Part shown: positions 1 through 64,000 of the stretch, piece by piece | Position numbering within the stretch: position 1 is the stretch's first letter | Layout: the number at the start of each line of letters is the position of its first letter | NCBI GenBank assembly: GCA_963746995.1 | Contig: CAVVDF010000006.1 | Span: forward strand, 15,403 to 79,402 | Length of the DNA stretch: 64,000 nucleotides | Direction: 5' to 3' | Source of the DNA: an uncultured Actinomycetes bacterium | GTDB lineage: Bacteria > Actinomycetota > UBA4738 > HRBIN12 | Translations under genes and position numbers: made by a program | The notes under the pieces: generated by a model | What the model saw: only the letters and a program-made list of their open reading frames with translations | What the model was told of the DNA's origin: nothing | The model's database searches: none

Positions 1-553
1 TGGTCACGAACGCGACCCACCGGTCCCAGCCCTTCGGGACGTACGTCAACGAGTTGTAGCCATTGAGGTATTTCCCGACGAGCGCCGTCTGATAGCCGGC
101 CGCATCGAACCAGGTCGCGAGCGTCGACCCCTCCTTCGGCTTGAAGGCGAGCCACCCGCCCTTGCCCAGCTGGTTCACGTTGTTCCACACGCCGGTGGTG
201 TGCGAATAGTTGCCCGTGAGGATCGAGGCGCGGCTGGGACAGCAAAGGGAGTTCACGACGAACGCGTTCTTGGCGTAGAAGCCGTTGGTCGCCAGCCGTC
301 CTTTGATCACGGGCAGGTACCCCTGCGGGAACGTCTCGTTGAGAGCCGTGGGGACACCTGCTTCGTCCCAGCGCATGTCGTCCGTGAGGACCAGGATGAC
401 GTTGGGCGGGCTCACCGCCTGCGCGCGCGAGACCGGCGACCCCGGGGCCACCGCCGGCGCCAGAGCGGCCAACACGGCCAAGCCGGCTACGACCGCGATC
501 GATGCGATCCGCCGAGCGCCCCAGCGGGGGCCGGGGGCGTGACTGCGCGACAT
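1..553 (-). CDS. sulfatase (formylglycine-dependent arylsulfatase family), 3'-partial at the window edge
   Basis: The minus-strand reading frame starts at ATG 553 with a signal-peptide-like N-terminus (AIASIAVVAGLAVLAALAPA), then CCPSRASILTG, which matches the C-x-P-x-R formylglycine sulfatase signature. There is no stop before position 1. Confidence 0.8.
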   Translation of the reverse strand, partial: MSRSHAPGPRWGARRIASIAVVAGLAVLAALAPAVAPGSPVSRAQAVSPPNVILVLTDDMRWDEAGVPTALNETFPQGYLPVIKGRLATNGFYAKNAFVVNSLCCPSRASILTGNYSHTTGVWNNVNQLGKGGWLAFKPKEGSTLATWFDAAGYQTALVGKYLNGYNSLTYVPKGWDRWVAFVT

Positions 554-761
554 ACGAAACCCTCCCTTTACTGATTAGGCATCACCCTGTCCCATCGGGA
601 CACATCCGTCAATCAGCCTACGGATGTAGAGGGGCGGACCCAGAAGACGACGTAGGGCGATCGCTCCTGCACCCCACGACCTTGACCCGATCCGTAGCCC
701 GGCCCTACGATCGCGCAACCCCTCGCGGGCGATCACTCGCCCGCCCGGCCCCCTGGGAGGA

Positions 762-2699
762 TTGTTGCGACCCAAGCGACGGCTCCGTCGCACGGCGGCG
801 CTGGCGCTGCTGTTGCCGTTCGCATACGCAGTGCTCCCGGCCGCAACGCCATCCATCGCCGCACCCGCCGGATCCGCGCACGTGCGAGTGAACCAAGTCG
901 GGTATCCGACCGCGGTCTCGAAGCGCGCCTATCTGCTCTCGACCGATGACCAGACCGGGGCGACCTTCACGGTCCGCACGGGCGCCAGCCCGGCGTTCAC
1001 CGGCACGGTCGGCGCGGACCTCGGTCGCTGGAGCAAGACGTACACACACGTGTACCCGATCGACTTCGATGCGCTCTCAACCGCGGGCACGTACACCATC
1101 CAGGTGGCGGGCGCGATCCCGGCGACGTCGCCGTCCTTCCGGATCGGAACGGGAACCGAACTGTATGCGCGGAGCCTGACGAACGCGCTGAGCTTCTACC
1201 GGAACGAGCGCGACGGCGCGAGCTACATCCCGTCGACCCTCCGGACCGCCCCGGCGCACCTGCACGACGTGAACGCGATGACCTACCTCACGCCGCACGC
1301 GAACGCGAGCGGCCGATTCTCGGGCGATCTTCGCCGCTCGACAGCAGGATCGACGCGTCCGGCGGCTGGTGGGACGCCGGCGACTACATCAAGTTCGTGC
1401 AGACGACGAGCTACACGGTCGATCTCTTGCTGGCCGGCGTGCGCGACTTCCCGGCGCAGATGGGACGCGGGTCCTCGACCTCCAACTTCACCGACGAGGC
1501 TCGGTTCGGCGTGCGGTTCCTGCTGCGCATGTGGAACGACCGGACGTCGACGCTCTACTACCAGGTGGGGATCGGCTCCGGGAACTCGGGCATCGTGGGC
1601 GATCACGACATCTGGCGACTGCCGCAAGACGACGACGCGTTCGGCGGCACAGACGCACGCTATCGCTACATCCGTCACCGCCCGGTCTTCCGCGCCGCGC
1701 CGCCGGGCGCCCCGATCAGCCCGAATCTCGCCGGCCGCCTCGCTGCCGCGTTCGCGGAGTGCTCGCAGGTGTTCCGTGCGTCCAACACGGCGCTCGCGAA
1801 CCGATGCCTCTTGGCCGGCGCGCATGTCTACGACCTCGCCGACACGACGCCCTCCGGCGACCTGCTGACCGTGATCCCGTTCAGCTTCTACCCCGAGGAC
1901 GAGTGGCTGAGCGACATGGAGCTCGGCGCGACCGAGCTGGCGATGGCGACCGCGGCGACCGGGCTGCCCAGCCGGCGTGCCGCACACCTCGAGGGACTAC
2001 CTGGAAGACGCCGCGCACTGGGCGTCGCAGTACATGCAGAGTTCGTTCGACGCGGCCGACACGCTCAACCTCTACGACGTGTCCGGGTTCGCGCACTACG
2101 ACCTCCACCGCGCGATCCGGGCCGCAGGGAACCCCGCCGGTCTGGAGACGACGCAGGCGGCCTTGCTCGCCGACATCGCGAAGGCGCTCGACGGCGCGCT
2201 CGCGCAAGCGGCCACCGATCCCTTCGGGTTCGGGTTCCCGTGGGCATCGTGGGACACGACGTCGCACGGCGCCGGTCTGTCGGTGATGGCGAGCGAGTAC
2301 GACGAGTTGAGCGGCACCGATCGGTACGCCGACTGGCGCGTGCGCTGGCTCGACAACATCCTCGGCGCCAACGCATGGGGAACCTCGCTGATCGTCGGGA
2401 GCGGCTCCACGTTCCCCCACTGCATGCAGCATCAGGTCACGAACCTGATCGGCTCGCTCGACGGGTCGCCCCCGATCCTGGCCGGCGCCGTCGTCGAGGG
2501 GCCCAACGGCACCCTGTACCAGGGCTCGCTCGCCGGCATGGTGGCGTGCCCGCCCGACGGCATCGACGTGTTCGCCGCCTTCAACGGCAGCGGCGCGAAG
2601 TTCCGAGACGATGCGGAATCCTTCTCCACCGTGGAACCCGCGATCGACCTCACGGCCAGCTCGCCGCTCGCGTTCGCGCGGCAGATGGCGGGCCGATGA
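762..2699 (+). pseudogene. secreted glycoside hydrolase family 9 endoglucanase (N-terminal Ig-like CelD_N domain plus GH9 catalytic domain); reading frame broken twice
   Basis: Three successive ORF pieces (762-1868, 1397-2722, 1977-2699) lie in frames 0, 2 and 0 and together reconstruct one protein. It has a Sec signal peptide, an Ig-like N-terminal domain (VRVNQVGYPT...TFTV), the GH9 motif DASGGWWDAGDYIKF, and a C-terminal catalytic-domain segment. The frame switches fall near 1310-1335 and 1960-1985. Confidence 0.75.
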
Positions 2700-2718
2700 C
2701 CGAACCAAGGGAGGACAC

Positions 2719-3512
2719 ATGAAGCGCGCACGACGAGCGACGATCGTGGCGGCGATCGCCCTGATCGCGACGTCGATCGGATGGAGCCAGCCGGTGCTCA
2801 CCGCCCACGCGGTGACGCCGGTGGTGGTCACGATCGGATTCGACGACGGCACGTTGGATCAGTTCGACGCACGCACAGTGCTGAGCGACCACGACATGAA
2901 CGCGACCTTCTTCATCAACAGCGGCTTCATCGGCGACGCCGACCATATGAGCCGGAGGCAGCTGGAGCTCCTGGCGAGCGACGGCAACGAGATCGGCGGG
3001 CACACCGTCGACCACGCGAACATCCAGCCGCTCTCGGTCATCGACGCGACCGCCGAGGTCTGCGACGACCACACACCCTGACCAGCTGGGGGTTCGACGT
3101 GACCTCGTTCGCGTATCCGTTCGGTTCCTACGACGCGACCAGTGAGGAGATCGTGGCGTCGTGCGGCTACACAAGTGCGCGCACCGTTTCGGGCGTCTCG
3201 ATCCACGTGGGCAAGAACAAGGTGGGCGAGACGATCCCGCCGGCTGATGCGTTCGCAACGCGCACGCCGCCCAACGCCAAGAAGGCGACGAAGCTCTCGA
3301 CGATGGAGCAATTCGTGCTGAACGCGGAGTCCGTCGCGCAATCGAGTGGCCAGAGCCTGTGGATCCAGTTCGTGTTCCATCGCTACTGCGATGCGCACTG
3401 CGGCGCGTACACCGTGCAGCCGACGAAGTTCGACGCACTGCTCGACTTCCTGCAGACGGAGGAGGGCGCCGGCCGGGTCAGCGTGCAGACGACCGCCGAG
3501 GCGATCGGCTGA
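2719..3512 (+). pseudogene. polysaccharide deacetylase (carbohydrate esterase 4 / NodB-like), secreted; one frame break
   Basis: GGAGG RBS, then ATG 2719. Signal peptide, then NodB motifs TIGFDDG and HTVDHANI. The C-terminal half (SWGFDVTSFAYPFGSY...) continues in the ORF 2781-3512, with a frame switch near 3065-3085. Confidence 0.7.
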
Positions 3513-3521
3513 GCGGAGGCG

Positions 3522-4025
3522 TCACAGCCACGGCAGCCTGACCGAATGGCAGTACGCATCCCAGGAGGGGCCGAATCGCTGTGCGAGCTCGGCTTCCTCC
3601 CTTGGCGCGTATCGCCTAGTCGCGACGTAGAGCACGATCCCCATCGCGGCGCCCAGCCACGTATTGAGTAGGAAGCCGAGCCACGGGAGCACCAACAGCG
3701 CGACACCGGTGTAGAGCGGATGCTTCACCAGCGCGAACGGCCCGCTCGTGATCAGCTCGCCCCGAGGCACCTTCCACAGGATCAAGACGACGGACCAGAT
3801 CCAGACCGTGACGCCGGGGATGAGGACGAGGACGGAGATCGCCACCAGCGCTTGCGACGGTCCGCCGACATCGAACATGGACGGGACCGTGACGTTGAGA
3901 ACCAGTCCGACGAGGAGGAAGGGCAGCGCCAGGAGCGCGATCTTCTCTCCGCTCCCGACGAGATCCTTGAGGCCGATCGATCGCGTCGTGTCGGTGGTCA
4001 TGTCCGTCCAGGCCTCCACCTCCAT
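3522..4025 (-). CDS. isoprenylcysteine carboxyl methyltransferase (ICMT/PEMT) family membrane protein
   Basis: 167-aa polytopic membrane ORF with the family motif GPFALVKHPLYTG near the C-terminus. Convergent with the CE4 gene. Confidence 0.7.
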   Translation of the reverse strand: MEVEAWTDMTTDTTRSIGLKDLVGSGEKIALLALPFLLVGLVLNVTVPSMFDVGGPSQALVAISVLVLIPGVTVWIWSVVLILWKVPRGELITSGPFALVKHPLYTGVALLVLPWLGFLLNTWLGAAMGIVLYVATRRYAPREEAELAQRFGPSWDAYCHSVRLPWL

Positions 4026-4103
4026 CGTGACAGTGGCGCCCGAGCGAGCTTCTGGAGGAAGGGCCCATCGCTCGAGGGACGTTCGGCGGCGTCCCTCGAG
4101 CGG

Positions 4104-4832
4104 CTAATCCTTGAAGTCGGGCTGGGTCCGTTCGACCATCCGCAGCATCGCGGCCCAGTGCAGCCGGCCCCACTCGAGCATCCCCTGGCCGGTGAACTGC
4201 TCTCGCGTGCGATCGATCGTCTCCGAAGCGATCGGTGTGAGCGGGCCGAGGCCCGAGGTGAGCACCTGGAGTTGCGCGGCCTTCTCGAGCATGTAGAGGT
4301 CATCCATCGCCGACCCGAGCTCGCGACCGGCGACCAAGATCCCGTGGTGGCGCAGGAACATCACCTCGCTGGTGCCGAGCACCTTGGCGAGACGCTCGCC
4401 CTCATCGAGATCCGCCAGGCCCTCGTAGCGCTCGTCGTAGGCGACACGATCGGTGAACTGGAGCGAGGTCTGGCTGATCGGCTCGAGATGCTGCTCCTCC
4501 TTGACGGCCAGGGCCGTCGTCCACGGCTGGTGGGTGTGCAGCACGACGGTCGCCTGTGGGCAGAGCCGGTGGATCGGCGAATGGATCCCGATCCCGGTGG
4601 CCGGCGCCGTCCCGCTGATCGGCGTGCCGTCGATACCGACCACCGCCAGGCTGGAGGCCGTCACCTCCGAGAAGTGCAGCCCGAACGGATTGATCAGGAA
4701 CCGGTCGTCGTGCCCGGGCACCAGTATCGAGAAATGATTCGAGATCCCCTCATGGAAGTCGTAGAGCACGGCGACGCGGAATGCGGCAGCGAGCTCGATG
4801 CGAGCCTCGCGTTCATCGGCGGGTGGGTTCAT
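4104..4832 (-). CDS. class II aldolase/adducin family protein (fuculose-phosphate-aldolase-like)
   Basis: 242-aa ORF with aldolase_II-type segments (HFSILVPGHD, VVLHTHQPW, MFLRHHGILVAG). Confidence 0.8.
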   Translation of the reverse strand: MNPPADEREARIELAAAFRVAVLYDFHEGISNHFSILVPGHDDRFLINPFGLHFSEVTASSLAVVGIDGTPISGTAPATGIGIHSPIHRLCPQATVVLHTHQPWTTALAVKEEQHLEPISQTSLQFTDRVAYDERYEGLADLDEGERLAKVLGTSEVMFLRHHGILVAGRELGSAMDDLYMLEKAAQLQVLTSGLGPLTPIASETIDRTREQFTGQGMLEWGRLHWAAMLRMVERTQPDFKD

Positions 4833-4944
4833 CGGCGTCCTCCACGGTCAGGGTGACCCGGATAACGTAGCTGCCCGCGTACGCGCCCGCCACCTGCATC
4901 GTGGCCCCCTCACTCCCTCGGCGTCGGCGTGGCAGACTTGCCCC

Positions 4945-5223
4945 GTGCCTGACGACGAGCTGCTGACCCGCGCCGAACGGGCCCTGACCGAGATCAAGGT
5001 CAACCAGGGACTGTCTGAGGAGCACGAGGCGGTGCTGGCCGCGCTGCGCATCCGCCTCACGGGGAGCGACCCGACATCGCTCGAGGAGATGCTCGCGGCC
5101 GCGAGCGACGATCGCCAGACGAGCCTCGACGAGACCATCGCGGCGGTCGAAAGCCAGCCGAAGCCTTCCCTGGACGACCTGTTCGCCGAGGAGCCGAAGC
5201 CGCCTCCCGACTGGCCGTCCTGA
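4945..5223 (+). CDS. hypothetical small acidic protein, translationally coupled (TGATG) to the downstream P-loop gene
   Basis: GTG 4945 is in frame with ORF 4798-5223, and the stop overlaps the ATG of the next gene. No recognisable domain and a weak RBS. An upstream ATG 4798 would overlap the aldolase gene on the opposite strand. Confidence 0.3.
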   Translation: MPDDELLTRAERALTEIKVNQGLSEEHEAVLAALRIRLTGSDPTSLEEMLAAASDDRQTSLDETIAAVESQPKPSLDDLFAEEPKPPPDWPS

Positions 5224-5748
5224 TGGCCGATCGCTCCGATGCCGCCGCCGTGTTGATCACCGGCGTGTACGGCACCGGGAAGTCGACGCTCGTGGAGGCG
5301 ATCGCCGGCGAGCTCGAGGAGCGCAGCGATCCGCTACGGCGCGCTCGACCTCGATTGGCTCGGCTGGTTCGACCACGGCGTGCCCGGTGGCGGCCACGAG
5401 GCGGGCTGGCCCGTGAAGCTGAAGAACGTCGACGCCGTCGTCGGCAACTACTACGAGACAGGCGTGCGCCGGTTCGTGCTCGGAGGCTCGATCCTCACGC
5501 ACGCGACGATCGAGGAGATTCGAGCCGTGCTCGCGATGCCGATGTTCGTCGTGCGCCTAACCCTCCCGATCGAGGAGATCGAGCGCAGGCTCTCGTCGGC
5601 GGTCACCGCGGGCCGCGAGGACAACATCCGCGTGACGCGTGCGTGGGTCGCCGAGGGACGCGGCGAGGGGATCGGCGATCTTGTGCTCGTCAACGATCGC
5701 CCGATCCTCGACGCAGTGAACGACGTGCTTACCCACCTGGCGTGGTGA
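5223..5748 (+). pseudogene. P-loop NTPase / small-molecule-kinase-like protein; one frame break
   Basis: Walker A VLITGVYGTGKSTLV in ORF 5223-5972. The conserved remainder (IRYGALDLDWLGWFD...VLVNDRPILDAVNDVLTHLAW) sits in ORF 5380-5748, with a frame switch at about 5326-5334. Confidence 0.55.
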
Positions 5749-7174
5749 GCCCGTCCGCGAGGAGCCGGGCACCGATCTCTCGCACGACCAGCGGCACGAG
5801 GTCCACGTCCTCGGGCCTCGTCCGCCAGTTCACCAGGGCCGGGCGGAACGCGACGCGGCCGCCGTACTCGGTAGCGCCGAAGAACACGCGCCCGTCGAGC
5901 AGCGCCGCCTCGCCGATCCGGCGGTTCAGGTCGTTGAGCTCGGGACCGTCCTGCCACCCGTCGGGGCGATAGCGGAAGCAGACGATGTTCAGCTGCACGT
6001 CAGCCAGGCGCTCCAAGTCGGGCGCCGCATCGACGGACATCGAGAGCCCTTGAGCGAGGTCGAGGTCGTGTTCGACGATCGCACGGTAGCCGTCGCGGCC
6101 GTACGCACGCAGTGTCGCCCACACCGGCAACGACCGCGCCCGCCGCGACATCTCCGGTCCGAGGTACCCGAAGTTCGGCTGTGGATCGTCGATATCGGGC
6201 AGGTACGCGGCGCCCGATCCGAAGACGGCCGGTAGCAGGGCCGGGTCGCGCACGAACGCGAAGCCGTTCTCGTAGGGCACGTTCAACCACTTGTGCCCGT
6301 CCGCGATCACCGACTCGGCGCGCTCGACGCCCTCCACGAGATGCTTCGTTCGCGGGCTCACGGCGGCGAACAGCCCGAAGGCTCCGTCGACGTGGAACCA
6401 GGCATCGTGGCGCGCGGCGAGGTCCGCCATCGCAGGCAGCGGATCGAAGTCGCCGGCGTTCACCTCGCCGGCGCTCCCGATCACGATCGCGGGCGCGCCG
6501 TCGAGATCCCGGAGGGCGGTCTCCATCGCGTCGAGGTCGACACGACCGACATCGTCGCGGGCGAGCTTGTGCACGCGGGACCGGCCGATGCCGAGCATCC
6601 CGAGCGCCTTCACGTCGCTCGGATGGGTGTACCCGCCACCGAGGACGGTGATCGGGGGCGCCGCGCCCACGCCGAGCTCATCGATGTCCACACCCGCGCG
6701 CAACGCGCACCAGCGGCGTGCGCACGCGAGCGCCACGAAGTTGGCCATCGTGGCGCCGGTGGTGAGGACGCCTCCCCACGACGCCGGCAGGCCGAACAGG
6801 CTCTTCAGCCAGTCGATGGACACCTGCTCGAGGCGGGCAGCCAGCGGGGTGGAGACCCACGCTCCCGGATTCTGATCGAGGGTCGTCGCCAGCCAATCGG
6901 CTCCAAGCGCCGCCGGGGTGGTGCCCCCGTCCACGAAGTGGAAGAACTTCGGACCTGCCGAGTGCACGGCCGCGTCGAACCCGCCGACGAGTTCCTGCAG
7001 AGCAGCCAACGAGCCGACACCCTGCTCGGGCAGGGGCCCCCCGAAGGTCGCCGCGACCTCGTCGGCCCGCGGATCGCGTACCGGGCGGTCGGCGAGGGTG
7101 TCGAGGTAGTCACGCGACTCGTTCGCCGCGAAACGGATGACGTCGGGAAGCTCATCGGGATCGGGTCGACTCAT
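5729..7174 (-). CDS. pyridoxal-phosphate-dependent amino-acid decarboxylase (group II; aromatic-L-amino-acid/L-2,4-diaminobutyrate decarboxylase-like)
   Basis: 481 aa from ATG 7174 (MSRPDPDELPD...). PLP-lysine motif SVIADGHKWLNVPY and a typical group II decarboxylase fold signature throughout. Confidence 0.8.
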   Translation of the reverse strand: MSRPDPDELPDVIRFAANESRDYLDTLADRPVRDPRADEVAATFGGPLPEQGVGSLAALQELVGGFDAAVHSAGPKFFHFVDGGTTPAALGADWLATTLDQNPGAWVSTPLAARLEQVSIDWLKSLFGLPASWGGVLTTGATMANFVALACARRWCALRAGVDIDELGVGAAPPITVLGGGYTHPSDVKALGMLGIGRSRVHKLARDDVGRVDLDAMETALRDLDGAPAIVIGSAGEVNAGDFDPLPAMADLAARHDAWFHVDGAFGLFAAVSPRTKHLVEGVERAESVIADGHKWLNVPYENGFAFVRDPALLPAVFGSGAAYLPDIDDPQPNFGYLGPEMSRRARSLPVWATLRAYGRDGYRAIVEHDLDLAQGLSMSVDAAPDLERLADVQLNIVCFRYRPDGWQDGPELNDLNRRIGEAALLDGRVFFGATEYGGRVAFRPALVNWRTRPEDVDLVPLVVREIGARLLADGLTTPGG

Positions 7175-7224
7175 GGACGTCGATGGTACGCCCTGCGACG
7201 GTGGTCGATTCCCGGGCGAAGACC

Positions 7225-7352
7225 CGTCAACAAGGTGACGGAGGATATCCCCATCCACGCAGGAACCCGTCAATCGCTTGACGGGTGAGCGACGTCAACC
7301 GCCTGACGAGATCCCTCGTGAACACCCGCGACGCGCGTCAACCTGTTGACGG
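7225..7352. promoter_or_regulatory. array of four CGTCA-N6-TGACG palindromes (putative operator array) upstream of the decarboxylase gene
   Basis: The four sites are cgtcaacaaggtgacg (7225-7240), ccgtcaatcgcttgacgg (7267-7284), cgtcaaccgcctgacg (7293-7308) and cgtcaacctgttgacgg (7336-7352). Spacings are 43, 25 and 43 bp. They lie in the 163-bp gap between the decarboxylase start and the NYN gene stop. Confidence 0.5.
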
Positions 7353-8435
7353 GATGCCGAGCACGTAGTCGCCGTCGTCGGCGTCCCACTCGAGCGAGAC
7401 CACGCCCTGTGTTGCTGCCGCCTTCGCGAACTGGAGGAACCCTCCGTACCCGAACTTCTTCTCGCTGAAGTCGGGCTGCACCTTCCGCACCTTGTTCTTC
7501 AGGCCCGAGAGGTGTGCGACCTGACCCTTCGCCTGTAGATCGCCGACCACCGACTGGAGCACCGCGAACGCTTCTGTCTCGCCTCCGTGGGTCGGCAACG
7601 ACACCTCGGGATCGCCCTTCACAGAGCCCGACGACAGCTCGATCACGTTGCGCGACGCCAGCAGCCGCAACAGTTCCCCGAACGCACGGAAGCCGTAGTC
7701 GGCCTCGCTGAACGTCGGATCCTTGCGCAGGAGCGCGCGTTTGATGTTCGAGGCGAGCACCGCGCCCCCCGACGTTCGCTCGAGGCCGGCGACCGTCTGG
7801 GCAACGCGCACCGCCAACTGATCGATATCGCCGGACCCCGCGTCATCAACCTGCTCGATCTCTTCGACCGCCGGCGCGGCCGCAGCCGCCTTCTTTGTCG
7901 CGCCCGACCCGCCGCGGCCGCCTCGCGACCTGCGCCGGCCCGCGCCCTCCGGGACGTCCACACCCTCCAACGTCTCGTAGAAGAGGAACTCGTCGCACGC
8001 CGGCGGGAGGAGCTTCGACGTGGAGTCCTTGATGCCGACGCCGATCACGCGCTTGTTCAGCTCGCGGAGCTTGTGCACCAGCGGCGTCAGGTCGCTGTCA
8101 CCGGTGCAGATCACGAATGTCGAGATGTACTCACGTTCGAAGGCCATCTCGAGCGCATCGACCGCCATCTTGATGTCGGCGGCGTTCTTGCGTGACGTGC
8201 CCATCCGCTGTGGGATCTCGATCAGCTCGACATGGCCGCGCGTGAGCATCCGGCGGTCTTCCTCGAAGGCCGACCAGTCCGCGTACGCTTTGCGCGCGAT
8301 CACCCGCCCGCGCTCGGCCAGCGCGTCGAGCACCGGCTTCAGGTCGAAGGTGAGGCCGCCGAGCGCTTCGCGCGCCCCGATGGCCAGGTTCTCGTAGTCC
8401 AGGAACAGCGCGATCCGTTCTTCGTCGGTATCCAC
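7338..8435 (-). CDS. NYN (LabA-like) domain protein with C-terminal OST-HTH/LOTUS domains
   Basis: 365 aa with GTG start. N-terminal NYN signature (ALFLDYENL...ICTGDSDLTPLV), a Gly/Arg-rich linker, then OST-HTH-like repeats. Confidence 0.75.
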   Translation of the reverse strand: MDTDEERIALFLDYENLAIGAREALGGLTFDLKPVLDALAERGRVIARKAYADWSAFEEDRRMLTRGHVELIEIPQRMGTSRKNAADIKMAVDALEMAFEREYISTFVICTGDSDLTPLVHKLRELNKRVIGVGIKDSTSKLLPPACDEFLFYETLEGVDVPEGAGRRRSRGGRGGSGATKKAAAAAPAVEEIEQVDDAGSGDIDQLAVRVAQTVAGLERTSGGAVLASNIKRALLRKDPTFSEADYGFRAFGELLRLLASRNVIELSSGSVKGDPEVSLPTHGGETEAFAVLQSVVGDLQAKGQVAHLSGLKNKVRKVQPDFSEKKFGYGGFLQFAKAAATQGVVSLEWDADDGDYVLGIPSTG

Positions 8436-8462
8436 GTGGTCAGCCTAGTGCCCGTCCATCGT

Positions 8463-9224
8463 TCAGTCGCGGGCATCGAGGAGCGCACGCACGGGCGAGA
8501 GATCGAATGGAGCGCCGCGCATCACGATGAGATGGCCCGCGCCGGCCTCCAGGTAGTCGTCGATCCGACCGACCTCTGCGCCGTCGATCAACACGGTGCG
8601 TTCGATCTCCGCCGGATCGCGCCCGACCTCCTCGCACCAGCGGTCCAGCACGGCGTTCTTGTGGGCGTACCGCTCGGGTGGCCCGAACCCGTTCCACGCG
8701 TGCGCGTGCTGTGCCACAAGCTTCAGCGTCACCTGCTCGCCGCCGCCTCCGATCAGGATCGGCAACGGGTCCTGCACGGGCGGGGGGTTCAGCACCGCCA
8801 GACGGGACTCGATCCGTGGCAGCGCCGCCGCGAGGTCTGCGAGACGCGACCCCGCTGTGCCGAACGGGTAGCCGTACTCGTCGTAATCTCGCTCGAACCA
8901 GCCCGCGCCGATGCCGAGCGTCACACGTCCGGCGGAGAGGTGGTCGACCGTGCGCGCCATATCGGCCAGGAGTTCGGGATTCCGATAGGAGTTGCACGAC
9001 ACCATCGCGCCGAAGCGCACCCGCTCGGTTTCGATCGCCATCGCGGCGAGCTGCGTCCAGCCCTCGAAATGCGGCCCGTCCGGCTCCCCGTAGAGCGGGT
9101 AGAAGTGGTCCCAGGTCCACAGGCTGTCGGCGCCCATCGCGTCGACCTCACGCCAGACCCGGCGAAGCTCGTCCATCGACGCGTGCTGGGGTTGGATCTG
9201 AGCACCGACTTTGAAGCGGGGCAT
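8463..9224 (-). CDS. LLM class F420-dependent oxidoreductase (luciferase-like monooxygenase family)
   Basis: AGGAGG RBS, then ATG 9224 (MPRFKVGAQIQP...). LLM fold motifs (TLGIGAGW, LPILIGGGG). Confidence 0.8.
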   Translation of the reverse strand: MPRFKVGAQIQPQHASMDELRRVWREVDAMGADSLWTWDHFYPLYGEPDGPHFEGWTQLAAMAIETERVRFGAMVSCNSYRNPELLADMARTVDHLSAGRVTLGIGAGWFERDYDEYGYPFGTAGSRLADLAAALPRIESRLAVLNPPPVQDPLPILIGGGGEQVTLKLVAQHAHAWNGFGPPERYAHKNAVLDRWCEEVGRDPAEIERTVLIDGAEVGRIDDYLEAGAGHLIVMRGAPFDLSPVRALLDARD

Positions 9225-9283
9225 GCGACCTCCTGACATGGGACGCGACGCGAGCTCTCTCGACACAGGATAGGGTCGCCCGC

Positions 9284-9913
9284 ATGGCGACGTACGAACG
9301 CCGGCGCGAGGACGCGATCGCCGCCGGGATCGGCGCCTCGATCATCGTTGTCTGCGCGTTCCTGGCACGCAACGGCACGGTGGGCGATCTCGAGGCTCGC
9401 GTCTTCCGAGCGATCAACGGACTTCCCGACGCTCTCGCGCCGGTCATGACGAAGGCGCAGCTCCTGGGGGTGCTCGGTGTGGGGCCGCTCATCGCCGTGG
9501 TCGCGCTGATCGCTCGGCGGTGGCGCCTCGCCCTCGCGGCCCTGCTCGTGACCGTTGGCAAGCTCGCCGCCGAGCGGCTCGTCTGGCAGGTGGTCCAGCG
9601 AGAGCGGCCCGGCACCACGATCGTCGACGCGATCGTCCGAGGCGACACGCCACGCACAGGGCTGTCGTTCGTGTCGGGACACGTGATCTTGATCGTCGGC
9701 CTTGCCGTCGTGATCGAGCCTTACCTGCGCGGCCGGTGGCGCGTGGTTCCGTGGGCCGTCGTTGCACTGGTCATCTTCGCTCGTGTCTACCTCGGTGCGC
9801 ATGCGCCGCTCGACGTCCTCGGCGGCTTCGGCCTCGGGCTCGTCGTCGGCGGTCTCGCGAACGTGATCGTTGGCGTCCCGGCCGACGAGCATCTGGGAAC
9901 ATCGCCCGCGTGA
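9284..9913 (+). CDS. PAP2 family phosphatase (phosphatidic acid phosphatase type 2-like), membrane
   Basis: 209 aa with PAP2 motifs KLAAERLVWQVVQRERP, SFVSGH and ARVYLGAHAPLDVLGG. Confidence 0.8.
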   Translation: MATYERRREDAIAAGIGASIIVVCAFLARNGTVGDLEARVFRAINGLPDALAPVMTKAQLLGVLGVGPLIAVVALIARRWRLALAALLVTVGKLAAERLVWQVVQRERPGTTIVDAIVRGDTPRTGLSFVSGHVILIVGLAVVIEPYLRGRWRVVPWAVVALVIFARVYLGAHAPLDVLGGFGLGLVVGGLANVIVGVPADEHLGTSPA

Positions 9914-10615
9914 GCGACCCCGCCGTCGACCCGCTGCGGAACCATCGCCGCGTCCTGCTGTACTCCTTCTTGTTGTTGGCGGCGCTCGTGCTCCTGCTCT
10001 TGGGGGTCGGGCGTCACCCGGGCGAGCCCGGCACCACCACGACCCTGCCCGCCATCGGCACGTTCGACGGGAACGTCTACGAGTGGATCCAGCCGCACCG
10101 ATCCGCCTGGCTGACGGCGTTCGCGAAGTTCCTCAGTTTCATCGGCGCGGGGCTCGATCACGATCCCCCTGCGCATCGTGGTGGCGGTCATGCTGGCGGT
10201 ACGCAGACGCTGGCGCGCGTTCACGGCATGGCTGCTGACATGGGCGGTCGCGGAGCTGCTCCTCGAGTTCGCCAAGCGATACTTCGAGCGCACCCGGCCG
10301 CCCGATCAGCTCGTCGTGACGAGTGGGTACTCGTTCCCGTCGGGGCACTCGGTGGCGACGGCGTCGATCGTCGTGGCGCTCGTCCTGGCGTTCATGCCGG
10401 CGGGACCGCGCCGCCGCAAGTGGGAGGTGATCGCCGCGGCCGCCGCGTTCGTGATGGCGCTGTCTCGCGTCTATCTGAACGCCCACTGGTTCTCCGACGT
10501 GGTCGCCGGTGTGCTGCTCGGCACCACGGTCGCGCTCGCGTGCGTGGCCGTGATCCACGAAGTGATGCTGCTGTCGGCGCGGCGACGAACGCCCGCTTCA
10601 GCGGGCGGCGGCTAG
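9910..10615 (+). pseudogene. second PAP2 family phosphatase, start overlapping the previous stop (GTGA); one frame break
   Basis: The N-terminal TM region is in frame 1 from GTG 9910. The PAP2 motifs (KRYFERTRP, SFPSGHS, SRVYLNAHWFSDV) are in ORF 10178-10615, with a frame switch at about 10150-10165. Confidence 0.65.
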
Positions 10616-11560
10616 CAAGGCCTCGATCGCCTCAGCGTTGCCCATCGCCTCGTCGCGTGCGAGGTGCCGTGGCTCCTCCAGACCCCTCAGCGCGCGGTGG
10701 ATATGCCGGATCGCCGGGGTGAACGATCGCTCGCCGCTCGGCATCGCGTCCGCCGTTTCGACGACCTCGCCCTCGCGCACCACCGTGAGCGTGTCGCCCC
10801 CTTCCGGGTGGAACGGGTTCGTCATGACGAGCTCGCCTTCGGTCCCGCACACGCGCGTGGTCGTGTCGTACGCGCTGCGGAACCCGCACGAAAGCAGCAG
10901 GCGACGGTCGCCCGGGAACGTGAGCGCCCCCCACAGCTCGATGTCGACGCCTTCCCACACGGCATCGGCGACCGTACGATCCAGCCGCGGCTCGTCGTCG
11001 AACAGCAGCCGGGCCAGCCGGATCGGGTAGCACCCGACGTCTTGGGTCGCCCCCCCGCTGAGCTCCGCCAAGAGCCGCACGTCTTCGGGATCGTCGAGCG
11101 AGAAGTGGAACCGCGACACGATCTCGCGTACCTCGCCGATCGCGCCACCGGCGAGGAGCGCCTGCGCGTGCGTCATCTGATCGTGGAACGGGAAGACGAA
11201 CGCCTCCCACAGCGGCGGGCCGTTCACCGCCAGCACGTGCGAGGTTTCGGCCGGCGTGGCACAGAGCGGCTTCTCCGAGAACACCGCCTTGCCCGCCTCG
11301 AGCGCAGCGATCGTCCACGCCGCGTGCAACCCGTTGGGGAGCGGGATGTACACGGCCTCGATGGAAGGGTCCGCGAGCACGGCCTCGTAGGACCCGACAC
11401 CGCTCTTCACGCCATGCGCTGCCGCCCAGGCCGAGGCGCGGGCGGCATCGCGGCTGCCGACGACGACGGCCTCCCCGTCACCTGCCTCGGCGAGCGCCGG
11501 CAAGAAGGCGCCGGCCGCGATGCCGGCGGTCCCGAGGATGCCCCAGCGGATCGGCTCCAT
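10598..11560 (-). CDS. Gfo/Idh/MocA family NAD(P)-dependent oxidoreductase
   Basis: 320 aa from ATG 11560 (MEPIRWGILGTAGIA...). Rossmann motif GxLGxG and the EKPL motif (AVFSEKPLC). Confidence 0.85.
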   Translation of the reverse strand: MEPIRWGILGTAGIAAGAFLPALAEAGDGEAVVVGSRDAARASAWAAAHGVKSGVGSYEAVLADPSIEAVYIPLPNGLHAAWTIAALEAGKAVFSEKPLCATPAETSHVLAVNGPPLWEAFVFPFHDQMTHAQALLAGGAIGEVREIVSRFHFSLDDPEDVRLLAELSGGATQDVGCYPIRLARLLFDDEPRLDRTVADAVWEGVDIELWGALTFPGDRRLLLSCGFRSAYDTTTRVCGTEGELVMTNPFHPEGGDTLTVVREGEVVETADAMPSGERSFTPAIRHIHRALRGLEEPRHLARDEAMGNAEAIEALLAAAR

Positions 11561-11631
11561 GCCGGCACCGTACCGGATGCGGGTTCCCGCCCGGGAGGCG
11601 ATCGTGGGAGGATCCTGGGCGGGGGGTTCAG

Positions 11632-13717
11632 ATGGACCAACGTGAGCAGGTGGCGCGCCCGTCGGCCGATGCGGCTGCGGCCACGCACAGGCGTCGTCGG
11701 CCCACGGGCGCACCCCCGCCGCTGCCCAAGCACGTCGGCTTCACCGGTGTGCTCTGGCTCGCCCTGCTGTTGGTGGTGGTGGTGGCCGGCTGCCTCTGGC
11801 TCCGCGCCGATCCCGCGACGCTCGACAGGTTCGACGCGAGGATCACCGACGCCGTCATCTCGATGCGCGCCGGCTGGCTCGACACGCTCGCCCGGAGCCT
11901 GCACTCCGCGGGCTCGCGGGTCGGCCTCGCCGTGTTGGGGCTCGCGCTCGTCGTCGCCGCCTGCTGGTTCCGGCGCTGGCGGCACCTCGTTGTCTGGATC
12001 ATCTGCCTCGCCCTCGCCGGGGCGGCGGTGATGGGACTGACCTTGCTCGCTGAGCGAGCGAGGCCCTTCAGCATTCAGCAACTCGGGGCGTGGGAGGGCT
12101 ACGCGACCCCTTCGATCCCGATCACCGCGATCGCGGTCTGCGCGATCGGCGCGGCGTACATGCTGGTCGTCGCCGGTCGGCCACGCTTCTGGGCGAAGGT
12201 CGCCGTCGCCATCGTCGTCGCGTTGGCGGGCACGTTGCGGATCTATCTCGGCGTCGACCACTTCACCGACGTCGTCTTCGGGGCGATCGTCGCGATCGCC
12301 ATCCCGCTCGCGGGCTTCCGCGCATTCGCTCCCAACGACCTGTACCCGATCTCCTACGGGGCGCGGGGCAAGGCTGCGCACCTGGACGTAACCGGCCGAC
12401 GCGGAGAAGCGATCCGGAACGCGATGCAGGATCAGCTGGGCTACACAGTGCACGACATCAAGCCGGTCGGACTTGGAAGGATCCGGCGGGTCGACGCCCT
12501 TGAAGATGACGGTGACCGACGAGGACGGCCGCGACCGGACGGTCTTCGCCAAGCTCTACGCCAACACCCACGTCCGCGCCGACCGCTGGTACAAGCTCGG
12601 CCGATCCATGTTGTACGGGCGGCTCGAGGACGAGACGCCGTTCAAGACCGTTCGACGGTTCGTGGAGTACGAGGACTACACGCTTCGCCTGCTCGGCGAG
12701 TACGGGTTCTCGACGCCGGCGGCGCTCGGCATCGTCGAGATCACGCCCGAACGCGAGTACCTCATCGCGATGGACTTCTTCGACGACGCCGTCGAGATCG
12801 GCGACGCCGAGGTGGACGACCACGTGATCGACCAGGGCCTCACCATGATCCGGCGGATGTGGGACGTCGGGCTGTCGCATCGAGACATCAAGCCCGCGAA
12901 CCTGATGGTGCAGAATGGCGAGCTGCGGCTGATCGATGTCTTCTTCGTGCAGGTGCGGCCATCGCCGTGGCGACAGGCGGTCGACCTCGGCAACATGATG
13001 CTGGTGCTGGCGCTCCGCTCCGACGCGCACAGGGTCTACGAGGCCGCGTTGCGGTACTTCACACCCGACGAGCTGGCGGAGGCCTTCGCCGCCACGCGCG
13101 GTGTCGCCAGCCCCTCGCAGCTACGCCAACAGATGAAGCAGGACGGTCGGGATCTGCTCGCCGAGTTCCGAACGATGGCACCCGCACGCCGCCCGATCTC
13201 GGTGCAGCGTTGGAGCATCCGACGCATCGCACTGATCCTCGTCACCCTCGTGGTACTGCTACTGGCCGCGTTCACGGGCGTCGCGCTCTTCTTCCCGACC
13301 CGGGGCACCGTGAACTCGCCGACCTGCGGTACCGAGCAGACGATGCAGCTGATGGCCCAAGCGGTGCCGAGCGCGACGCAGCTGCCGTGTGTTTCGAAGC
13401 TACCGCTCGGCTGGGGTGTCGGCACCTCGGAGATCGTTCGGGGGCATGTCCTACTCGCCGTCGGTCTGAGCTCGGGCACTTCCACCGAGGTGACCGTGAC
13501 CTTGACCGAGACGTGCCCCGAGCCGGTGGACGGGACCACGCAGATCCCCTTCGAGGGCGGCTGCGTCACCTACCACTCGTCGATCGATGACGCCACGGTT
13601 CCGTCCTTCGAGCCCGGTGGGGGGCTTTCCTTCGTCCAGCGGGAGGATCTCGTTCGGACCGTGGCCGACGACGAGGAACAGATCCTCTGCGGAGCAGGAG
13701 CTCCGCCCTGCCCGTAA
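11632..13717 (+). pseudogene. PAP2-like membrane domain fused to a protein-kinase-like (Kdo/RIO/APH-like) domain, then a TM helix and a Cys-containing extracytoplasmic tail; one frame break at the junction
   Basis: The PAP2-like part is 11632 to about 12470 (RIYLGVDHFTDVVFGA). The kinase-like part is 12473-13717 (EGSGGSTPLKMTV..., HRDIKPANLMV, IDVFF). The frames join as ...GYTVHDIKPVG|LEGSGGSTPL near 12470. Alternatively these are two separate genes. Confidence 0.5.
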
Positions 13718-13923
13718 CCATCGCCTCACTGAACCTGCCACCGCGATTGCCGCGGCTTTCCTCAACTGCCTGGGGTTCCCGGGACGATACCTCTACCGAA
13801 AAGGGGGTATGGGGGATGAACACGTTGATGTCCAGTGGCGTCAGCATGCCGTCGGGCGGCCGCTCGCCGAGAGGAGCGACGGGATCGGGTCGAACCGGCG
13901 ACGGCACGGCGGTGGTCGGCGAG

Positions 13924-14796
13924 ATGACTCGGCTCGTTCGACATCGTGCGATGGGCACATCGATAGAGGTGCTGGGACCGGCTGGAATGCCGAGGGGGTA
14001 TGAAGCCGTCGCATCGGTGATCCGGCGCTTCGAGGTCGAGGAACAACGGTTCTCGCGGTTCTGCGGCGACAGCGAGCTGTCGAGCGTGAATCGCGCGGCT
14101 GGGCGGCGGACACGGGTCTCGCCGACCTACGCAACCGTGCTGGGGCTGGCACTTGAGGCGGCCCGAACCACCGGCGGTTCGTTCGATCCAACGGTGCACG
14201 ACGCCCTCACAGCGGCGCACGATTGCGGCCCCTTCCGCGAGGATCCGATCGAAGCAGTCGGCACCCTCCAGCCCTTGGTGCCATGTGGTCGCTGGCGCGA
14301 GATCAAGCTGGACGACGACACGGTCCTGCTACCGGAAGGCGTGCACGTGGACTTGGGCGGCATCCTCAAGGGGTGGACGGCTGATCGCGCAGCAGAGGAC
14401 GCGCTCGCGTCTGGCCTGCCATGGGTGCTCGTGAACGCCGGCGGCGACCTGCGGATCGCTGGCGACGCGCCCATGATCGACGTCGGGATCGAGGATCCCC
14501 TACAGGCCTGTGCGGTCGCGCACACCGTTCGGATCTCCGCGGGCGCCGTCGCCACGTCGTCCGTGTCGAAGCGGGCGTGGGGATTCGGCCGCCACCATGT
14601 CATCGATCCGGCAACGGGCGCTCCCGCCGACATCGGGACGATCCAGGCGACGATGTGGGCTCCGACGTGCGCCGAAGCGGAGGTGCGGGCGACCGCGGCG
14701 TTGCTCACGGGCCGCCCGGCGCTTCGATCGACGCCTGGCGTACTGATCTCCGCCACCGAAACAATCGTCTCGTTCCCTGTGGAAACGGCTGCGTAA
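13924..14796 (+). CDS. apbE: FAD:protein FMN transferase (ApbE family)
   Basis: 290 aa from ATG 13924. ApbE-type segments (GGSFDPT, GGILKGW, HHVIDPATG). Confidence 0.75.
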   Translation: MTRLVRHRAMGTSIEVLGPAGMPRGYEAVASVIRRFEVEEQRFSRFCGDSELSSVNRAAGRRTRVSPTYATVLGLALEAARTTGGSFDPTVHDALTAAHDCGPFREDPIEAVGTLQPLVPCGRWREIKLDDDTVLLPEGVHVDLGGILKGWTADRAAEDALASGLPWVLVNAGGDLRIAGDAPMIDVGIEDPLQACAVAHTVRISAGAVATSSVSKRAWGFGRHHVIDPATGAPADIGTIQATMWAPTCAEAEVRATAALLTGRPALRSTPGVLISATETIVSFPVETAA

Positions 14797-14970
14797 GGTG
14801 CGAGCCTAGCGACGATCGTCCGGCAAGCCGCCGACCGGGGGACAGGGGTCAAGGTCGAGCTTGAGTTCGAGCCGGATCTCTCGCTCCGGTCGATCGTGGT
14901 CAACGCCGGCTGTCCGGAACGCTGTCGGCGCGCTAGGTTCGATCCCGGACCCACACCCGGGAGGACTCGT

Positions 14971-15414
14971 ATGGCTTTGCACACACCCACCACACCCGAG
15001 CACCCCGCGCTGCGCGAGCACGCGACACAACGCGCCGAGAGCGCTCAGAACCGCATCGCCGACGGGATCACCCGCTTCGCCGGCTCGATGTGGTTCGTCT
15101 ATCTCAGCATCGTCTGGTTCGCACTGTGGATCGGATTCCGTGTCGAGCGCTACCCGTTCGGGCTGCTGACGATGATCGTGTCCCTCGAGGCGATCTTCCT
15201 GTCGACGTTCGTGATGATCAGCCAGAACCGCGCCGACGAGAAACGCCAGGTGCTCGCCGACAACCAGTGGGCGATCGTCCAGACGGAGGAGGCGCAGAAC
15301 GAGCAGCTCATCGCGTTGTCCACCCAGATCCTGGAGCTCACGAAGGCGATCCACGAGCTGACGCTCGCCCACACCCAGACGGGTTCGCCGACCCCTCCCG
15401 CCGACACACCGTAG
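14971..15414 (+). CDS. DUF1003 family membrane protein
   Basis: GGAGGA RBS, then ATG 14971. Conserved DUF1003 core (FGLLTMIVSLEAIFLSTFVMISQNRADEKRQ). Confidence 0.7.
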   Translation: MALHTPTTPEHPALREHATQRAESAQNRIADGITRFAGSMWFVYLSIVWFALWIGFRVERYPFGLLTMIVSLEAIFLSTFVMISQNRADEKRQVLADNQWAIVQTEEAQNEQLIALSTQILELTKAIHELTLAHTQTGSPTPPADTP

Positions 15415-15439
15415 GCTGGATGGAGAAGGAGGGCTGACG

Positions 15440-15784
15440 ATGACAGACGATGCCAAGCAAGCGTGGAGCACCGCAGGCGAGCGCTTCGGGGCGGTGGGCA
15501 AGCGCCTGGCCGACCGCTACCGGGAGGGTGGCAGTGACGAGGCTGCCGCCAAGGAGGCCGAGCGCAAGTTCGAGGAGATCACCAAGGAGCTGATCGACAA
15601 GGTCGGGCGCGCTGCCACCGCCGTCGACGGGACGGTTCGCGACGCCGAGTCGCGCAACGACTTCATCGAGGCGCTGAACGCCCTCGGTGAGGCGATCACC
15701 GCGACGGCGCGTGACGTGCAAAGCGCGGTGCGTCGCGACGGCGACACGAAGGACGAACCGCCTCGCCCTGACGACACCGCGTGA
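15440..15784 (+). CDS. hypothetical small hydrophilic protein
   Basis: 114 aa, GGAGAAGGAGG RBS, and the stop overlaps the next start (GTGA). No domain recognised. Confidence 0.5.
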   Translation: MTDDAKQAWSTAGERFGAVGKRLADRYREGGSDEAAAKEAERKFEEITKELIDKVGRAATAVDGTVRDAESRNDFIEALNALGEAITATARDVQSAVRRDGDTKDEPPRPDDTA

Positions 15785-16437
15785 CCGACAACGACCGCGG
15801 TGCGCCGCCGATCGATCTGAGCGCCGGGCGCCTGGAGGCGTTCAGCGACGCGGTGATGGCAGTCATCATCACGTTGCTCGCGTTCGCGCTGCGACCACCG
15901 CAGGACGGGTCGTGGGACGCGATCGCGGACAAGGTGCCGGGATTCGCGATCTACGTCCTGAGCTTCCTCTTCATCGCGATCTACTGGAACAACCATCACC
16001 ACTTGCTGCGCGCCACCACGGTGATCAGCGGCGGCGTGATGTGGGCGAACATGACGCTGCTGCTCTGTCTGTCGCTGATCCCGGTCACCGCCGAATGGAT
16101 CCGCGACGCGTACGAGACACAGCAGTCCGAAGCTGTCCGGCTCCATGACATCGAGGTCTCGGTCGCGTTCTTCGGTGTCGTCGGGCTTGCGGCGGCCTTG
16201 TCCTACTTCGTCCTCGTTCGAGCGATCATCCGCGCGAACGGACCCGACTCGCTCGTCGGCATATCCGTGCACGCCGACCTCAAGGGCAAGGTCTCCCTCG
16301 TCTTGTACGCGGTGGGAGCCGGCCTCGCATTCGTGAGCGTCTGGCTCGCCTACGCGTGCTACGCGGCCGTTGCCGTGATGTGGCTCGTGCCCGACCGGAG
16401 GTTCATGCACACGCACGACGGCGACGACACGGGCTAG
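15781..16437 (+). CDS. TMEM175 / DUF1211 family putative cation channel
   Basis: 218 aa with the signature RLEAFSDAVMAVIITLL at the N-terminus and a second half-repeat. Confidence 0.75.
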   Translation: MTDNDRGAPPIDLSAGRLEAFSDAVMAVIITLLAFALRPPQDGSWDAIADKVPGFAIYVLSFLFIAIYWNNHHHLLRATTVISGGVMWANMTLLLCLSLIPVTAEWIRDAYETQQSEAVRLHDIEVSVAFFGVVGLAAALSYFVLVRAIIRANGPDSLVGISVHADLKGKVSLVLYAVGAGLAFVSVWLAYACYAAVAVMWLVPDRRFMHTHDGDDTG

Positions 16438-17195
16438 CGACGGCGCCCAGCCATCCGGTGCGCGGCGGCCGACGCGGCGTCCATCGTCGCGCGAGCGAGT
16501 TGCGGCACCTCGCGGGCCGGCAGCCGATACGCCGGACCGGACACGCTGATCGCCGCGGTGGCGACCCCGTCGACCACGACCGGTGCGGCGATCGTCACCA
16601 ACCCGTCCTCGAGCTCCCCGACGCTCGCCGCGTACCCCTGGCGACGCACCTGTCGGAGCGTCTCCACGAGCCGGGCGGCGTCGGTGATCGTCCGGTCCGT
16701 GCGGCGCTCCAGCCGCCCGAGGCCGCGTGCGGCCGCCTCGGGGTCGAGCCGCCCGAACGCCAACAGCACCTTGCCGCTCGAGCTCGCATGGACCGGGCTC
16801 CGTCGCCCCACCCAGCTCGCCATCACGACGGTCTGCGCCGGCGTCACCTGATCGACGTAGACGACGTGGCGGCCGTCGCGGATCGCAAGGTTCACCGTCT
16901 CCGCGGTCTTCCCGGACAGATGTTCCAGTTCGGGACGCGCCTGGCTCACGACCGGCAACCGCCCGACCGCGGCCGCGGCGAGACCGACGACCCGCGCCCC
17001 GATCCGGTACCGGCCGGTCCCCGCCTCACGCTCCAAGAGTCCGCCCGCGGCGAGGGTGGCGAGCAGCCGCGACGACGTCGATGCGTGCACCCTCAGCCGT
17101 CGCGCCACCTCGCGCACCCCCAGACCGTCGGGACTCTCACCCAACAGATCGAGTACGTCGACCACGCGCTGAGCACCGTCGGTGGAACGGGACAT
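16434..17195 (-). CDS. IclR family transcriptional regulator
   Basis: 253 aa from ATG 17195. N-terminal wHTH (VVDVLDLLGESPDGLGVREVARRLRVHASTSSRLL) and a C-terminal IclR effector domain. Confidence 0.85.
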   Translation of the reverse strand: MSRSTDGAQRVVDVLDLLGESPDGLGVREVARRLRVHASTSSRLLATLAAGGLLEREAGTGRYRIGARVVGLAAAAVGRLPVVSQARPELEHLSGKTAETVNLAIRDGRHVVYVDQVTPAQTVVMASWVGRRSPVHASSSGKVLLAFGRLDPEAAARGLGRLERRTDRTITDAARLVETLRQVRRQGYAASVGELEDGLVTIAAPVVVDGVATAAISVSGPAYRLPAREVPQLARATMDAASAAAHRMAGRRR

Positions 17196-17222
17196 GAACG
17201 CTCGACCCCTTGCACATTCGTG

Positions 17223-17237
17223 TTGCCGAGACGGCAA
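17223..17237. promoter_or_regulatory. perfect 6-3-6 palindrome TTGCCGAGACGGCAA in the iclR / ABC-operon divergent intergenic region (putative IclR operator)
   Basis: ttgccg-aga-cggcaa lies 28 bp upstream of the iclR start and 44 bp upstream of the divergent gene. Confidence 0.4.
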
Positions 17238-17280
17238 TACTAGCCTTGTCCCGGCCGACGGTGGTCCGTAGGGTCCGCGC

Positions 17281-18084
17281 GTGCAGCCAGGGGGGACCGA
17301 GACCGCGACGGACCACACCGCCGACCTCGCACTCGCGATGGAGCTCGCCGACGCAGCGGCTGCCGTGACGCTCTCGTGGTTCGGCAACCGTCTCCCAGTG
17401 GAGTTGAAGGCGGACGCCACGCCGGTCACCGAGGTGGACCGAGCGGCTGAGACGGCGATCCGGGCCCACCTCGCGACCTACGCGCCCGGTGACGGCGTCC
17501 TCGGCGAGGAGCACGGCCATCGCACCGGCGCTACCGGCCGCACCTGGGTGATCGACCCGGTCGACGGCACGAAGCTCTACGCGGAAGGCATCCCGCTGTG
17601 GACGACCCTGATCGGGCTTGTCGTCGACGGCCGCGCCGTGCTAGGCGTCGCCGATGCGCCGGCGCTCGGCGTGCGCTATCACGCGGTCCGCGGTGGCGGC
17701 GCGTGGCGGGGCGATCATCGGCTCGCGACCTCGGACGTCGGCACCCTCGGCGCCGCGTTCGTCGGCCACTCCCCCCTCGAGGAATGGATGTCCACCGGCG
17801 ACGCACACCAGCTGGAGGCGGTCGCGGCGAAAGCCCGGCGCACCCGTGGCCTCTCCGATGCCTGGGCGCATCTGCTGGTGGCGCAGGGCTCGATGGAAGC
17901 GCTCCTGGAGCACGAGCCATGCTTCCCCTGGGACTGGACTGCGACCGAGGTCATCGTCGAGGAGGCCGGCGGACGTATGACGACGATGGAGGGCGTGGAC
18001 CCGGCGCCCGGCACCAACCTGTTGGTCACGAACGGGCACGTCCACGACGAGATCGTGACGGTGCTCCAAGGAGGATCCGCATGA
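17281..18084 (+). CDS. inositol monophosphatase family protein (histidinol-phosphatase HisN-like)
   Basis: IMPase motifs WVIDPVDGT and FPWDW. The start is GTG 17281, or ATG 17338. Confidence 0.8.
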   Translation: MQPGGTETATDHTADLALAMELADAAAAVTLSWFGNRLPVELKADATPVTEVDRAAETAIRAHLATYAPGDGVLGEEHGHRTGATGRTWVIDPVDGTKLYAEGIPLWTTLIGLVVDGRAVLGVADAPALGVRYHAVRGGGAWRGDHRLATSDVGTLGAAFVGHSPLEEWMSTGDAHQLEAVAAKARRTRGLSDAWAHLLVAQGSMEALLEHEPCFPWDWTATEVIVEEAGGRMTTMEGVDPAPGTNLLVTNGHVHDEIVTVLQGGSA

Positions 18085-19871
18085 GGAAGCACCGCAGGCT
18101 CCTGATCGCGACGATCGCACTCGGGCTCACCGGGCTCGCCTTCACGCTGCCCGCACGCGCACAATCGACGTCGCCGTCGGACAGCGGCGATGACGTCGTG
18201 CTCCGCGTCGGCGTCACCGCCGACCTCGACACCGACAACGTGTTCGCGGTGAGCGGCGGGAGCGATTGGACGGTCGCGACCTCCGAGTACGACATGATGC
18301 GGTCCTTCGCGCCGGAGGATCTGACCGCCGCGCCCGGTCTCGCGATCGGTTGCACGCACAACGATGACTACACGGTCTGGACCTGCGACATCCAACAGGG
18401 CCTGCAGTGGAGCGACGGCGAGCCGCTCACCGCCGAAGACATCGCATTCACCTACCGATTCGTGATCGACAACAAGATCCCGCAGTACAAGAGCTACTTC
18501 CCGTCCAACCCCACATTCACGACGCCCGACGATCACACGCTCGTGTGGACGAGCGAGAAGCCAACCTTCGCCCCGGACATGCCGCCTTGGGTGTACATCG
18601 TTCCCGAGCACGACTGGGCGCCGTACAACGGGAAGACGCTGAAGGAGATCCGTGCGGTCGACGGTATGGACACTGCCGTCAGCGGGCCGTACATGCTCAC
18701 CGAATGGACCCACGGACAGGGTTGGACGATGGAGAAGAACCCGTACTTCCGTGGGCCGGAGCCCGCGATCGACCGTGTCGACTACCACCTGTACACCAAC
18801 CAAGAGGCGATGATCCAAGCCCTGAAGAACGCGGAGATCGACGTCGCCGACGGTCTCCAACCGTCGTTGATCGGCTCGATCGAGAACGCACCGGAGATCA
18901 CCGTCCAGAAGGTCGTCTCGGACTGGTGGTTGAACCTTGCGTTCAACTTCGGTGGCCAGAACCCCGATGCGGACCCCTTGCCGGCGTTGCACGACCACGA
19001 CGTGCGTCGTGCGATCTCGATGGCGATCGACAAGCAGGCGATCGTCAACAAGGTGTACCAAGGCGCGGCGACGACCGGCGACACGATCATCCGTCCGGCA
19101 TCGACGTTCTGGCATCTCGATATCCCGGCCGACCAGGAGATCCCGTTCGATCCCGACGGCGCCAACGCGCTGCTGGACCAAGCTGGCTACGCCGACACGA
19201 ACGACGACGGGGTCCGCGAGGATCCACAGACGGGCCAGCCGCTCGAACTGCGGATCCCCGCGTCGTCGGACACGACGGGTGCCGTTGAGTCCGGTGAGCT
19301 GATCGTCGGGTTCTTGAAGCGGATCGGCATCAAGGTCGATCTCTTGCCGGCGACGGACTCGAAGATGAACGACTACTGGGGCTCCGGCGATTTCGACGCG
19401 TACATCTGGTATTGGAGCGGCGATCCGGACCCGAACTATCAGCTCTTCGTCTTCACGTCCGAGCAGTGCGGCGCCTGGGAGGACGGCTGTTGGAAGAACG
19501 CCCAGTTCGACGACCTGTACGAGCAGCAGCGTTCGATGATGGATCAGAACGCACGTCAGCAGATCGTCAAGCGCGCGCAGCAGGTCGCCTACGACGACAT
19601 GCCGGGCGTGGTGCTCGCCTACCCGAACTGGCTGGAGGCCTATCGCAACGACCGCTTCACCGGCTGGACGCCGTCGCCCGGGGCGAACGGCTACCTGCTG
19701 CCGACCTACAACTACACGACCTTGTTGACGGCAAAGCCCGTCGAGGGCGTGGCGACCGGCGGTTCGACCTCGTTGCCCGGGTGGGTGTGGCTGCTCGTGA
19801 TCGCCGCGGTGGTCGCGATCGTCGTCCTGCTCGTCCGCCGGGGGCGTCGGGTGGCTCCGGACGAGGCGTAG
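18081..19871 (+). CDS. ABC transporter substrate-binding protein, family 5 (peptide/nickel type), with a C-terminal transmembrane anchor
   Basis: GGAGGA RBS, then ATG 18081. Sec signal peptide (no lipobox Cys). SBP_bac_5-like body. The C-terminus is LPGWVWLLVIAAVVAIVVLLVRRGRR, a hydrophobic helix followed by basic residues. Confidence 0.85.
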   Translation: MRKHRRLLIATIALGLTGLAFTLPARAQSTSPSDSGDDVVLRVGVTADLDTDNVFAVSGGSDWTVATSEYDMMRSFAPEDLTAAPGLAIGCTHNDDYTVWTCDIQQGLQWSDGEPLTAEDIAFTYRFVIDNKIPQYKSYFPSNPTFTTPDDHTLVWTSEKPTFAPDMPPWVYIVPEHDWAPYNGKTLKEIRAVDGMDTAVSGPYMLTEWTHGQGWTMEKNPYFRGPEPAIDRVDYHLYTNQEAMIQALKNAEIDVADGLQPSLIGSIENAPEITVQKVVSDWWLNLAFNFGGQNPDADPLPALHDHDVRRAISMAIDKQAIVNKVYQGAATTGDTIIRPASTFWHLDIPADQEIPFDPDGANALLDQAGYADTNDDGVREDPQTGQPLELRIPASSDTTGAVESGELIVGFLKRIGIKVDLLPATDSKMNDYWGSGDFDAYIWYWSGDPDPNYQLFVFTSEQCGAWEDGCWKNAQFDDLYEQQRSMMDQNARQQIVKRAQQVAYDDMPGVVLAYPNWLEAYRNDRFTGWTPSPGANGYLLPTYNYTTLLTAKPVEGVATGGSTSLPGWVWLLVIAAVVAIVVLLVRRGRRVAPDEA

Positions 19872-19880
19872 GGTCGCGCG

Positions 19881-20846
19881 GTGGGGTCGCGGCGGTACCT
19901 CCTGAGCAAGACGCTCCAGGCGCTGGTGACCCTGTGGTTCGTGCTGACGTTCAACTTCTTCCTGTTCCGGATCCTGCCCGGTGATCCGGTCGCCACGCTT
20001 GCCCGCAGCGAACGGCTGACCGCCGACGACGTCGCGCGACTCCAGCACGAGCTCGGCCTCGACCGGCCGATGCTGCAGCAATACGCCATCTACATGCGCG
20101 AGATCCTCTCGGGTCATCTCGGCGAATCGCTCCGCAGCGCCGAGGACGTCAAGTCGATGATCGGGATCCGCGTGTGGCCAACCGTGCTGCTCGTGGGGCT
20201 CGGCACGCTGCTCGCGACCTACTTCGGGGTGCTGATCGGCATCCGCGGCGGGTGGTCACGCGGGAGCCGGTTCGATACGAGCTCGCAGTACAGCTCGCTG
20301 GTCCTGTACTCGATGCCCGAGGGGTGGCTCGGCATGCTCCTGCTGCTCGTGTTCTCGGGATGGCTCCACTGGTTCCCCGCGGGCGGCTACTCGAGCGGCG
20401 GGATGAGCGGTGTCTCGCACCTCGTCGACGTCGTCGACCACCTCTTCCTGCCACTGCTGACGCTCACCCTCGGCTACATCGGCGGCTACGCCATCATCAT
20501 GCGGTCGTCGATGATCGACACCGCACACGAGGATTTCGTGCAGACCGCGCGTGCGAAGGGCGTCCCTGAGCGGCTGGTGCGCAAACGACACGTCGTGCCG
20601 AACGCCTTCTTGCCGACGTTCACGCTGATCTTCTTGAGCTTCGGGTTCGTGCTGGGCGGCGCGATCGTGATCGAGACGGTGTTCTCGTGGCCAGGGCTCG
20701 GCTACCTCACGTACAACGCGATCCGCACGCTCGACTATCCGGTGATCCAGGCAGTGTTCCTGATCGCGAGCGCCGCCGTGATCGTCGCGAACCTGATCGC
20801 TGACCTCACCTACGGCTACCTCGATCCGCGGATCAAGCAGGCATAG
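19881..20846 (+). CDS. ABC transporter permease (DppB/OppB-like)
   Basis: 321-aa polytopic membrane protein with a BPD_transp_1 EAA-like loop (ARAKGVPERLVRKRHVVPNA). Confidence 0.85.
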   Translation: MGSRRYLLSKTLQALVTLWFVLTFNFFLFRILPGDPVATLARSERLTADDVARLQHELGLDRPMLQQYAIYMREILSGHLGESLRSAEDVKSMIGIRVWPTVLLVGLGTLLATYFGVLIGIRGGWSRGSRFDTSSQYSSLVLYSMPEGWLGMLLLLVFSGWLHWFPAGGYSSGGMSGVSHLVDVVDHLFLPLLTLTLGYIGGYAIIMRSSMIDTAHEDFVQTARAKGVPERLVRKRHVVPNAFLPTFTLIFLSFGFVLGGAIVIETVFSWPGLGYLTYNAIRTLDYPVIQAVFLIASAAVIVANLIADLTYGYLDPRIKQA

Positions 20847-21761
20847 ATGGCGACCACCGAGACCGTCGTACGCACTCGCAGGGTGAGCCCGTGGTCCCGA
20901 CGGCGCGCAACGTTCGCCGGCCACTGGGCGACCTTCCGGTCGAGCCGGCGCGGGTTGATCGGACTCGCGATCCTCGCGTTCTTCATCACGGTCGCGATCA
21001 CGTCACCCCTTCTCGTGTCGCCGGCGGATCTGGATCCGGCGCTCGCCACCGGCCCGCTGCACGCGCCGCCGCAGGCGGGGTATCCACTGGGCACGGACAA
21101 CTTCGGACGATCGGTGCTCGACTTGCTGATCGCCGGCACGCGCGTCTCGCTGCTGGTTGGGATCACCGCGGCGATCGGGGCGATGGTGATCGGCGCGGTG
21201 GTCGGGATCTCGGCCGGCTATTGGGGCGGCACCAAGGTCGACACCTTCTTGAACGCGTTCACGAACTGGTTCCTGGTGATCCCCTGGCTCGCGCTCGCGA
21301 TCGCTCTCGCGACCGTGCTCGGGGCGAGCCTCACGAACGTGATCATCGTGATCGCGGTCACGTCGTGGGCGAGCACGGCACGTATCGTCCGCGCGCAGTC
21401 GCTGACCGTGCGAGAACGCGGCTACGTCGAGCGCTCGCGCGCGATCGGCGGCGGCCAGTGGCACGTCATCACTCGCCACATCCTGCCCAACGTGTTCCCG
21501 ATCCTGTTCGCGAACACGATCCTGATGGTGGCGCTCGCGATCTTGTCCGAAACGACGCTCGCGATCTTGGGACTGTCGGACCCGGTCGCAATCTCGTGGG
21601 GCAAGACGATCGAGGCGTCGTTCACGGCGGGGGCGGCAACGGCAGGCTGGTGGTGGTGGTTGATCCCGCCGGGCGTCTGCATCGTGCTCGTGACGCTCGC
21701 GTTCACCATGGTGGGGTACGCGCTCGACGAGGTCCTCAGCCCGCGCCTGCGGCAGCGCTGA
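20847..21761 (+). CDS. ABC transporter permease (DppC/OppC-like)
   Basis: 304 aa with an EAA loop (SRAIGGGQWHVITRHILPN). No ATPase gene follows; the next gene is convergent. Confidence 0.85.
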   Translation: MATTETVVRTRRVSPWSRRRATFAGHWATFRSSRRGLIGLAILAFFITVAITSPLLVSPADLDPALATGPLHAPPQAGYPLGTDNFGRSVLDLLIAGTRVSLLVGITAAIGAMVIGAVVGISAGYWGGTKVDTFLNAFTNWFLVIPWLALAIALATVLGASLTNVIIVIAVTSWASTARIVRAQSLTVRERGYVERSRAIGGGQWHVITRHILPNVFPILFANTILMVALAILSETTLAILGLSDPVAISWGKTIEASFTAGAATAGWWWWLIPPGVCIVLVTLAFTMVGYALDEVLSPRLRQR

Positions 21762-21767
21762 CCCGGC

Positions 21768-22889
21768 TCACGCCGGGACGAGCCGGTACACCGGACCGTC
21801 CAGCGACAGCACGTACACCTCACCGTTCAGGTCCTCGCCGAACGACGCCGGGGCATCCACGTGCAACCCGAGGTCGCCGTGGTCGACAGCGCCGTCGGCC
21901 ACACGCAGCGTCTCGAGCTCACCCACGCACACGTCCGCGAACAGGTACGTCCCTGCCAGCGACGGGATCGCCGAGCCTCGGTAGACGTAGCCGCCCGTCA
22001 CCGCGCACTCGCCGTTATCGTGGCCGTAGTCGTAGATCGGCGGCTGCAAGGCGTCGCTCGGATCGCCTTGGAACGGGTGAGTTCCCTCGACGATGTTCCA
22101 GCCGTAGTTCTCGCCGCCGGATGACGATGCGGGCTGCAGGTCGATCTCCTCACGGTCGGACTGGCCGACGTCCCCGATCCACAGGTCGCCGGTCGCGCGG
22201 TCGAACGAGTAGCGCCACGGGTTCCGGAGACCGTACGCCCAGATCTCAGGACGCGCGTCCGGTTCGTCAACGAACGGATTGTCCGAAGGTATGGCGTACG
22301 GCAGGTTTCCCGCCGGTTGCGGATCGATCCGGAGCATCTTGCCGAGCAAGGTGCCGAGCGACTGGCCGTTGCCCAGCGGATCGCCCGCGCTCCCGCCGTC
22401 ACCGAGCCCGACATACAGGTATCCGTCGGGTCCGAATGCGAGGTTCCCACCGTTGTGGTTCGCGTAGGGCTGGGCGACGGCGAGCACCTGGCGGCGCGAT
22501 CGCCGCACGGGGGCGTCTGCCCGCATCGTGAAGGCATCGATCGACGTGTCGCCGTTGCGATCCGTGTAGTTGACGAACAGCGTCTCGCCGTCCGGCGCGA
22601 AGGCGAGGCCCAGGAGCCCTTGCTCGCCGGCCGCTTCCGTGCGACCGCGCAGATCCAGGACCACGAGCGGCTTGGCGCCGTCCGTGTCGATCGCGACGAC
22701 GGTGCCGTCTTGTTGGGCGACGTACAGCCGTGGGTCACCGGGACGCGTCGCCATCGCGACCGGTCGGTCCACGGTCGCGACCAGCTCCAGCTCGACACCC
22801 GAGCGCGCGGTGGGCTCGGCCGGCGAGGTCGCCGTCGACGTACACGAGACAACGAGCGCGAGACCGACGAGCAGCCACCACGTCTTCAC
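21768..22889 (-). CDS. PQQ-dependent sugar dehydrogenase (soluble glucose/sorbosone dehydrogenase family), lipoprotein
   Basis: GTG start and lipobox LVVSCTS. Beta-propeller motifs (GLLGLAF, HNGGNLAFGPDGYLYVGLGDGG, NYGWN). Confidence 0.8.
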   Translation of the reverse strand: MKTWWLLVGLALVVSCTSTATSPAEPTARSGVELELVATVDRPVAMATRPGDPRLYVAQQDGTVVAIDTDGAKPLVVLDLRGRTEAAGEQGLLGLAFAPDGETLFVNYTDRNGDTSIDAFTMRADAPVRRSRRQVLAVAQPYANHNGGNLAFGPDGYLYVGLGDGGSAGDPLGNGQSLGTLLGKMLRIDPQPAGNLPYAIPSDNPFVDEPDARPEIWAYGLRNPWRYSFDRATGDLWIGDVGQSDREEIDLQPASSSGGENYGWNIVEGTHPFQGDPSDALQPPIYDYGHDNGECAVTGGYVYRGSAIPSLAGTYLFADVCVGELETLRVADGAVDHGDLGLHVDAPASFGEDLNGEVYVLSLDGPVYRLVPA

Positions 22890-22953
22890 ATGACGATCGT
22901 ACGGCCCGATGCGCTGCAGAAGCGGTCACAGTCTTGACGCCGGTCGCGGTCGA

Positions 22954-25279
22954 TCAGCTCGAGCCTGCGACGATGAGGGCATCACCGAGCGCTTGCACGA
23001 CGCGGTCGATGTGCTCGGGACCGAACGCCAGGGGTGGTCGGATCTTCAAGACGTTGTCCAGCGGGCCGGTCGATCCGACCAGCACCCCCCGATCGCGCAT
23101 ACCGTTCTTCACGGCGCTCGCGAGCGCCGCGTCTGGCTTGCCGCCGGCACCGACCAGTTCGACACCCGTGAGCAGACCGACGCCGCGCACGTCGCCGATC
23201 GCCGGCGCCCCGATCCCGAGGATCGCGGTGCGCAGCGCGTCGCCGGTCGCCGCCGCCCGGCCGACGAGACCCTCATCCTCGAGCACGTCGAGCACCGCAA
23301 GCGCGGCGGCACACGCAACCGGGTTCCCGCCGAAGGTCGAGAACCACTCCGTGGTCTCGGCCAGGCGCTCGGTCAGCTCGCGCCGGGTGACCACCGCGGC
23401 AACAGGATGCCCGTTGCCCATCGGCTTGCCCATCGTGACGATGTCGGCCGCCACCCCCATCGCAGCGAACGACCACAGGTGCGCACCGGTGCGGCCGTGC
23501 CCGGCCTGGACCTCATCGGCGACATAGACCGCGCCAACCTCGTGGGTCCGCTCGCCGAGCGCGCGCACATAGTTGGACGGCGGCGCGAGGATCCCGTCGG
23601 AGGTGAATCCGCCGTCGACGAAGGTGGCCGCCGGAAGCAGACCCCGCTCCTGCAGCCGCTCGGTCGCGCGGAGGAGATCGTCGGCCGCCTCGTCCGGCGG
23701 CATAGGTGTGCGATACGGATCGAGCGGGTCGAACACCTCGACGTGCCGAGGGCGGTAGCCACCGATCCATTCCTCCGGCGAGACGTCGCTGATCGCTTGG
23801 GTCACGCCGTGGTAGGCGTACCTCGTCACAAGGGCGCCTCGGGCGTCCGTCCACGAGGTGGCCAGACGCCAGGCCGTGTCGTTCGCCTCGCTGCCGGAGT
23901 TGACCAACAGGACAGTGTCCAGGCCCGAGCCGGCGGGCATGCTCGCGACCAACCGCTCTCCCAGCTCAACGGCCGCCTCGTGGAGGTAGCGCATGTTCGT
24001 GTTCAGCAGCCGCGACTGTCGCGCGATCGCATCGCTCACCCTCGGGTGGCAATGCCCAACCACCGGCACGTTGTTGTAACAGTCGAGGAACCGTTCGCCA
24101 TCGACGTCGACGAGCCACACGCCGTCACCGCGAACCAGGTGCAACGGGCGCCCGTAGGTCAGCGGCGACAGAGCCGGCCCGAACACCCGCGTCCGACGGG
24201 CCGAGAGTGACGCATCCTTACTCGGTGACGCCGCGCGCAGCCGCGCGCGCAACGCGTCGCAGCCCTCGGCAACCCAGAAGTCGAGCGCAGGCCAGAGCGT
24301 CTCCTCCCAGCCGCGAAGATAGGCGTTGTCGGGATGCCGAGCCGCACGCCAACCGAACAACACCGCCACGGTCACGAGCCTCGTGGCGAGCAGGTCGGGC
24401 AGCACGTCCAACTCTTCCGGTTCGAGCGCGGTCACCGAGCGGTAGCCGTCGATGAAGCGCATCGCCATCGGCACCGTCTCGCGACGCGTCGCGACCGTCC
24501 AGCAGCGATTCCAGGGCGGAGGACAGGTCGCAGACGAGCGCCGTGTGGCTCATGTCGCCCCAGTCGATGATCCCGCTGATCCTCCCGTCGTCGTCGACCA
24601 GCGCGTTGTCGAGCGTCACGTCGCCATGGATCACCTGCGAGCGAAGCGCCGGCCACCGCGGCCACACTTCTTGTGCGAACCGCTCGAGGACGCGATCGAC
24701 GAGTGCCCGCTGCGCCGGCTCCCCGATCGCATCCGCCATCGGCCGAAGCGCCGCCGCGTGCTGCACGTCCCACAACAGCACCCGCCCCGCCGACGGGTGG
24801 AAGAACGATCGCATCGCACGCCCCAGTCGCGCGATCGTCACCCCATGGTCGTATAACGCATCCCCGCCGAGCTCCCGAGGATCCGCCGACGCACGCCCGG
24901 GCATGAACGAACTCATCCGCACCAGATGCCCGGCGCCGTCCGCGCCCGCTACCTCGGTCACATACGCCCCGGGGCCATCCGCCGGATCCGCGCCTCGCAG
25001 TGGCATCGGTTGCGCGAGCGGCAGCGAGGGATCTGCCGCTCGAGCGTGTAACGCCGCCTCGGTCTCCATGTCGACGATCGCACGCTGCTCGGACGCGTTC
25101 GAGATCTTCAGGACGCCGGCCGGCCCGTCGGGCCCATCGATCCGAAACCCCTGGTCGCGTTCGCTCCCGAGCGGGTGAGCATCCCCGGCGCTGTCGAACA
25201 GGTCCAGCGCGAGCGCAGATGCCGCCGCCGGCGTGAACGCCGGCGGCTCCCCCCGAAGGACGTCGCCGTGCAGCTCCAT
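22954..25279 (-). pseudogene. aminoglycoside-phosphotransferase-like kinase domain fused to a class III aminotransferase (hydroxylysine-kinase/phospho-lyase-like architecture); one frame break
   Basis: The APH domain runs from ATG 25279 (HGDVTLDNALVD, IIDWGDM). The class-III aminotransferase domain is in ORF 22954-24474 (VVGHCHP, ADEVQAGHGRTG, TMGKPMGNGHP). The frames join near 24480-24495. Confidence 0.65.
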
Positions 25280-25385
25280 GGCGCGGATGCTACCCGTCGG
25301 TCTCCGCGGGCCGTTCCTCGCGGCGTGCCAGGACGCGGGCTGTTGCCCGTACACTTCTACGGCCGCCGAACACTGGAGAACCTCG

Positions 25386-26324
25386 ATGCCCCGCCCCACC
25401 CGACTGGCCCTGGCGACGGTCGTCGCAGCGCTCGCGCTCGCGTGCATCACACCCGTCGCGACCGCAAGCCCGCTGGCAACCGATGGGGCGACATGCGTCG
25501 TTCACCGAGGCGCCGTCGGCCGGGCGAACGGCCATCCGATCCGCGACCTCGTGTCGACGAGCGGCCCGGACACACTCTCCCGTTGGATCCGCCGCCACCC
25601 CACGCTCGCCAGGACCGCTGCGGACAGGATCTCCGCGACGACCACCCCTGTCACGATCCCGGTCGCGTTCCACGTGCTCCGTCGCGGCCTGAAGCTCGCG
25701 GGCGGCAACATCCCGCGCGGCTGGATCCTGGCGCAGATCGCCGTCTTGAACGACGCATACAGCGGTGTCACCGGTGGCGCGGACACGGGCATCCAGTTCA
25801 CCCTCGCCTCGGTCGACCGCACGACCGACCCGGTGTGGTTCGAGCAAACCTCCAGCGCAGAGCGGAAGATGAAGGCAGCGCTGAAGGTCGGCGGTCTCGA
25901 CACGCTCAACGTGTACTCGGCCGATCTCGGACCCTCGCTGCTCGGATGGGCGTACCTCGCCCAGGATGCGGCCTCGGTGGGTGTCCTCGATGGTGTGGTG
26001 CTCCACTACAAGACGCTGCCGGGCGGCCCGTGGGGCGTGCACTACAGCCAAGGCGACACGGCCACCCACGAGGTCGGCCACTGGCTGAACCTGCTCCACA
26101 CCTTCAAGGGGGGCTGCAACAACGGGGATCTCGTCGACGACACACCGGCGGAGGCCTCCCCTGCCTTCCAGTGCCCGACCGGACGAGACAGCTGTCCGGC
26201 CGTTGGTGAGGATCCGATCACCAACTTCATGGACTACACCTACGACTCCTGCATGGACCAATTCACCGACGGCCAGGCGGTTCGCATGCAGCAGGCCTGG
26301 ACGGCCTTCCGGGCACCCGCGTAG
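25386..26324 (+). CDS. secreted zinc metalloprotease, peptidase M43 (pappalysin/ulilysin-like)
   Basis: ATG 25386 and a signal peptide. The sequence HEVGHWLNLLHTF matches the extended M43 zinc-binding motif, and the Cys pattern is typical of the family. Confidence 0.75.
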   Translation: MPRPTRLALATVVAALALACITPVATASPLATDGATCVVHRGAVGRANGHPIRDLVSTSGPDTLSRWIRRHPTLARTAADRISATTTPVTIPVAFHVLRRGLKLAGGNIPRGWILAQIAVLNDAYSGVTGGADTGIQFTLASVDRTTDPVWFEQTSSAERKMKAALKVGGLDTLNVYSADLGPSLLGWAYLAQDAASVGVLDGVVLHYKTLPGGPWGVHYSQGDTATHEVGHWLNLLHTFKGGCNNGDLVDDTPAEASPAFQCPTGRDSCPAVGEDPITNFMDYTYDSCMDQFTDGQAVRMQQAWTAFRAPA

Positions 26325-26430
26325 CGCCGCCTGTGCCACAAGGCTTCTGAGACCTGCCGCGGGCTCACTCAAGCCGTTCCTTCAGCCGCCGAAGCCTTCC
26401 GAGAGAACGATTCCGGGAAGGTTCGCGGGG

Positions 26431-27513
26431 ATGGACGCAGCAGAGCTGCTTCGGTATGCGGTCGAACGGCGCGCCAGCGACGTCCACATCAAGGCCGGCA
26501 GCGTGCCCTTCATCCGGGTCGACGGCGAGTTGCTGCCCGCCCCGTTCCCGGAGGTGACACCGACCGAAGCACGTCAGATGGCCGATGCGCTGATGCCGCC
26601 GCACAAGGCGGAGGAGTTCTCGCGAACGCGCGAAGCCGACTTCGCGTACACGGCCGAAGGCATCGGACGATTCCGCGTGAACGTGCTTCGGCAATCGGAC
26701 ACCGTCGGTCTGGCGATCCGATGGGTGAGCCCGGAGGATCTGACATTCGACGAACTCGGACTCCCAGCGGCGATCGGAGGGTTGGCCGACGCCCGGCGAG
26801 GCCTGATCCTCGTCACGGGCCCGACCGGAGCCGGCAAGACGACGACGATCGCGACACTGCTCGGGTTCGTCAACCGGACCCGCCGAGCGCACATCGTCAC
26901 GATCGAGGACCCGATCGAGGTCGTATTCACCGATGCGATGTCCGTGATCCGCCAGCGCGAGGTGGGTCGCGACACCGAGTCGTACGCGACCGCGCTACGC
27001 CAGTCGTTGCGGCAGGACCCTGACGTGATCTTCCTCGGAGAGATCCGCGATCACGAGACCGCGCTGGCGGCCATCCAAGCTGCACAGACCGGGCATCTCG
27101 TGATGTCGACAATGCACACGATCGACGCGGCCGAGACGATCTCGCGGATCGTGGAGATGTTCCCGCCGGAGCAGCAACAGCAGATGCGCGTGTCGGTGGC
27201 AGGGGCGCTCCGCGGCGTGGTGTCGCAGCGCTTGCTCGAGCGTGCCGACGGGCGCGGCCGGGTGCCCGCCGTCGAGATAATGCTGAACACTGGCCGGATC
27301 TACGACCGGATCTTGGACCCCGACCTGGAGCCGTCGATCCACGAGGTGATCGCCGAGAGCCGATTCGACGGGATGCAGACGTTCGACCAGTCGCTCCTCG
27401 ACCTCGTACGCGACGGGCTCGTGACCTCGGAGGACGCGCGCGCGGTGGCCACCAACCCCCACGACTTTAGCCTCGCGCTCGCCACCACGGCGGCCGGGAG
27501 TGGGGATGGATAG
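26431..27513 (+). CDS. pilT: PilT-family type IV pilus retraction ATPase-like protein
   Basis: 360 aa. Walker A GPTGAGKTT, aspartate box IVTIEDPIE, and His box HLVMSTMHT. Confidence 0.8.
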   Translation: MDAAELLRYAVERRASDVHIKAGSVPFIRVDGELLPAPFPEVTPTEARQMADALMPPHKAEEFSRTREADFAYTAEGIGRFRVNVLRQSDTVGLAIRWVSPEDLTFDELGLPAAIGGLADARRGLILVTGPTGAGKTTTIATLLGFVNRTRRAHIVTIEDPIEVVFTDAMSVIRQREVGRDTESYATALRQSLRQDPDVIFLGEIRDHETALAAIQAAQTGHLVMSTMHTIDAAETISRIVEMFPPEQQQQMRVSVAGALRGVVSQRLLERADGRGRVPAVEIMLNTGRIYDRILDPDLEPSIHEVIAESRFDGMQTFDQSLLDLVRDGLVTSEDARAVATNPHDFSLALATTAAGSGDG

Positions 27514-30500
27514 CGCAGGCACCGCGACCGCACCCCCCGTCACCTACCCCGTGTTCGGCGCGGTCGCACTCGGGATCACGGGTCGGTCGGTCTACGACGT
27601 GATCGAGCAGGTGGGTGGCATGTTTGAGTCAGTGGGCGCGGTCTTCGAGGGGTCGCCCGATGCGCCCGGCACCCTGATCGCCCTCCTGCCGCCCTCTGAG
27701 GACGCCGCGATCCGCGCCGCCAGGATGGCGTTGCAGGCGCAGGCCGTGGCTCCGGCTCTTCGGATCGGGGTGGATGCGACCCAGGTCCGCGCGAAGAAGG
27801 AACAGGACGCGAGATGGCAGCAGGTGATCGACAGCGCGGTCCGGCTCCAGAAGGCGGCGCGCACGGGCGAGTCGATCGCGGGCGACGCTATCCGCGACCT
27901 CTCGGCCGGTGGCGCCGCGACGCAAGCGCTCGCGGTCGGCGAGGAGACGTTCCTCCTGCTCACCGGTGTCAGCGACGAGGTCGCCGCACCGCGGGCTGTG
28001 CCAACGGCTGCGGTCGCGCCCGCTGTCCCGATGCCCGAGCCTGCCGCCGCTCCGGCCGAAGCCGAACCGCTCCCGCCCCAGACCGCACGTGCGCCCGGCC
28101 AACCGCAGACGGCACCCGACGTCACCCCGGTTGCCGCCGACGACCCCGAGCCGGTCCCGATCCCTGTCCTCGAACAACCGGTCGCCGATTCGCCGTCCTC
28201 CGAGGTCCAGCCGAACGCCGGAACCGCAGCCGGAGGCGCGCCGCCTGTGATGAACCCCGCCGTTCGGTTCGCAGGTCCGTTGATCGGGCGCGAGCAGCAG
28301 CTGGCGGACCTGCGAGGTCGGTTCGACCGTGTCGTCACGGACCGCGCCGCCGCGTGTGTGGTGGTGACAGGCGAGCCCGGTGTCGGTCGGACGAGGCTGG
28401 CCGAGGAGCTCCTGCAGACCAGCGGAGCTGACGTTCGCCGATTCCGGGTCGGCTGCCTCCCCGTCGACGACGGTGGGGCGCGCTGGCCGCTGGCCGCGCT
28501 GATCGAGGCCTGCACCGACGTCTCACCGACCGACCCTCCCGCGCAGGTGCAGGAACGACTCGCCGCCCACCTCGCCGACGCACCCGACGCCGAGCGACTC
28601 ATCTCGGAGCTGCTCGCTATGCAGGCGCTGGACGGCCGCCTCCAGACCGACGATGTGCGTTGGGCCATCCGCCGGCTCCTCGAGGTCTCGGTCGGTGACG
28701 AACCGACGATCCTCGTGATCGAGGACGCCGACCGGCCCGGCGCTGGCTTCATACGGCTGCTGGCAGATGTGGTGGCCGTGATGCGCGACAGCGCGTTGCT
28801 GGTGGTGCTCACCGCCGTCCGAGAGTCGGAGGCTGTGCCGGCGATCCGGCTCGCGCCACTTCCGCCGACCGAAGCCGCGGCGCTCGTCCGAAGCCTCCTC
28901 GGTGCCGTCGACCCCGGTGTGGACGATGCGATCGCCGCGCGAACGAGCGGTTCGCCGTTCGACATCGAGCAGACGCTCGCGGTCCTCACCGAAACGGGCG
29001 CGCTCGCGCCGGGGCAGGGAACCTGGATGCCGCTCGCGGACATGCGGAGCGTGCCGCTCCCCGACGGGCCGACAGGACTCGTGCGCAGGCGGCTTCAAAC
29101 GTTGCACCCGCATGCGCTCGCCGTGCTCGGCATGGCGGCCGTCGTCGGCGAGATCGTTCAGCCCGCGAGCCTGCTCGAGATCATCCCGCCCGACGCGCGC
29201 GGAACGATGCCCGGGCACCTCACCACCCTCGTCGACCGCGGCCTCCTGGTCGACGTCGGCGATGGCGAGTATCGATTCCGGCATGCACTCGTGCGCGCGG
29301 CAACGACCGGCGGCGTGCCGGCATGGGCGCAGGCGATGGCGCACCTCCGGGTCGCCCGCGACCTCGAGATCGGCGCCGGGGACCGGCTCTGGCGTGTCGC
29401 CGATCGCGTCGGTGGACATCTCGCAGCCGCCTGCGCACGCACGCCGGATCCGCCGACGAGCGACCGCGACGACGCCCTCGAGCTCTTGACGTGGGCGGCA
29501 GCTGCAGCGGTCGAGCACGGTGACCTCGACGGCGCAGCCCGCCTCGAGTACCTGTCCGCGAGCCTCGTCGATCACGACCCGGTCCGCCGGGCCGAGCTGC
29601 TGTACCTGGCTGCGGAGCACGGCGCAACGGCGGCGCCGGAACGGCCCGCCGACCGTGAGATCGCCGAGGCCGCCCTCGCGGCCTCCGTCGCCGGCGACGA
29701 CGTGGATTGGCGAGTGCGGCTCTTGCGAGCCCGGCTCCGCACCACAGCCGGACATGAGGACGCACTCGAGGGCGCTCGGGCGACTGCCGACGACGCGATC
29801 GCCGCGTTCGACGACGATGCCTTGAGCTGGGCGCTCGCGTCGGCGTGGGCGCTCCGCGGGCTCGTGCACGCGGCACGGGCACAGAACGGCATGGTCGCCG
29901 ACGACCTCGCTCGAGCCGCCGACAACGCCGCGGCGGCGGGGCGCTGGCGCGAAGAGACCGCGGCGCTCCGCGGCGCCGCTGCGGCGTTGCTCGACGGACC
30001 CGCCGGCGTCGAGGACGCGGAGGCACGGTGTCGGGGATTCCTCGGACGCGTCCGCGGCCCGCTCGCCGAGCACGACCTGCGGGGTGCGATCGCGCTCCTG
30101 CAAGCGCGCCGCGCGGCGTTCGACGAGGCGCGGGCAACGATCGCGGGATCCGCCGCGGCGCTCGAAGAACTCGGGGCTGCGGCAGACCTCGCCGTGCTGC
30201 TGCGCCGAAGCGCGGAGATCGAAACCCTCGCCGGCGAGGGCCCGGCCGCGGAGCTCCAGATGCAACGAGCGATGGCGGCCGTCACGAACGCGCGCGATGA
30301 ACGCCTGCGAGCGGAGATCGCCGGTGCGTTCGCGCATCTGCTCGCGGCGGACGACGACCGACTCGACGAAGCGCTCGCGCTCGCCGACGTCGCCGAGACC
30401 CACGCCGGCGGGATCGCGGCTCAGGTCGCCTGGCGCATGGCGCGGGCACGCGTGATGGTGCGGCGCGGTCGGGGCGCCCACGCCGAGCGCCTCGTACGCG

Positions 30501-31216
30501 AAGGGCTCAGCCTTGCGGAGCAGACCGACTCAACCGACCTGCGCGCCAACACGCTTGTGCATACGGGTGACGTGCGACGGTTCGCCGGCCGACCGGCGGA
30601 GGCCGAGCCGTTCGAACGTCGCGCGCTGCGTCTCTTCGAGCGTCGCGGGGCGACCGCGCAGGCCGATGCCGTGAGAGCCGTCGTGCGCCCGGCCGAGACC
30701 CCCGAGCCCATGGAGGATCCGCCGACCCACACGGCCGAGCCGTCGGGGCCCACGGCGGCTGATCCGGGCCCCGAGCGCGCGTCACACGATGCGGGCTACA
30801 CGGTGGCCGACGACCTGATGGCACTCACGATGGCCACACCGGACCCTGAACGAGGCCGATGGAGCCGGACACGAGTCCGGCTCCATCGAGACGCCCTCCC
30901 TGGGATCCACGCCCGGCGCGGAGGCCGAGTCGCAGCGTCGCTGGTTCAGCCGCTGACCGGTGGGGGCGGCACCTCATCGTCGGGCGGCGTCGGGGGACCC
31001 ACCGGCGCGCCCGGGACCATGTCGGCCACGGACCGATGCTTGCCGGATTCCGTCTCGACCCTCTCGACGACGGCGTCGAGGGCTTTCTTCGCCGACCCCA
31101 TGCCCTTGTCGCTGCCGCCCCCACCGGCGAACGTCTTCATCAGGGTCGCGGCGAGCCCGTCGAGCGAGCCGCCGTTACTCCCGGTGACGAGCACCTCCGG
31201 CACGACGGTCACGTGA
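27500..31216 (+). CDS. large STAND-type NTPase with a degenerate N-terminal class III adenylate/guanylate cyclase-like domain, an AAA (NB-ARC-like) domain and a helical/TPR-like C-terminal region; the 3' end is uncertain
   Basis: The start (GTG 27500 or ATG 27506) overlaps the pilT stop. A cyclase-like segment (LRIGVDATQV...GDAIRDL) lacks the metal-binding Asp residues. The P-loop is VVVTGEPGVGRTRLAEEL. A long Ala/Leu-rich helical region follows. The last roughly 90 codons (30946-31216) overlap the flotillin gene on the opposite strand, so the true C-terminus may be about 30950. Confidence 0.6.
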   Translation: MGMDSAGTATAPPVTYPVFGAVALGITGRSVYDVIEQVGGMFESVGAVFEGSPDAPGTLIALLPPSEDAAIRAARMALQAQAVAPALRIGVDATQVRAKKEQDARWQQVIDSAVRLQKAARTGESIAGDAIRDLSAGGAATQALAVGEETFLLLTGVSDEVAAPRAVPTAAVAPAVPMPEPAAAPAEAEPLPPQTARAPGQPQTAPDVTPVAADDPEPVPIPVLEQPVADSPSSEVQPNAGTAAGGAPPVMNPAVRFAGPLIGREQQLADLRGRFDRVVTDRAAACVVVTGEPGVGRTRLAEELLQTSGADVRRFRVGCLPVDDGGARWPLAALIEACTDVSPTDPPAQVQERLAAHLADAPDAERLISELLAMQALDGRLQTDDVRWAIRRLLEVSVGDEPTILVIEDADRPGAGFIRLLADVVAVMRDSALLVVLTAVRESEAVPAIRLAPLPPTEAAALVRSLLGAVDPGVDDAIAARTSGSPFDIEQTLAVLTETGALAPGQGTWMPLADMRSVPLPDGPTGLVRRRLQTLHPHALAVLGMAAVVGEIVQPASLLEIIPPDARGTMPGHLTTLVDRGLLVDVGDGEYRFRHALVRAATTGGVPAWAQAMAHLRVARDLEIGAGDRLWRVADRVGGHLAAACARTPDPPTSDRDDALELLTWAAAAAVEHGDLDGAARLEYLSASLVDHDPVRRAELLYLAAEHGATAAPERPADREIAEAALAASVAGDDVDWRVRLLRARLRTTAGHEDALEGARATADDAIAAFDDDALSWALASAWALRGLVHAARAQNGMVADDLARAADNAAAAGRWREETAALRGAAAALLDGPAGVEDAEARCRGFLGRVRGPLAEHDLRGAIALLQARRAAFDEARATIAGSAAALEELGAAADLAVLLRRSAEIETLAGEGPAAELQMQRAMAAVTNARDERLRAEIAGAFAHLLAADDDRLDEALALADVAETHAGGIAAQVAWRMARARVMVRRGRGAHAERLVREGLSLAEQTDSTDLRANTLVHTGDVRRFAGRPAEAEPFERRALRLFERRGATAQADAVRAVVRPAETPEPMEDPPTHTAEPSGPTAADPGPERASHDAGYTVADDLMALTMATPDPERGRWSRTRVRLHRDALPGIHARRGGRVAASLVQPLTGGGGTSSSGGVGGPTGAPGTMSATDRCLPDSVSTLSTTASRAFFADPMPLSLPPPPANVFIRVAASPSSEPPLLPVTSTSGTTVT

Positions 31217-33045
31217 CCGTCACTGACGGCCTGGGCGATGGCGACAACCGCGGTGGCACCCGAGCCAAGCGCGTCGGTCTGCGCCTCGTAGCCGACGGCG
31301 CGGGCGAGCCCCTGCGCCTCGATCGCCGAGCTTCCGCGACACCGATCGCCTGCGTCCTGGCGGCCTCCGCCTCACCGGTCATGCGGGTGAAGTTCGCCTG
31401 ACCCTCGGCCTCCGCCGTCCGCGCCGCCGCATTGTTCTTCTGCACGTCCACGTCGACCTGCGCGCGGGCCAGCGCGAACTGCATGTCGGCCGTGCCCTTC
31501 GCCTTCTCGACGTCGATCCGGGCATGCTGCGCCTCCTGCTCGCGCGCGAAGGTCGCCGCTGCTGGACCGCGAGCTCGCGCGCCGACAGCACCTCGACGAG
31601 TGCATCCGGCAGCACGACGTCTTGGATGTACACACCCTTGGTCTCGACGTTGTACTTGCCCAGGTACTCGGTTATGTAGCGCTCGGCCTTGTCCTGCACC
31701 TCCTGGCGTGTCTCGATGAACTGCACCGCCGGCAGTCCCTGCAGCGTGTTGCGGAAGTAGTTGCCGACCGCCGACTGCAGCACCTCGTTCACGAGGTTCA
31801 GCATCGTGCCCACCATCGAGATCACGCGGGGCGCCTGTGTGTCGGGCACGTGGATCTGCACCTGCAGGTCGATCAGGAACGAGAAGCCTTCGCGGCTCTT
31901 CGCGTCGATCGACGACAGTTGCGCATCGAGCGCGTGTGCGTGCGAGGTCGCCTCTGCCCAGTTCAAGGTGAGGATCGCCGTCGGGACGACCTCCGCCTGA
32001 TACACGCGCGGGTTGATCGCGTACTTGCCGGTGCGCAACGGCTCCGACCAGATCCCTCGGTGCCCCGGGTGCACGATCGAGCCGAACTTGAAGGCCTCGC
32101 CGCTCGTATCCTCCGTCGACAACCCGAGGAACGACTTCACGACCGCCACCTCGCCCTGGTTCACCACGAGCATCGGCACGCGTTCGACCTTCACCAGGAA
32201 CGGGTTGAGCAGGTAGGCGCCGTACAGCAGCGGGTCGTGTTGCAGTCCGATCTTGCCGCCGTTGTCCAAGAACGCCTGGAAGTCCTGGTAGTTGTTGTGC
32301 AGCCGGTTCTTCGAGCCGAGCAGCACGTCGATGATCTCGGCGTCGCTTCGCCCCTCCGATTCCATCTGCAGGATGTCGTCGGAACCACCGAGCCGTCCGG
32401 CGATGTCGCCCGACGGGAGCGGATCACCCTCCTGCGTGGTGACGATCCCGACGTAGTCCTGCCCGCCCTCAGGGGCGATCCGCACGACCTGCAGGTCGGA
32501 GGCCGACAGACCGAACGACTCATAGGACAGCCCGCTCGTTTGCGTGATCCCCAGCACGTCGGGCGAGACCGGCAGCCCGAAGGACTGCACATAGGTCAGC
32601 ACGAGGAAGCCGATCGGATGCATCGGGACCAACGACCCGGGGGAAGCACCGGCCGCTGCACGCCCTGCTGGCCGCCCAGTTCCACGAATGCGCGTACGTT
32701 GTCGAAGTTGCCGAATTCGGGCTTGTAGACGGCGCTCTTCGCGCCGGCCGGCAACGCGTGGCCGATCTGTGCGAGGACGACGCCGATCCCATCCGCCGGC
32801 ACCTGCACCCAGGGGTACTTCTTCACCGAGTACAGCAGTGCCGGACGGAAGCGCAGCCCCGGCATCAACAGGTTCGCCTGGTAGCCGGCTTCCCGCTTGA
32901 AGGCGATCACGTGGCCTTCCCTGAGGCGCCGACCCAGCCGCTTGGCGACGAGTCCTACCTCCGTCGGGCCGATGTAGCTGAACGACGCCAGCACGTAGAG
33001 GATCACCAACGCGACCACGATGATCGTGATCAGTGAGGAACTCAT
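30946..33045 (-). pseudogene. flotillin / SPFH (band 7) family protein (YqiK/FloT-like); reading frame broken three times
   Basis: Start ATG 33045 (MSSSLITIIVVALVILYVL...). The gene is reconstructed from ORFs 32596-33132, 31379-32632, 31209-31484 and 30946-31212. Frame switches fall near 32600-32630, 31551-31562 and 31327-31337. The flotillin C-terminal region EAEGQANFTR...VVPEVLVTG is present. Confidence 0.7.
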
Positions 33046-33194
33046 CTCCCGCACGCTCCTTCCGCAGATGTTGCGGTCTTGTGACGATTCGCCATGCCCT
33101 GCCTCGGCGGTTCTATCCGAAGACACTCGCACGGAACGTTCCTGAGCGCGACCGCGCGCTCAAGGAAGTACCGTCCGTCGGCCGATAGGAGGAC

Positions 33195-33845
33195 ATGCTG
33201 CAATCATCCCGCCTCCGCCTGATCCTTGCCGTCGTCGCCGTTGCCCTCGTTTTGGGCGCCGGGAGCGCCCTTGCCGCCAGTGGCGACGATGTCACCGTCG
33301 CTGATCCGTGCCCGTCGATCGAGCCGTCTCTTGAGCCGTCCGTTGAGCCGTCCGTTGAGCCGTCCGTTGAGCCGTCGGTCGACGCATCCGTGGAGCCCTC
33401 CGTCGAGCCATCGGAGGAGGGAACGACCGATGGGTCCGAGGATCCAGGCGAATGCTCGGATCCGAGCGAGGCGCCCGAGCCGAGCGAGAACCCCGATTCT
33501 GGCGAGGCAGTAGATCCCACAACCGCTCCTGAACCCGACGCCGAGCGCACGGCGGCCTGCTTCGACGCCGCGAAGGTCGATCCCGAGGCCGAGCCGACCA
33601 CCGAGAAGGTGACCGGTCTCGACAACGCGATCCAGCACGTGCTCGACAACTGCATCAAGAACCCGCAGGCCCCTGGCCTCCTGAACGCTCTCGAACACCT
33701 GCGCGCGAACCAGGAACGGCACGCTGTGCAGCAGGCAGCCAAGGCAGAGCGGACTGCTTCGAGGGCGGCGGCGAAAGCCGCGCGCGACGCAGCGAAAGCG
33801 GCGGGCGAGCACGGCAACAGCGGCGAGCACGGGAACAGCCACTAG
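33195..33845 (+). CDS. secreted low-complexity protein with (V/L)EPS tandem repeats
   Basis: AGGAGGA RBS, then ATG 33195. Signal peptide. Eight 12-nt repeats encode EPSL/EPSV units. Acidic Pro/Glu-rich region and an Ala/Lys-rich C-terminus. Confidence 0.6.
   Translation: MLQSSRLRLILAVVAVALVLGAGSALAASGDDVTVADPCPSIEPSLEPSVEPSVEPSVEPSVDASVEPSVEPSEEGTTDGSEDPGECSDPSEAPEPSENPDSGEAVDPTTAPEPDAERTAACFDAAKVDPEAEPTTEKVTGLDNAIQHVLDNCIKNPQAPGLLNALEHLRANQERHAVQQAAKAERTASRAAAKAARDAAKAAGEHGNSGEHGNSH
33321..33416 (+). repeat. 8 x 12-bp tandem repeat (consensus gagccgtccgtt) inside the EPSV-repeat gene
   Basis: The copies are gagccgtctctt, then gagccgtccgtt x3, then gagccgtcggtc, gacgcatccgtg, gagccctccgtc and gagccatcggag. 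Confidence 0.7.
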
Positions 33846-33868
33846 CGGCCCGTCGGACGTATTCGAAA

Positions 33869-33896
33869 GGGCCCCGCGCGGAGCGCGGGGCCCTTT
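33869..33896 (+). terminator. intrinsic-terminator-like hairpin: 11-bp GC stem (gggccccgcgc / gcgcggggccc), 3-nt loop, then TTT
   Basis: The perfect inverted repeat is flanked by aaa and ttt, 24 bp downstream of the EPSV-repeat gene stop. Confidence 0.5.
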
Positions 33897-33916
33897 CGCG
33901 TGGCAGCATCCCGGCC

Positions 33917-35045
33917 ATGGATGTCGCGATCGTCGGCGGCGGCGTGATCGGCCTCGCGTGCGCGAACGCGCTCGCCGAGGCGGGTGTTGACGTCTGCGTC
34001 CTCGAGGCTGCGGACGCGACCGGCCAAGGGTCCTCGGCGCGCGCCAACGGCGGCTTCCGAGCGCAATTCACCACGACGAGCAACATCGCGTTCTCCCGTT
34101 ACTCGATCGAGGCATTCGAGGCGATGCCCGCCGAGCAGATCGGGCTGCACCAGACCGGGTACCTCCTCGTCACTTCGACCCGACAAGGCGAGCGGTCGTT
34201 GCGGGCTGCAGTCGACCTCCAACGGGGTCTCGGCGTCGATACAGCATGGCTCGATCCCGATGCGATCCGTGCGCGCGCCCCGTTCATGCGGATGGACGGC
34301 GTGCGCGCGGGCAGCTTCCACGCGCGCGATGGATTCCTGGATCCGGCCGGTATCTGCCAGGTGTACGCGCATTCGGCACTCCGACACGGCGCCGCGCTCC
34401 GCACGGCTGCCGCCGTCACCGCGATCGAGCGATCGGCCCGAGGCTTCACCGTGCATGCGGGACGAGACGGGGTCCGCGCCGACCTCATCGTGAACGCAGC
34501 CGGAGCCGATGCCCGTTCCATCGCTCTCCTTGCCGGATCCGACCTGCCGGTCGAGCCGGTGCGGCGGAACCTCGCCCACGTCCACGACGTGCCAGGGCCG
34601 CTGACGCCGATGGTCGTCGACCTCGAGAGCGGCGTGCTCGTTCGCCGGGAGCCCGGCGGCGGCTGGGTGCTCGCCTACGCGAACCCCGCCGACCCCCCCG
34701 GCCGCGCCACGACGGTGGATCCGCGGTTCCTCGGAGACCTTGCTGAACGACTGCCCGTCCGGTTCCCCTTCCTCGTCGACCTGCCGATCGACCCGCGCCA
34801 GTGCTGGGCGGGGTTGTACCCGGAAACGCCCGATCACCACGCGATCATCGGCGCAGACCCCGCGGTGCCGGGGTTGCTGCACGCAGCGGGCTTCGGGGGC
34901 CATGGGGTGATGCACGCGCCCGCCGCCGGGCGGGCGATCGCCGACCTCGTGCTGACCGGTTCGAGCACCACGTTCGACCTGCGCCCGCTTGCGGCCGTCC
35001 CGGTTCGCCGAGGACGACCTGATCGTCGAGACCTCAGTGTTCTGA
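33917..35045 (+). pseudogene. FAD-dependent oxidoreductase (DAO family; sarcosine-oxidase-beta/glycine-oxidase-like); one frame break near the 3' end
   Basis: The N-terminus VAIVGGGVIGLACA is a dinucleotide-binding motif. The conserved C-terminal motif HAAGFGGHGVMHAPAAG is present. The family-typical end RPSRFAEDDLIVETSVF* lies in frame 0 and stops at 35043-35045, whereas the main ORF is in frame 2. The switch is at about 34985-34995. Confidence 0.7.
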
Positions 35046-35051
35046 AACCGT

Positions 35052-36301
35052 CTAGAAACGGCCGGGCGAGAACGGCGCGAGATCCACGCCGGCGTCGCCG
35101 TCGGTCAGAAGCCGAGTCACGAGCTGCCCGGTGATAGGTGCAAGCGTGACCCCGAGCATGTTGTGCCCGGTCGCGACCACCACGCGTGGATGGCCGGGAA
35201 CCGGTCCGATGATCGGGAGACCGTCGGGCGTGACCGGGCGCGGCCCGACCCATTCGTTCGTCCGGTCATGGAGATCAACCGCGCGGAGGAACGGAGCGGT
35301 CGCACGAACGATGGCGTCGATCCGGCGGCCGGTTGAAGCGATCCATCGTCCCGTCGAACTCCATCGTGCCGGCGACGCGCAGGCGATCGGGGTAGGGCGT
35401 GAGCATCACGTGCGCGTCCGGCAGATGCAGCACGTGATCGGGCAGTCGGTCCGGCCGCACCTCGAAGCTGTACCCCTTGCCCGGGTACAACGGGAGCTTG
35501 ATACCGAGCGGCGTGACGAGCTCGCGCGTCCAGGCGCCCGCCGACGACCACCACGCGGTCGGCGTCGACCGAGCCGAGCGCTGCGTCGATCTCGATCCCG
35601 TCCCCGAGATCCACGACGCGCCGCACGGCGCACGACGTGTGGATCACCACTCCCGCGGCGGCGAGCGACGTGGTCAGCTCGTCAACCAACACGCCTGCGT
35701 CGATCCACCGTTCCCCAGGCAGCAGGAAGCCGGCGACGACGCGTTCGGAGACGAGCGGCTCGATCGCGCGGACGGTCGCGCCGTCGAGGATCGGACCCGG
35801 CGGCCGGCACGCGCCCAGCGACGCCATCCTCTCGATGTGCGCGCGTTCCGACGCAGCACCATCGGCCGTCGCGTGCAGGGTGAGGTAGCCGTCGAGACGC
35901 GCGCTCGAGCCGATCCCGGCCTCGGCCATCGCGTCGTAGGCCGCGGTCACCCCACGTGCCAGCGCGACCATGGCGAGAAGACCGCGCTCGAAGGCGGCAG
36001 GCGTCGCTGCCTGCGTGAACCGTCGGATGAACCCGGCCATCCGCGGCATGACCGACGGGTGCACGTGCAGCGCCGCATCCGGGCGCCCAAGGTCGCGCAG
36101 CACGGCACGGACGGCGTCGGGTCCGGCCAACGGCTGGGTCATCGACGGGCAGATCGCGCCGGCGTTCCCACGAGAGGCGCCCGCCCCCGTCCGGTCGGCG
36201 GCCTCGAGGATCGTCACGTCGACGCCGGCACGACAGAGGAACCACGCGCACGACAACCCCACGATCCCCCCGCCGATCACCACGACGCGCTTGCGTGGCA
36301 T
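35052..36301 (-). pseudogene. FAD-dependent oxidoreductase (D-amino-acid dehydrogenase DadA-like); reading frame broken twice
   Basis: N-terminus VVVIGGGIVGLSCA. The middle segment PLYPGKGYSFEV... is in ORF 35275-35490. The C-terminus ...HNMLGVTLAPITGQLV...FSPGRF* stops at 35052-35054. Frame switches fall near 35530-35545 and 35322-35334. Confidence 0.7.
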
Positions 36302-36311
36302 GTGACCGCCG

Positions 36312-36785
36312 TCAGCTCACCTGCAACGTGCCCACCATCGTGGCCGGATGGGCGTAGCAGTTGAACGCGTATGTCCCCGCCGACAGCGCGGGAACGTCAT
36401 AGGTCACCGTGGCCACGCCGGTGATGAGCTCGTTGCCAACCGGCGCCCAGAGCGGCGTGCCGGTGGTCGACGTGCCGGCGAAGATCTGGACGTTGTGCGG
36501 GATGCCGTCGTCGTCATTCACGAATTCGATCCGCAGCGCTTCGTCTGCCGGCGCGACGAGTTCCGTCGGATCGAACCCTGACAGGGTCGAGCCGACCGGT
36601 GCCTTCACCCGCAACCGAGGGCTGGCGGGTTCCTGCGAGGACGACGACGAAGGCGACGCCGGCGTGATCGAGCTCGGCACGACGCTCGCGTTCGAGTCGG
36701 TCGATCCGCCATCATCGGCACCGCTGCACGCGATCAGCATGAGCACCGACACGCAGGCCGCCGCGATCGTCCGTCCGAGCCGCAT
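36312..36785 (-). CDS. cupredoxin (type 1 blue copper) lipoprotein
   Basis: AAGGAGG RBS, then ATG 36785. Lipobox LMLIACSG. C-terminal ligand loop FNCYAHPATMVGTLQV (Cys, His, Met). Confidence 0.7.
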   Translation of the reverse strand: MRLGRTIAAACVSVLMLIACSGADDGGSTDSNASVVPSSITPASPSSSSSQEPASPRLRVKAPVGSTLSGFDPTELVAPADEALRIEFVNDDDGIPHNVQIFAGTSTTGTPLWAPVGNELITGVATVTYDVPALSAGTYAFNCYAHPATMVGTLQVS

Positions 36786-36891
36786 CGAACCTCCTTCGTC
36801 ATCATGGATCCCGCTCCTCGCCCCGGAACCGTACCGTGACGACCCTGCTCGGTGGTACCGCGACCGGCGGGCGGTGCTAGGGTCGCGAGCC

Positions 36892-37749
36892 ATGACGGAT
36901 GCGACCCACCGGGTGGGACCCGTCGACATCACTGCGATCGTCGACGCGGACATCGAGGAGGCCCCGATCGTCGAGGCGTTCCCCGACATCCCGCCGGACG
37001 ACCTGCTGGCTGAGAAGGCAACGTACCCCGGCGTCTACACCGAGGACGACCGATGGCGCCTGCGCGTGCGTGTCTGGCTGGTTCGGCACCCCGAAGGACT
37101 GCTCCTCATGGATACGGGGATCGGCGGTGCATCGTCCCCGTCGCAGGGGTGGGCACCATCGCCGGGCGCGCTCACCGAGCGGCTCGCCGACCTCGGGATC
37201 GCGCCGCACCACATCGACACCGTCGTGATCAGTCACGTCCACGACGACCATCTGGGCGGCGTGCTCACGGACGACGGGGAACCGAGCTACCCCAATGCGC
37301 GCTACCTCGTGCAGCGGGCCGACGTCGCCTGGCAGCGCGAGCTCGCGCGCGAGTCCGAGGACGACGCTGAGATCGCCGCGCTCCTGGACGGCCTCGAGGC
37401 AGCTGAGGTGCTCGACATGCTGGATGGTGACCGGACCCTGACCCAACATCTGGCGCTGCAGCACCTGCCCGGACACACGCCGGGGCATCAGATCCTGCGG
37501 GTCGCCGGCGACGGCGCTCGGCTCATCGCGTCGGCCGACACGTGGAACCATCCGTCGCAGTTCGCGCATCCCGATTGGCCGAGCGGTCCCGACGCGCACC
37601 ACGCCGAGGCGGCCGCGGCGCGACGCACCCTGCTGACCGACGTCTTGTCGCATCCGGGCACCGTGCTCGCTCCGACGCATCTCGCCGAACCCTTCGGCAT
37701 CGTGAGCTCCGGCCCCGACGGGCTCGCCCGCTGGTCTCCCGTCGCCTGA
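36892..37749 (+). CDS. MBL-fold metallo-hydrolase
   Basis: 285 aa. Motif ISHVHDDHLGG (HxHxDH), plus downstream His and Asp ligands. Confidence 0.8.
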   Translation: MTDATHRVGPVDITAIVDADIEEAPIVEAFPDIPPDDLLAEKATYPGVYTEDDRWRLRVRVWLVRHPEGLLLMDTGIGGASSPSQGWAPSPGALTERLADLGIAPHHIDTVVISHVHDDHLGGVLTDDGEPSYPNARYLVQRADVAWQRELARESEDDAEIAALLDGLEAAEVLDMLDGDRTLTQHLALQHLPGHTPGHQILRVAGDGARLIASADTWNHPSQFAHPDWPSGPDAHHAEAAAARRTLLTDVLSHPGTVLAPTHLAEPFGIVSSGPDGLARWSPVA

Positions 37750-37943
37750 CACGCCCCACCCACAAGGCGAACAGCGGGCCGTTGCGGATGAAGCACCACG
37801 CGGATCGAGACGTTCACATCCTTGGCGCGCAAGGGTTCTCCTGGCAACTGTGGACGGCGTGTGGAAAACGCGGTCGACATCTCGACGGCTTCTTCACACG
37901 TCGTGGCGGCCCGCTGCCGGTTCTGCTGGGTAGCCTGGGGCCC

Positions 37944-38378
37944 GTGTTTCGCCGTGTCGCTGCCCCAACAGCCGTCCTCTTTCTTCTCCTGACCTTCTTC
38001 TCGGCTCTCCCAGCGCATGCGGGTCACCGGTCGAAGGTCTTCGGTTTGGTGAACCATTTCCGGCGTTCCCACGGTCTACCGGCGGTGCGCGAGAACCGCG
38101 ACGTCGACCGGATGGCCCGGCGGCACTCGGTGTCGATGGCCAATGAGGGAGTGCTGTATCACACGGTCGACCTCCAGCAGAAGCTCCGCACGAAGAGTCC
38201 GACGATGTGGGGCGAGATCATCGCGATGAAGAAGACGGTGCGTTCCACCGTGCGCGCGTGGATCAACAGCCCGCCCCATCGGTCGATCATGCTGACCGGC
38301 GGCTACCGGCGTGCGGGCGTGGGGGTGGTGCGGGCGCGCGGCGTCCTGTGGGTCACGATGATCTTCTACAGAAGCTGA
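37944..38378 (+). CDS. CAP (SCP/PR-1-like) domain protein, secreted
   Basis: GTG 37944, then a signal peptide (VFRRVAAPTAVLFLLLTFFSALPAHA). CAP motifs (FGLVNHFRRSHGL, HYTQVVW-like AWINSPPHRSIML, GVGVV). The start is uncertain. Confidence 0.6.
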   Translation: MFRRVAAPTAVLFLLLTFFSALPAHAGHRSKVFGLVNHFRRSHGLPAVRENRDVDRMARRHSVSMANEGVLYHTVDLQQKLRTKSPTMWGEIIAMKKTVRSTVRAWINSPPHRSIMLTGGYRRAGVGVVRARGVLWVTMIFYRS

Positions 38379-38391
38379 CGCACCCCCGCCG

Positions 38392-41300
38392 CTAGTTCGC
38401 GAGCGACCGGATCTGCCGCAGGGCCACCGTCACCTGGCTGAGATCCCCGACCCCCTCCAGCTTGAGACCGTGCAAGAACCGCCGGACGCGCTCGGTCGCT
38501 TGCTCGTGTTCGGCGAAGTACCGCTCGACCGCCTCATCGATCGGCGCGCCCCCGGCAGACTCCAGCACGCGCTCGCAGAGACGCCGCCGCAGCGAGAACA
38601 GATCGTCCTCCATCGACTGCTGCGCCCACCGCTGCCACCGCGTGCTCGCCGGGAGTTGTTCGAGTTGCGCCTCGAGCCAGTCGATGTCGAGCCGCTCGCC
38701 GAGCACGAAGAAGCCGCGCGCGACCTCCAGAGGGGGGCGGCCGGTCGCGTGCGCCACCGCGATGATGTCGGGCGCGTGCACTAACTCCGGCTGGAAGGCG
38801 TGCCGATGCGCCACCGACTCGGGTACGCCCTCGGCGACCAATCGCCGGGCGGCGTGCTCGTGCTCCTCGCGCCACACGTCGGGACCGATCTGGCTGATCG
38901 CGTCGGAGACCTCCGAGAAGGACGCGCGCGCCATCTCGACAGCGTCGGCAAGCCGGGTCCCTGCCCCCTGGACCAAGTACCAGCGTGACGTGGTCTCGAC
39001 GAGCCAGTCCACGCCGCTCATCAACTCGGACTGGACCGCCGGGTCGATCAAGCCGTCGAGGGCCTCGACGTCGGACCAGCGCCCGACGGCCCCGGTGATG
39101 TCCCGCGCGATCCGGAACGCCTTGATCACGTCCGCCGCCGCGGAGCCGGTTTCCGTGATCATCCGCGACACGAACGTGATGCCTTGGGAGTTCACGACGT
39201 CGTTCGCGGCGATCGTCGCGATGATCTCGCGCTTCAATGGGTGGTCGGCAAGCAAGTGCCCGAACCGGCCGACGATCTTCGGCGGGAAGTACCGTGCCAG
39301 ATCGGCGGCCAGGTACTCGGTGTCGGGCAGGTCGGAGGCCAGCAGCGCCGCGTAGACCTGGCGCTTCGCGTAGGCGAGGAGGACCGCCAACTCCGGTCGC
39401 GTCATCCCCCGGCCGGCTGCGCGCCGCTCGCCCATCTCGTCGGCCGCGGGCAGGAACTCCACTTCGCGCTCGAGCTCGCCGTCCGCCTCGAGCTGCTGCA
39501 TCAATTCCTCGTAGGACTCGATCCGTTGTGCGGAGACCTCCTCTTCCTGCGACAGGATCTGCGCTTGCAGGTAGTTGTCGTACAAGACGTGCTGCACGAC
39601 ATCGGGCGCGCAGTCCTGCAGGAGCTCGTTGCGACCGTCGAGCGTGAGCTCGCCACGCTGGACGGCCAATCCGAGCAGGATCTTCCAGTTCACCTCGTGG
39701 TCTGAGGTGTCGACGCCGGCGGAGTTGTCGATGAAATCCGTGTTGATCCGGCCGCCCGCGGACGCGTACTCGATCCGTCCGCGCTGCGTGCACCCGAGGT
39801 TGCCGCCCTCGCCCACCACTCGCGCTCGCAGCTGGGCGCCATTCACCCGCACCGCGTCGTTCGTCCGGTCCCCGACATCACTCTGCGTCTCGCGCGTCCC
39901 CTTCACATACGTGCCGATCCCGCCGTTCCACAGCAGGTCGACCGGCGCCTGCAAGATCGCTCGGATCAGCTGGTCGGGGGTCATCTCGTCGGGAGCGTCG
40001 TCGGCGATCCCGAGCGCGGTGCGCACCTCCTTCGACGGGGTGACGGCCTTGGCCTTGCGGTCGAGGATCGCACCCCCCGGCGAGAGCCGCGACGGGTCGT
40101 AGTCCGCCCACGACGATCCCGGCAGGGCGTACAGCCGCCGGCGTTCCGCGAAGGAGGCAACCGGATCGGGATCGGGGTCGAGGAATACATTGCGGTGGTC
40201 GAAGGCAGCGACGAGTCGCACGGTCTCGGTGTAGAGCATGCCGTTCCCGAATACATCACCGGACATATCGCCGATGCCCACACACGTGAACGGATCGCGC
40301 AGCACGTCCACACCGAGCTCGCGGAAATGACGCTTCACTGACTCCCAGGCGCCGCGTGCGGTGATGCCGAGCGCCTTGTGGTCGTAGCCGGCGCTACCGC
40401 CGGAGGCGAAGGCGTCCCCGAGCCAGAACCCGTATTCCTCGCTCACCCCGTTCGCCGTGTCCGAGAAGGCGGCGGTGCCTTTGTCCGCCGCGACGACCAG
40501 GTACGGGTCGTCACCGTCGAGCACTCGGACACCCTCGGGGTGTTGCACGAGGCCCTGCACGAGGTTGTCGGTCACGTCGAGCAAGCCCCGCATGAAGGTC
40601 ACGTACTGCGTGGCCACCTCCTGTTTCAACTCCGCCGGCGTCGAGGTCGGGCGCTTGAGGATGAACCCTCCCTTGGACCCGTCGGGCACGATGACCGCGT
40701 TCTTCACCTTCTGGGCCTTCATGAGGCCGAGCACCTCGGTGCGATAGTCCTCCTTACGATCCGACCACCGGATCCCGCCGCGCGCGACCATGCCACCGCG
40801 CAAGTGGATCGCTTCCATCTGCGAGGAGTACACGAAGATCTCGACCAGCGGGAACGGTTTCGGCATCTCCGGGACGATGGCCGACCGGATCTTCAGCGCG
40901 AGCGCCGGGCGGTCGGAGAGATAGGCGTTCGTCCGGACGGTCGCGAGGATCGTGCCAAGCATCGAGCGCAGGATCAGATCCTGGTCGAGGGACGCAACCG
41001 CTTTGAGGTCCTCGCGGATCTGCTGCCGGATCGCCTCCGCGTCGGAGCCGGGCTGTGCACGGATCGGGTCGAACTTCGCCTCGAACAACTCGGAGAGCCG
41101 CCGCGCGATATGCGGGTGCTCGGCGAGCGCGTCGTTCCGGTACTCCTCGGTGAATCGGGTCGAAACTCGCATCCGGTACTTGCGATACGCGCGCAGGATG
41201 TGCACCTGGTGCCACGACAATCCGGCGAAGATCACGAGGCGGTTCAACGAATCGACCTCGGCGTCGCCGCGCCACATCGCGGTCAGGGCATCTTGCACGA

Positions 41301-43218
41301 GGTCGTCCTCGGCTTCGAGGTTCAACACGGCGCCGCGCGCGTCGAGGACGCCGAAATCATGGACGTAGACACGGCCCTCGCCGTGCAGCGCGATCGGGAT
41401 CTCCTCGACCGCCCGCAATCCGAGGGACTCGAGTAACGGCATGAAGGCCGACAGATCGACCTTGCCGCCCGTCTTATACAGCTTCACACGCGTGAGCCGC
41501 TCGCCGACGCTCTCGTTCGCGATCCCGATCACGAACCCGTCGGTTTCCGACGACAGTTGCTCGAGCCGCTCGACATCCAACGCGACCTGTGCCCAATCGG
41601 TCTCGGTCGTCTTGTAGTAGTCGGGGAAGCGTGGCCCGTACTGCGCCGCGAGCTGCGGTCCGCGTTCGGATCCAAGACGCGCGGTCATCTCGTCGAGGAG
41701 ATCGTCCTCCCACGTCCGCGCGAGGCGCTCGACCTCCTCTTCCAGCTCCTCGTACGGGATCTCGGGGATCTGTCTGCCCTGCTCGACGTGAACGGTGAAG
41801 AAGATCTTCGCGGACTCGGTCTCCCCGAGCGACAGGTGGTAGTCGATCGACGTGCCCTCGAACCGAGCCAAGAACATGTCTTGCAGGCGTTTGCGGAGCG
41901 TCGCGCTGAACCGCTCCCGCGGGAGCGCCACCACGATCGACACCTGCCGGCCGAACAGATCCTTGCGCACAAGCACACGGATCCCGCCGTGCTTCTCCAG
42001 CTGCAGCAGGCCGACGACGAGCATGCGGAGCTCCTCGGTCGGCGCCTGAAAGAGCTCGTCGCGAGGGAAGGACTCGAAAAGCTCGACCGTCTCCTTGTAG
42101 TCGTGCGAGCCGGGGATCAGATCTTCGGCCACGATGATCTGCTCCAGCTTGTGGTGCAGCAGCGGCGTCTTCGACGCCGGCTCCATGTAGGCCTTCGACG
42201 TGAACAGCCCGATCAGCCGGGCCTCCCCGATAACTTGCCCCTCGGCGGAGACCATGCGCACGCCGACGTAGTCCATCCGGGCACGGCGGTGCACCGTGCT
42301 GTAGGCCTTCGTCTTCGTGATCACCAGTAGGTCGCCCTGCTCGATGCGCCGTCGGACATCGGGCGCGAGGCTGTCGAGCGGCGTTGCGTCTGCGAACGCG
42401 CTCATCGAGACGTCGGACAGGATGCCGAGACCCGAGCCGGGCACCGCCAGGATCACGCGACCCTCCGGACGCTCTTCGATCCGGTACTCGCGATAGCCGA
42501 GCAAGACGAAGTTCAACTGCAGCAGCCAATCCACGAAGTCGACCGTCTCGCCGACCTCCTGTGGGGAGTACGAGACCGTCGCCTGCCGGGCCAGCTCCGC
42601 CATGTGCCGCACCCGCTCTTGCATCGGCTCGAAGTCCCGGACGACGAGCCGCACGTCGTGCAGGATCGCCCGGATCCGCCCTTCGAGTTCCTCGCGATCG
42701 CGCTCCGAGAGTCGCCGGTCAAGCTCGAAGTGCATCAGGGACTCCCGATGCGAGGCGTCACGGCTCGCCAGCACACGCTCGAGGTGGCCGTCCTCGGCGC
42801 GGTGGGTGCCGATCATCGGGTGCAACAGCATCCGCACGGAGAGGTTCCGGGCGTTCAGCTCTTCGGTCACCGAATCGACCAGGAAGGGCGAGTCGTCGGT
42901 ATTCGTCTCGATCACCGTCCCGGGCACGTCGTAGCCGTCGGCGTCGATCGTTGGCACGAACACGCGCACAACCGCGGGGTGATTCCCGCGGGCATCGACG
43001 AACCGGAAGGCCGACAGGACTGTGCCAAGAAGGTCTGCAACGGAGCGTGACTCGAGTTCCTCGACGCTCAGCCGCCGCAGGAACATGCGGGCGAACGTGA
43101 GGAGAGCGTCCCGGCGATCCGGCGGTGCGCCCGATTCGATCTCGGCGACGAGTGCGGCGAGGGTGGGGTGGGTAGCGGTCTGAATGGTCTCTGCGGGCTG
43201 CGCAGCCGGGTCGGACAC
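38392..43218 (-). CDS. gdh: NAD-specific glutamate dehydrogenase, large (about 1600 aa) GdhB/Gdh4 type
   Basis: Single intact 1609-aa reading frame from GTG 43218. It is collinear with the large NAD-GDH family: N-terminal ACT-like regions, a central GDH catalytic core (GGIRWSDR, KGGFIL), and a long C-terminal domain. Confidence 0.85.
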   Translation of the reverse strand: MSDPAAQPAETIQTATHPTLAALVAEIESGAPPDRRDALLTFARMFLRRLSVEELESRSVADLLGTVLSAFRFVDARGNHPAVVRVFVPTIDADGYDVPGTVIETNTDDSPFLVDSVTEELNARNLSVRMLLHPMIGTHRAEDGHLERVLASRDASHRESLMHFELDRRLSERDREELEGRIRAILHDVRLVVRDFEPMQERVRHMAELARQATVSYSPQEVGETVDFVDWLLQLNFVLLGYREYRIEERPEGRVILAVPGSGLGILSDVSMSAFADATPLDSLAPDVRRRIEQGDLLVITKTKAYSTVHRRARMDYVGVRMVSAEGQVIGEARLIGLFTSKAYMEPASKTPLLHHKLEQIIVAEDLIPGSHDYKETVELFESFPRDELFQAPTEELRMLVVGLLQLEKHGGIRVLVRKDLFGRQVSIVVALPRERFSATLRKRLQDMFLARFEGTSIDYHLSLGETESAKIFFTVHVEQGRQIPEIPYEELEEEVERLARTWEDDLLDEMTARLGSERGPQLAAQYGPRFPDYYKTTETDWAQVALDVERLEQLSSETDGFVIGIANESVGERLTRVKLYKTGGKVDLSAFMPLLESLGLRAVEEIPIALHGEGRVYVHDFGVLDARGAVLNLEAEDDLVQDALTAMWRGDAEVDSLNRLVIFAGLSWHQVHILRAYRKYRMRVSTRFTEEYRNDALAEHPHIARRLSELFEAKFDPIRAQPGSDAEAIRQQIREDLKAVASLDQDLILRSMLGTILATVRTNAYLSDRPALALKIRSAIVPEMPKPFPLVEIFVYSSQMEAIHLRGGMVARGGIRWSDRKEDYRTEVLGLMKAQKVKNAVIVPDGSKGGFILKRPTSTPAELKQEVATQYVTFMRGLLDVTDNLVQGLVQHPEGVRVLDGDDPYLVVAADKGTAAFSDTANGVSEEYGFWLGDAFASGGSAGYDHKALGITARGAWESVKRHFRELGVDVLRDPFTCVGIGDMSGDVFGNGMLYTETVRLVAAFDHRNVFLDPDPDPVASFAERRRLYALPGSSWADYDPSRLSPGGAILDRKAKAVTPSKEVRTALGIADDAPDEMTPDQLIRAILQAPVDLLWNGGIGTYVKGTRETQSDVGDRTNDAVRVNGAQLRARVVGEGGNLGCTQRGRIEYASAGGRINTDFIDNSAGVDTSDHEVNWKILLGLAVQRGELTLDGRNELLQDCAPDVVQHVLYDNYLQAQILSQEEEVSAQRIESYEELMQQLEADGELEREVEFLPAADEMGERRAAGRGMTRPELAVLLAYAKRQVYAALLASDLPDTEYLAADLARYFPPKIVGRFGHLLADHPLKREIIATIAANDVVNSQGITFVSRMITETGSAAADVIKAFRIARDITGAVGRWSDVEALDGLIDPAVQSELMSGVDWLVETTSRWYLVQGAGTRLADAVEMARASFSEVSDAISQIGPDVWREEHEHAARRLVAEGVPESVAHRHAFQPELVHAPDIIAVAHATGRPPLEVARGFFVLGERLDIDWLEAQLEQLPASTRWQRWAQQSMEDDLFSLRRRLCERVLESAGGAPIDEAVERYFAEHEQATERVRRFLHGLKLEGVGDLSQVTVALRQIRSLAN

Positions 43219-43313
43219 GTTTCGGGCGCCTCGTCGTCGGGTCGGCGGTTCCGTGCCGGCACGGAACCCGTACGGTGCACCATCGTAGCCGCTCGAGACA
43301 GGCCCCGGAACGC

Positions 43314-45179
43314 TCAGACGATCGTGCTGCGTGCCGCTTCGACCACATCGGCCGCCCGGTCGTACCGGCCGAACTGCGGCATCACGTAGATACCGGCGAC
43401 CCCCGCCGAGCGGAGCGAGCCGACGAGGTCGATCGCGAGGCCGCGACCTGTTGCCCAGGCACGGTCCGCGTCTTCGCCGGCGGCGGCCATCGCTGCACGC
43501 GTCGACTCGGGGATCTCGATCCCCGGAACCTCGTTGTGCAGGAACGCAGCGTGCCGCGCGGAGACGAGCGGCAACACTCCGGCGAGGATCGGCACCTCGA
43601 GCGGCTCCCCGGTCGTGCGCTCGTACGCGGCATGCAGGCGCACGATCGACGCGACGTCGTAACACGGCTGCGTCAGCAGGAAGCGCGCGCCGGATCGCAC
43701 CTTCTTGGCGAGCAGGCGAACCTCACGGTCGATATCCGGCGCGTTCGGCGACACGGCGGCCCCGGCGACGAACGAGGTCGGCTCTCCGATCGAGGAGCCC
43801 GCGCGATCGACGCCGGCGTTGAAGTGCTCGGTGATCAGCTGCAGCAAACCGGTCGCCGTCACGTCAACGTCGTTCGAGCCGTGCGGGTAATCGCCGATCG
43901 TGACCGGATCGCCCACGCACACGAACAGGGTGCGGATGCCGAGCGCATGCGCGCCCAGCAGATCTCCCTGTAGCCGCAGGATGTTGCGGCCCCGCGTCGG
44001 GAAGTGCAGCACCGTCTCGACGCCGACCTGGTCTTGGATCAACCGACACGCGGCCCAGGCGCTCATCCGCATCTTCGCCATGGGCGAGTCGGCGACGTCG
44101 ATCGCGGTCGCGCCCGCATCGCGCAGCGTCTCCGCGGCGGCCACGAGTCGCTGGGCGTTGAACGATCGCGGTGGCTCCATCTCGACGGTGATCGCGAACG
44201 TGCCATCGGTCAAGGCGCGCTCGAGCGCCGTCGGCACCTCGACGACCGTCCGCTCGGCAGGTCCCGTGTCCTCCGGCGGCGGGAACGTCACCACCGAACG
44301 CGTCGCAGCGTCGGCGATCGCGTTGACGATGGCAGCCGTGTGCGCCGGGCCGGTGCCGCAACAACCCCCGACGATCGCCACGCCCGCCGCGACCAGATCC
44401 CGCGCAACGTCGGCAACGTAGTCAGGCGTCGCCGGGTAGACGAACCGCCCCGCGACCTCGGTGGGGCCACCGGCGTTCGGGCGCGCCACGATCGGGCAGC
44501 GGGCGGCCGCAGGCATCATCGCCGCAACGATCCGGACCGCCTGCGCCGGGCCCTCCCCGCAGTTCACACCGAGCGCGTCCACCTGGAGTTCGCCGAGCGC
44601 GGCCGCGACCAACCCGGGTGTGTCACCGAGGAGCGTCCGGTCGTCGCGCGTGAACGTGGCGCTCGCGATCACCGGTATCCCCGGGGCCGCGGCTCGGGCG
44701 GCGGCGACCGCCTGCTCCAGTTCCCGCAGGTCGGTTTGCGTCTCGATCACGAGGACGTCGACGCCCGCCTCGGCGAGCGCAGCCGCCTGCTCCCGATACG
44801 CCTCGTACGCCTCCGCCGGTGCGACCCGACCGTAGGGCTGCAACCGCACACCGAGCGGCCCGATCGATCCGGCGACGAGCGGTGCCCCGGCGTCGCGCGC
44901 TCGCGCCACCCCCGCGCGGCACAAAGCGTCGACCTCGCCGGCGAGACCGTGCTGCTCCAGCCGGAAGCGGTTCGCGCCGAACGTGTTCGTCGCGAGGAGC
45001 CGGGCGCCGGCGCCGACGAAGGCCGCGTGGATACCCACGACACGCGCCGGCGCCCGGACGTTCAGCGCCTCCATGCAGGCGCCCACAGGCACCCCGGCGT
45101 CGATCAGCGCGGTCCCCATACCGCCGTCCGCCACTAACGGCCCTTCGGCGAGGAGCGCGCGGAACGCGGCTGTGTCCAT
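43314..45179 (-). CDS. bifunctional homocysteine S-methyltransferase / 5,10-methylenetetrahydrofolate reductase (YitJ-like fusion)
   Basis: 622 aa from ATG 45179. The N-terminal Hcy-binding domain has GGMGT and a Cys-rich zinc site GGCCGTGP. The C-terminal MTHFR domain has MSAWAACRL...VGDP. Confidence 0.8.
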   Translation of the reverse strand: MDTAAFRALLAEGPLVADGGMGTALIDAGVPVGACMEALNVRAPARVVGIHAAFVGAGARLLATNTFGANRFRLEQHGLAGEVDALCRAGVARARDAGAPLVAGSIGPLGVRLQPYGRVAPAEAYEAYREQAAALAEAGVDVLVIETQTDLRELEQAVAAARAAAPGIPVIASATFTRDDRTLLGDTPGLVAAALGELQVDALGVNCGEGPAQAVRIVAAMMPAAARCPIVARPNAGGPTEVAGRFVYPATPDYVADVARDLVAAGVAIVGGCCGTGPAHTAAIVNAIADAATRSVVTFPPPEDTGPAERTVVEVPTALERALTDGTFAITVEMEPPRSFNAQRLVAAAETLRDAGATAIDVADSPMAKMRMSAWAACRLIQDQVGVETVLHFPTRGRNILRLQGDLLGAHALGIRTLFVCVGDPVTIGDYPHGSNDVDVTATGLLQLITEHFNAGVDRAGSSIGEPTSFVAGAAVSPNAPDIDREVRLLAKKVRSGARFLLTQPCYDVASIVRLHAAYERTTGEPLEVPILAGVLPLVSARHAAFLHNEVPGIEIPESTRAAMAAAGEDADRAWATGRGLAIDLVGSLRSAGVAGIYVMPQFGRYDRAADVVEAARSTIV

Positions 45180-45586
45180 CACGGGCCCTCCACGCGCACG
45201 TCGTAGGACAGATCGACCACACCGCGGAGTGTCGCCGCGACCGCGCAGTACTTCCCCTCTGCCAGCGCCACCGCGCGATCGGCCTTGTGGGGGTCGACGT
45301 CGCCGGTCACGACCCACGTCACGTGGATCCCGCGGAACGTCCAGGGCGGCTCCGGATCTTGCGTGGACGACACGATCGCCTCGAGCGCCCGCAGATCCTG
45401 TCGCTGTTTGCGAAGGATCGCGACCACGTCGTACGCGGTGCAGGCCGCGAGCGACAGCGGCAGCAGGTCGGAGGGCTTCGCGCCGGGGCCGTCCGCATCG
45501 CCGCCGATCGCGACGGGCCCACCGTAGCCGGGTGTTCCGAGGAACTGGAGCCGGTCCCCCGTCCAGGTCAACCTGACCTCACCCAT
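45179..45586 (-). CDS. OsmC/Ohr family peroxiredoxin-like protein
   Basis: 135 aa with the conserved paired Cys (AACTAYD ... KYCAVAATL). Confidence 0.8.
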   Translation of the reverse strand: MGEVRLTWTGDRLQFLGTPGYGGPVAIGGDADGPGAKPSDLLPLSLAACTAYDVVAILRKQRQDLRALEAIVSSTQDPEPPWTFRGIHVTWVVTGDVDPHKADRAVALAEGKYCAVAATLRGVVDLSYDVRVEGP

Positions 45587-45725
45587 GGGTGGCGGAGTCT
45601 AACGCCCTAGGTCCGGCGCGCTCCTCGGCCCCGTCAGGAGGGGACCGATGTCGGTAGCTCGGCCCACAGCACGATGAGTACGCTCGTCGAGCACGGCCGA
45701 AGGGGCGGCCGTCGTTGGGAGAGGG

Positions 45726-46067
45726 ATGAACCTGCGGAACGTTCGTGTGGTCGTGGGCCATGGCGATCCACCGTCGGACGCGACCATCATGGATGCGCTC
45801 GACGGGGAGGGGATCGTCGTGATCGGCGACGCCTCGACACCGGAGGATCTCGCGCGCATCTTGCGGGCGGAGTCGCCCGATGTGGTCGTGCTGGACGACA
45901 TGATCGGGGTCGCCGCGGTCCAGGTCGTTGCAGACGAGGCGCCGGATGCGAGGCTCGTCGTCGTCTGGCCCGCCGCCGTGCTGCCGATCGCCGGGGCGAC
46001 CAGGGTCGATGCGGCCCATGTCGCGGAGGCACTTCGTCCCCCGGCGCCGATCGCGACCCGCCGGTAG
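45726..46067 (+). CDS. hypothetical protein, receiver(REC)-like fold suggested but degenerate
   Basis: 113 aa. The segment DVVVLDDMIG resembles the acceptor-Asp region of response regulators. There is no output domain. Confidence 0.35.
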   Translation: MNLRNVRVVVGHGDPPSDATIMDALDGEGIVVIGDASTPEDLARILRAESPDVVVLDDMIGVAAVQVVADEAPDARLVVVWPAAVLPIAGATRVDAAHVAEALRPPAPIATRR

Positions 46068-46077
46068 CATCCGGCAC

Positions 46078-46911
46078 ATGAACGCGTACGGGACCGTCGA
46101 GCGCATCTATGTCCGCCCGCCCGATACCGACGCGCTCGCGAACTGGCGGGACTACGGGTGGCACGTCGCGCCCGAGGTCGATGCGGTGCACGCCGAGCAC
46201 GCCGAGTTCGTAGAGATCCTGCGTTCCCTCGTGCCGGATGTGATCGTCGGGTCGTTGCCCGTCCCCGGCGATCCCGATGCGATCTATGCATACGATCCGA
46301 CCCTGCTTACCGATGCGGGCGTGCTGCCGCTGATCCCCGGGAAACAGGGCCGTCGCGCGGAGCCCGCCGTGGTCGCCGCGGATCTCGCCGCGGCAGGGAT
46401 CGCGACGCTCCCCGGTCTCGAGCCGCCCGCGATAGCCGAAGGCGGCGACATGCTCTTCCTTGACGAACGAACACTGCTTGTGGGCATCGGCTACCGCACG
46501 AACGAGTCCGCAGTCGCGCAGCTCCGCGTGCGGCTCGATGTCGAGATCGCGGCGTTCGATCTGCCGCACTTCCACGGGCCTGCCGAGTGCCTGCACCTCA
46601 TGTCGTTCATCTCGATGCTCGACGCCGACCTCGCTGTCGGCTACCTGCCCATGATGCCGGTGCGCCTCGCCCAGCTGCTCGCCGAGCGTGGCGTCGCGAT
46701 CGTGCCGGTGCCCGACGAGGAGTTCTCCACCATGGGTTCGAACGTGCTGGCCCTCGGGCCACGGCGTGCGCTCGCACTCGACGGCAACCCGGTAACTCGG
46801 GAGCGGATGGAGGCTGCCGGCGTCGAGGTGCTCACCTATCGAGGCGAGCACATCAGCCGCAATGGCGACGGCGGCCCGACCTGCCTGACCCGACCACTGG
46901 CGCGCCGCTGA
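46078..46911 (+). CDS. amidinotransferase-superfamily enzyme (dimethylarginine dimethylaminohydrolase / arginine-deiminase-like)
   Basis: 277 aa. The C-terminal catalytic-Cys segment GGPTCLTRPL is typical of DDAH/ADI-type pentein enzymes. Confidence 0.7.
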   Translation: MNAYGTVERIYVRPPDTDALANWRDYGWHVAPEVDAVHAEHAEFVEILRSLVPDVIVGSLPVPGDPDAIYAYDPTLLTDAGVLPLIPGKQGRRAEPAVVAADLAAAGIATLPGLEPPAIAEGGDMLFLDERTLLVGIGYRTNESAVAQLRVRLDVEIAAFDLPHFHGPAECLHLMSFISMLDADLAVGYLPMMPVRLAQLLAERGVAIVPVPDEEFSTMGSNVLALGPRRALALDGNPVTRERMEAAGVEVLTYRGEHISRNGDGGPTCLTRPLARR

Positions 46912-47037
46912 GCTGGTCCCGCCGTCCCTGGGACCTTCGACTCGTGGCGCCCCCCAACGCGACGCCTAGCGTTCGAATGGACGGCACGAACCGTCCGTCA
47001 CCCGGTTCCCGACCCCCCTCGGGCTCCGGGCTCGGGT

Positions 47038-47062
47038 GCGGGCGCCGCGAAGCGGCGCCCGC
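47038..47062. terminator. GC-rich hairpin gcgggcgccgc-gaa-gcggcgcccgc between the DDAH-like gene and the next gene
   Basis: Perfect 11-bp inverted repeat with a 3-nt loop. The following T-run is weak (accaaccttt). Confidence 0.3.
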
Positions 47063-47083
47063 ACCAACCTTTACCCTTCCTGC

Positions 47084-47554
47084 ATGACCGACCTCTGGGT
47101 GTTCCTCCACCTCGCGGCTGTCGCGATGTTCCTGCTGTTCCACGGAGTGCAGGTGTGGGCGTTGTTCGCGCTGGCGCCGGCGTTCCCCGATCGCGAACGG
47201 ATCTTCGACCGGGCGGAGCAGTCGCGGATGGCGAGCACTCCCATGTACGTCGCGCTCGGCGTGCTGGTCCTCTTCGGCGTGATCGCGGGCATCGACGGCT
47301 CGTATTTCTCGAACGGGTGGTGGCTGTGGGGGTCGATCGTCGTCCTGCTCGCGACGATCGGCGCGATGGCCTCGATGGCCGGGCCGTACATGAAGCGCGT
47401 TCGCGAGGCGACCACTCGGTGGGCCGACGGCTCGTACACCATGTCGGACGAGGACCTCGAGACGATGCTGCGTGGTTCGCGTCCGAGGACGATCGCCGCG
47501 ATCGGGATCGCGGGTCTCCTGATCATCCTGTGGCTGATGGTGGCGAAGCCGTGA
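47084..47554 (+). CDS. hypothetical integral membrane protein (4 TM)
   Basis: 156 aa and hydrophobic throughout. The stop overlaps the serC GTG start. Confidence 0.55.
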   Translation: MTDLWVFLHLAAVAMFLLFHGVQVWALFALAPAFPDRERIFDRAEQSRMASTPMYVALGVLVLFGVIAGIDGSYFSNGWWLWGSIVVLLATIGAMASMAGPYMKRVREATTRWADGSYTMSDEDLETMLRGSRPRTIAAIGIAGLLIILWLMVAKP

Positions 47555-48678
47555 CCGGGCGCCGCGCCGCCTTCACCGCGGGGCGTGTCGTCAACTTCTC
47601 GGCCGGACCCGGGATGTTGCCGCTCTCTGTTCTGGAGCAGGCGCAGGCCGACCTGGTGTCGATCCCCGGCGTCGGCGCGTCCCCCTTGGAGGTCTCGCAT
47701 CGTGGCGCGTGGTTCACCGACGTGATCGCCGAAGCGGAGGCGAGCCTTCGCTCGCTCTTGGAGATCCCCAACACGTACCGAGTGCTCTTCCTGCAGGGTG
47801 GGGCGACGATGCAATTCCACATGGTGCCGGCGAACCTCGGGCACGGCTCGGACCGCCAGGCCGACTACGTCGTCACCGGCTCGTGGGGCGCGAAGGCCGT
47901 TGCAGAAGCCACGAAGGAAGGCGCCGCGCGCACCGCCTGGTCGGACGCGGACGTGGGCTTCACTCGCGTCCCGGACACTGAGGAGCTCCTCGAGTCGATC
48001 GACGCGGCGCCCGCGTACGTCCACGTCACGACCAACGAAACGATCCAGGGTGTCGAGTTCCCGGACACACCGATCGTGCCCGACGACGTTCGACTCGTCG
48101 CGGACTGTTCGAGCGACTTCCTGTCTCGGCCGATCGACGTCCCACGGTATGGGCTGCTCTACGCCGGCGCCCAGAAGAACGCGGGCCCCGCCGGGGTCAC
48201 CGTGGTGATCGTGCGCGACGACGTGCTCGCGCGCGTCCCCGACGGGCTTCCCACGATGCTCGACTACCGGACGTATGCCGAGCACGGCTCCTTGTACAAC
48301 ACGCCGCCCGTGTTCTCGATCTACGTCCTGATGCTGGTGACCCGGTGGCTGCGCGACGAGATCGGTGGGCTCGAGGCGATGCATGCCCACAACCGCGAGA
48401 AGGCGGCGCTCCTGTACGACGTGCTCGACGAGCTGCCGACCTTCTACCGCGGGCACACGGAACGCGGATCCCGCTCGTTGATGAACGTGACGTTCCGGCT
48501 TCCCAGCGAGGACCTCGACACGCTCTTCGTCGCTGAGGCGACCGAGCAGGGGCTCACCGAACTCCGTGGGCACCGCAGCGTCGGTGGCATCCGCGCCTCG
48601 ATCTACAACGCGATGCCGCTCGAGGGCGTGGCACAGCTCGCCGCGTTCATGCGGTCGTTCGCCCGCGACCGCGGCTAG
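47551..48678 (+). CDS. serC: phosphoserine aminotransferase
   Basis: N-terminal NFSAGPGMLP and the PLP-lysine region GLLYAGAQKNAGPAGVTVVIV. 375 aa from GTG 47551. Confidence 0.85.
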   Translation: MTGRRAAFTAGRVVNFSAGPGMLPLSVLEQAQADLVSIPGVGASPLEVSHRGAWFTDVIAEAEASLRSLLEIPNTYRVLFLQGGATMQFHMVPANLGHGSDRQADYVVTGSWGAKAVAEATKEGAARTAWSDADVGFTRVPDTEELLESIDAAPAYVHVTTNETIQGVEFPDTPIVPDDVRLVADCSSDFLSRPIDVPRYGLLYAGAQKNAGPAGVTVVIVRDDVLARVPDGLPTMLDYRTYAEHGSLYNTPPVFSIYVLMLVTRWLRDEIGGLEAMHAHNREKAALLYDVLDELPTFYRGHTERGSRSLMNVTFRLPSEDLDTLFVAEATEQGLTELRGHRSVGGIRASIYNAMPLEGVAQLAAFMRSFARDRG

Positions 48679-48684
48679 CGAACA

Positions 48685-49041
48685 TCACTGCACAACGGTC
48701 ACATCGAACTCGTTGCCCTCCGGGTCGAGCAGCGTTCGCCAGCGGGCTCGTCCAAGCGTGTGCTCCGCGCCGAGCCACGACCCCCCGAGCTCCTCGACCT
48801 GCCGGGTGGCTGCATCGAGATCCTCGACCTGGAAGTCGAGATGCAGCCGATTCTTCACCGTCTTCGCCTCAGCCACACGATGCAGACACAGCATCGGCAT
48901 CCCATCCGAGCCCGGGATGAACGTGAACCGACCGTCGTCCATCGAGTCGCCGACCGGCGCCTCGAGGAAGGCCGACCAGAACGCCGCGACGCGCTCGGGG
49001 TCGGTCGCGTCCATCGTGACGAACTCGAACGTCGGCGCCAT
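48685..49041 (-). CDS. VOC (glyoxalase/bleomycin-resistance) family protein
   Basis: 118 aa with a betaalphabetabetabeta module (PMLCLHRV...RLHLDFQVEDLDA). Confidence 0.75.
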   Translation of the reverse strand: MAPTFEFVTMDATDPERVAAFWSAFLEAPVGDSMDDGRFTFIPGSDGMPMLCLHRVAEAKTVKNRLHLDFQVEDLDAATRQVEELGGSWLGAEHTLGRARWRTLLDPEGNEFDVTVVQ

Positions 49042-49044
49042 CGT

Positions 49045-50403
49045 CTACGTCCCGATCAGCTCGTCCGCGGCCTGGCCGAAGACCTCGGTGTGTCGGTCGA
49101 CGTCCTCGGCGGTCGTGGCCGGCGACATCAACGCCATGTTGTGGAACGGCGTCATCAGGATGCCTCGGTTCAACAGGTACAGATGGATGAACGGATCCAG
49201 CTCCTCGTCCTGACCGGCGGCCGCCTCGCTGCCGTCGCGCGCACGCTCCGGCCGGAAGAGGTACTCCACGCGGCAGCCGAGCCGGACCACGTGCCACGGC
49301 AGCCCGCTGCTTTCGATGACCGAACGGACCCCATCCTCGAATCGCTCGCCGAGCTGGATCATGCGGTCGAACGCTTCGTCCGTCATCACCTCGCCAAGCG
49401 TGGCGCGCATCGCCGCCAGCGACAGCGCGTTGCCGGCGAGCGTTCCGCCGACCCCGCCGACATCGGCGTTCTTCCAGTCGGTCGTGGCGTACACGCGCTG
49501 GCTGAGCTCCTCGCTCATCCCGTAGGCGGCGCAGGCGATCCCGGCGCCGAGAGTCTTCCCGATCGTGACGATGTCGGGCTGCAGGTTCCACGCCTTCGTA
49601 CAGCCACCGGGACCGGCGCTGATCGTATGGGTCTCGTCGATCAACAGGAGCGTTCCGTATTTCGTGCAGAGCTCGCGGACCGCCTCGTGATAGCCGGGCT
49701 CCGGGAGGACGATGCCGATATTGGTCAATGCCGGCTCGAACATGCAGACCGCAACATCGCCGTGCGCGAGCGCCGCTTCGAGCCCGGCCAGATCGTTGAT
49801 CTCCACGACCCGCGTCGTCTCCTCGAGCGGCACCGGCATGCCGACGTTCCCCTCGCGGGCCACGACGTCGCCGGCCTCGTCAAGCGTCGCGAACGTCTCG
49901 TCGACCGACCCGTGGTAGCACCAGTTGTGCACGACAACCTTGGTGCGCCCCGTCACCTGGCGCGCCCATCGGATCGCGAACCGATTCGCATCCGTCGCCG
50001 TCAGCGTGAAGTTCCAGTACGGGATACCGAACCGGCGGGCAAGCTCGGAGCCCACCCAGGCGGCGTCCTCGGTCGGGAGCATCAGCGTGATGCCGTTTGC
50101 CGCCTGATGCGCGATCGCATCAACGCTCACCTTCGGCGAATGCCCCGCCATCCCGCCTGTGTCGCCCAAGCAGAAGTCGACGAACTCGTTCCCGTCCACG
50201 TCCCAGAACCGCGCACCCTCCGCCCGGTCGACGAAGACCGGGTAGTCGCCCGGCCACCGGGTCATCCAGTTCATCGGCACGCCGAACAGCAGCGAGCGCT
50301 TAGCCTCCTCGGCGAGGTGCCCGGACCGGGGGTGGGCCTCGCGGAACGTCCGGCGCTCGCGCTCCATCAGGTCGTGCAGGCGCGTGCGATCGATCTCAGT
50401 CAC
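49045..50403 (-). CDS. class III (aspartate aminotransferase family) aminotransferase, glutamate-1-semialdehyde aminomutase-like
   Basis: 452 aa with LLIDETHT and IVTIGKTLGAG (PLP lysine). Confidence 0.85.
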   Translation of the reverse strand: MTEIDRTRLHDLMERERRTFREAHPRSGHLAEEAKRSLLFGVPMNWMTRWPGDYPVFVDRAEGARFWDVDGNEFVDFCLGDTGGMAGHSPKVSVDAIAHQAANGITLMLPTEDAAWVGSELARRFGIPYWNFTLTATDANRFAIRWARQVTGRTKVVVHNWCYHGSVDETFATLDEAGDVVAREGNVGMPVPLEETTRVVEINDLAGLEAALAHGDVAVCMFEPALTNIGIVLPEPGYHEAVRELCTKYGTLLLIDETHTISAGPGGCTKAWNLQPDIVTIGKTLGAGIACAAYGMSEELSQRVYATTDWKNADVGGVGGTLAGNALSLAAMRATLGEVMTDEAFDRMIQLGERFEDGVRSVIESSGLPWHVVRLGCRVEYLFRPERARDGSEAAAGQDEELDPFIHLYLLNRGILMTPFHNMALMSPATTAEDVDRHTEVFGQAADELIGT

Positions 50404-50487
50404 AGTGACGCTCCCTTCCGATGGGTGTCGCGCAGTGTACGCCGAGGCTGCAGGCGTCCCGGCGCGCCGCCTGTATCGTGATGGGCC

Positions 50488-51957
50488 ATGAAGCGGGTCC
50501 TCGCGGTGTTCGCCATGCTCACGTGCGTGGCGTTCGCGCAGCCGGCCTCAGCCGCCACGCCGCGGTGGATAACGAGGATCGATCGGCTCGTCGCCGGCCA
50601 TCCGATGTCCGTGGTGGTCGGCAACGACGGCGAGTCGTGGTACCGCCATGCCGCCGCGTACCGCCGGGCGCCCGCCTCGAACGAGAAGCTGCTGTTATCG
50701 ATGGCCTTGTTCGAGCGGTTCGGCACCCATCACACGTTCCGGGTGCGCGCGATGGCCACCCGCGTCTCGCCCGCCGGCGTCGTCGACGGCGACCTCTACC
50801 TCCGTGGGGAAGGTGATCCCCGGACCGACGACCGAACCCTGCGGCGGCTCGCCGGGGCGATCGAAGCCGCCGGGGTCACAAGGATCAGCGGTCGCATCGT
50901 CGGTCAGACGGGTCCGTTCCACCGGGATTGGTTCGCCCCCGGCTGGAAGTCGTACTTCCCCGAGGACTACGTCGCGCTGCCGACCGCACTCACCTTCCAC
51001 GGCAACGCGACGGCGACCGGGGTGCACGTCACCGACCCCGAGCGACGAGCTGCCACCTTCCTGCGAACCGTCTTGCGCAACCGCGGCGTGGCGGTGCGCG
51101 GCACTGCCACCGCGGGGCCCGCGATCGCCGGGCTCCATGGGGTGACCACCGTCACATCGGCGCCGCTCGCGTCGCTCGTCCTTCGGATGAACCGCGTCTC
51201 GAACAACTTCTCGGCCGAGGTCCTCGGAAAGGCGCTCGCCTACGACCGCACCGGCGTCGGGTCGATCGCGGCTGCGGCCGCCGCGGTCTGTGGCTTCGAG
51301 GCGGCCCACGGGGTGAGCGCGACGACCTGTCACGACGCGTCGGGGCTCTCCTACGCCAACCGCCAGACGGCGCTGGGCGTCGTGCGGATGCTCTGGTTCG
51401 CCGACACACAACCGTGGGCGCCGGATCTTCGGCGGTCGCTCCCCGCAGGGAACCAGGGCACCCTCAAGGGTCGCTTGTCGAACGTCCGGCTCCGAGCGAA
51501 GACGGGCACGCTCGACAACGTCTCTGCCCTCTCGGGGTGGGTCTGGAGCGACGCGGCGAGCGACTGGATCGAGTTCTCGCTGCTGACGAGCGGCATGGAC
51601 GAGTGGAAGGCGAAGGACCTCGAGGACACGGTTGTGCGGTGCTTGCCAACCGGGCGAGCGACCCGACGCCCTAGAGGTCGATCGCGTAGCGAACCTCGGT
51701 GTACGACACGTCGATCGACGGAGTACGTCGGCACCACCGTCCGATCGCCACCCCTCCGCCTCATAGAATCGTCGCGCCCCCGCGTTCTCGAGCAAGAACC
51801 CAGAGCACCGCGCCGTCGAACCCCTGGGCCCGGAGTTCACCGGTCGCGTGTGCGAGTAGCCTTCGCCCGATCCCCGTGCGGGTCGACTCTTCAAGCAGAT
51901 AGACCGCGTAGACCTCACCGATATCGCCGAGCGGTTCCTCGTCGGCCCGTGTGCTGA
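50488..51957 (+). CDS. dacB: D-alanyl-D-alanine carboxypeptidase/endopeptidase (PBP4 / peptidase S13 family); the real 3' end is probably near 51675
   Basis: Signal peptide and active-site SxxK (ASNEKLL), then SNN-like and KTG (RAKTGTL) motifs. The last roughly 95 codons are Arg-rich and overlap the convergent GNAT gene. An alternative-frame TAG at 51672-51674 would give a normal-length protein. Confidence 0.7.
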   Translation: MKRVLAVFAMLTCVAFAQPASAATPRWITRIDRLVAGHPMSVVVGNDGESWYRHAAAYRRAPASNEKLLLSMALFERFGTHHTFRVRAMATRVSPAGVVDGDLYLRGEGDPRTDDRTLRRLAGAIEAAGVTRISGRIVGQTGPFHRDWFAPGWKSYFPEDYVALPTALTFHGNATATGVHVTDPERRAATFLRTVLRNRGVAVRGTATAGPAIAGLHGVTTVTSAPLASLVLRMNRVSNNFSAEVLGKALAYDRTGVGSIAAAAAAVCGFEAAHGVSATTCHDASGLSYANRQTALGVVRMLWFADTQPWAPDLRRSLPAGNQGTLKGRLSNVRLRAKTGTLDNVSALSGWVWSDAASDWIEFSLLTSGMDEWKAKDLEDTVVRCLPTGRATRRPRGRSRSEPRCTTRRSTEYVGTTVRSPPLRLIESSRPRVLEQEPRAPRRRTPGPGVHRSRVRVAFARSPCGSTLQADRPRRPHRYRRAVPRRPVC

Positions 51958-52150
51958 AGGCGACGAACCCGACGATCCGATCGGCGACCACCGCAACTGC
52001 AACACCGCCGCGCGGGCTCGCGTCGGCCCACATCGCCTCGCGATCCGCGACCGAGAGCTTGCAGCGTACTCGTCGGCGATCAGCCCGCGATACGCCCAGC
52101 GCCAGGCCGCGACATGGATCTGCGCGATGGTGCTGGTGTCATCGATCGTC
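51672..52150 (-). pseudogene. GNAT family N-acetyltransferase; frame broken at least twice and start unclear
   Basis: The pieces are IAQIHVAAWRWAYRGLI, GVAVAVVADRIVGFVAF...RTGIGRRLL (acetyl-CoA motif) and ENAGARRFYEAEGW. They lie in different frames, with switches near 52065-52075 and 51770-51790. Confidence 0.45.
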
Positions 52151-52178
52151 GCGGCCGGATCGACGCGGCCGCGGGAGC

Positions 52179-53774
52179 TCAGTCCTCGGCGAGCGCGCGT
52201 GGGTGCAACAGCCCGTAGGTGTATGCGTCAACGAGCGCCTCCCACGAGGCCTCGATGATGTTCTCGCTGACGCCGACGGTGGTCCACTCACGCTCGCCGT
52301 TCGACATGTCGATCAGCACACGCACGACGGCGCCCGCGCCGACGCTCCGATCGAGTACACGCACGCGGAAGTCCTCGAGTTCCATGTCGTCCAGCTGGGG
52401 GTAGTCGTTCGCAAGCGCCTTTCGCAACGCGTTGTCGAGTGCGCCGACCGGCCCTTGGCCCTCGGCGCTCTCGATGTGACGCGTGCCCTTCGTCGTCACC
52501 TTGACGGTCGCCTCAGCGAGCGGATCCTCGCCGTCGCCGACGCGCTCCTCCACGTGCACGCGGTAGCTCTCGATCCGGAAGTACTCCTGGGACCAGCCGC
52601 CCGCCCGGCGAAGCAGCAGCTCGAGCGAGGCCTCCGCCAGATCGAACGTGTAGCCCTCGGACCCACGAGCCTTGAGCTCCTCGACGGCAACCGGGATCGC
52701 CGCGTCGTCGATCGGCAGGCCGAACTCGTCGGCTTTCATCCGGATCGACGCGCCGCCGCTGTAGTCGGAGGCGACCACGCCTCGGCGGTTACCGACGGCC
52801 TCCGGGGGCACGTGCTCGTACGCGCGGGACACGCGCGCGACCCCACTCGTGTGCAGTCCGGCCTTGTGCGTGAAGGCATACCGACCGGCGTAGGGCTGCC
52901 GCGCCTCCGGCGCGAGGTTCGCGATCTCAGCGACATAGTGCGCAAGCTCGGTGAGGTGTTCGACGGCGCCGGCGGGCAATGCATCGGTCACGCCGAGCTT
53001 CAGCGCGAGGTTTGCGGCGATCGGCACGATGTCGGCGTTGCCCGTGCGCTCGCCGTAGCCGTTGACCGTTCCTTGGACCTGCAGAACCCCAGCGTCCACC
53101 GCGACGAGCGAGTTCGCCACGGCACAGCCCGCGTCGTTGTGCACATGGATCCCGAGCGGCACGCCGGTCTGTTCCTTCACGGTCTTGACGACGCGGGCGA
53201 TGTCGAACGGCAGCATGCCCCCGTTCGTGTCGCACAGCACCAGACGTTCGGCGCCCGCCTCCTCCGCGGCCGCCAGCACCGACATCGCGAACGCGGGATC
53301 GCTCGCGTACCCATCGAAGAAGTGCTCCGCGTCGAAGAACACGCGCCGGCCCTGCCCGCGCAGGAAGGTGACGGAATCTCGCACCATCGCGACACCCTCG
53401 TTAAGGTCTGTGCGCAGCGCCTCGGTGACGTGCAGATCCCAGGCCTTGCCGACCAAGCAGACGACCTCGGTGCCGGCGTCCAGCAGGTCTCGGAGCGCCT
53501 GTGCGTCCTGGGTGCGTTCGCCCGCCCGCCTGGTCATCCCGAACGCGGTCAGCTCCGCGTGCTGCAGCGTCTCCTTCGTCGCCAGCTGGAAGAACTCCGT
53601 GTCGCGGGGGTTCGCCCCCGGCCAGCCGCCTTCGATGTACGGGAAGCCGATCTGGTCGAGCTTGTGCAGGATGCGCAGGCGATCCTCGACCGTGTACGAC
53701 AGATCCGCTTGCTGGGCGCCGTCGCGCAGCGTGGTGTCGTACAGCTCGACCGAGACCGGCATGCGGTCGCTCAC
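52179..53774 (-). CDS. cimA: (R)-citramalate synthase / long-form 2-isopropylmalate-synthase homologue
   Basis: 531 aa intact with YDTTLRDGAQQ and HVHNDAGCAVANSL, plus a C-terminal LeuA-dimer regulatory domain. Confidence 0.75.
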   Translation of the reverse strand: MSDRMPVSVELYDTTLRDGAQQADLSYTVEDRLRILHKLDQIGFPYIEGGWPGANPRDTEFFQLATKETLQHAELTAFGMTRRAGERTQDAQALRDLLDAGTEVVCLVGKAWDLHVTEALRTDLNEGVAMVRDSVTFLRGQGRRVFFDAEHFFDGYASDPAFAMSVLAAAEEAGAERLVLCDTNGGMLPFDIARVVKTVKEQTGVPLGIHVHNDAGCAVANSLVAVDAGVLQVQGTVNGYGERTGNADIVPIAANLALKLGVTDALPAGAVEHLTELAHYVAEIANLAPEARQPYAGRYAFTHKAGLHTSGVARVSRAYEHVPPEAVGNRRGVVASDYSGGASIRMKADEFGLPIDDAAIPVAVEELKARGSEGYTFDLAEASLELLLRRAGGWSQEYFRIESYRVHVEERVGDGEDPLAEATVKVTTKGTRHIESAEGQGPVGALDNALRKALANDYPQLDDMELEDFRVRVLDRSVGAGAVVRVLIDMSNGEREWTTVGVSENIIEASWEALVDAYTYGLLHPRALAED

Positions 53775-54823
53775 GCCGAGCCCTCGACGACGAGATCGCC
53801 GATCTCACTTGTCGTGAAGCCCATCTCGCCGGCACGCATGCTCTTCATCTGGCTCGTCGCCGCGCGGATCCCGCGGTCGACGCGTTCGGCGGCCTGGGTT
53901 TCGCCGAGCTGGCGCAGCAGCATCTCGAGCGCACCGATGGCGGCGAGCGGATTGATCGTGCCCTTGCCGGTCTCGCTCGGCGCCGTACCTCCGATCGGCT
54001 CGAACATCGACACGCCGTCGGGATTGATATTGCCGCCCGCGGCGATGCCCATCCCGCCTTGGATCATCGCGCCGAGGTCCGTGATGATGTCGCCGAACAT
54101 GTTGTCGGTGACGATCACGTCGAACCGCGACGGCGAGTCCAGGAAGTAGATGCACGCCGCGTCGACGTGCACGTAGTCGGTCTCGACGAGCGGGAACTCG
54201 GTTGCGACGTCGTCGACGACTCGCTGGTAGAGGTCGCCGGCGAAGGTCAACACATTCGTCTTGTGCACGAGGGTGAGCTGCCTGCGTCGAGCGGGCGAGG
54301 CGGCTAACTCGAATGCGTAACGGACGATCCGCTCCACTCCGTGCCGCGTGTTGATGGACTCCTGCACGGCAACCTCATGCTGCGTGCCCTTGCGATGGAA
54401 GCCGCCCGCGCCGCTGTACAGGCCTTCGGAGTTCTCACGGACGACGACGAGGTTGACGTCGTCCTCGGCGTGGCTCGGCACGAGCGTCTGCACGCCCGGA
54501 TACCGCACGACCGGGCGGAGGTTGACCCACTGATCGAGCTGGAACCGGATCTTCAAGAGCAGCTCGCGCTCGAGGACGCCGGGCTTCACCCGCGGATCGC
54601 CAACCGCGCCGAGGAAGATCGCGTCGCAGGCCGCGAGCTGCTCGAGGTCTGCGTCTGGGAGCACCTCGCCCGTCCGGAGGTACCGATCGGCGCCGAGATC
54701 GAAGTCGACGAGCTCGACCTCGAAACCGTTGCGGACGGCGTCGAGCACCTTGAGCCCCTCGCCGACGACCTCGGGTCCGGTGCCGTCGCCCCGGATCACC
54801 CCGATCCGGTACGAACCGGTCAC
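53771..54823 (-). CDS. leuB: 3-isopropylmalate dehydrogenase
   Basis: 350 aa intact with the IDH/IMDH signature [25 protein letters not shown]. Confidence 0.9.
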
Positions 54824-56418
54824 GGGGTGACCTCGTTCGTTTGTGCCTCGTCCTTCGCTTGTACCCGCAGCGCGCGGTTCACCGCCGCGAGGTACGCGCG
54901 CGCGCTCGCCTCGACGACGTCGGTCGCGACGCCGCGGCCCGTCACGCGCCGCCCGTCGATGTCGAGCTGCACCACGACGTCGCCGAGCGCGTCGGTGCCA
55001 CCGGTCACCGCCGAGACGTGGAAGTTCACGAGCCGGGCCTCGACGCCGGCGGCGCGCGCGATCGCGCCCATCACCGCGTCGATCAATCCGTCGCCGATCG
55101 CCGACTCCTCGATCGTCTCATCGCCCTTCGTGAGGTGGACCGTGGCCCGCGGCTGCAGATGCGTGCCGCCGCCCACGACCACCGATTCGAGAAGGAAGAC
55201 GTCAGCCTCCGCCGCGCCCAGTCTCCTCGGCGACGATCGCGGCCAGATCCTGGTCGGTGAGCTGAACCTTGCGGTCGGCGAGGTCCTTGAAGCGCGTGAA
55301 CGCGCGGTTGCAACTGCGCGTCGTCGAGCGTGATGCCCAGCTTGTCCAGCGCGTCGACGAACGCGTGCCGGCCGCTGTGCTTGCCCAGCACCAGCTGGTT
55401 GCCCTCGAGCCCGATCTCGAGCGGGTCCATGATCTCGTAGGTCGCGCGGTTCGCGAGCACGCCGTGCTGGTGGATGCCGCTCTCGTGCGCGAACGCGCTC
55501 GAGCCGACCACCGCCTTGTTCGGCTGCACGCTGTACCCGGTCATCATCGACACCAGCCGCGACGTCCGGGTGATCTCCTTGATGTTGAGGCCGTGCTGCA
55601 CGCCGAGGTGCTCGCCGACGCGTGCGGACGATCATCGCGATCTCCTCGAGCGAGCAGTTGCCGGCGCGCTCGCCGATCCCGTTGACGGCGACCTCGATCT
55701 GGCGAGCGCCGTTCTCGATGCCGGCCAGCGCGTTCGCGACCGCCAGACCGAGATCGTTGTGGCAGTGCGTCGAGATGACGACCTCGTCGGGCAGCTCCTG
55801 GCGCACGATCCGGACCAGCTCGCCGAACTCCGTCGGCGTCGCGTACCCAACCGTGTCGGGCACGTTGATCGTCGTCGCGCCGTGCTCGACGGCGAGCCGG
55901 TAAGCACTCGAGCAGGAACTCCAGCTCGGTGCGCGTCGCGTCCTGCGCGGAGAACTCGACGTCGTCGGTGTAGGTCTTCGCCAGCTTGACGTTGTCCTCG
56001 ATCGCCTGCAGCACCTGCTGGTTCGACATCTTCAGCATCGCGCCCATCTGGATGTCGCTCGTCGAGATGAAGGTGTGGATGCGCCAGCGATCGGCGCCTT
56101 TGAGCGCCTCTGCGGCGCGCTCGATGTCGCCGGTGGCCGTGCGCGCGAGCGCGGCGATCACGGGGCCGTGCACCGAATCGGCGATCTCGCGCACGGCTTC
56201 GAACTCGCCCTGCCCGAGATCGGGAACCCCGCCTCGAGGATGTCGACGTTCAGCCGGGCGAGTTGTTCGGCGATCTCGACCTTCTCGGCGCGGGTCAGCG
56301 CGATGCCGGGCGCTTGTTCGCCGTCGCGCAGGGTCGTGTCGAAGATCCGTACTACGTCTGATTGGCCTACCGCTTCGCTGCTTGAGCCCTGTACGTCGGG
56401 GTCTGCATCCGTACTCAT
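54820..56418 (-). pseudogene. leuA: 2-isopropylmalate synthase, reading frame broken about five times
   Basis: All LeuA segments are present in order across ORFs 56158-57435 (C-terminal part), 55544-56194, 54820-55863 and 55083-55601. They include [28 protein letters not shown] and the [13 protein letters not shown] region. Frame switches fall near 56200, 55890, 55620, 55300 and 55210. Confidence 0.8.
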
Positions 56419-56420
56419 GG

Positions 56421-57435
56421 TCAACTCGGCACTTTCTTCTCGGACTCCAACCAGGGCATCATCTGGCGCAGCTGCCGTCCCACGTCTTCGAGCTGGGAGG
56501 TCTGCGCCTGCTTGCGAAGTCGGAGGAACTCCGGGAAACCGGCGTCCGCCTCGCCGATCCACTTCTTGGCGAACGTGCCGTCCTGGATCTCGGCGAGGAT
56601 CTGCTCCATCGCCTGCGCGGGAATGCTCGTCGACCACCCGCGGGCCGCTCTGGTAGTCGCCCCATTCGGCGGTGTCGGAAACGCTGTAGCGCATCCACGA
56701 CAGGCCGCCCTCGTAGATCAGGTCGATGATCAGCTTCAGCTCGTGCAGACACTCGAAGTAGGCGATCTCCGGCTGGTAGCCGGCGGCCACCAGCGTGTCG
56801 AAGCCCGTTCTTGACGAGGCTCGGAGACGCCACCGCACAGGACGGACTGCTCGCCGAAGAGGTCGGTCTCGGTCTCTTCCTTGAAGCGTGGTCTCGATGA
56901 TGCCGGCGCGGGCGCAGCCGATCCCGGCCCCGTAGGCGAGCGCGCGGGCTTTCGCCGCGCCCGTCGCGTCCTGCTGCACCGCCACGAGACCGGGCGTGCC
57001 GATCCCTTGCTCGTAGGTACGGCGCACAAGGTGGCCCGGGCCCTTTGGCGCGATCATCGTCACGTCCACACCCGCCGGCGGCACCACCGTGGCGAAGTGG
57101 ATCGAGAAGCCGTGGGCGAACATCAGCATGTCGCCGTCCTCCAGGTTCGGGCGCGATGTCCACGCGTAGACGGCGCCGTGCGACGTGTCGGGCAGCAGGC
57201 ACATGATCACATCGGCGTCCGCGACGGCGTCGGCGGTGTCGAGCACCTTCAGCCCGGCCTCCTCGGCCTTGACGCGACTCGACGATCCGGGGCGAAGCCC
57301 CACGCGGACGTCATGCCCGCTGTCCTGCAGGTTCTGGGCGTGTGCGTGACCCTGCGAGCCGAACCCGAGCACCGCGATCTGCTGTCCGGCGAGCGCGTTC
57401 GGCTCGGTCTCCGCCTCGTAGTAGATCGTGGCCAT
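56421..57435 (-). pseudogene. ilvC: ketol-acid reductoisomerase, reading frame broken about three times
   Basis: The N-terminus has [17 protein letters not shown] intact. The middle ([19 protein letters not shown]) and C-terminus ([14 protein letters not shown]...) are in other frames, in ORFs 56736-57029 and 56421-56609. Confidence 0.8.
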
Positions 57436-57484
57436 GGTCGGCGTCCTTCCTTCCTCGTCGGTGCGTTCGCGGCCCAGGGTCGCC

Positions 57485-58013
57485 TCAGGCGTCGTTCGCG
57501 ACCTTGAGAGACCGGTCCTTGATACCGCGGCCGCCGCGGCCGAGCGCGATCCGCCCGGTGCGCGAGAGCTCGACGACGCCGAAGTCGCGCAGCAATCCGA
57601 GCAACGCCTCGAGCTTCTCGGACTTGCCGGCGGCCTCGAGCGTGAGCGTCGTCTTGCGTCACGTCGACGACGTTCACGCGGAACACGTCGGCGATCTCCA
57701 TCACGCGGGCTCGCCCGTCGCCGTCGGCGCGCACCTTGACGAGCATCAGCTCGCGTTCGACCGCCGAGCCGGGATCGTGCTCGAGGATCTTGATCACGTT
57801 CACCAGCTTGTTCAGCTGCTTCGTGACCTGTTCGAGCGGCTTGTCCTCGACATTGATCACGATCGTCATCCGCGAGATCCCCGGTTGCTCCGTCGCGCCG
57901 ACGGCGAGCGAGTCGATGTTGAACCCGCGCGCCGCGAACAGACCCGCGATCCGGGTGAGCACGCCGGGCCGGTCCTCGACGAGCACCGAGATCGTGTGCA
58001 GGTGGCCGTTCAT
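57485..58013 (-). pseudogene. ilvN: acetolactate synthase small (regulatory) subunit; one frame break
   Basis: The ACT domain is [28 protein letters not shown]. The C-terminal part [16 protein letters not shown]...KVANDA* is in another frame, with a switch near 57645-57668. Confidence 0.75.
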
Positions 58014-59758
58014 ACGATCGGCGCCTCCCCCGGGATCTCGTGGGGCGCGAACTCGGGCCCGAGGATGATGTCGTCGTTCGATGCGCCCGCGGGCACCATC
58101 GGGAACACGCCCTCGCGCGGGTCGACCCGGAAGTCGATCACGACACTGCGATCCTCCACCGCATACGCCTTCTCGATCGCCGCGTCGACCTCCTCGGGGC
58201 TCTCCACCCGGAACCCCACCGCCCCGTACGCCTCGGCGAGCCGCACGTAGTCGGGCGACGTCCGGATTGAGGTACACGCCCGAGTAGCGCTCGTCGAAGA
58301 ACAGCTCCTGCCATTGGCGGACCATCCCGAGATAGCCGTTGTTCAGGATCGCCGTGATGAACGGGATCTGTTCGGTGTTGCTCGTCGCGAGCTCCTGCGC
58401 CGTCATCTGGAAACAGCCGTCGCCGTCGATCGCGACCACCCGTTTGTCGGGCTGGCCGGTCTTCGCGCCGAGCGCCGCGGGCACGGCGAAGCCCATCGTG
58501 CCGAGCCCGCCGGAGTTGATCCAATGCCGCGGCCGCTCGAAGCGCCAGTACTGCGCACGCGTACATCTGGTGCTGTCCCACGCCCGGCCACGAGGATCGT
58601 GTCGTCGTCGGCGAAGTGCGCGCAGCCGCTCCACGCAATACTGCGGCTTGAGCCGGTCCGATTCCTGGCCGTAGCGCAGGGGGTACTGCTGCCGCCAGTC
58701 GGCGAGCTGTCCGAGCCAGGCGGACCGGTCGGGCGCGCCGTGCTCGCCCTGCCGCTTCGCCAGCTCGACGGCGAGCTTGCCGATCACGTCCTTGCAGTCG
58801 CCGACGATCGGCACGTCGGCGACCCGGTTCTTACCGATCTCGGCCGGGTCGACGTCGACGTGCACGATCTTCGCGTCGGGGGCGAAGGCCGCGAGCTTGC
58901 CGGTGACGCGGTCGTCGAACCGCGCGCCGAGCGCGACCAACAGATCGGCGCGCTGCATCGACGTGACCGCGGTGTAGTTCCCGTGCATGCCCGGCATGCC
59001 GAGGCAGAGCTCGTGCGAATCGGGGAACGCGCCCCGCGCCATCAAGGTCGTGACGACCGGGAGGCCGGCCGATCGTGGCGAGCTCGAGCAGCTCCGGGGG
59101 CGGCGTCGGCCTTGATGACGCCGCCGCCGACGTAGAGGACCGGCCGCTCCGCCGCGAGGATCAGCTTCACGGCCTCGGATACCTGGCGGTTGTTGCCCTT
59201 CGTCGTCGGCCGGTAGCCCGGCAGGTTGATCTTCTCGGGCCAACGTACTCGACGTCGGCGTTCAGCACGTCCTTCGGCAGGTCGACCAGCACGGGGCCGG
59301 GGCGGCCGGTGCTCGCGATGTGGAACGCCTCGCGTACGGTCTCGACGATGTCCTCGGCCCGCTTCACCAGGAAGTTGTGCTTCGTCACCGGGATCGTGAT
59401 GCCGGTGATGTCGGCTTCCTGGAAGGCGTCGTTGCCCACGACCGGCGTCGGCACCTGGCCGGTGAGCGCGACGATCGGCACCGAATCCATCTTCGCGTCG
59501 GCGAGCGGCGTCACGAGGTTGCGTCGCGCCCGGTCCGCTGGTCGCCATGCACACGCCGACCTTGCCGGTCGCCCAGGCGTAGCCCTCCGCCGCGTGGCCG
59601 GCGCCTTGCTCGTGACGGCAGAGCACATGGCGGATCGGCGACCGGTCGACCAGCGGGTCGTAGATCGGCATGCTGGCGCCGCCGGGGATGCCGAAGATGA
59701 CCTCGACGCCCTCCTGCTCGAGGGCCTTGAGGACGGCGTCCGCGCCCTTGACGGTCAT
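58010..59758 (-). pseudogene. ilvB: acetolactate synthase large subunit, reading frame broken at least six times
   Basis: All TPP-enzyme segments are present across ORFs 59042-60073, 59167-59628, 57249-59243, 58138-58638 and 58010-58246. They include GIPGG, GPGATNLVT and GLGTMGFAVPAALGAKTG...AIDGDGCFQM. Confidence 0.8.
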
Positions 59759-59760
59759 CC

Positions 59761-60073
59761 GCGCGGCCACCTCGCGCTGTTCGACGGGCCCGGTCTCGAC
59801 CCGGCGGACCTGCGCCTGCAGCCGATGCGCGAGGTTGCGGCACGCACGCTCGAACTCCCAGGGTGTCCAGTCGCGCCGACGCATCTGCAACACGTCGGGA
59901 ACCTCCTCGTCGCCCATGTCGAACCCGCCGCCCAGATACACCACCTCCGAGGAGAGGTACCGGTCGACCGTCGCACGGGTGGAGTTGTCGATCGCGTCGA
60001 CCGTCACTTGGCCGGGGCCCTCCCACAGAACGCTCGCGACGACGGTGCCGTCTCGCTCGAATTCGTACCGCAT
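59761..60073 (-). CDS. hypothetical small ORF between the ilv attenuator and ilvB (reads into the ilvB start with no intervening stop)
   Basis: AGGAAGGAG RBS, then ATG 60073 ([22 protein letters not shown]...). No homology recognised. It may be a separate small gene whose stop was lost through an indel, or a spurious extension. Confidence 0.3.
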
Positions 60074-60135
60074 GGTGGGTCTCCTTCCTCATGGTCCCCG
60101 CCGAAGGGTCGGGGCCCGGTTGTCGTTGCGGGATA

Positions 60136-60202
60136 CAAAAAGCCCCCCGCTGGGCGGAGGGCATCTGGCGCGGGGGTCTTCGGGCCCGTGGGCCCCCCGC
60201 GC
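60136..60202 (-). terminator. transcription attenuator of the ilv operon: mutually exclusive antiterminator and terminator hairpins, followed by a U-run
   Basis: The minus-strand transcript has region 1 gcgcggggg (which abuts the leader stop codon), region 2 cccccgcgc, and a terminator gccctccg-cccag-cggggggc followed by uuuuugu. Region 2 can pair either with region 1 or with the terminator 3' arm. Confidence 0.6.
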
Positions 60203-60253
60203 CTAGGCGATAAGTACGAGGACGCTGTGTCCGGTCACAGCCTTGTTCGACAT
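60203..60253 (-). CDS. ilvL: ilv operon leader peptide MSNKAVTGHSVLVLIA (16 aa), rich in Val/Leu/Ile regulatory codons
   Basis: ATG 60253 to TAG 60205-60203. The five consecutive branched-chain codons VLVLI sit immediately before the stop, which abuts attenuator region 1. A TTGACA -35 element, a 17-bp spacer and a cacact -10 lie just upstream at 60263-60291. Confidence 0.55.
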   Translation of the reverse strand: MSNKAVTGHSVLVLIA

Positions 60254-60301
60254 CGTTCAGACAGTGTGCGGCCCAACCGCCGAGGTGTCAACCTCGGGGC
60301 T

Positions 60302-62381
60302 TCACTGTGTCCCGCGCGAAGACTGCGGCGTGACGAAGAAGTCCTGGTGCATGCCCATCGCGTAGTGCCCGGGGAGGTTGCACACCACGGCGTCATGCCC
60401 CGGGGCGAGATCCAGGGTCAGCATCATCACCGCACCGGGCTCCATATCGCCGGTCTCCCCGACGTTGGTGACCCCCTTGGCGTCTTCGTCGATCCGGTTG
60501 GCCTCGCCCTCGAAGCTCACGATCGGGAATGCGGCGGCCGGGGTGTCGGTGGCGAGCACCACGAACTCATGCTTCTTCGCACCGTTGTTCGTCACGAGGA
60601 ACGAGACCTTGCCCTGGGGTGCGAAGGGTTGGGACAGATCGATCGCCATGTGGGTGGCGTCGGTCTCGGACAGCCCCACCTCGACGGGGGTGGCGCCGGT
60701 GGGCGTGACGAAGAAGTCCTGGTGCATGCCCATCGCGTAGTGCCCGGGGAGGTTGCACACCACGGCGTCATGCCCCGGGGCGAGATCCAGGGTCAGCATC
60801 ATCACCGCACCGGGCTCCATATCGCCGGTCTCCCCGACGTTGGTGACCCCCTTGGCGTCTTCGTCGATCCGGTTGGCCTCGCCCTCGAAGCTCACGATCG
60901 GGAATGCGGCGGCCGGGGTGTCGGTGGCGAGCACCACGAACTCATGCTTCTTCGCACCGTTGTTCGTCACGAGGAACGAGACCTTGCCCTGGGGTGCGAA
61001 GGGTTGGGACAGATCGATCGCCATGTGGGTGGCGTCGGTCTCGGACAGCCCCACCTCGACGGGGGTGGCGCCGGTGGGGCGTGACGAAGAAGTCCTGGTG
61101 CATGCCCATCGCGTAGTGCCCGGGGAGGTTGCACACCACGGCGTCATGCCCCGGGGCGAGATCCAGGGTCAGCATCATCACCGCACCGGGCTCCATATCG
61201 CCGGTCTCCCCGACGTTGGTGACCCCTTTGGCGTCTTCGTCGATCCGGTTGGGCCTCGCCCTCGAAGCTCACGATCGGGAATGCGGCGGCCGGGGTGTCG
61301 GTGGCGAGCACCACGAACTCATGCTTCTTCGGCACCGTTGTTCGTCACGAGGAACGAGACCTTGCCCTGGGGTGCGAAGGGTTGGGACAGATCGATCGCC
61401 ATGTGGGTGGCGTCGGTCTCGGACGAGCCCCACCTCGACGGGGGTGGCGCCGGTGGGGCGTGACGAAGAAGTCCTGGTGCATGCCCATCGCGTAGTGCCC
61501 GGGGAGGTTGCACACCACGGCGTCATGCCCCGGGGCGAGATCCAGGGTCAGCATCATCACCGCACCGGGCTCCATATCGCCGGTCTCCCCGACGTTGGTG
61601 ACCCCTTTGGCGTCTTCGTCGATCCGGTTGGGCCTCGCCCTCGAAGCTCACGATCGGGAATGCGGCGGCCGGGGTGTCGGTGGCGAGCACCACGAACTCA
61701 TGCTTCTTCGCACCGTTGTTCGTCACGAGGAACGAGACCTTGCCCTGGGGTGCGAAGGGTTGGGACAGATCGATCGCCATGTGGGTGGCGTCGGTCTCGG
61801 ACGAGCCCCACCTCGACGGGGGTGGCGCCGGTGGGCGTGACGAAGAAGTCCTGGTGCATGCCCATCGCGTAGTGCCCGGGGAGGTTGCACACCACGGCGT
61901 CATGCCCCGGGGCGAGATCCAGGGTCAGCATCATCACCGCACCGGGCTCCATATCGCCGGTCTCCCCGACGTTGGTGACCCCTTTGGCGTCTTCGTCGAT
62001 CCGGTTGGCCTCGCCCTCGAAGCTCACGATCGGGAATGCGGCGGCCGGGGTGTCGGTGGCGAGCACCACGAACTCATGCTTCTTCGCACCGTTGTTCGTC
62101 ACGAGGAACGAGACCTTGCCCTGGGGTGCGAAGGGTTGGGACAGATCGATCGCCATGTGGGTGGCGTCGGTCTCGGACAGCCCCACCTCGATCACCGGGA
62201 TCGGGGCGTCGTAGCCCTGGATCGGCGGCCCGCTCTGCGCCGCACCGCCGGTGTAGCCGGGGATCATGGCAACGGTCTCGCCACCGCCCTGGGTGTTGAC
62301 GGAGCAGCTCATCAGCAAGGCCACGATCCCCAGCACCAGCCACCCACGAGCGCGGAACCCGAGCTTCCCGATGCGCGTCAT
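60302..62381 (-). CDS. lipoprotein composed of five tandem, near-identical type-1 (blue) copper cupredoxin domains; the frame is interrupted by small indels in repeat copies 3 and 4
   Basis: AGGAGA RBS, then ATG 62379-62381, then lipobox LLMSCSVN. A 125-aa unit (...HMAIDL...AKKHEFVV...CNLPGHYAMGMHQDFFVTP) is repeated five times and carries the His/Cys/His/Met ligand pattern. The gene lies 9 bp downstream of the cytochrome c gene in the same orientation. Confidence 0.7.
60330..62190. repeat. tandem repeat of 5 x about 376 bp (periods 375, 376, 379, 376), more than 98% identical
   Basis: Unit starts (gtgacgaagaagtcctggtgcatgcccatcg) are at 60330, 60705, 61081, 61460 and 61836. The copies differ only by a few single-base indels or substitutions (ggttggcc vs ggttgggcc, gacagcccc vs gacgagcccc, cccttggc vs cctttggc). 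Confidence 0.9.
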
Positions 62382-62390
62382 CTCGATCTC

Positions 62391-62849
62391 CTATCCCCCG
62401 CTGGGCGTGCGCCAGTCGGGGCGCGCCGGCGCCGTGGCTTCCCAGGAGCGCATGTACACGACCATCGCTTGGATCTGCTCCTCGGTCAGCGGGCCGCCGT
62501 AGTCGCTCAGCCACGCAGGCATCTCGGTCCCCGGGATGCCGCCGCGCATGATGTCGCGGATCTGTGCGTCGGTGACCGTCGTCAGGAACTCCTGGGAGTT
62601 CAACGCGGGCGCGCTCACCCCTTCCCCTAGCGGGCCGTGACACACCGCGCAGTTCGCCGCCCACAATTGGGTGCCGGCGGCGATCTGTGCCTGCTCCTGT
62701 TCGGCGGTGGCATCGGCGCGGCGCGTGCCTTCCGTGAGCTTGTACAGCGGAAAGGACAACACCAGGATCAGGAGCAACCAGACGCCGGCGAGCTGCCACC
62801 GGCGTGTCGATCGAACGAGGGTCGGATCGTCGAGCGGGGGCGCGCTCAT
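62391..62849 (-). CDS. monoheme c-type cytochrome (membrane-anchored, class I)
   Basis: ATG 62849 overlaps the Rieske stop. An N-terminal TM helix, then heme-binding CAVCHG and a distal Met (GTEMPAW). 152 aa. Confidence 0.8.
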
Positions 62850-63487
62850 GGCGTACCTCCCGACGGCGAGGCGTCCGGAGACGCGCTTCCCGGCGAGGGA
62901 GAGACGTCGCCGGGTGGCGCTGGCGTTGCCGCCGCCTCGCCCTCCACGGACGTGCACGACGGGCCGTTCGCCTCATTCGGGCCGGTCAGAACGCCCTTCG
63001 CGGGACCGGGAAGCACCGTGGCCGTGTCAACCAGGACGCGGCCATCCTCGCTGATCGTGATCTTGAAGCGATCCATCCCCCGTGGTGCCGGTCCTTGGAG
63101 GTACTCGCCGATCAGGTTGTAGAAGCTGCCGTGGCACGGGCACTCGAACTGACCCGAGCTGTCGCAGAAGGGCACCCGACAGCCCAGGTGCGGGCATTTC
63201 TGATACAGCGCACGAAGGCCGCCTTGGTACTGCGTGACGTAGAACCGCCCGCTCAGGAAATACTGAACGGTGCCTTCCTCCGCGTACTCGTCCACGGGAC
63301 CGGCGTCGATGACGGAGCCGGCCCCTTGGCTCGACCGAGGATTCAAGATGTCGTAGCTCGTCCAAGCCCCCTCGGCGATCAGCACGACACCGAGGGCCTT
63401 CCAGGTGGTATTCAGGAACCGTCGCCTGTCGATCTCCGGTCCGGTCTCTGTCGCCGACGGCTCGTCAACATCGTTGGGATCAGGCAT
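62846..63487 (-). CDS. qcrA: Rieske [2Fe-2S] iron-sulfur subunit of a cytochrome bc-type complex (Tat signal)
   Basis: RRRFL twin-arginine motif. The two cluster boxes are CPHLGC and CPCHGS. GGAG RBS. Confidence 0.85.
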
Positions 63488-63488
63488 C

Positions 63489-63998
63489 TCAGAACTCCGC
63501 GTACGAGTGCTGCCACGGTGGGACCCAGCTCCAGCCGGGGCCCCGGAAGAACGTGCCCACGACCGTCAGCACGAGCGCGAGCACGGCGACGATCGTGAAG
63601 ACGGTGACGACGAACGTCCGAGCGCGAACCCGGTGGTCCGTCCCTCGGTCGATGTACGGGAGCGCGAAGAGCCAGACGAGCGCTGCTCCCGGGATCAGGA
63701 TGCCCGCCACCATGGGGGCGAAGTGCGAGAGCAACTCCTGCAGCCCTGCGAAGTACCACGGGGCCTTCGCGACCTCAGGCGTTGCGTTCGGGTTGGCGAT
63801 CTCCTTCAGCGGCGCGTTAAACACGATCGCGAGGACGAACACCACAGCGATCGTCGCCGCCGCCACGACCACGTGGCGGACAAGAAGATGGGGCCACGTG
63901 AAGACCTCGTCCTGGGGCTCGAGCCGGTCCTTCTGTTCGACCTCCTTCTCGACGACACCGAGCAGTCGGTAGCGAGGCTCCTGGTCACTCGTGGGCAT
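63489..63998 (-). CDS. cytochrome b C-terminal domain protein (b6f subunit IV / PetD-like), indicating a split b6-type cytochrome b
   Basis: ATG 63998 (3 nt from the window end). [15 protein letters not shown] aligns with the PetD EPAWPNDLL region, and [13 protein letters not shown] is the PEWY-type quinol-site motif. Three TM helices. The cytochrome b6 partner is presumably upstream, outside the window. Confidence 0.7.
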
Positions 63999-64000
63999 CG

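Follow-up and report, generated by a model that had tools for sequence, protein, structure and literature searches.

Pseudogene-rich, decaying genomes, such as those of Mycobacterium leprae and of recent host-restricted bacteria, have many genes interrupted by frameshifts. True decay is further marked by stops, deletions, relaxed codon-position patterns and breaks that are common to relatives, and it spares essential genes. Phase-variable contingency loci undergo reversible single-base frame changes; they depend on long homopolymer or simple-sequence tracts where switching takes place, and comprise few surface or restriction genes. Frame changes of a different nature occur in long-read metagenome-assembled genomes (MAGs). 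The MAGs of the MFD-LR collection derive from Nanopore reads only, with Flye assembly and a single round of Medaka polishing (PMC12313526), and Nanopore bins below 40x coverage require short-read polishing against frameshifting indels (PMC9262707).

The window analysed here is a stretch of 64,000 nucleotides from the MAG of an uncultured soil member of the Actinomycetota, in which long-read consensus errors appear to have been left uncorrected. It carries about 48 indels, a density of frameshifting indels of about 0.75 per kb that rises locally to as much as 4 per kb. As judged by alignment with orthologues, the breaks are real, occur in this assembly alone and lie in genes under purifying selection. 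We are highly confident that they are single-base consensus errors of what is probably a long-read assembly, presumably made without accurate-read polishing, and that the affected genes would be functional in the organism. The finding is almost certainly a data-quality warning rather than biology.

Breaks were detected by codon-usage Viterbi segmentation, followed by orthologue-guided localisation (Table 1). All 13 break positions listed in a preliminary description of the window are real against intact orthologues, with 12 lying within 10 nt of the listed position and the other about 30 nt away. The segmentation recovered 12 of the 13, the break at ~34990 being detected only via its orthologue, and stop-codon geometry excludes ordinary gene boundaries at 11 of these 12. 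Two other candidates, at 46991 and 62928, resemble ordinary gene boundaries and were left out of the count. A tblastx comparison of the window with all loci gave 132,000 matches, mostly spurious and high-GC, and the contigs with a conserved aldolase (P0244 and P0245) show no synteny with the window.

Table 1 Single-base indels localised in the window, with the positions given earlier for the same breaks (^, missing base; square brackets, inserted base)
Feature	Extent	Indel position	Strand	Change	Reference	Earlier position
GH9 cellulase gene	about 762-2699	1329..1333	+	1-nt deletion, GGCGATCTT^CGCCGCTC	JGI soil orthologues	1320
GH9 cellulase gene		1965..1968	+	1-nt insertion, extra C at 1967, CTG[C]CCAGCC, CC to CCC	orthologue alignment	1970
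CE4 polysaccharide deacetylase gene	about 2760-3509	3068..3072 (3070)	+	1-nt deletion, GACGAC^CACACC	orthologues	3075
P-loop kinase gene	5223-5745	5325	+	inserted A, GAGCGC[A]GCGATC	L147	5330
Second PAP2 gene	about 9930-10612	10156	+	inserted G, GGGCTC[G]ATCACG	homologues	10155
PAP2-kinase fusion gene	11632-13717	12472..12476 (12472)	+	inserted G, CTTG[G]AAGG	four relatives	12470
APH and class-III aminotransferase fusion gene	22954-25260	24479..24483 (~24481)	-	1-nt insertion	L060	24485
STAND NTPase gene, 3' end	27500 to about 30965	30854	+	inserted G	L059 alignment	
Flotillin/SPFH gene	30969-33050	31326	-	1-nt deletion, GATCGC^CGAGC	L059 alignment	31332
Flotillin/SPFH gene		31554	-	1-nt deletion, GGTC^GCC, T in reference	L059 alignment	31556
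Flotillin/SPFH gene		32644	-	1-nt deletion adjoining G5/G6 run	L059 alignment	32615
Intergenic		33849	.	1-nt insertion, GCGG[C]CCGTC	L059 alignment	
Sarcosine-oxidase-like DAO gene	33917 to about 35060	34986..34990 (~34988)	+	1-nt insertion near 3' end	L060	34990
DadA-like DAO gene	35055-36301	35329..35333 (~35331)	-	1-nt insertion	L060 425-aa orthologue	35328
DadA-like DAO gene		35543..35547 (~35545)	-	1-nt insertion	L060 425-aa orthologue	35537
GNAT acetyltransferase gene	51676..52170	about 52059, 51790, 51726	-	3 breaks: deletion, insertion, deletion	L061	
leuA (2-isopropylmalate synthase)	54824..56428	55221, 55306, 55617, 55901, 56213	-	5 single-base indels	L061	
ilvC (ketol-acid reductoisomerase)	56429..57435	56615, 56804, 56823, 56886, 57149, 57161	-	6 single-base indels	L061	
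ilvN	57486..58013	57654	-	1 insertion	L061	
ilvB (acetolactate synthase large subunit)	58014..59760	58088, 58257, 58558, 58582, 58619, 59063, 59096, 59244, 59521	-	9 single-base indels	L061	
Tandem array, 5 x 375 nt, sulfocyanin-like blue-copper domain	60327..62191		-	7 extra G's (+ strand)	array copies	

In the GH9 gene, the Pfam domains CelD_N and GH9 are found in different frames, and the profile is split over two frames (42–231 and 232–439) at the insertion; the upstream deletion was placed by frameshift-aware alignment with four intact JGI soil orthologues of 67–71% amino acid identity. The CE4 gene was aligned with three intact orthologues, and tblastn matches in relatives are unbroken over the junction. 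As the old frame reaches a stop just 10 nt after the CE4 break (~3069), this break rests on the orthologues. The P-loop kinase and PAP2 breaks were settled via L147 and a representative search, the GH9 and CE4 matches having swamped the metagenome scan. L147 is a JGI contig, 92.7% identical, with an intact 174-aa kinase orthologue, and the inserted A is the sole 1-nt indel in 5.1 kb of the window compared with it; three homologues of the second PAP2 protein (233–246 aa) align across its junction. The base inserted in the PAP2-kinase fusion gene faces a 1-nt gap in each of the four relatives (L001, L004, L005 and L011), two of which (L004 and L011) translate across the site in a single frame. 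The fused APH-aminotransferase orthologue in L060 is intact (771 aa), at a nucleotide identity (69%) too distant to place the break at base level. The sarcosine-oxidase-like orthologue in the same contig has 380 aa, and repair of the window gene brings back the C-terminus LRPSRFAE. The flotillin gene has an intact 701-aa orthologue in L059 (93.4% nucleotide and 98% amino acid identity). The adjacent STAND gene, previously taken to be intact, carries an insertion that shifts its final ~110 nt and lengthens the open reading frame by about 250 nt; the L059 orthologue ends about 250 nt sooner.

The breaks had been described as lying mainly within 762–36301. The densest patch is at 54.9–62.2 kb, comprising leuA (5 breaks), ilvC (6), ilvN (1), ilvB (9) and a tandem repeat (7). 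Within the 5 kb of the four branched-chain amino-acid genes (54.9–59.8 kb) there are 21 single-base indels; the DNA alignment with L061 is 90.7% identical over this whole block, and the leuA orthologue of L061 is intact (528 aa). Four of the six ilvC indels were confirmed independently with the JGI proteins P0123 and P0124, and the public gene call P0134 is a chimeric open reading frame produced by the ilvC breaks. The tandem array acts as an internal control, its five copies being near-identical apart from the extra G's, which give copy lengths of 375, 376, 379 and 377. The GNAT gene, previously described as broken at least twice, has three breaks, at positions that are approximate given the 49% identity of the 169-aa L061 reference.

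Contigs of JGI sample 3300086615 (L059, L147 and L148; 92.7–95.5% identical to the window) have intact open reading frames at each break site that they cover. Over 15.4 kb of comparison with these contigs, the only coding indels of a length other than 3n are those at 5325, 30854, 31326, 31554 and 32644. The remaining indels are in frame (3, 6 or 12 nt) or outside reading frames (33849 and ~7199), the latter being an 11-nt indel in a stretch that the segmentation assigns as non-coding, upstream of the start of the L147 orthologue. Single intact open reading frames are also found in more distant orthologues of GH9, CE4, the second PAP2, the PAP2-kinase fusion, APH-aminotransferase, both DAO genes, GNAT, leuA, ilvC, ilvN and ilvB. 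None of the window's breaks is common to any of the compared relatives. As the nearest intact references are 91–95% identical and so from another strain, the breaks could, strictly, be strain-specific.

Divergence in the affected genes is dominated by third codon positions. Projected on the frame of the intact orthologue, mismatches at positions 1/2/3 number 17/5/85 in ilvB, 9/4/55 in ilvC, 22/16/126 in leuA and 12/3/92 in flotillin; leuB, an unbroken neighbour, shows the same distribution (24/15/115). The four repaired genes have 95–98.6% amino acid identity, and frame repair leaves no internal stop in any gene, in agreement with the preliminary description. By these measures, the repaired genes are under normal purifying selection.

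That description had offered two explanations, long-read consensus errors and early pseudogenisation, the first of which is strongly supported. Genuine and very recent pseudogenisation, with many genes being lost by frameshift mutation, would accord with the presence of the breaks in the deposited sequence and, at a very early stage, with the lack of in-frame stops. It is nevertheless very improbable, given that no break is shared with a relative, that 21 frameshifts fall in four biosynthetic genes which are essential and whose divergence is concentrated at third codon positions, that inserted G's are in strand-biased excess, and that the private breaks of sister Nanopore MAGs are other ones, with essentially none in short-read MAGs. 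We likewise give little credence to a free-living soil actinobacterial population with dozens of very recent frameshifts, branched-chain amino-acid genes included; such a population would either be at the outset of massive genome decay or tolerate the breaks through an unknown RNA- or translation-level correction. Programmed recoding (ribosomal frameshifting or transcriptional slippage) and phase-variable contingency loci would explain the existence of frame changes and nothing else. Their probability is negligible, as the orthologues are single-frame at every site, the sites have no shared slippery motif, homopolymer or simple-repeat tract, and up to nine shifts occur within one gene.

The breaks are patchy, as had been described (chi-square over 4-kb bins, p = 7e-22), with 4 per kb at 55–59.5 kb versus 0 in the adjacent 2.6 kb (cimA and leuB). 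A clean-looking stretch, 17322–21482, is truly clean: when compared with a contig of 95.5% identity, it shows no 1-nt indel. The indels are more often insertions than deletions (23:7, p = 0.005), and on the + strand they involve G more often than C (19:5, p = 0.007). Among the 28 base-localised indels, the run length of the longer allele is 1 (n = 14), 2 (n = 10), 3 (n = 3) or 5 (n = 1), a distribution indistinguishable from the per-base background (0.61, 0.29, 0.08 and 0.025). Runs of at least 4 account for 1 of the 28, against 2.5% of bases in the background. This absence of homopolymer enrichment refutes the homopolymer origin that had been proposed, and it differs from the classical error mode of a well-covered Nanopore consensus. 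A motif in which G is inserted after C, as might arise from a methylation-linked error, was dropped, since 7 of 14 G insertions follow C versus about 53% expected (among non-G bases, with gap placement allowed for).

Consensus errors of this type would resemble read-level errors that persisted in the consensus, chiefly 1-nt insertions biased to G on the + strand, rather than homopolymer miscalls, and the patches probably reflect a consensus drawn from very few, strand-skewed or mixed-strain reads. A variant of this explanation, in which reads of co-occurring strains or species pile up on conserved stretches and yield a consensus of mixed origin that contains falsely inserted bases, the cause not being simple low depth, is possible but the less likely account. 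The most heavily affected patch, from leuA to ilvB, is also the most conserved part of the region (89–96% identical to L061, versus 84–85% for the clean cimA and leuB), insertions predominate in it, and microdiversity has been reported to influence MAG recovery (PMC12313526). However, ordinary conservation already predicts higher identity for the ilv genes, the one-strand G bias fits a few same-orientation reads at least as well, and the GH9, CE4 and DAO patches are not especially conserved.

The same detector finds 68 candidate breaks in 300.8 kb of loci from Nanopore-only MFD MAGs of the clade versus 5 in 114.3 kb from short-read MAGs (2.26 versus 0.44 per 10 kb; rate ratio 5.2, p = 9e-6), and 27 in the 64 kb of the window. 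In a conserved decarboxylase gene, nine private indels of non-3n length occur only in the MFD MAGs L018, L019 and L022, with none in eight short-read MAGs, and L001, L004, L005 and L061 carry breaks at places that are intact in the window. By these sequence comparisons, like breaks are a property of the sister Nanopore MAGs and not of the short-read MAGs. The window's proteins are recorded exactly on one public contig of 621,606 bp (sources NCBI and ENA); from the length of this contig, the source pattern and the Nanopore-only MFD-LR relatives, we infer a long-read assembly. It is most probably Nanopore-only (Flye and one Medaka round), as are its closest relatives.

The consequences are a matter of quality control only. 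The indels fragment or fuse gene calls in a public MAG, and the resulting 425-aa IlvC/LeuA chimera P0134 is now a cluster representative in a protein collection. Such errors skew pseudogene counts, coding density, protein-family statistics and estimates of how complete a pathway is; that for valine, leucine and isoleucine would appear broken. Homopolymer-aware filters would miss these errors, because they have no homopolymer association; frame-aware orthologue comparison detects them.

The window shares frameshifted genes with decaying genomes, but stops, deletions, relaxed codon positions and shared breaks are not seen, and leuA, ilvC, ilvN and ilvB are, with their 21 indels, anything but spared. 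It shares single-base coding frame changes with phase-variable loci, whereas it has no tracts and the genes hit encode housekeeping enzymes. Nanopore-only (Flye/Medaka) genomes and MAGs, the sister MFD-LR MAGs among them, have the same kind of private single-base indels fragmenting conserved genes; low-coverage bins are documented to need short-read polishing (PMC9262707, PMC12313526), and IDEEL-type truncated-protein tests screen for such indels. The textbook Nanopore case is the homopolymer length miscall, whereas in the window run lengths are those of the background and insertions dominate, mainly of G and on one strand, a pattern that looks more like read-level error left over where support was very shallow or came from one orientation.

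The frame breaks of the window are almost certainly consensus errors of long-read sequencing, an artefact of a known kind without biological novelty. Open reading frame (ORF) lists are uninformative by themselves, because the window has a GC content of 69%, and frame switches were detected by plotting GC3 for each frame and by Viterbi segmentation on codon usage, for which the window's long ORFs served as the training set. Same-strand switches were found at 1328, 1968, 3069, 5320, 10154, 12467, 24479, 31332, 31557, 32644, 35331 and 35522, matching 12 of the 13 breaks listed in the preliminary description; the other, at ~34990, was recovered through its orthologue only. At 11 of these 12 switches the old frame has no nearby stop, and these are therefore not gene boundaries; at 3069, a stop in the old frame follows 10 nt further on and the break is supported by orthologues. 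Pfam profile coordinates continue across the switches, with the GH9 profile divided over two frames (42–231 and 232–439) and APH and Aminotran_3 occupying overlapping frames. The Viterbi scan revealed many further switches at the right end of the window, in genes assigned by translation as leuA, ilvC, ilvN, ilvB, a tandem-repeat gene and the GNAT gene.

When genomes were scanned for the intact decarboxylase (5729–7273), matches came from 22 relatives at 66–85% amino acid identity, all uncultured Actinomycetota metagenome-assembled genomes (MAGs), comprising 14 'MFD...bin' MAGs and 8 short-read assemblies (SMAG k141, NODE and similar). The MFD-LR catalogue was built from Nanopore reads only, with Flye assembly and a single round of Medaka polishing (PMC12313526). 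Protein searches yielded closer material. Three contigs of one JGI sample share 93.4% (L059, over 28915–34973), 92.7% (L147, over 4260–9393) and 95.5% (L148, over 17322–21482) nucleotide identity with the window, and the L059 flotillin is intact (701 residues, 98% amino acid identity). The syntenic MFD locus L060 carries intact 425-residue and 380-residue DAO, flotillin, STAND and fused APH-aminotransferase genes; in the MFD locus L061, which has 90.7% nucleotide identity across the ilv–leuA block, ilvB, ilvN, ilvC, leuA, leuB and GNAT are intact. Intact GH9 and CE4 genes are present on 80 JGI soil contigs.

The breaks were placed by DNA alignment and by frameshift-aware alignment of proteins to DNA, and each of the 13 listed breaks corresponds to one single-base indel in the window. 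The breaks are thus real, but their extent had been understated: the 64 kb contain ~48 indels of a length not divisible by three, including 21 from leuA to ilvB and seven in the tandem repeat, and JGI proteins independently confirm four of those in ilvC. GNAT, said to be broken at least twice, has three. The STAND gene, previously considered intact, has a shifted 3′ end; its ORF (27500–31216, + strand, 1,238 residues) looks intact but is ~250 nt overlong, as the inserted G carries it into the opposite-strand flotillin gene.

Indels in the window, and mismatches to orthologues by codon position
Gene	Position	Indel	Mismatches at codon positions 1/2/3
GH9	1329–1333	deletion	
GH9	1967	insertion	
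CE4	3070	deletion	
P-loop kinase	5325	inserted A	
Second PAP2	10156	inserted G	
PAP2-kinase	12472	inserted G	
APH-aminotransferase	24481	insertion	
STAND, 3′ end	30854	inserted G (not listed previously)	
Flotillin	31326, 31554, 32644	deletions	12/3/92
Intergenic	33849	1-nt indel (not listed previously)	
Sarcosine-oxidase-like DAO	34988	insertion	
DadA-like DAO	35331, 35545	insertions	
GNAT		three indels	
leuA		5 indels	22/16/126
ilvC		6 indels	9/4/55
ilvN		1 indel	5/0/23
ilvB		9 indels	17/5/85
leuB (unbroken neighbour)			24/15/115

Over the 15.4 kb covered by JGI contigs (92.7–95.5% identical), the only coding-sequence indels not divisible by three are five breaks of window genes, and the JGI ORFs are intact at these positions. 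The remaining indels either keep the frame (3, 6 or 12 nt) or do not fall in a reading frame (33849 and ~7199). The latter, an 11-nt indel relative to L147, lies at the 5′ end of, or shortly before, the decarboxylase gene, whose ORF encodes 514 residues in the window and 481 in the L147 orthologue. Early pseudogenisation had been offered as the other possible origin of the breaks. Mismatches were counted by codon position after projecting the window onto the orthologue frame. In the projected ilvB, ilvN, ilvC, leuA and flotillin, substitutions fall overwhelmingly at third positions, a pattern indistinguishable from that of leuB; the broken genes retain 95–98.6% amino acid identity and, in agreement with the preliminary description, contain no internal stops. 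A gene with nine frameshifts, this third-position pattern and no stops is unlike one whose function is truly lost, and with the relatives intact, pseudogenisation is very unlikely.

Consensus error is further indicated by sequencing technology. With the same detector, Nanopore MFD loci of the clade gave 68 candidate breaks in 300.8 kb and short-read loci 5 in 114.3 kb (rate ratio 5.2, p = 9e-6); the window gave 27 in 64 kb. Private frame-shifting indels in the conserved decarboxylase gene are confined to MFD MAGs (four in L018, two in L019 and three in L022), and are mostly single-base insertions outside homopolymers. L001, L004, L005 and L061 carry breaks exactly where the window is intact. 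L061 has split genes of its own, at sites that in the window are intact or different: the calls break a second LeuA/CimA-like gene (13645–15257) into 351 and 205 residues and a Peptidase_S13 gene (15725–16958) into three pieces. Window insertions outnumber deletions 23:7, and G outnumbers C on the + strand 19:5, a strand asymmetry more in keeping with errors from the reads than with mutation. Exact matches to window proteins all lie on one 621,606-bp contig (NCBI and ENA), which in a soil MAG probably means long reads. Nanopore bins below ~40x coverage require short-read polishing against frameshifting indels (PMC9262707).

Homopolymer miscalls, suggested previously, were rejected as the source: among 28 base-placed indels the longer allele has a run length of 1 (14), 2 (10), 3 (3) or 5 (1), versus per-base backgrounds of 0.61, 0.29, 0.08 and 0.025. 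The distribution is patchy, as described, and extremely uneven (variance/mean 9.2; chi-square p = 7e-22), with ~4 indels per kb at 55.2–59.5 kb, none in the adjoining 2.6 kb of cimA and leuB, and none relative to L148 at 17.3–21.5 kb. We infer that the patches are probably covered by very few reads, by reads of one orientation, or by reads of mixed strains. Indel density jumps from 52.1–54.9 to 54.9–59.8 kb alongside identity to L061 (84–85% to 89–96%), which could reflect related-population reads cross-mapped onto conserved genes, or ordinary conservation alone.

Five tandem 375-nt copies, near-identical (99%), occupy 60327–62191 (− strand); the seven differences setting them apart are all G insertions. 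Each unit codes for a blue-copper domain of sulfocyanin (SoxE)-like type, and the array adjoins Rieske and cytochrome c genes. In the short-read relative L014 the domain occurs once (68% identity), and the array could be a recent genuine amplification, an assembly over-expansion, or a repeat collapsed in the short-read MAG.

In practice, the indels corrupt gene calls already in public protein collections. P0134, a public call at 56161–57435 (− strand), is a 425-residue chimera arising from an ilvC frameshift, in which the IlvC N-terminus is followed by out-of-frame read-through and an HMGL-like LeuA start. It represents its own cluster, and assembly errors have thus reached protein databases.

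Two of the broken genes are fusions. One (11632–13717, + strand) joins a PAP2 phosphatase domain to a protein-kinase/RIO-like domain and is kept as a single ORF in L004 and L011. The other (22954–25260, − strand) fuses an APH-type kinase to a class-III aminotransferase, with a 771-residue counterpart at 16735–19050 of L060, and presumably resembles the kinase/phospho-lyase pairs for hydroxylysine or ethanolamine.

Follow-up and report, generated by a model that had tools for sequence, protein, structure and literature searches.

Four palindromes of the pattern CGTCA-N6-TGACG lie immediately upstream of a gene for a PLP-dependent amino-acid decarboxylase in a 64-kb stretch of DNA (hereafter the window), and we propose, with a probability of roughly one half, that they form a selectively maintained cluster of putative sites for one sequence-specific homodimeric DNA-binding protein encoded elsewhere. 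Recognition by a dimeric protein is suggested because the four sites share their sequence, and not mere pairing ability, and because the half-sites are the constrained part of the array. Protein binding, the family of the regulator and the direction of regulation are all matters that we infer. The array is young and confined to one species-level group, in which it was added upstream of an older minimal promoter. The window has a G+C content of 68.7%, and its closest relatives are soil metagenome-assembled genomes of uncultured Actinomycetota or Actinomycetes. The features on which the argument is built are the following, with the sites read on the sense (minus) strand of the flanking genes.

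5729 to 7174, minus strand: gene for a group II PLP-dependent amino-acid decarboxylase of 481 aa (PF00282, E = 1e-46), downstream of the array.
7183 to 7188, minus strand: -10-like hexamer TACCAT, 8 nt before the decarboxylase ATG, presumed to be a leaderless-type core promoter.
7225 to 7240, no strand assigned: site 1, CGTCACCTTGTTGACG, nearest to the promoter; an exact match to the pattern, with the palindrome extending over 7224-7241.
7268 to 7283, no strand assigned: site 2, CGTCAAGCGATTGACG; the palindrome extends to 22 bp (7265-7286, 9-bp arms).
7293 to 7308, no strand assigned: site 3, CGTCAGGCGGTTGACG, 25 bp from site 2; an exact match to the pattern.
7336 to 7351, no strand assigned: site 4, CGTCAACAGGTTGACG, overlapping the last codons and the stop of the NYN/OST-HTH gene.
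7338 to 8435, minus strand: NYN plus OST-HTH/LOTUS (LabA-like) gene (PF01936 and PF12872), whose 3' end carries site 4.
22924 to 22939, no strand assigned: possible weaker fifth site, CGTCAAGACTGTGACC, the only other match to the core GTCA-N6-TGAC in the window.

The two minus-strand genes are separated by a gap of 163 bp (7175-7337). The decarboxylase scores far under every NCBIfam equivalog cut-off, and among its relatives in the PDB are DOPA and DABA decarboxylases. Its true start is the ATG at 7174, since the orthologues align from MSRPDP and since an 11-bp indel in the closest related contig (L250, described below) breaks the in-frame upstream TTG extension of the decarboxylase ORF. The NYN/OST-HTH protein is strongly conserved in the lineage (78-98% identity), and its stop codon TGA (7340-7338) lies inside site 4, which is spelled by the codons P-S-T-G-stop. 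On the other side of the decarboxylase, a small P-loop ATPase gene (5223-5748, plus strand) is interrupted near 5326 by a frameshift, tblastn following it first in frame 3 and then in frame 1, and it is intact in L250 (174 aa). Other window genes look fragmented as well, namely TPP-enzyme pieces at 58010-59628, ilvC-/ilvN-like pieces at 56421-57658 and an HCS_D2 fragment at 55083-55601, all of which, together with the ATPase, suggests long-read indel errors or pseudogenes.

The exact pattern CGTCA-N6-TGACG occurs at 7225-7240, 7268-7283, 7293-7308 and 7336-7351 and nowhere else in the 64 kb, for which chance would provide 0.26 occurrences; none of 100 dinucleotide-preserving shuffles of the window, used as the null model for this count, reached four. 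With one mismatch allowed the window holds 12 matches against 6.6 expected, which is background level. Further copies of the array were not found in the window, even with two mismatches in clusters, and further copies of the palindrome were absent from 615 kb of DNA from 51 related genomes. Moreover, arrays of at least three palindromes with the same arms are limited, in 679 kb of lineage DNA, to this one and an unrelated triplet (L034, 1658-1730), which consists of three GCCGA-N4-TCGGC at 27-bp spacing and may be a coding tandem repeat. The remaining core match, at 22924-22939, is located in a 64-bp gap that has a gene for a class III aminotransferase on one side and one for a GSDH-family dehydrogenase on the other, and lies about 35-50 bp upstream of the start of the dehydrogenase. 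The regulator of the array may have a second target here, or the match may be a product of chance, since 1.3 matches to the core would be expected in the window. As it is a weak match, the 64 kb contain no convincing second member of a regulon.

The four sites lie within 127 bp, and an earlier note on this DNA, in which they were first pointed out, was accurate both about their spacing of 43, 25 and 43 bp, measured here from start to start, and about the array filling the gap between decarboxylase and NYN gene, with site 4 over the NYN stop. That note also called the sites evenly phased, which is wrong. A distance of 43 bp corresponds to about 4.1 helical turns, so that sites 1 and 2, and likewise sites 3 and 4, face the same side of the helix, but 25 bp correspond to about 2.4 turns, which puts the two outer pairs on faces that are roughly opposite. 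Because one spacer does not resemble another, the sites are not copies from a recent tandem duplication.

In the sequence database, as judged from protein clusters, this species group is represented by only two genomes, that of the window and L250, a JGI contig. L250 encodes an NYN protein 98% identical to that of the window and shows the same order of F420-type oxidoreductase, NYN gene, gap and decarboxylase. As the array is also present in this independent assembly, it is not an assembly artefact. Overall identity between the two loci is 92.7%, and about 20% of fourfold-degenerate sites are different. All four sites are found in L250 with the 43/25/43 spacing exactly preserved. Only one of 40 half-site positions differs, against 4 of 24 central bases and 21 of 88 aligned positions in the spacers outside the sites, which also carry one indel. 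The constraint on the half-sites is significant against the neutral rate (binomial p = 0.0015) and against the spacers (Fisher p = 0.002), both values being drawn from one pairwise comparison. Within the limits of that single comparison, the half-sites are under purifying selection relative to the spacers. The one half-site change among the four sites, which is uncompensated, is in site 1 (CGTCACGGTGTTGACA in L250); site 2 differs by a swap of C:G to G:C at a flanking pair, site 3 has become a better palindrome with its half-sites unchanged (CGTCAAGCGGTTGACG), and site 4 is identical, as is the -10-like hexamer. The sole indel between array and promoter, of 11 bp, is placed between site 1 and the hexamer; this length is about one helical turn, so that the array faces the -10 at the same rotational angle in both genomes. 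A fixed rotational relation between array and promoter is possible on this basis, the indel being a single event.

Part of this pattern could also be read at the level of RNA. In such a reading the four palindromes would be stem-loops in the 3' UTR of the NYN gene or in an intercistronic transcript, working as a terminator lacking a U-tract, as a 3'-end stabiliser or processing signal, or as REP/BIME-like elements, and an RNA-binding protein might recognise them. Each site can in fact fold, and in site 2 a 9-bp stem capped by a GNRA-like loop is stable (-14.5 kcal/mol, and -13.9 in L250), and the double change at its flanking pair would fit base pairing. The change in site 3 is G·U-compatible on the sense strand, and the array starts exactly at the stop codon of a gene whose protein has predicted RNA-binding domains. 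However, sites 1, 3 and 4 fold at -5 to -9 kcal/mol, near the level of random 24-mers from the window (mean -4.9), and the folding of the whole region reaches a z of only -1.9. For structure in RNA the four stems need not be identical in sequence, and the half-site change in L250 lacks a compensating partner. Furthermore, the 64 kb and the 615 kb of related DNA contain no other copies, unlike what is seen in REP families, and downstream of NYN homologues with 87-88% identity there are neither palindromes nor such hairpins. A scan of 6900-7700 found no hairpin followed by a T-run that could be an intrinsic terminator, and a T-run does not follow any of the four stems. Rfam gave no matches at the gathering threshold across the window, nor at E <= 10 within 7100-7450. 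We therefore consider a primary role in RNA unlikely, and the cluster of putative protein-binding sites on DNA accounts better for the constraint on the half-sites.

The orthologous loci locate the array in time. We examined 80 loci encoding relatives of the decarboxylase, 51 of which hold clear orthologues (63-86% amino-acid identity) from the same uncultured lineage. The test set in the earlier note, conservation of the sites upstream of orthologous decarboxylases, had a mixed outcome, as the motif is absent from all 51 loci and is kept only in L250. The array is consequently not ancestral to the control of the decarboxylase, and its addition is seen in the two known genomes only. From these sequence comparisons the array is recent and confined to one species-level group, upstream of a promoter that is older. 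The upstream neighbours of the orthologous genes vary from genome to genome and the gap is usually of only 30-60 bp, and a TANNNT hexamer (TAGCAT, TACCAT or TAGACT) is found 6-9 nt before the start in at least 38 of the 51 loci, and by eye in nearly all. Shine-Dalgarno sequences are lacking at the orthologous decarboxylase starts. All this suggests that a conserved leaderless-type promoter belongs to the decarboxylase gene itself and is embedded in the end of whichever gene precedes it; in several genomes the TAG of the hexamer doubles as the stop codon of the upstream gene. A scan of 6900-7700 in the window detected no sigma-70-type promoter. The TTGACG of the half-sites was considered as a -35 element and discarded, because none of the four copies, in either genome, is followed by a suitably spaced -10.

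The array is also located where gene order changes. A conserved kinase-like gene (12473-13717) is found about 5 kb upstream of the decarboxylase in the window and in four related loci (L001, L003, L005 and L011), and the genes in between differ. In the window they encode a GFO-family oxidoreductase, two PAP2 phosphatases, the F420 oxidoreductase and the NYN protein; in L001 the same interval holds a class III cyclase, a TLC/HEAT/cNMP-binding protein and a dodecin. As the interval genes differ between genomes, the array stands at the edge of a swapped block, which compared with these four loci spans about 5 kb (7338-12472) and has the array exactly at its decarboxylase-side junction. Genes for a class III adenylate/guanylate cyclase and a TLC/MFS-HEAT-cNMP-binding protein adjoin the decarboxylase in L001 (1972-5969) and also, upstream of 6001, in L003 and L005, the dodecin being present in L001. 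It is curious, though perhaps coincidental, that CRP/Cmr-like sites occur in the window at the place where these relatives have cyclic-nucleotide genes.

This position at a synteny breakpoint, at the edge of an interval (kinase-like gene to decarboxylase) whose gene content is different in relatives, is what could be expected of a remnant of a mobile or plasmid element with no role for the decarboxylase, either a MITE-like insertion with palindromic ends or a partition site like sopC. The sopC site of the F plasmid has a 43-bp period and a 16-bp palindrome, both of which the array recalls. The outer sites are also 18-nt inverted repeats with 89% complementarity, which follows solely from each of them being itself a palindrome. 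However, a target-site duplication is lacking from the flanks (gcgaaga and atgccga), and the DNA searched (the window plus 615 kb) contains no second copy of the array. A similarity search of a plasmid collection gave no match, and the window has no transposase, ParA or ParB gene nearby. The 43/25/43 spacing with dissimilar spacers is not that of a regular tandem repeat, and a decaying remnant would not show the constraint seen in the half-sites. On these grounds, that is, the lack of a target-site duplication and of multiple copies in one case, and the irregular spacing with neither partition genes in the window nor a plasmid match in the other, we do not class the array as a MITE or as a sopC-type partition site, and we regard an origin of this kind as very improbable.

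The end of the NYN gene points in another direction. The NYN proteins of the lineage almost always end in ...DYVLGVPxG (C-termini of P0001-P0120), whereas that of the window ends in ...GIPSTG, and the window and L250 together can be written ...G(I/V)(P/S)STG, with one extra residue. The codon for this residue supplies the 6-nt centre of site 4. Site 4 looks as if it had been built from the native C-terminal codons plus one extra codon, that is, assembled in place and not inserted as a ready-made element, which speaks further against a remnant. A bolder extension would be that the whole array is a newborn regulatory module, arisen in situ at a gene-order breakpoint and bringing the leaderless decarboxylase gene, until then constitutive, under the control of a global regulator in a single species. 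Three of its sites would have arisen in intergenic DNA and the fourth would have been sculpted from the last NYN codons by one added codon, Pro-Ser-(Thr)-Gly-stop being made to read CGTCA-N6-TGACG. A more radical version would have the hairpins as RNA targets of the adjacent NYN-LOTUS protein. We offer this extension as a speculation that is quite unlikely to hold in full.

Returning to the cluster of putative operators, its geometry limits how it could act. If transcription starts 0-2 nt before the ATG, as we assume for these positions, the site centres fall at about -57, -100, -125 and -168 in the window (the centre of site 1 being about 57 bp upstream of the start codon), and each is 11 bp closer in L250, where site 1 is at about -46. 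Neither of these positions of site 1 is among those canonical for CRP at class I or class II promoters. As the -10 hexamer and the start codon are free of sites, simple steric repression is unlikely. Four dimers would span about -50 to -175 in front of the leaderless-type promoter, and those on sites 2 and 3, 25 bp apart, would be near enough to touch. Cooperative occupancy could then modulate initiation at a weak -10-only promoter from upstream, by activation; alternatively, it could repress through cooperative wrapping or looping of the upstream DNA, or the bound proteins could be a roadblock insulating the decarboxylase from read-through of the NYN gene. The 51 orthologues evidently express the decarboxylase without any array. 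Since the orthologous promoter works without it, the array would add control and not enable expression. The reading of the array in the earlier note is partly supported: a multi-operator array for a dimeric regulator is the best fit to the selection on the half-sites, the fixed spacing and the shared sequence, and the array is not ancestral to decarboxylase control.

With respect to the protein that would read the sites, all four are 16-bp dyads of 5-6-5 layout with the core G2 T3 C4 A5 / T12 G13 A14 C15, which is also present in all four sites of L250. According to its sequence, this core matches the Cmr/CooA subtype of CRP/FNR-family sites, and a CRP/FNR-type protein with a recognition helix preferring C at position 4 would be the single most likely reader, as a candidate and not as an established one. 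A winged-helix regulator, for example of the MarR type, is a possible alternative reader. In Cmr a Pro stands at the residue aligned with Glu189 of CRP(Mt), and a cognate CRP/FNR protein would likewise be expected to have a non-Glu residue there. With a mycobacterial CRP as the tblastn query, the window and the 615 kb of lineage loci yielded no CRP homologue that has a DNA-binding domain; the only match, in relatives, was to a cNMP-binding domain. No regulator gene is adjacent to the array: when about 50 ORFs and the stretches between them were annotated with Pfam, the only clear transcription factor in the window was an IclR-family gene 9 kb away.

It is possible, although we consider it doubtful, that the array is an operator for a regulator outside the CRP family (MarR, TetR, GntR or a phage-type repressor) and that the resemblance to Cmr/CooA sites is coincidental. 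When the sites of both genomes are counted, eight in all, A6 is present in five and T11 in every one, which gives the form CGTCAA-N4-TTGACG, and the palindrome of the MarR repressor OseR has the same GTCAA-N4-TTGAC core (PMC12341727). Arrays of CGTCAA-N4-TTGACG are also carried by unrelated phage contigs, with four sites at 21 bp in L216 and three at 30 bp in L234. The OseR operator and the phage arrays together make it plausible that proteins of several families read this core, and the motif alone cannot fix the family of the regulator. However, regulators of the MarR and TetR type are usually encoded beside their targets and none is found near the array, the AT-rich flanks on which the OseR site depends are absent at the window sites, and the phage loci have no homology to the window while their neighbouring ORFs have no family matches. 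The phage arrays (L216 at 1625-1775 and 5494-5572, L234 at 3293-3369) lie in gene-poor stretches of viral contigs with 60-63% G+C and are presumably phage operators or iterons. More generally, the paired-site matches among those listed from a metagenome scan, and those from two viral scans, were tandem repeats, phage operator-like arrays and low-GC phages, none of them homologous to the window. In a metagenome contig of 69% G+C (L090, 8873-8931), again without homology to the window, two identical copies of CCGTCAACACGTTGACGCC lie exactly 43 bp apart between two minus-strand ORFs.

If our reading of the four palindromes as operators is right, they would provide a clean natural case of a multi-site operator added before an older minimal promoter in a single species-level lineage of uncultured soil Actinomycetota. 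This would speak to the speed of regulatory rewiring without revealing a new mechanism, and in this sense the array is a real feature but of an ordinary kind. The form CGTCAA-N4-TTGACG is, furthermore, a concrete motif with which the regulon and the regulator could be sought in the lineage.

Finally, the array can be compared with systems in which clustered palindromes are known. The OR and OL operators of phage lambda consist of several similar dyad sites for one dimeric repressor, placed about 24-25 bp centre to centre and occupied with pairwise cooperativity; they overlap the promoters that they control and adjoin the repressor gene. The array resembles them in having several dyad-symmetric sites and in the spacing of sites 2 and 3, but here no site lies over the -10 or the start and there is no adjacent repressor gene. 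The REP/BIME elements of enterobacteria are clustered short imperfect palindromes with hundreds of dispersed copies. Short palindromes, alternating spacer lengths, a gap between genes on the same strand and a beginning at the 3' end of a gene are all shared with the array; however, most of its stems are weak and about 680 kb of lineage DNA contain no other copy, and the lack of dispersed copies led us to reject membership of this class. To the best of our knowledge, integron attC sites, resolvase res sites, Xer/dif, parS, DnaA boxes and the sites of BldD, Rex, LexA and TnrA or LysR boxes do not fit in sequence or layout.

In the case of OseR, a MarR-family regulator of Streptococcus suis, the operator has the GTCAA-N4-TTGAC core noted above (PMC12341727), and it differs from the array in being a single site with essential AT-rich flanks, near the -10 of its own operon, in a Firmicute host. 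The closest parallel is with Cmr (Rv1675c), a regulator that belongs to the CRP/FNR family and acts in the M. tuberculosis complex. It binds the 16-bp palindrome TGTCA-N6-(C/T)GACA, for which it requires 2G, 3T, 14A and 15C; what sets its sites apart from those of CRP (4G/13C) is 4C/13G, and CooA has almost the same motif (PMC4705688, PMC5758884). Cmr sites come in clusters of four to six, four of them near Rv2623 and six at acr/acg, with binding that is cooperative and good only when they are together; they can overlap coding sequence, and for its autorepression Cmr uses a site located 150 bp before the start codon (PMC4705688, PMC5758884). The window sites differ from the Cmr consensus in having C/G and not T/A at positions 1 and 16, one L250 site having A16, and these two positions are not listed as essential for Cmr (PMC4705688, PMC5758884). 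They differ also in the conservation of A6/T11, which gives them a 6-4-6 look that would equally fit a MarR-type site, and in their host, a distant uncultured lineage in which a cognate protein could be no more than a remote paralogue. Shared with Cmr sites are the 16-bp palindrome of 5-6-5 layout, the bases G2, T3, A14 and C15, the pair C4/G13, the clustering and the phylum, Actinomycetota.

Follow-up and report, generated by a model that had tools for sequence, protein, structure and literature searches.

An obligate gene pair of a PilT-family ATPase and a STAND protein with a predicted inactive cyclase head in uncultured soil Actinomycetota, a candidate accessory motor and regulator of type IV pili

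Results

The locus and its features

The locus consists of two overlapping genes on the forward strand (Table 1), one for a PilT/PilU-family ATPase paralog, here called PilT1, and one for a large STAND NTPase, here called the partner. Both lie within the window, i.e. the whole 64-kb stretch of DNA from an uncultured Actinomycetes bacterium that was analysed. The first-pass annotation had described a complete PilT-family ATPase ending at 27513 and overlapping a large ORF, and this description proved accurate: the ATPase motifs are intact, the overlap is 8 nt, and PilT1 matches TIGR01420 (pilT_fam) with 424.7 bits, above the curated cutoff of 319.1, with aa 4-345 aligned on the 343-position model.

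Table 1. Coordinates of the features of the PilT1/STAND locus (positions in the window)
Feature	Position	Strand	Remarks
PilT/PilU-family hexameric ATPase paralog PilT1 (predicted)	26431..27513	+	360 aa; TIGR01420, PF00437, best PDB relative 5fl3
PilT1 core motifs	26818..27120	+	Walker A 26818-26844, Asp box 26905-26919, Walker B 27016-27051, His box 27088-27120; from translation
GRIYDRILD, clade-specific substitute for the PilT AIRNLIRE motif	27292..27318	+	Alignment with canonical actinobacterial, P. aeruginosa and Aquifex PilT
Stop/start overlap ATGGATAG, 8 nt	27506..27513	+	PilT1 TAG 27511-27513 over partner ATG 27506
STAND partner gene, corrected extent (predicted)	27506..30956	+	Frame 0 to ~30830-30930, then +1 frame; stop 30954-30956; window motif AEAESQRRWFSR followed by the stop
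Predicted pseudo-cyclase domain (aa 12-156), class III cyclase fold	27539..27973	+	Ala19 and Ser50 at metal-Asp positions, Asp109 at Asn position
Variable Pro/Ala-rich linker (aa 157-255)	27974..28270	+	Length and sequence differ among orthologs; dN/dS ~0.45
AAA_16 P-loop NTPase, helical arm and winged helix (aa 258-601)	28277..29308	+	PF13191 E 3.4e-15; dN/dS ~0.37
Partner Walker A GEPGVGRT	28370-28393	+	Lys to Arg
Partner Walker B ILVIEDADR	28709-28735	+	hhhhDD present
TPR-like helical repeat array (aa 606-1060)	29321..30685	+	AF2: ~25 paired helices, pLDDT >90; dN/dS ~0.18
Disordered acidic/Pro-rich tail with terminal basic-aromatic RRWF[NS]R	30686..30956	+	Low pLDDT; motif 30936-30953, +1 frame, conserved in orthologs
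Read-through of annotated ORF, outside gene	30957..31216	+	Antisense to 3' part of converging flotillin-like gene; in no ortholog

PilT1 is a non-canonical member of the PilT/PilU family

In addition to TIGR01420, PilT1 matches PF00437 with 168 bits (E 2.9e-49), and its best relative in the PDB is the 5fl3 PilT with 352 bits, whereas PilU (9n32) gives only 257 bits. All four core motifs are intact, namely Walker A GPTGAGKTT (aa 130-138), the Asp box EDPIE, Walker B DPDVIFLGEIRD and the His box TGHLVMSTMHT. The protein is 85-92% identical within the window clade and has a dN/dS of ~0.1 against its orthologs. Judged from its sequence, PilT1 would be an enzymatically competent PilT/PilU-family hexameric ATPase.

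The initial identification as PilT holds at the level of the PilT/PilU family but not in the sense of canonical PilT. At the position where PilT of P. aeruginosa and Aquifex reads AIRNLIRE and canonical actinobacterial PilT reads AVRNLIRE, PilT1 has GRIYDRILD. AIRNLIRE was found in 0/120 of the closest PilT1 homologs, which carry GR[IVL]xDR[IVL]LD in 54 cases and R[IV]xERI[LV][DH] in another 55, and the conserved motif of the PilT1 clade is GR[IV]x[DE]RILD. Homologs of the canonical PilT paralog, in contrast, have kept A[IV]RNLIRE in 115 of 120 cases. The AIRNLIRE motif is conserved in PilT and missing from PilU, and models place it where PilT meets PilC (PMC6762196; bioRxiv 10.1101/2025.10.30.685630). 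PilT1 is regarded as a non-canonical PilT paralog because this motif is replaced by a conserved one of its own, and since the substituted motif is the one that faces PilC, PilT1 probably acts as an accessory or alternative motor, with primary retraction left to another ATPase.

The two genes are translationally coupled

A GGGAG Shine-Dalgarno sequence precedes the partner ATG at about 27495-27499. The ATGnnTAG/TAA/TGA type of overlap seen at the junction is also found in the window clade and at the related loci L041 and L043, while the genes overlap by 4 nt in L021 and L046 and are separated by a gap of 1-2 nt in L003 and L020. An overlap or a gap of 1-2 nt is thus kept at the PilT1/STAND junction across all flanking contexts. 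This arrangement marks PilT1 and its partner as one operonic, translationally coupled two-gene unit. A promoter/terminator scan and an Rfam scan gave nothing above chance.

The partner combines a STAND core with TPR repeats and ends upstream of the annotated stop

The large ORF had been described as a STAND protein with a P-loop domain and a long helical repeat region, reaching to 31216. Its AAA_16 domain (Pfam match at aa 258-434) and its helical (TPR) repeats were recovered, but the end has to be moved to a stop at 30956, and the Walker A lysine turned out to be an arginine. With regard to the end, an ortholog alignment shows a conserved C-terminus, ...EESKRRWFNR before the stop, the window counterpart of which (TPGAEAESQRRWFSR, also followed directly by the stop) lies in the +1 frame. 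The codon-position GC pattern switches at about 30900, and a minus-strand ORF at 30946..31371 has a GC3 of 0.87. The ORF end at 31216 is therefore the product of a frameshift read-through and not the biological end.

The AF2 model of aa 245-1127 has a pLDDT of 91. Foldseek with this model gave the STAND-TPR protein 6mfv as the best match (E 3.5e-13), Avs3 as the second, and then Apaf-1, plant NLRs, Cdc6/Orc1 and MalT. TPR_12 and TPR_MalT matches are found in orthologs of the partner. As modelled, the partner has the predicted architecture of a STAND protein: the P-loop NTPase leads into a helical arm and a winged helix, and repeats at the C-terminus form the sensor. Its match to TIGR03903 (TOMM kinase/cyclase fusion) was 114.1 bits, where the cutoff is 705.75, and limited to the NTPase region (aa 257-644). 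The Walker A of the window partner departs from the competent GxxxxGK[ST] form of STAND NTPases. The Lys to Arg change is present in the window and in 27/31 close orthologs, and the variant is therefore old and tolerated; the lysine is retained in the deeper PilT-linked lineages and in 45/45 paralogs. As had been noted from the sequence, the partner has no HTH: neither it nor its orthologs gave a Pfam match to GerE or to Trans_reg_C plus BTAD, the DNA-binding domains of the LuxR- and SARP-type (Rv0386-like, AfsR-like) regulators, and in the AF2 model of the partner the TPR helices are followed by the disordered tail.

The cyclase-like head is degenerate but constrained

The N-terminal domain had been proposed to be cyclase-like and to lack the catalytic Asp residues, and both parts of this proposal stood. 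Alignment of the head against active cyclase domains with hhalign gave a probability of 89% (E 2e-6), the AF2 model of the head has a pLDDT of 86, and each of its top 50 PDB matches in Foldseek is a class III cyclase (best E 9e-6, TM 0.62). PDB sequence-profile matches of the head are to nucleotide cyclases only, at E 0.4-0.6, and the partner has no PF00211 match at E<=0.1. Both metal-binding Asp residues are lost (Ala19, Ser50) and the transition-state Asn has become Asp, while the Arg is kept, and the head is predicted to be catalytically dead.

The partners of PilT1 score 0-62 bits against the cyclase model and are without the metal Asp residues; the head has degenerated in steps, its score falling from 62 through 33 to 0 bits. 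In contrast, the cyclase is intact in 16 of 17 STAND paralogs (215-307 bits, with FxDxxGST, KFIGD and N..R present). The dead head and the TPR array are nevertheless the two regions of the partner under the strongest constraint (dN/dS ~0.19 and ~0.18, respectively), which for the head is the pattern expected of an enzyme head turned into a binding module. It offers a clean evolutionary case in which a STAND effector domain degenerates stepwise and stays highly constrained.

The pair is conserved over changing neighbourhoods

PilT1 lies directly upstream of the STAND gene, on the same strand, at every evaluable locus with a STAND protein at least 33% identical to that of the window (L001-L004, L006-L027, L033, L036, L041, L043, L046 and L047), with identities of 70-92% for the ATPase and 33-65% for the partner. 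Upstream of STAND paralogs with 28-31% identity, on the other hand, it was found at 0 of ~17 evaluable loci. The gene pairing is obligate, which answers the first objection named in the first-pass annotation, that the two genes might not be kept together elsewhere, and the pair is the sole constant over at least seven different gene neighbourhoods. A contig pattern search with N-domain patterns gave 13 close orthologs, all in uncultured Actinomycetes/Actinomycetota MAGs; the pair occurs in uncultured soil Actinomycetota. A full-text literature search found no paper on PilT and a STAND NTPase together, and the two-gene unit, which had also been taken for an undescribed one at the outset, appears to be so.

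A secreted Pro/Ser/Thr-rich protein encoded downstream in L001/L002 was considered as a third conserved partner and rejected, being unrelated to the downstream gene of L003 and, in the window, displaced to 33195..33845.

Pil and che genes adjoin the pair in some relatives

No pil or che genes are present in the 64-kb window. The neighbours are housekeeping genes (a peptide ABC transporter, an aminotransferase, an M43 peptidase, a flotillin, DAO oxidoreductases, an NAD-GDH and a MetH-like gene), and across MAGs the locus keeps its synteny and is inherited vertically. The earlier statement that pil genes are missing from the window is hence correct. The view built on it, that the pair is something other than part of a pilus, agrees with the lack of an adjacent pil operon in the window but is weakened by the relatives. 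The genes of L021 run in the order che operon, a 454-aa protein, PilT1, STAND, pilB, pilT2 (AVRNLIRE), pilC and three pilins, so that PilT1 coexists there with a canonical AVRNLIRE PilT, and in L003 and L047 a full che operon follows the pair. Overall, pil genes adjoin the pair in one of at least seven contexts and che genes in two. Among related uncultured Actinomycetota, canonical T4aP clusters are of wide occurrence; four related ones were inspected, and three (L102, L103-105 and L106) lack the pair nearby, and pil adjacency is therefore the exception.

A small protein encoded next to the che operons of L003, L021 and L047 was read as Roadblock/LC7-like, as a lead only: it has no Pfam match, and its PDB profile matches to Robl/LC7/MglC are at just E 0.3-1.2.

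Discussion

Proposed function of the pair

With a probability of roughly 0.55, the pair represents a pilus- or motility-associated accessory motor together with its dedicated scaffold or regulator. We infer that PilT1 and the partner interact physically through a defined surface, that a signal is sensed, and that the pilus is the target also in the window organism. The TPR array would sense a ligand or a partner protein, in relatives maybe the output of the adjacent chemosensory pathway, and the NTPase/winged-helix module would set the oligomeric state of the partner. The PilT-like hexamer could then dock on the pseudo-cyclase head, perhaps aided by the RRWF peptide at the C-terminus, and be recruited, sequestered or gated there; retraction of type IVa pili, or twitching, would be tuned in this way. 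The Walker A Lys to Arg change of the window clade suggests that the partner may be a nucleotide-bound scaffold and not a hydrolysing switch. There is precedent for such control in SgmX of M. xanthus, a large TPR protein controlling the T4P ATPase (PMC7519303, PMC7668184), and for a motor encoded at a distance in M. xanthus PilU, a PilT paralog that is encoded apart from the pil clusters, yet acts in retraction (PMC13584747).

Accessory PilT paralogs are common and their control is poorly understood, and here one has a dedicated, translationally coupled partner. The domain logic of this partner (sensor repeats, an oligomerisation module and a dead-enzyme head) suggests a testable mechanism of pilus-motor control, in the setting of monoderm Actinomycetota, whose type IV pili have been little studied.

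Alternative explanations

A possible, if doubtful, alternative is a signalling module independent of pili, in which the STAND protein senses a cue and has the PilT-like hexamer as its output, or the roles are reversed. The hexamer would drive another process, e.g. the remodelling of another membrane platform or of a nucleic-acid or protein substrate, and the pil/che link would be secondary. It draws on the five of ~7 contexts without an adjacent pil or che gene, and on the replacement of the AIRNLIRE motif that is modelled at the PilC interface (bioRxiv 10.1101/2025.10.30.685630). The N-domain subfamily is moreover tiny, with 14 representatives at E<=1e-30 among 1.84 billion, which suggests a specialised function. 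To our knowledge, however, the PilT/PilU-family proteins characterised so far all work on machines for type IV filaments. The pair of L021 sits between the che operon and pilB inside a T4aP cluster, T4aP clusters are widespread in the relatives, and a PilU-like accessory role needs no adjacency; these points argue against the pilus-independent module.

A more speculative and rather unlikely proposal would make the pair a new kind of motor-regulator unit, in which the cyclase-derived docking head of an NLR/STAND-like protein templates or gates a hexameric ATPase of the secretion superfamily and so converts a signal into mechanical output. Because the PilC-facing motif is replaced, such a unit could act apart from the canonical pilus platform. 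If this is true, it would be a first case of a STAND protein with a PilT-like motor as its output.

That the pair is a decaying relic in the window lineage, perhaps now without a specific role, is very unlikely. The dead cyclase, the Walker A substitution, the 3' frameshift and the lack of pil genes nearby would fit decay. Purifying selection nevertheless acts on all folded domains, most strongly on the dead head and the TPR repeats, and 27/31 orthologs have the Arg variant in common. The frameshift is confined to the disordered tail and resembles other broken genes of the same long-read MAG assembly; a MAG apparently of the same survey carries pilB in pieces.

The conflict-system idea of the first-pass annotation, i.e. 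an anti-phage system of the NLR/Avs type in which the STAND protein senses an invader and triggers the ATPase as a toxic effector, has in its favour the STAND/NLR-like architecture as in Avs proteins, with Avs3 as second-best structural match, and a repurposed enzyme fold in the N-terminal effector position, but can hardly be upheld: a PADLOC-DB v2 scan of both proteins gave short P-loop matches only (mad8 27 bits, mad3 21 bits, PDC-S73 14 bits; E 7e-7 to 8e-3), the neighbourhood is a housekeeping one, syntenic across many MAGs, with no integrases or other defence genes near the pair and no visible GC anomaly, and the slow evolution of the ATPase is unlike that of defence effectors. Tuning of type IV pilus activity, and not defence against phages, is the most likely role of the unit.

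Comparison with known systems

PilT1 resembles PilU and other PilT paralogs without AIRNLIRE (9n32 PilU, 5fl3 'PilT') in its TIGR01420 family membership, its intact ATPase motifs and the missing AIRNLIRE; 5fl3 reads YVRELLKD where canonical PilT has this motif. PilU is further marked by its dependence on PilT and by a C-terminal extension of its own that contacts PilT. PilT1 is, however, not an ortholog of proteobacterial PilU, as its lower score to 9n32 than to 5fl3 shows. It has its own clade motif, its gene is not beside pilT, and it is always paired with the STAND gene, whereas for PilU no pairing with a STAND gene for ~1100 aa is reported. From canonical PilT it differs both in the motif and in being without pilB/pilC neighbours in the 64-kb window.

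The partner has the same domain order as the actinobacterial class III cyclase-AAA_16-TPR proteins, which occur with or without a LuxR/SARP domain, and shares 28-31% identity with them over the NTPase-TPR region. These proteins have an N-terminal zinc ribbon, which is retained in the deeper PilT-linked members, and on sequence grounds the partner probably descends from this (Zn-ribbon)-cyclase-AAA_16-TPR family, its head having lost catalysis under strong purifying selection. The window partner differs in its dead head, the lack of an HTH and the Walker A Arg, and the window unit has the RRWF C-terminal motif and the upstream PilT paralog, both missing from the ~17 paralog loci. Examples of these actinobacterial proteins are the CHD plus LuxR proteins Rv0386, Rv1358 and Rv2488c of M. 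tuberculosis (PMC3466318).

SgmX of M. xanthus activates type IV pili via PilB and is tied to polarity and chemosensory control of the T4P motor ATPase (PMC7519303, PMC7668184, PMC9811614); its likeness to the partner is a functional analogy only, with no homology shown. In contrast to the partner, SgmX is without a P-loop NTPase or a cyclase-fold domain; its target is the extension ATPase, and its gene shows no translational coupling to that of an ATPase. By structure comparison the partner shares its architecture of NTPase, helical arm, winged helix and C-terminal sensor repeats with MalT, Apaf-1 and the bacterial NLR-like STANDs (6mfv, 8bob, 3shf, 8dgc). Whereas the output of these proteins is transcription, a caspase or a nuclease, the window partner has a pseudo-enzyme head and a substituted P-loop Lys, and its output would be the ATPase encoded beside it.

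Conservation of the pair

About 30 orthologs of the STAND partner were found, 55–65% identical and all from uncultured Actinomycetota, and a PilT paralog lies directly upstream of the partner in every evaluable locus (two gene-index contexts, 13 GTDB loci and metagenome loci). Pairing within this close clade proves little by itself, since the whole neighbourhood is syntenic there. It is the distant members, each with different flanks, that decide that the pair is a unit, and the search for the same gene pair in other genomes proposed in the first-pass annotation thus recovered it also amid different flanking genes. In all of these distant loci the ATPase stop overlaps the partner start by 8 or 4 nt, or the two genes are separated by 1–2 nt.

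Distant loci carrying the pair (identities to the window proteins)
Locus	ATPase	Partner	Upstream	Downstream
L003/L047	70%	34%	MoxR-DUF58-transglutaminase	che operon
L020	75%		rpsF-ssb-rpsR-rplI	dnaB
L021	70%		che operon	pilB-pilT-pilC
L041	78%	45%	TMEM175	DAO
L043	77%	38%		EEP nuclease, MttB
L046	70%	34%	PD40 protein

The ATPase was found upstream of the 28–31% identical paralogs of the partner in none of about 17 evaluable loci. A fully intact cyclase domain (215–307 bits) is present in 16/17 of those paralogs, whereas PilT-linked partners score 62, 46, 33 or 0 bits against the cyclase HMM, falling stepwise; the ATPase therefore goes specifically with the subfamily whose cyclase head is degenerate. 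This N-domain type is rare (14 of 1.84 billion cluster representatives at E ≤ 1e-30).

The ATPase

As the window has about 69% G+C and spurious ORFs are plentiful, genes were called by codon-position GC. The ATPase matched NCBIfam TIGR01420 ('PilT/PilU family type 4a pilus ATPase') at 424.7 bits (cutoff 319.1) and PF00437 at 168 bits, its Walker A, Asp box, Walker B and His box are all intact, and its TAG overlaps the partner ATG at 27506 by 8 nt, with a GGGAG Shine-Dalgarno sequence upstream. These data confirm a complete PilT-family ATPase overlapping the start of a large ORF.

The ATPase is without AIRNLIRE, the C-terminal motif of canonical PilT, and has GRIYDRILD at the aligned position. 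AIRNLIRE occurs in 0/120 of its closest homologs, of which 54 carry GR[IVL]xDR[IVL]LD and 55 more R[IV]xERI[LV][DH]; A[IV]RNLIRE is found in 115/120 homologs of the canonical actinobacterial PilT paralog. The closest PDB relative, 5fl3 (352 bits), likewise lacks the motif. AIRNLIRE is kept in PilT and missing from PilU (PMC6762196); modelling places it where PilT meets PilC, and PilU reaches the machine only with PilT (bioRxiv 10.1101/2025.10.30.685630). Published work thus supports the motif logic, the ATPase being without AIRNLIRE as PilU is.

The partner protein

Pfam detected AAA_16 alone (aa 258-434) in the partner, with neither PF00211 nor an HTH. The N-terminal 160 residues nevertheless adopt a class III cyclase fold: the ortholog profile aligned with that of active paralog cyclase domains (hhalign probability 89%, E 2e-6), the only PDB sequences reached by the head profile were nucleotide cyclases, and with the AF2 model (pLDDT 86) the top 50 Foldseek PDB matches were all class III cyclases (best Rv1625c, E 9e-6, TM 0.62). 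Ala19 and Ser50 occupy the two metal-binding Asp positions and Asp the position of the transition-state Asn, so the earlier claim of a dead cyclase domain holds. The model of aa 245-1127 (pLDDT 91, pTM 0.87) comprises a P-loop domain, a helical arm, a winged helix, about 25 TPR-like helices and a disordered tail. In structure comparison it came closest to the STAND-TPR protein 6mfv (E 3.5e-13), followed by Avs3, Apaf-1, plant NLRs, Cdc6/Orc1 and MalT, which bears out a STAND NTPase without HTH.

The STAND Walker A reads GEPGVGRT (28370-28393), with Arg for Lys. This substitution is found in 27/31 close orthologs (Thr in L041), and Lys is kept in the deeper PilT-linked lineages and in 45/45 paralogs with a recognisable motif. 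Deeper PilT-linked partners bear a zinc ribbon N-terminal to the degenerate cyclase, which the window clade has lost.

Nei-Gojobori dN/dS values against four orthologs, only rough estimates with dS close to saturation (about 1), were about 0.1 for the ATPase, 0.18 for the TPR array, 0.19 for the pseudo-cyclase head, 0.37 for the NTPase plus winged helix and 0.45 for the linker. Of the partner's regions, the 'dead' head is therefore among the two under strongest constraint, and the NTPase is the least constrained folded part, the latter in agreement with the Walker A substitution; simple decay of the pair is unlikely.

The 3' end of the partner gene and assembly quality

The first-pass annotation placed the pair at 26431-31216; the start and domains stand, and the end does not. 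Partner orthologs finish with an acidic, disordered tail and EESKRRWFNR*, and the matching window motif (TPGAEAESQRRWFSR / AEAESQRRWFSR) is found in the +1 frame, where the stop codon occupies 30954-30956. The codon-phase GC pattern switches at about 30900, and at 30957-31216 the opposite strand belongs to a converging gene whose GC3 is high. That gene, flotillin-like, apparently continues into an ORF (GC3 0.87) without a Pfam match, whose Ala/Glu-rich C-terminus looks flotillin-like by eye. Several other window genes seem broken (a fragmentary Glyco_hydro_9; KARI_N, KARI_C and the beginning of an HMGL-like domain in one ORF; TPP enzyme fragments), which suggests long-read MAG indel errors or pseudogenes, and pilB is in three pieces in a MAG apparently of the same survey. 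An assembly indel is the likeliest cause of the partner frameshift, a real mutation being the other possibility. The sole terminator-like hairpin in 25.3-33.2 kb (31061-31082, +), about 100 nt 3' of the corrected stop, carries no weight (2.0 expected by chance).

Features of the window and of related loci
Feature	Coordinates	Strand	Basis or remark
PilT/PilU-family ATPase, 360 aa	26431..27513	+	TIGR01420, PF00437
Partner gene frameshift	30800-30956	+	conserved C-terminal motif in +1 frame; annotated ORF continues to 31216
Band_7/flotillin-like gene	31379..32632, apparently extended into ORF 30946..31371	-	frameshift near 31375-31420
Apparently truncated or fused genes	1977-2699, 56158-57435, 59042-60073		probable indel errors, or pseudogenes
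NYN ribonuclease + OST-HTH/LOTUS protein, 365 aa	7338-8435	-
Two convergent FAD-dependent (DAO family) oxidoreductases	33917-35134; 35117-36301	+; -	slight overlap
NAD-specific glutamate dehydrogenase, 1608 aa	38392-43218	-	all ACT and helical-motif domains
Zinc-ribbon-bearing partners	L020:11115-14942, L021:11095-14358, L046:1868-5506		DZR/Zn_Ribbon matches
Che-adjacent Pro-rich-tail protein	L003:13136-13936, L021:8504-9868, L047 about 12554

Neighbourhood in the window and in relatives

The window holds housekeeping genes only; as first noted, no pil genes lie within the 64 kb, nor do che or defence genes. Rfam, promoter and terminator scans added nothing. The glutamate dehydrogenase belongs to a block syntenic with L001, L002 and L019. 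Directly 3' of the STAND gene, L001 and L002 encode a secreted protein that is rich in Pro/Ser/Thr and carries HGNSG repeats; the window has the flotillin-like gene plus a 152-aa ORF (31379-33054, -) inserted ahead of the ortholog of this protein (33195..33845, +). DAO genes flank the pair also in L019 and L041.

The gene order of relatives supplies a functional lead. L021 reads aroE, che operon (reverse), a 454-aa protein, PilT paralog, STAND partner, pilB, canonical pilT (AVRNLIRE), pilC and three pilins. Since the usual order in related MAGs (L102-L106) is aroE, a small gene and pilB-pilT-pilC-pilins-pilD-pilM-pilO, the che/pair block of L021 sits inside a type IVa pilus (T4aP) locus. L003/L047 carry, after the pair, a homolog of L021's che-adjacent protein and a full che operon. 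This protein, between pair and che operon in two lineages, has a conserved N-terminal domain of about 100 aa and a long Pro-rich tail; it gave no Pfam match, and PDB profile matches to Roadblock/LC7/MglC reached just E 0.3-1.2.

Interpretation

We favour the ATPase as an accessory or alternative pilus motor and the partner as its dedicated STAND-type scaffold or regulator, given the pil/che context in relatives and the literature on AIRNLIRE, PilT paralogs and TPR control. The partner would bind the ATPase physically and respond to a signal, and pili would be the target in the window organism. Pil genes adjoin the pair in one lineage only, however, and three other T4aP clusters in relatives have no pair nearby, so a pilus-independent signalling role is a serious rival. 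The conflict system once suggested is unlikely, as the neighbours are housekeeping genes, defence genes are absent from the window and PADLOC returned only P-loop noise on the pair.

Both proteins are members of known superfamilies; literature searches turned up no non-AIRNLIRE PilT paralog that is obligately paired with a pseudo-cyclase STAND protein. The pair offers a testable handle on the control of accessory pilus motors in Actinomycetota, and the partner head clearly illustrates the conversion of an effector enzyme domain into a constrained non-catalytic module. With regard to an accessory motor under a dedicated regulator, genuine retraction can be powered by PilT paralogs whose genes lie outside pil clusters (PMC13584747), and pilus ATPases can be under the control of large TPR proteins such as SgmX (PMC7519303, PMC7668184), which the partner resembles in carrying a TPR array.

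Follow-up and report, generated by a model that had tools for sequence, protein, structure and literature searches.

The window analysed here, a stretch of 64,000 nucleotides from contig CAVVDF010000006.1 of assembly GCA_963746995.1 (uncultured Actinomycetes bacterium, lineage HRBIN12), carries an operon for the biosynthesis of branched-chain amino acids. With gene coordinates set from peptide anchors, the operon reads entirely on the minus strand and comprises a conserved 105-aa ORF (orfX, 59757-60073), ilvB for the acetolactate synthase large subunit (58010-59758), ilvN for the small subunit (57486-58013), ilvC for ketol-acid reductoisomerase (56421-57435), leuA for 2-isopropylmalate synthase (54820-56418), leuB for 3-isopropylmalate dehydrogenase (53771-54823) and cimA for citramalate synthase (52179-53774). 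The last two are intact single ORFs of 350 and 531 aa. NCBIfam curated cut-offs were applied to whole proteins, IlvB, IlvN, IlvC and LeuA being scored after removal of the indels described below, and all six enzymes pass: IlvB with 915 bits on NF005860 (cut-off 881) and 784 bits on TIGR00118 (cut-off 538), IlvN with 218.7 bits on NF008864 (cut-off 119), IlvC with 515.9 bits on NF004017 (cut-off 336), LeuA with 701 bits on NF002086 (cut-off 532), LeuB with 489 bits on NF002898 (cut-off 393) and CimA with 636 bits on TIGR00977 (cut-off 450). The gene names given in the initial annotation are correct, and so is its leader with a putative attenuator. OrfX, located between the attenuator and ilvB, matched no Pfam or NCBIfam family; it is 94% identical to its counterpart in the related genome L082, and in both L081 and L082 it is a separate 105-aa gene whose stop codon overlaps the ilvB start.

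Upstream of orfX lies the leader peptide MSNKAVTGHSVLVLIA (60203-60253, minus strand), which reads through to its stop codon without breaks, as had been claimed for it earlier, and a leader ending in LVLIx before the stop is retained in nine relatives. Two hairpins follow on the same strand (60136-60206; RNA fold of -61.5 kcal/mol, z = -2.2), the second of which (60162-60142) is G+C-rich, precedes a U run and looks like an attenuator terminator. The relatives share this arrangement of leader and hairpins; Rfam, searched over the whole window at gathering thresholds, returned no match. In Corynebacterium glutamicum, also an actinobacterium, ilvBNC is controlled by leader-peptide attenuation, and the present locus resembles that system in having a short leader ORF that ends in Val/Leu/Ile codons (VLVLI) and hairpins with a putative U-run terminator upstream of ilvB. 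It differs in that orfX is placed between attenuator and ilvB, and in that the operon runs on into leuA, leuB and cimA.

Between orfX and leuB the reading frames are heavily broken, and the breaks in ilvB, ilvN, ilvC and leuA are confirmed as real features of the deposited sequence. MAFFT alignment of the window with 9-11 colinear relatives having the same operon yields 21 indels of 1 bp that are private to the window, 18 of them insertions and 3 deletions. They extend from 59,761 to 55,222, hence from the end of orfX into leuA on the minus strand, at a density of 21 in 4.54 kb or about 1 per 216 bp. The single indel of orfX, an insertion at 59761, joins the upstream 105-aa ORF to ilvB. Eight frame-shifting indels fall in ilvB (59522, 59245, 59100, 59064, 58618, 58585, 58556 and 58257; that at 59245 is a deletion), with tblastn frames confirming the shifts; one insertion falls in ilvN (57655), six indels in ilvC (57160, a deletion, then 57151, 56886, 56819, 56803 and 56615) and five in leuA (56214, a deletion, then 55901, 55618, 55310 and 55222). 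Two of the six in ilvC, 9 bp apart, cancel each other. The earlier tally of frame corrections, about 15, was right about the existence of the breaks and too low in their number. The same disruption is visible in a GC3 frame plot, where the frame changes about 13 times in 54.8-59.6 kb and the segments measure 120-780 bp, compared to gene-sized runs throughout 1-51.6 kb. In leuB and cimA, 2.65 kb together, there is no private indel, just as first noted, and the Poisson probability of finding none at the rate of the broken genes is about 5e-6.

The insertions have a distinctive composition. Within ilvB-leuA, 14 of 17 create a two-base doublet, and each base of the doublet is an allele found at one and the same alignment column among 9 relatives; random insertion in simulation gave such both-allele doublets 29% of the time (binomial P = 9e-6). 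Six doublets are at codon position 3, five of these with synonymous alternatives, and the others correspond to residue pairs (S/A, F/Y, L/M, E/A) of which mostly both members are present in relatives. The 3 deletions are likewise located at variable columns. At 55222 the window reads GAGGAGACTGGGC, for which the single-base versions are GAGGAGATGGGC and GAGGAGCTGGGC. A typical doublet is AC in the window at a column that holds either A or C in relatives. A neighbouring base is repeated by 6 of the 17 insertions, fewer than the 51% that chance would give, and the insertion contexts contain no long homopolymers; the pattern is not that of slippage. Mere extension of the adjacent base accounts for three insertions (59064, 57655 and 57151). 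Doublets at variable columns are, by all appearance, the mark of a consensus drawn from mixed strains.

The broken operon is not alone in the window. The initial annotation held the density of breaks to be far above that of the remaining sequence, which is true of most of the window, where long ORFs are intact (one of 5.3 kb included), but at least three other patches are broken too. A GH9 cellulase gene (about 870-2700) is broken into pieces that lie in three different frames. Downstream of cimA, a GNAT acetyltransferase gene (51690-52170, minus strand) has private indels with shifts near 52061 and 51791, and the GNAT protein of L082 used as tblastn query aligns in HSPs of frames -2, -1 and -2. 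Beyond the leader, a 375-bp unit that encodes a sulfocyanin-like cupredoxin domain (Pfam SoxE) is repeated five times in tandem (60297-62190, minus strand; TRF: period 375, 5.0 copies, 99% matches), with copy spacings of 375/376/379/377. Copies 3-4 (61048-61803) contain 7 additional single bases, which disrupt the reading frame, and the insertions in the repeat mostly lengthen C runs. Similar events are found in other metagenome-assembled genomes (MAGs). Among those of the MFD series, private insertions at other positions of the operon number 4 in L001 (3 of both-allele type) and 1 each in L005 and L003 (both-allele in each). L082 and L007, taken as short-read assemblies, have none in the operon. 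The Flye-style contig names of L001, L003 and L005 suggest long-read assembly, and so does, for the present genome, the placement of the window's proteins on one contig of 621,606 bp.

Based on the evidence from the sequence comparisons, the frame breaks are almost certainly assembly errors and not a sign of pathway loss. The explanation that we consider highly probable is that they represent consensus errors, not mutations, of a long-read and probably metagenome-assembled contig in which strains have been collapsed. Reads over the patch would derive from at least two closely related strains that the assembler merged into one sequence; at some of the single-nucleotide differences both alleles would be kept in tandem, resulting in a 1-bp insertion, and at a few others neither allele would be kept, resulting in a 1-bp deletion. 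The true organisms would then most likely possess an intact, attenuator-controlled orfX-ilvB-ilvN-ilvC-leuA-leuB-cimA operon. It is the doublet pattern alone that points to the read mixture. An exact-pattern scan of metagenome contigs at two doublet sites, with one or two bases allowed at each, found no match, and the nearest intact homologues of IlvB in protein searches are 95-96% identical, so that the collections searched hold no independent sequence of the same strain. The mixed-strain model by itself does not account for the clean 2.65 kb of leuB-cimA between two error-rich patches; perhaps the strains do not differ over that stretch, or perhaps it was better polished.

Consensus indels of long-read assemblies are documented to cause frameshifted gene calls, mainly at homopolymers (Sereika et al. 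2022, PMC9262707), and the indels of the operon resemble those reported for Nanopore or PacBio assemblies and MAGs (PMC9262707; proovframe, 10.1101/2021.08.23.457338) in being 1-bp, patchy and splitting conserved genes. As with such long-read errors, the breaks vanish on comparison with reference proteins, and in the present comparison further long-read MAGs from this lineage are affected as well. Most of the breaks, however, differ from the documented homopolymer errors in being doublets of two alleles at variable sites. Assemblies are also documented to collapse conspecific strains to a single consensus (Strainberry paper, PMC8302730), and the present case is similar to it in that one consensus stands for several strains, with trouble concentrated where they differ. 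The Strainberry work deals with collapse and lost identity, but not with the insertion of both alleles, and our literature search found no paper that explicitly describes an artefact in which both alleles are kept. We infer this mechanism ourselves from the doublet statistics.

Regarding the alternatives, one is that the patch had low coverage or was left unpolished, so that ordinary noise of long reads introduced indels at random or in homopolymers without any mixture of strains. The patchiness of the errors would fit a local failure of polishing, and homopolymer indels are the class already documented (PMC9262707). The C-run extensions in the interior repeat copies, together with the 3 of 17 operon insertions that extend a neighbour, indicate that such noise contributes too. 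As the sole cause it is unlikely, given that random insertion falls far short of the both-allele frequency observed in the operon and that neighbour repeats are depleted there, away from any long homopolymer. Very unlikely, in our assessment, is that the consensus merges two diverged paralogous ilvBNC-leuA copies carried by a single genome. This reading has the merit that doublets would also be confined to the duplicated segment and that leuB and cimA, if unduplicated, would be clean, but the relatives show one colinear copy at each locus examined, tblastn finds no second ilvB, ilvN, ilvC or leuA within the window, and a single duplication leaves the broken GH9 and GNAT genes unexplained.

Genuine recent pseudogenisation, in which de novo synthesis of Val/Leu/Ile is being lost through many real 1-bp indels while leuB, cimA and the leader are kept, takes the deposited sequence at its word: the indels are there, four consecutive genes are inactivated by them, and the window offers no second copy as replacement. 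The condition of the encoded proteins argues otherwise. Once the indels are removed, IlvB, IlvN, IlvC and LeuA are full length with 0 in-frame stops, and their identity to relatives (0.80-0.885) compares with 0.82-0.87 for the intact LeuB and CimA, relative-to-relative identities being in the same range. At sites that are otherwise conserved, the broken genes have 0.0368 window-private nonsynonymous changes per codon, compared to 0.0393 for leuB and cimA together; relaxed selection on the broken genes is not indicated. In bacterial mutation spectra, small indels are several-fold rarer than substitutions, and real decay on the scale of 21 indels should therefore have brought about 100 or more extra substitutions. 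True clusters of biosynthetic pseudogenes, as known from genome reduction in Mycobacterium leprae, share with the present operon the occurrence of several frame breaks in adjoining genes. Real decay of that type, however, involves stop codons, larger deletions and higher nonsynonymous divergence, none of which is seen here. The excess of insertions over deletions (18 to 3) likewise speaks against it, as do the similar breaks in unrelated genes of the window and in the same operon of other long-read MAGs. Gene loss is disfavoured above all by the preponderance, among the insertions, of allele doublets at variable sites, a pattern that mutation does not produce. Pseudogenisation is thus strongly disfavoured already by the substitution and doublet tests in combination, and we regard it as exceedingly improbable. 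Of the two possibilities originally put forward for the locus, low-quality consensus gains support from the allele doublets; loss of Val/Leu/Ile synthesis, in view of the absent stops, the absent nonsynonymous excess and the cut-offs passed, does not. For the frameshifts to be real, ilvB, ilvN, ilvC and leuA would have to have been inactivated very recently by a rush of 1-bp mutations that were biased towards insertion and came with next to no substitutions, which we consider scarcely credible. The lineage would then have an unusual mode of mutation and would newly depend on an outside supply of branched-chain amino acids. In a weaker form of this reading, given the same low credence, the doublets would reflect a genuine island of strain divergence over ilvBNC-leuA, flanked by an identical leuB-cimA.

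The importance of the locus is mainly that of a caution. Annotated at face value, it would be recorded as four pseudogenes with a predicted need for external valine, leucine and isoleucine, and that predicted requirement is almost certainly wrong, judging from the consensus-error explanation favoured here. The analysis also suggests a read-free test for clusters of frameshifts in MAGs, which asks whether an inserted base, taken together with the base beside it, gives the two alleles known at that column from relatives, and whether substitutions have accumulated alongside the indels.

Programmed frameshifting or transcriptional slippage was rejected as an origin of the breaks, since the 21 sites differ in direction and have no slippery motif in common. 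The end of synteny with L081 and L082 at 60.3 kb raised the question of a misjoin there, which was likewise rejected, as the upstream neighbourhood varies among the relatives themselves.

The cluster of frame breaks in this branched-chain amino-acid operon is almost certainly an assembly artefact. The operon is ordered, on the minus strand, as leader peptide (60253-60203), two hairpins with a U run after the second (60206-60136), the conserved 105-aa ORF orfX (60073 to about 59757), ilvB (59758-58010), ilvN (58013-57486), ilvC (57435-56421), leuA (56418-54820), leuB (54823-53771) and cimA (53774-52179). Several reading frames are needed for each of ilvB, ilvN, ilvC and leuA. The GC3 frame plot, trustworthy at the window's G+C content of ~68%, places ~13 frame changes in 54.8-59.6 kb; from 1 to 51.6 kb its runs are gene-sized. 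For comparison, a LeuB scan of species-representative genomes gathered ~20 uncultured actinobacterial MAGs in which this operon is present and colinear across 8.1 kb, and a protein search with IlvB corrected for the window's indels reached the closer contigs L081, L082 and L083. IlvB identity to L081 and L082 is 95-96%, and in L082, a JGI metagenome contig, the operon is intact. MAFFT alignments with the relatives reveal 21 indels private to the window, each of exactly 1 bp: eight in ilvB (59522, 59245, 59100, 59064, 58618, 58585, 58556, 58257), one in ilvN (57655), six in ilvC (57160, 57151, 56886, 56819, 56803, 56615), five in leuA (56214, 55901, 55618, 55310, 55222) and one at 59761 that joins orfX to ilvB. 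Those at 59245, 57160 and 56214 are deletions. Frame plot and alignments thus confirm the breaks reported in the initial annotation, albeit at a higher density (one per 216 bp) than it had estimated. Its description of leuB and cimA as intact also holds: each is one ORF, 350 aa long in leuB and 531 aa in cimA, and together they have no private indel in 2.65 kb, an outcome with a probability of ~5e-6 at equal rate.

The nature of the insertions is revealed by reading the alignment site by site. A single base in the relatives corresponds to two in the window, and these are the relatives' alternatives. At 55222 the window reads AC, with A in L081 and L082 (ATG, Met) and C in most others (Leu codons in five relatives); at 55618 it reads TC, against CGT or CGC in relatives; at 55901, TA for TTC (Phe) or TAC (Tyr); at 58556, TG for TCG (Ser) or GCx (Ala); and at 56803 and 56886, both third positions, GC for G or C. 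Of the 17 insertions between ilvB and leuA, an automatic criterion classes 14 as such both-allele doublets, compared to 29% expected from 200,000 random insertions simulated into the same alignment (binomial P = 9e-6). Six doublets occupy codon position 3, with synonymous alternatives in five; the others mostly combine two residues each found in relatives. The three deletions likewise lie at variable columns. Polymerase slippage is not the source, because only 6 of the 17 insertions repeat a neighbouring base. Purely random or homopolymer noise accounts for insertions in a tandem repeat upstream of the operon and perhaps for three of those within it, but leaves the doublet excess unaccounted for. 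A second allele set beside the first is not expected from mutation; it is expected from a consensus over reads of two related strains.

In the mechanism proposed, reads of two related strains would be merged into one consensus. A mismatch between them would be written as an insertion plus a deletion, and a caller judging columns separately would retain both bases, or neither. That column-by-column retention is what we infer, and no description of it was found in the literature consulted on it; residual long-read indels are known to frameshift gene calls (PMC9262707), and conspecific strains to collapse into a single consensus (PMC8302730). The window's proteins are recorded from a single contig of 621,606 bp (NCBI, ENA), a length suggestive of long reads. 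Flye-style contig names suggest the same for three relatives, L001, L005 and L003, which have private insertions in the operon at other positions: four in L001, three of them both-allele, and one both-allele insertion each in L005 and L003. No such private insertions occur in the operon of L082 or L007, which were taken as short-read assemblies. In L001 (10001-12643), leuB and cimA are merged into an 880-aa ORF and ilvC is without a single covering ORF. In L081, likewise suggested to be long-read by its Flye-style contig name, cimA is in two parts of 351 and 205 aa (15966-17578) and the S13 peptidase gene is broken into three (18046-19279).

Broken genes occur elsewhere in the window. A GH9 cellulase at about 870-2700 (plus strand) is spread over three frames, which hold CelD_N, GH9 profile positions 42-231 and positions 232-439, with breaks near 1300 and 1960. 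The adjacent polysaccharide deacetylase (patch about 870-3500, plus strand) is probably broken too, showing an apparent frame change near 3080-3110. This region forms another error-rich patch, distant from the ilv-leu operon. Downstream of cimA, a GNAT acetyltransferase gene (51.7-52.17 kb) has two shifts (frames -2, -1, -2), and the convergent peptidase S13 ORF (50488-51957) overruns the end of its L082 homologue by ~90 codons, so that the indel-rich zone restarts directly after cimA. leuB and cimA are hence a perfectly clean stretch with an error-rich patch on either side, perhaps because the strains do not differ there or because polishing succeeded locally. About 50 kb of the window, including ORFs of 5.3 and 3.7 kb, are free of breaks, and Pfam domains are complete at every place examined there. 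Two paralogous copies of the operon collapsed into one would be expected to leave the same doublet signature, but no second copy was seen in the window or in the loci fetched from relatives, and the broken GH9 and GNAT genes would be unaccounted for.

Genuine loss of Val/Leu/Ile synthesis, which the initial annotation had set beside low-quality consensus, is contradicted by the state of the genes. With private insertions deleted and deletions masked, all four translate end to end with 0 stop codons. The corrected proteins are 0.80-0.885 identical to their nearest relatives, the range found between relatives, and intact LeuB and CimA give 0.82-0.87. All score above the NCBIfam curated cut-offs (IlvB, 915 bits vs 881; IlvN, 219 vs 119; IlvC, 516 vs 336; LeuA, 701 vs 532). 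At sites where relatives agree, private nonsynonymous changes per codon are 0.0368 in the broken genes vs 0.0393 in leuB and cimA. Bacterial base substitutions exceed small indels several-fold, and 21 neutral indels should therefore bring ~100 or more substitutions, some of them stops; neither corrected translations nor substitution counts show these in the broken genes. Long-standing pseudogenes are excluded, and even an inactivation of very recent date would require a burst of mutation confined to indels. The doublets and their recurrence in comparable assemblies further oppose gene loss, while doublets, restored proteins and the other broken patches support the low-quality consensus. Programmed frameshifting is implausible at 21 sites that share no motif. 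Auxotrophy should not be deduced from the MAG carrying this window, and the combined doublet and substitution analysis is usable as an artefact test where reads are not at hand.

The leader noted initially, with its putative attenuator, is real and intact, as would be predicted for a working operon. The peptide reads MSNKAVTGHSVLVLIA, its LVLI ending plus one residue is kept in nine relatives, and hairpins and U run follow; the element has no covering Rfam family. The product of orfX (9687-10004 in L082) is conserved in relatives (80-94% identity), carries zero window-private nonsynonymous changes and belongs to no family in Pfam or NCBIfam. In L081 and L082 the orfX stop and the ilvB start overlap in an ATGA; orfX is an uncharacterised ilv-operon partner in this lineage, apparently co-translated.

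Upstream of the leader, on the minus strand, a 375-bp (125-codon) unit is repeated five times in tandem over 60297-62190 (ORFs 62381-61698 and 61147-60302), and the copies are near-identical in DNA sequence. Every copy codes for a cupredoxin domain of the sulfocyanin-like (SoxE) type whose copper site shows a Cys-His-Met pattern, and a lipoprotein-type signal peptide precedes the first. Interior copies 3 and 4 contain seven additional single bases, most of which extend runs of C. The gene, absent near the operon in all fetched relatives, could encode a genuine five-domain blue-copper protein or be an assembler-inflated repeat. Together with three minus-strand ORFs upstream of it which, read from translation, resemble cytochrome c (62957-62391, CxxCH), Rieske protein (63487-62846) and the cytochrome b C-terminus (63998-63489), it looks like a putative bc-type complex operon. 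Synteny with L081 and L082 stops just upstream of the leader (~60300), exactly where the tandem repeat starts; upstream of position 9466 these contigs carry ilvD, a PALP enzyme, a permease and an allene-oxide-cyclase-like gene, and the neighbourhood varies among the other relatives too.
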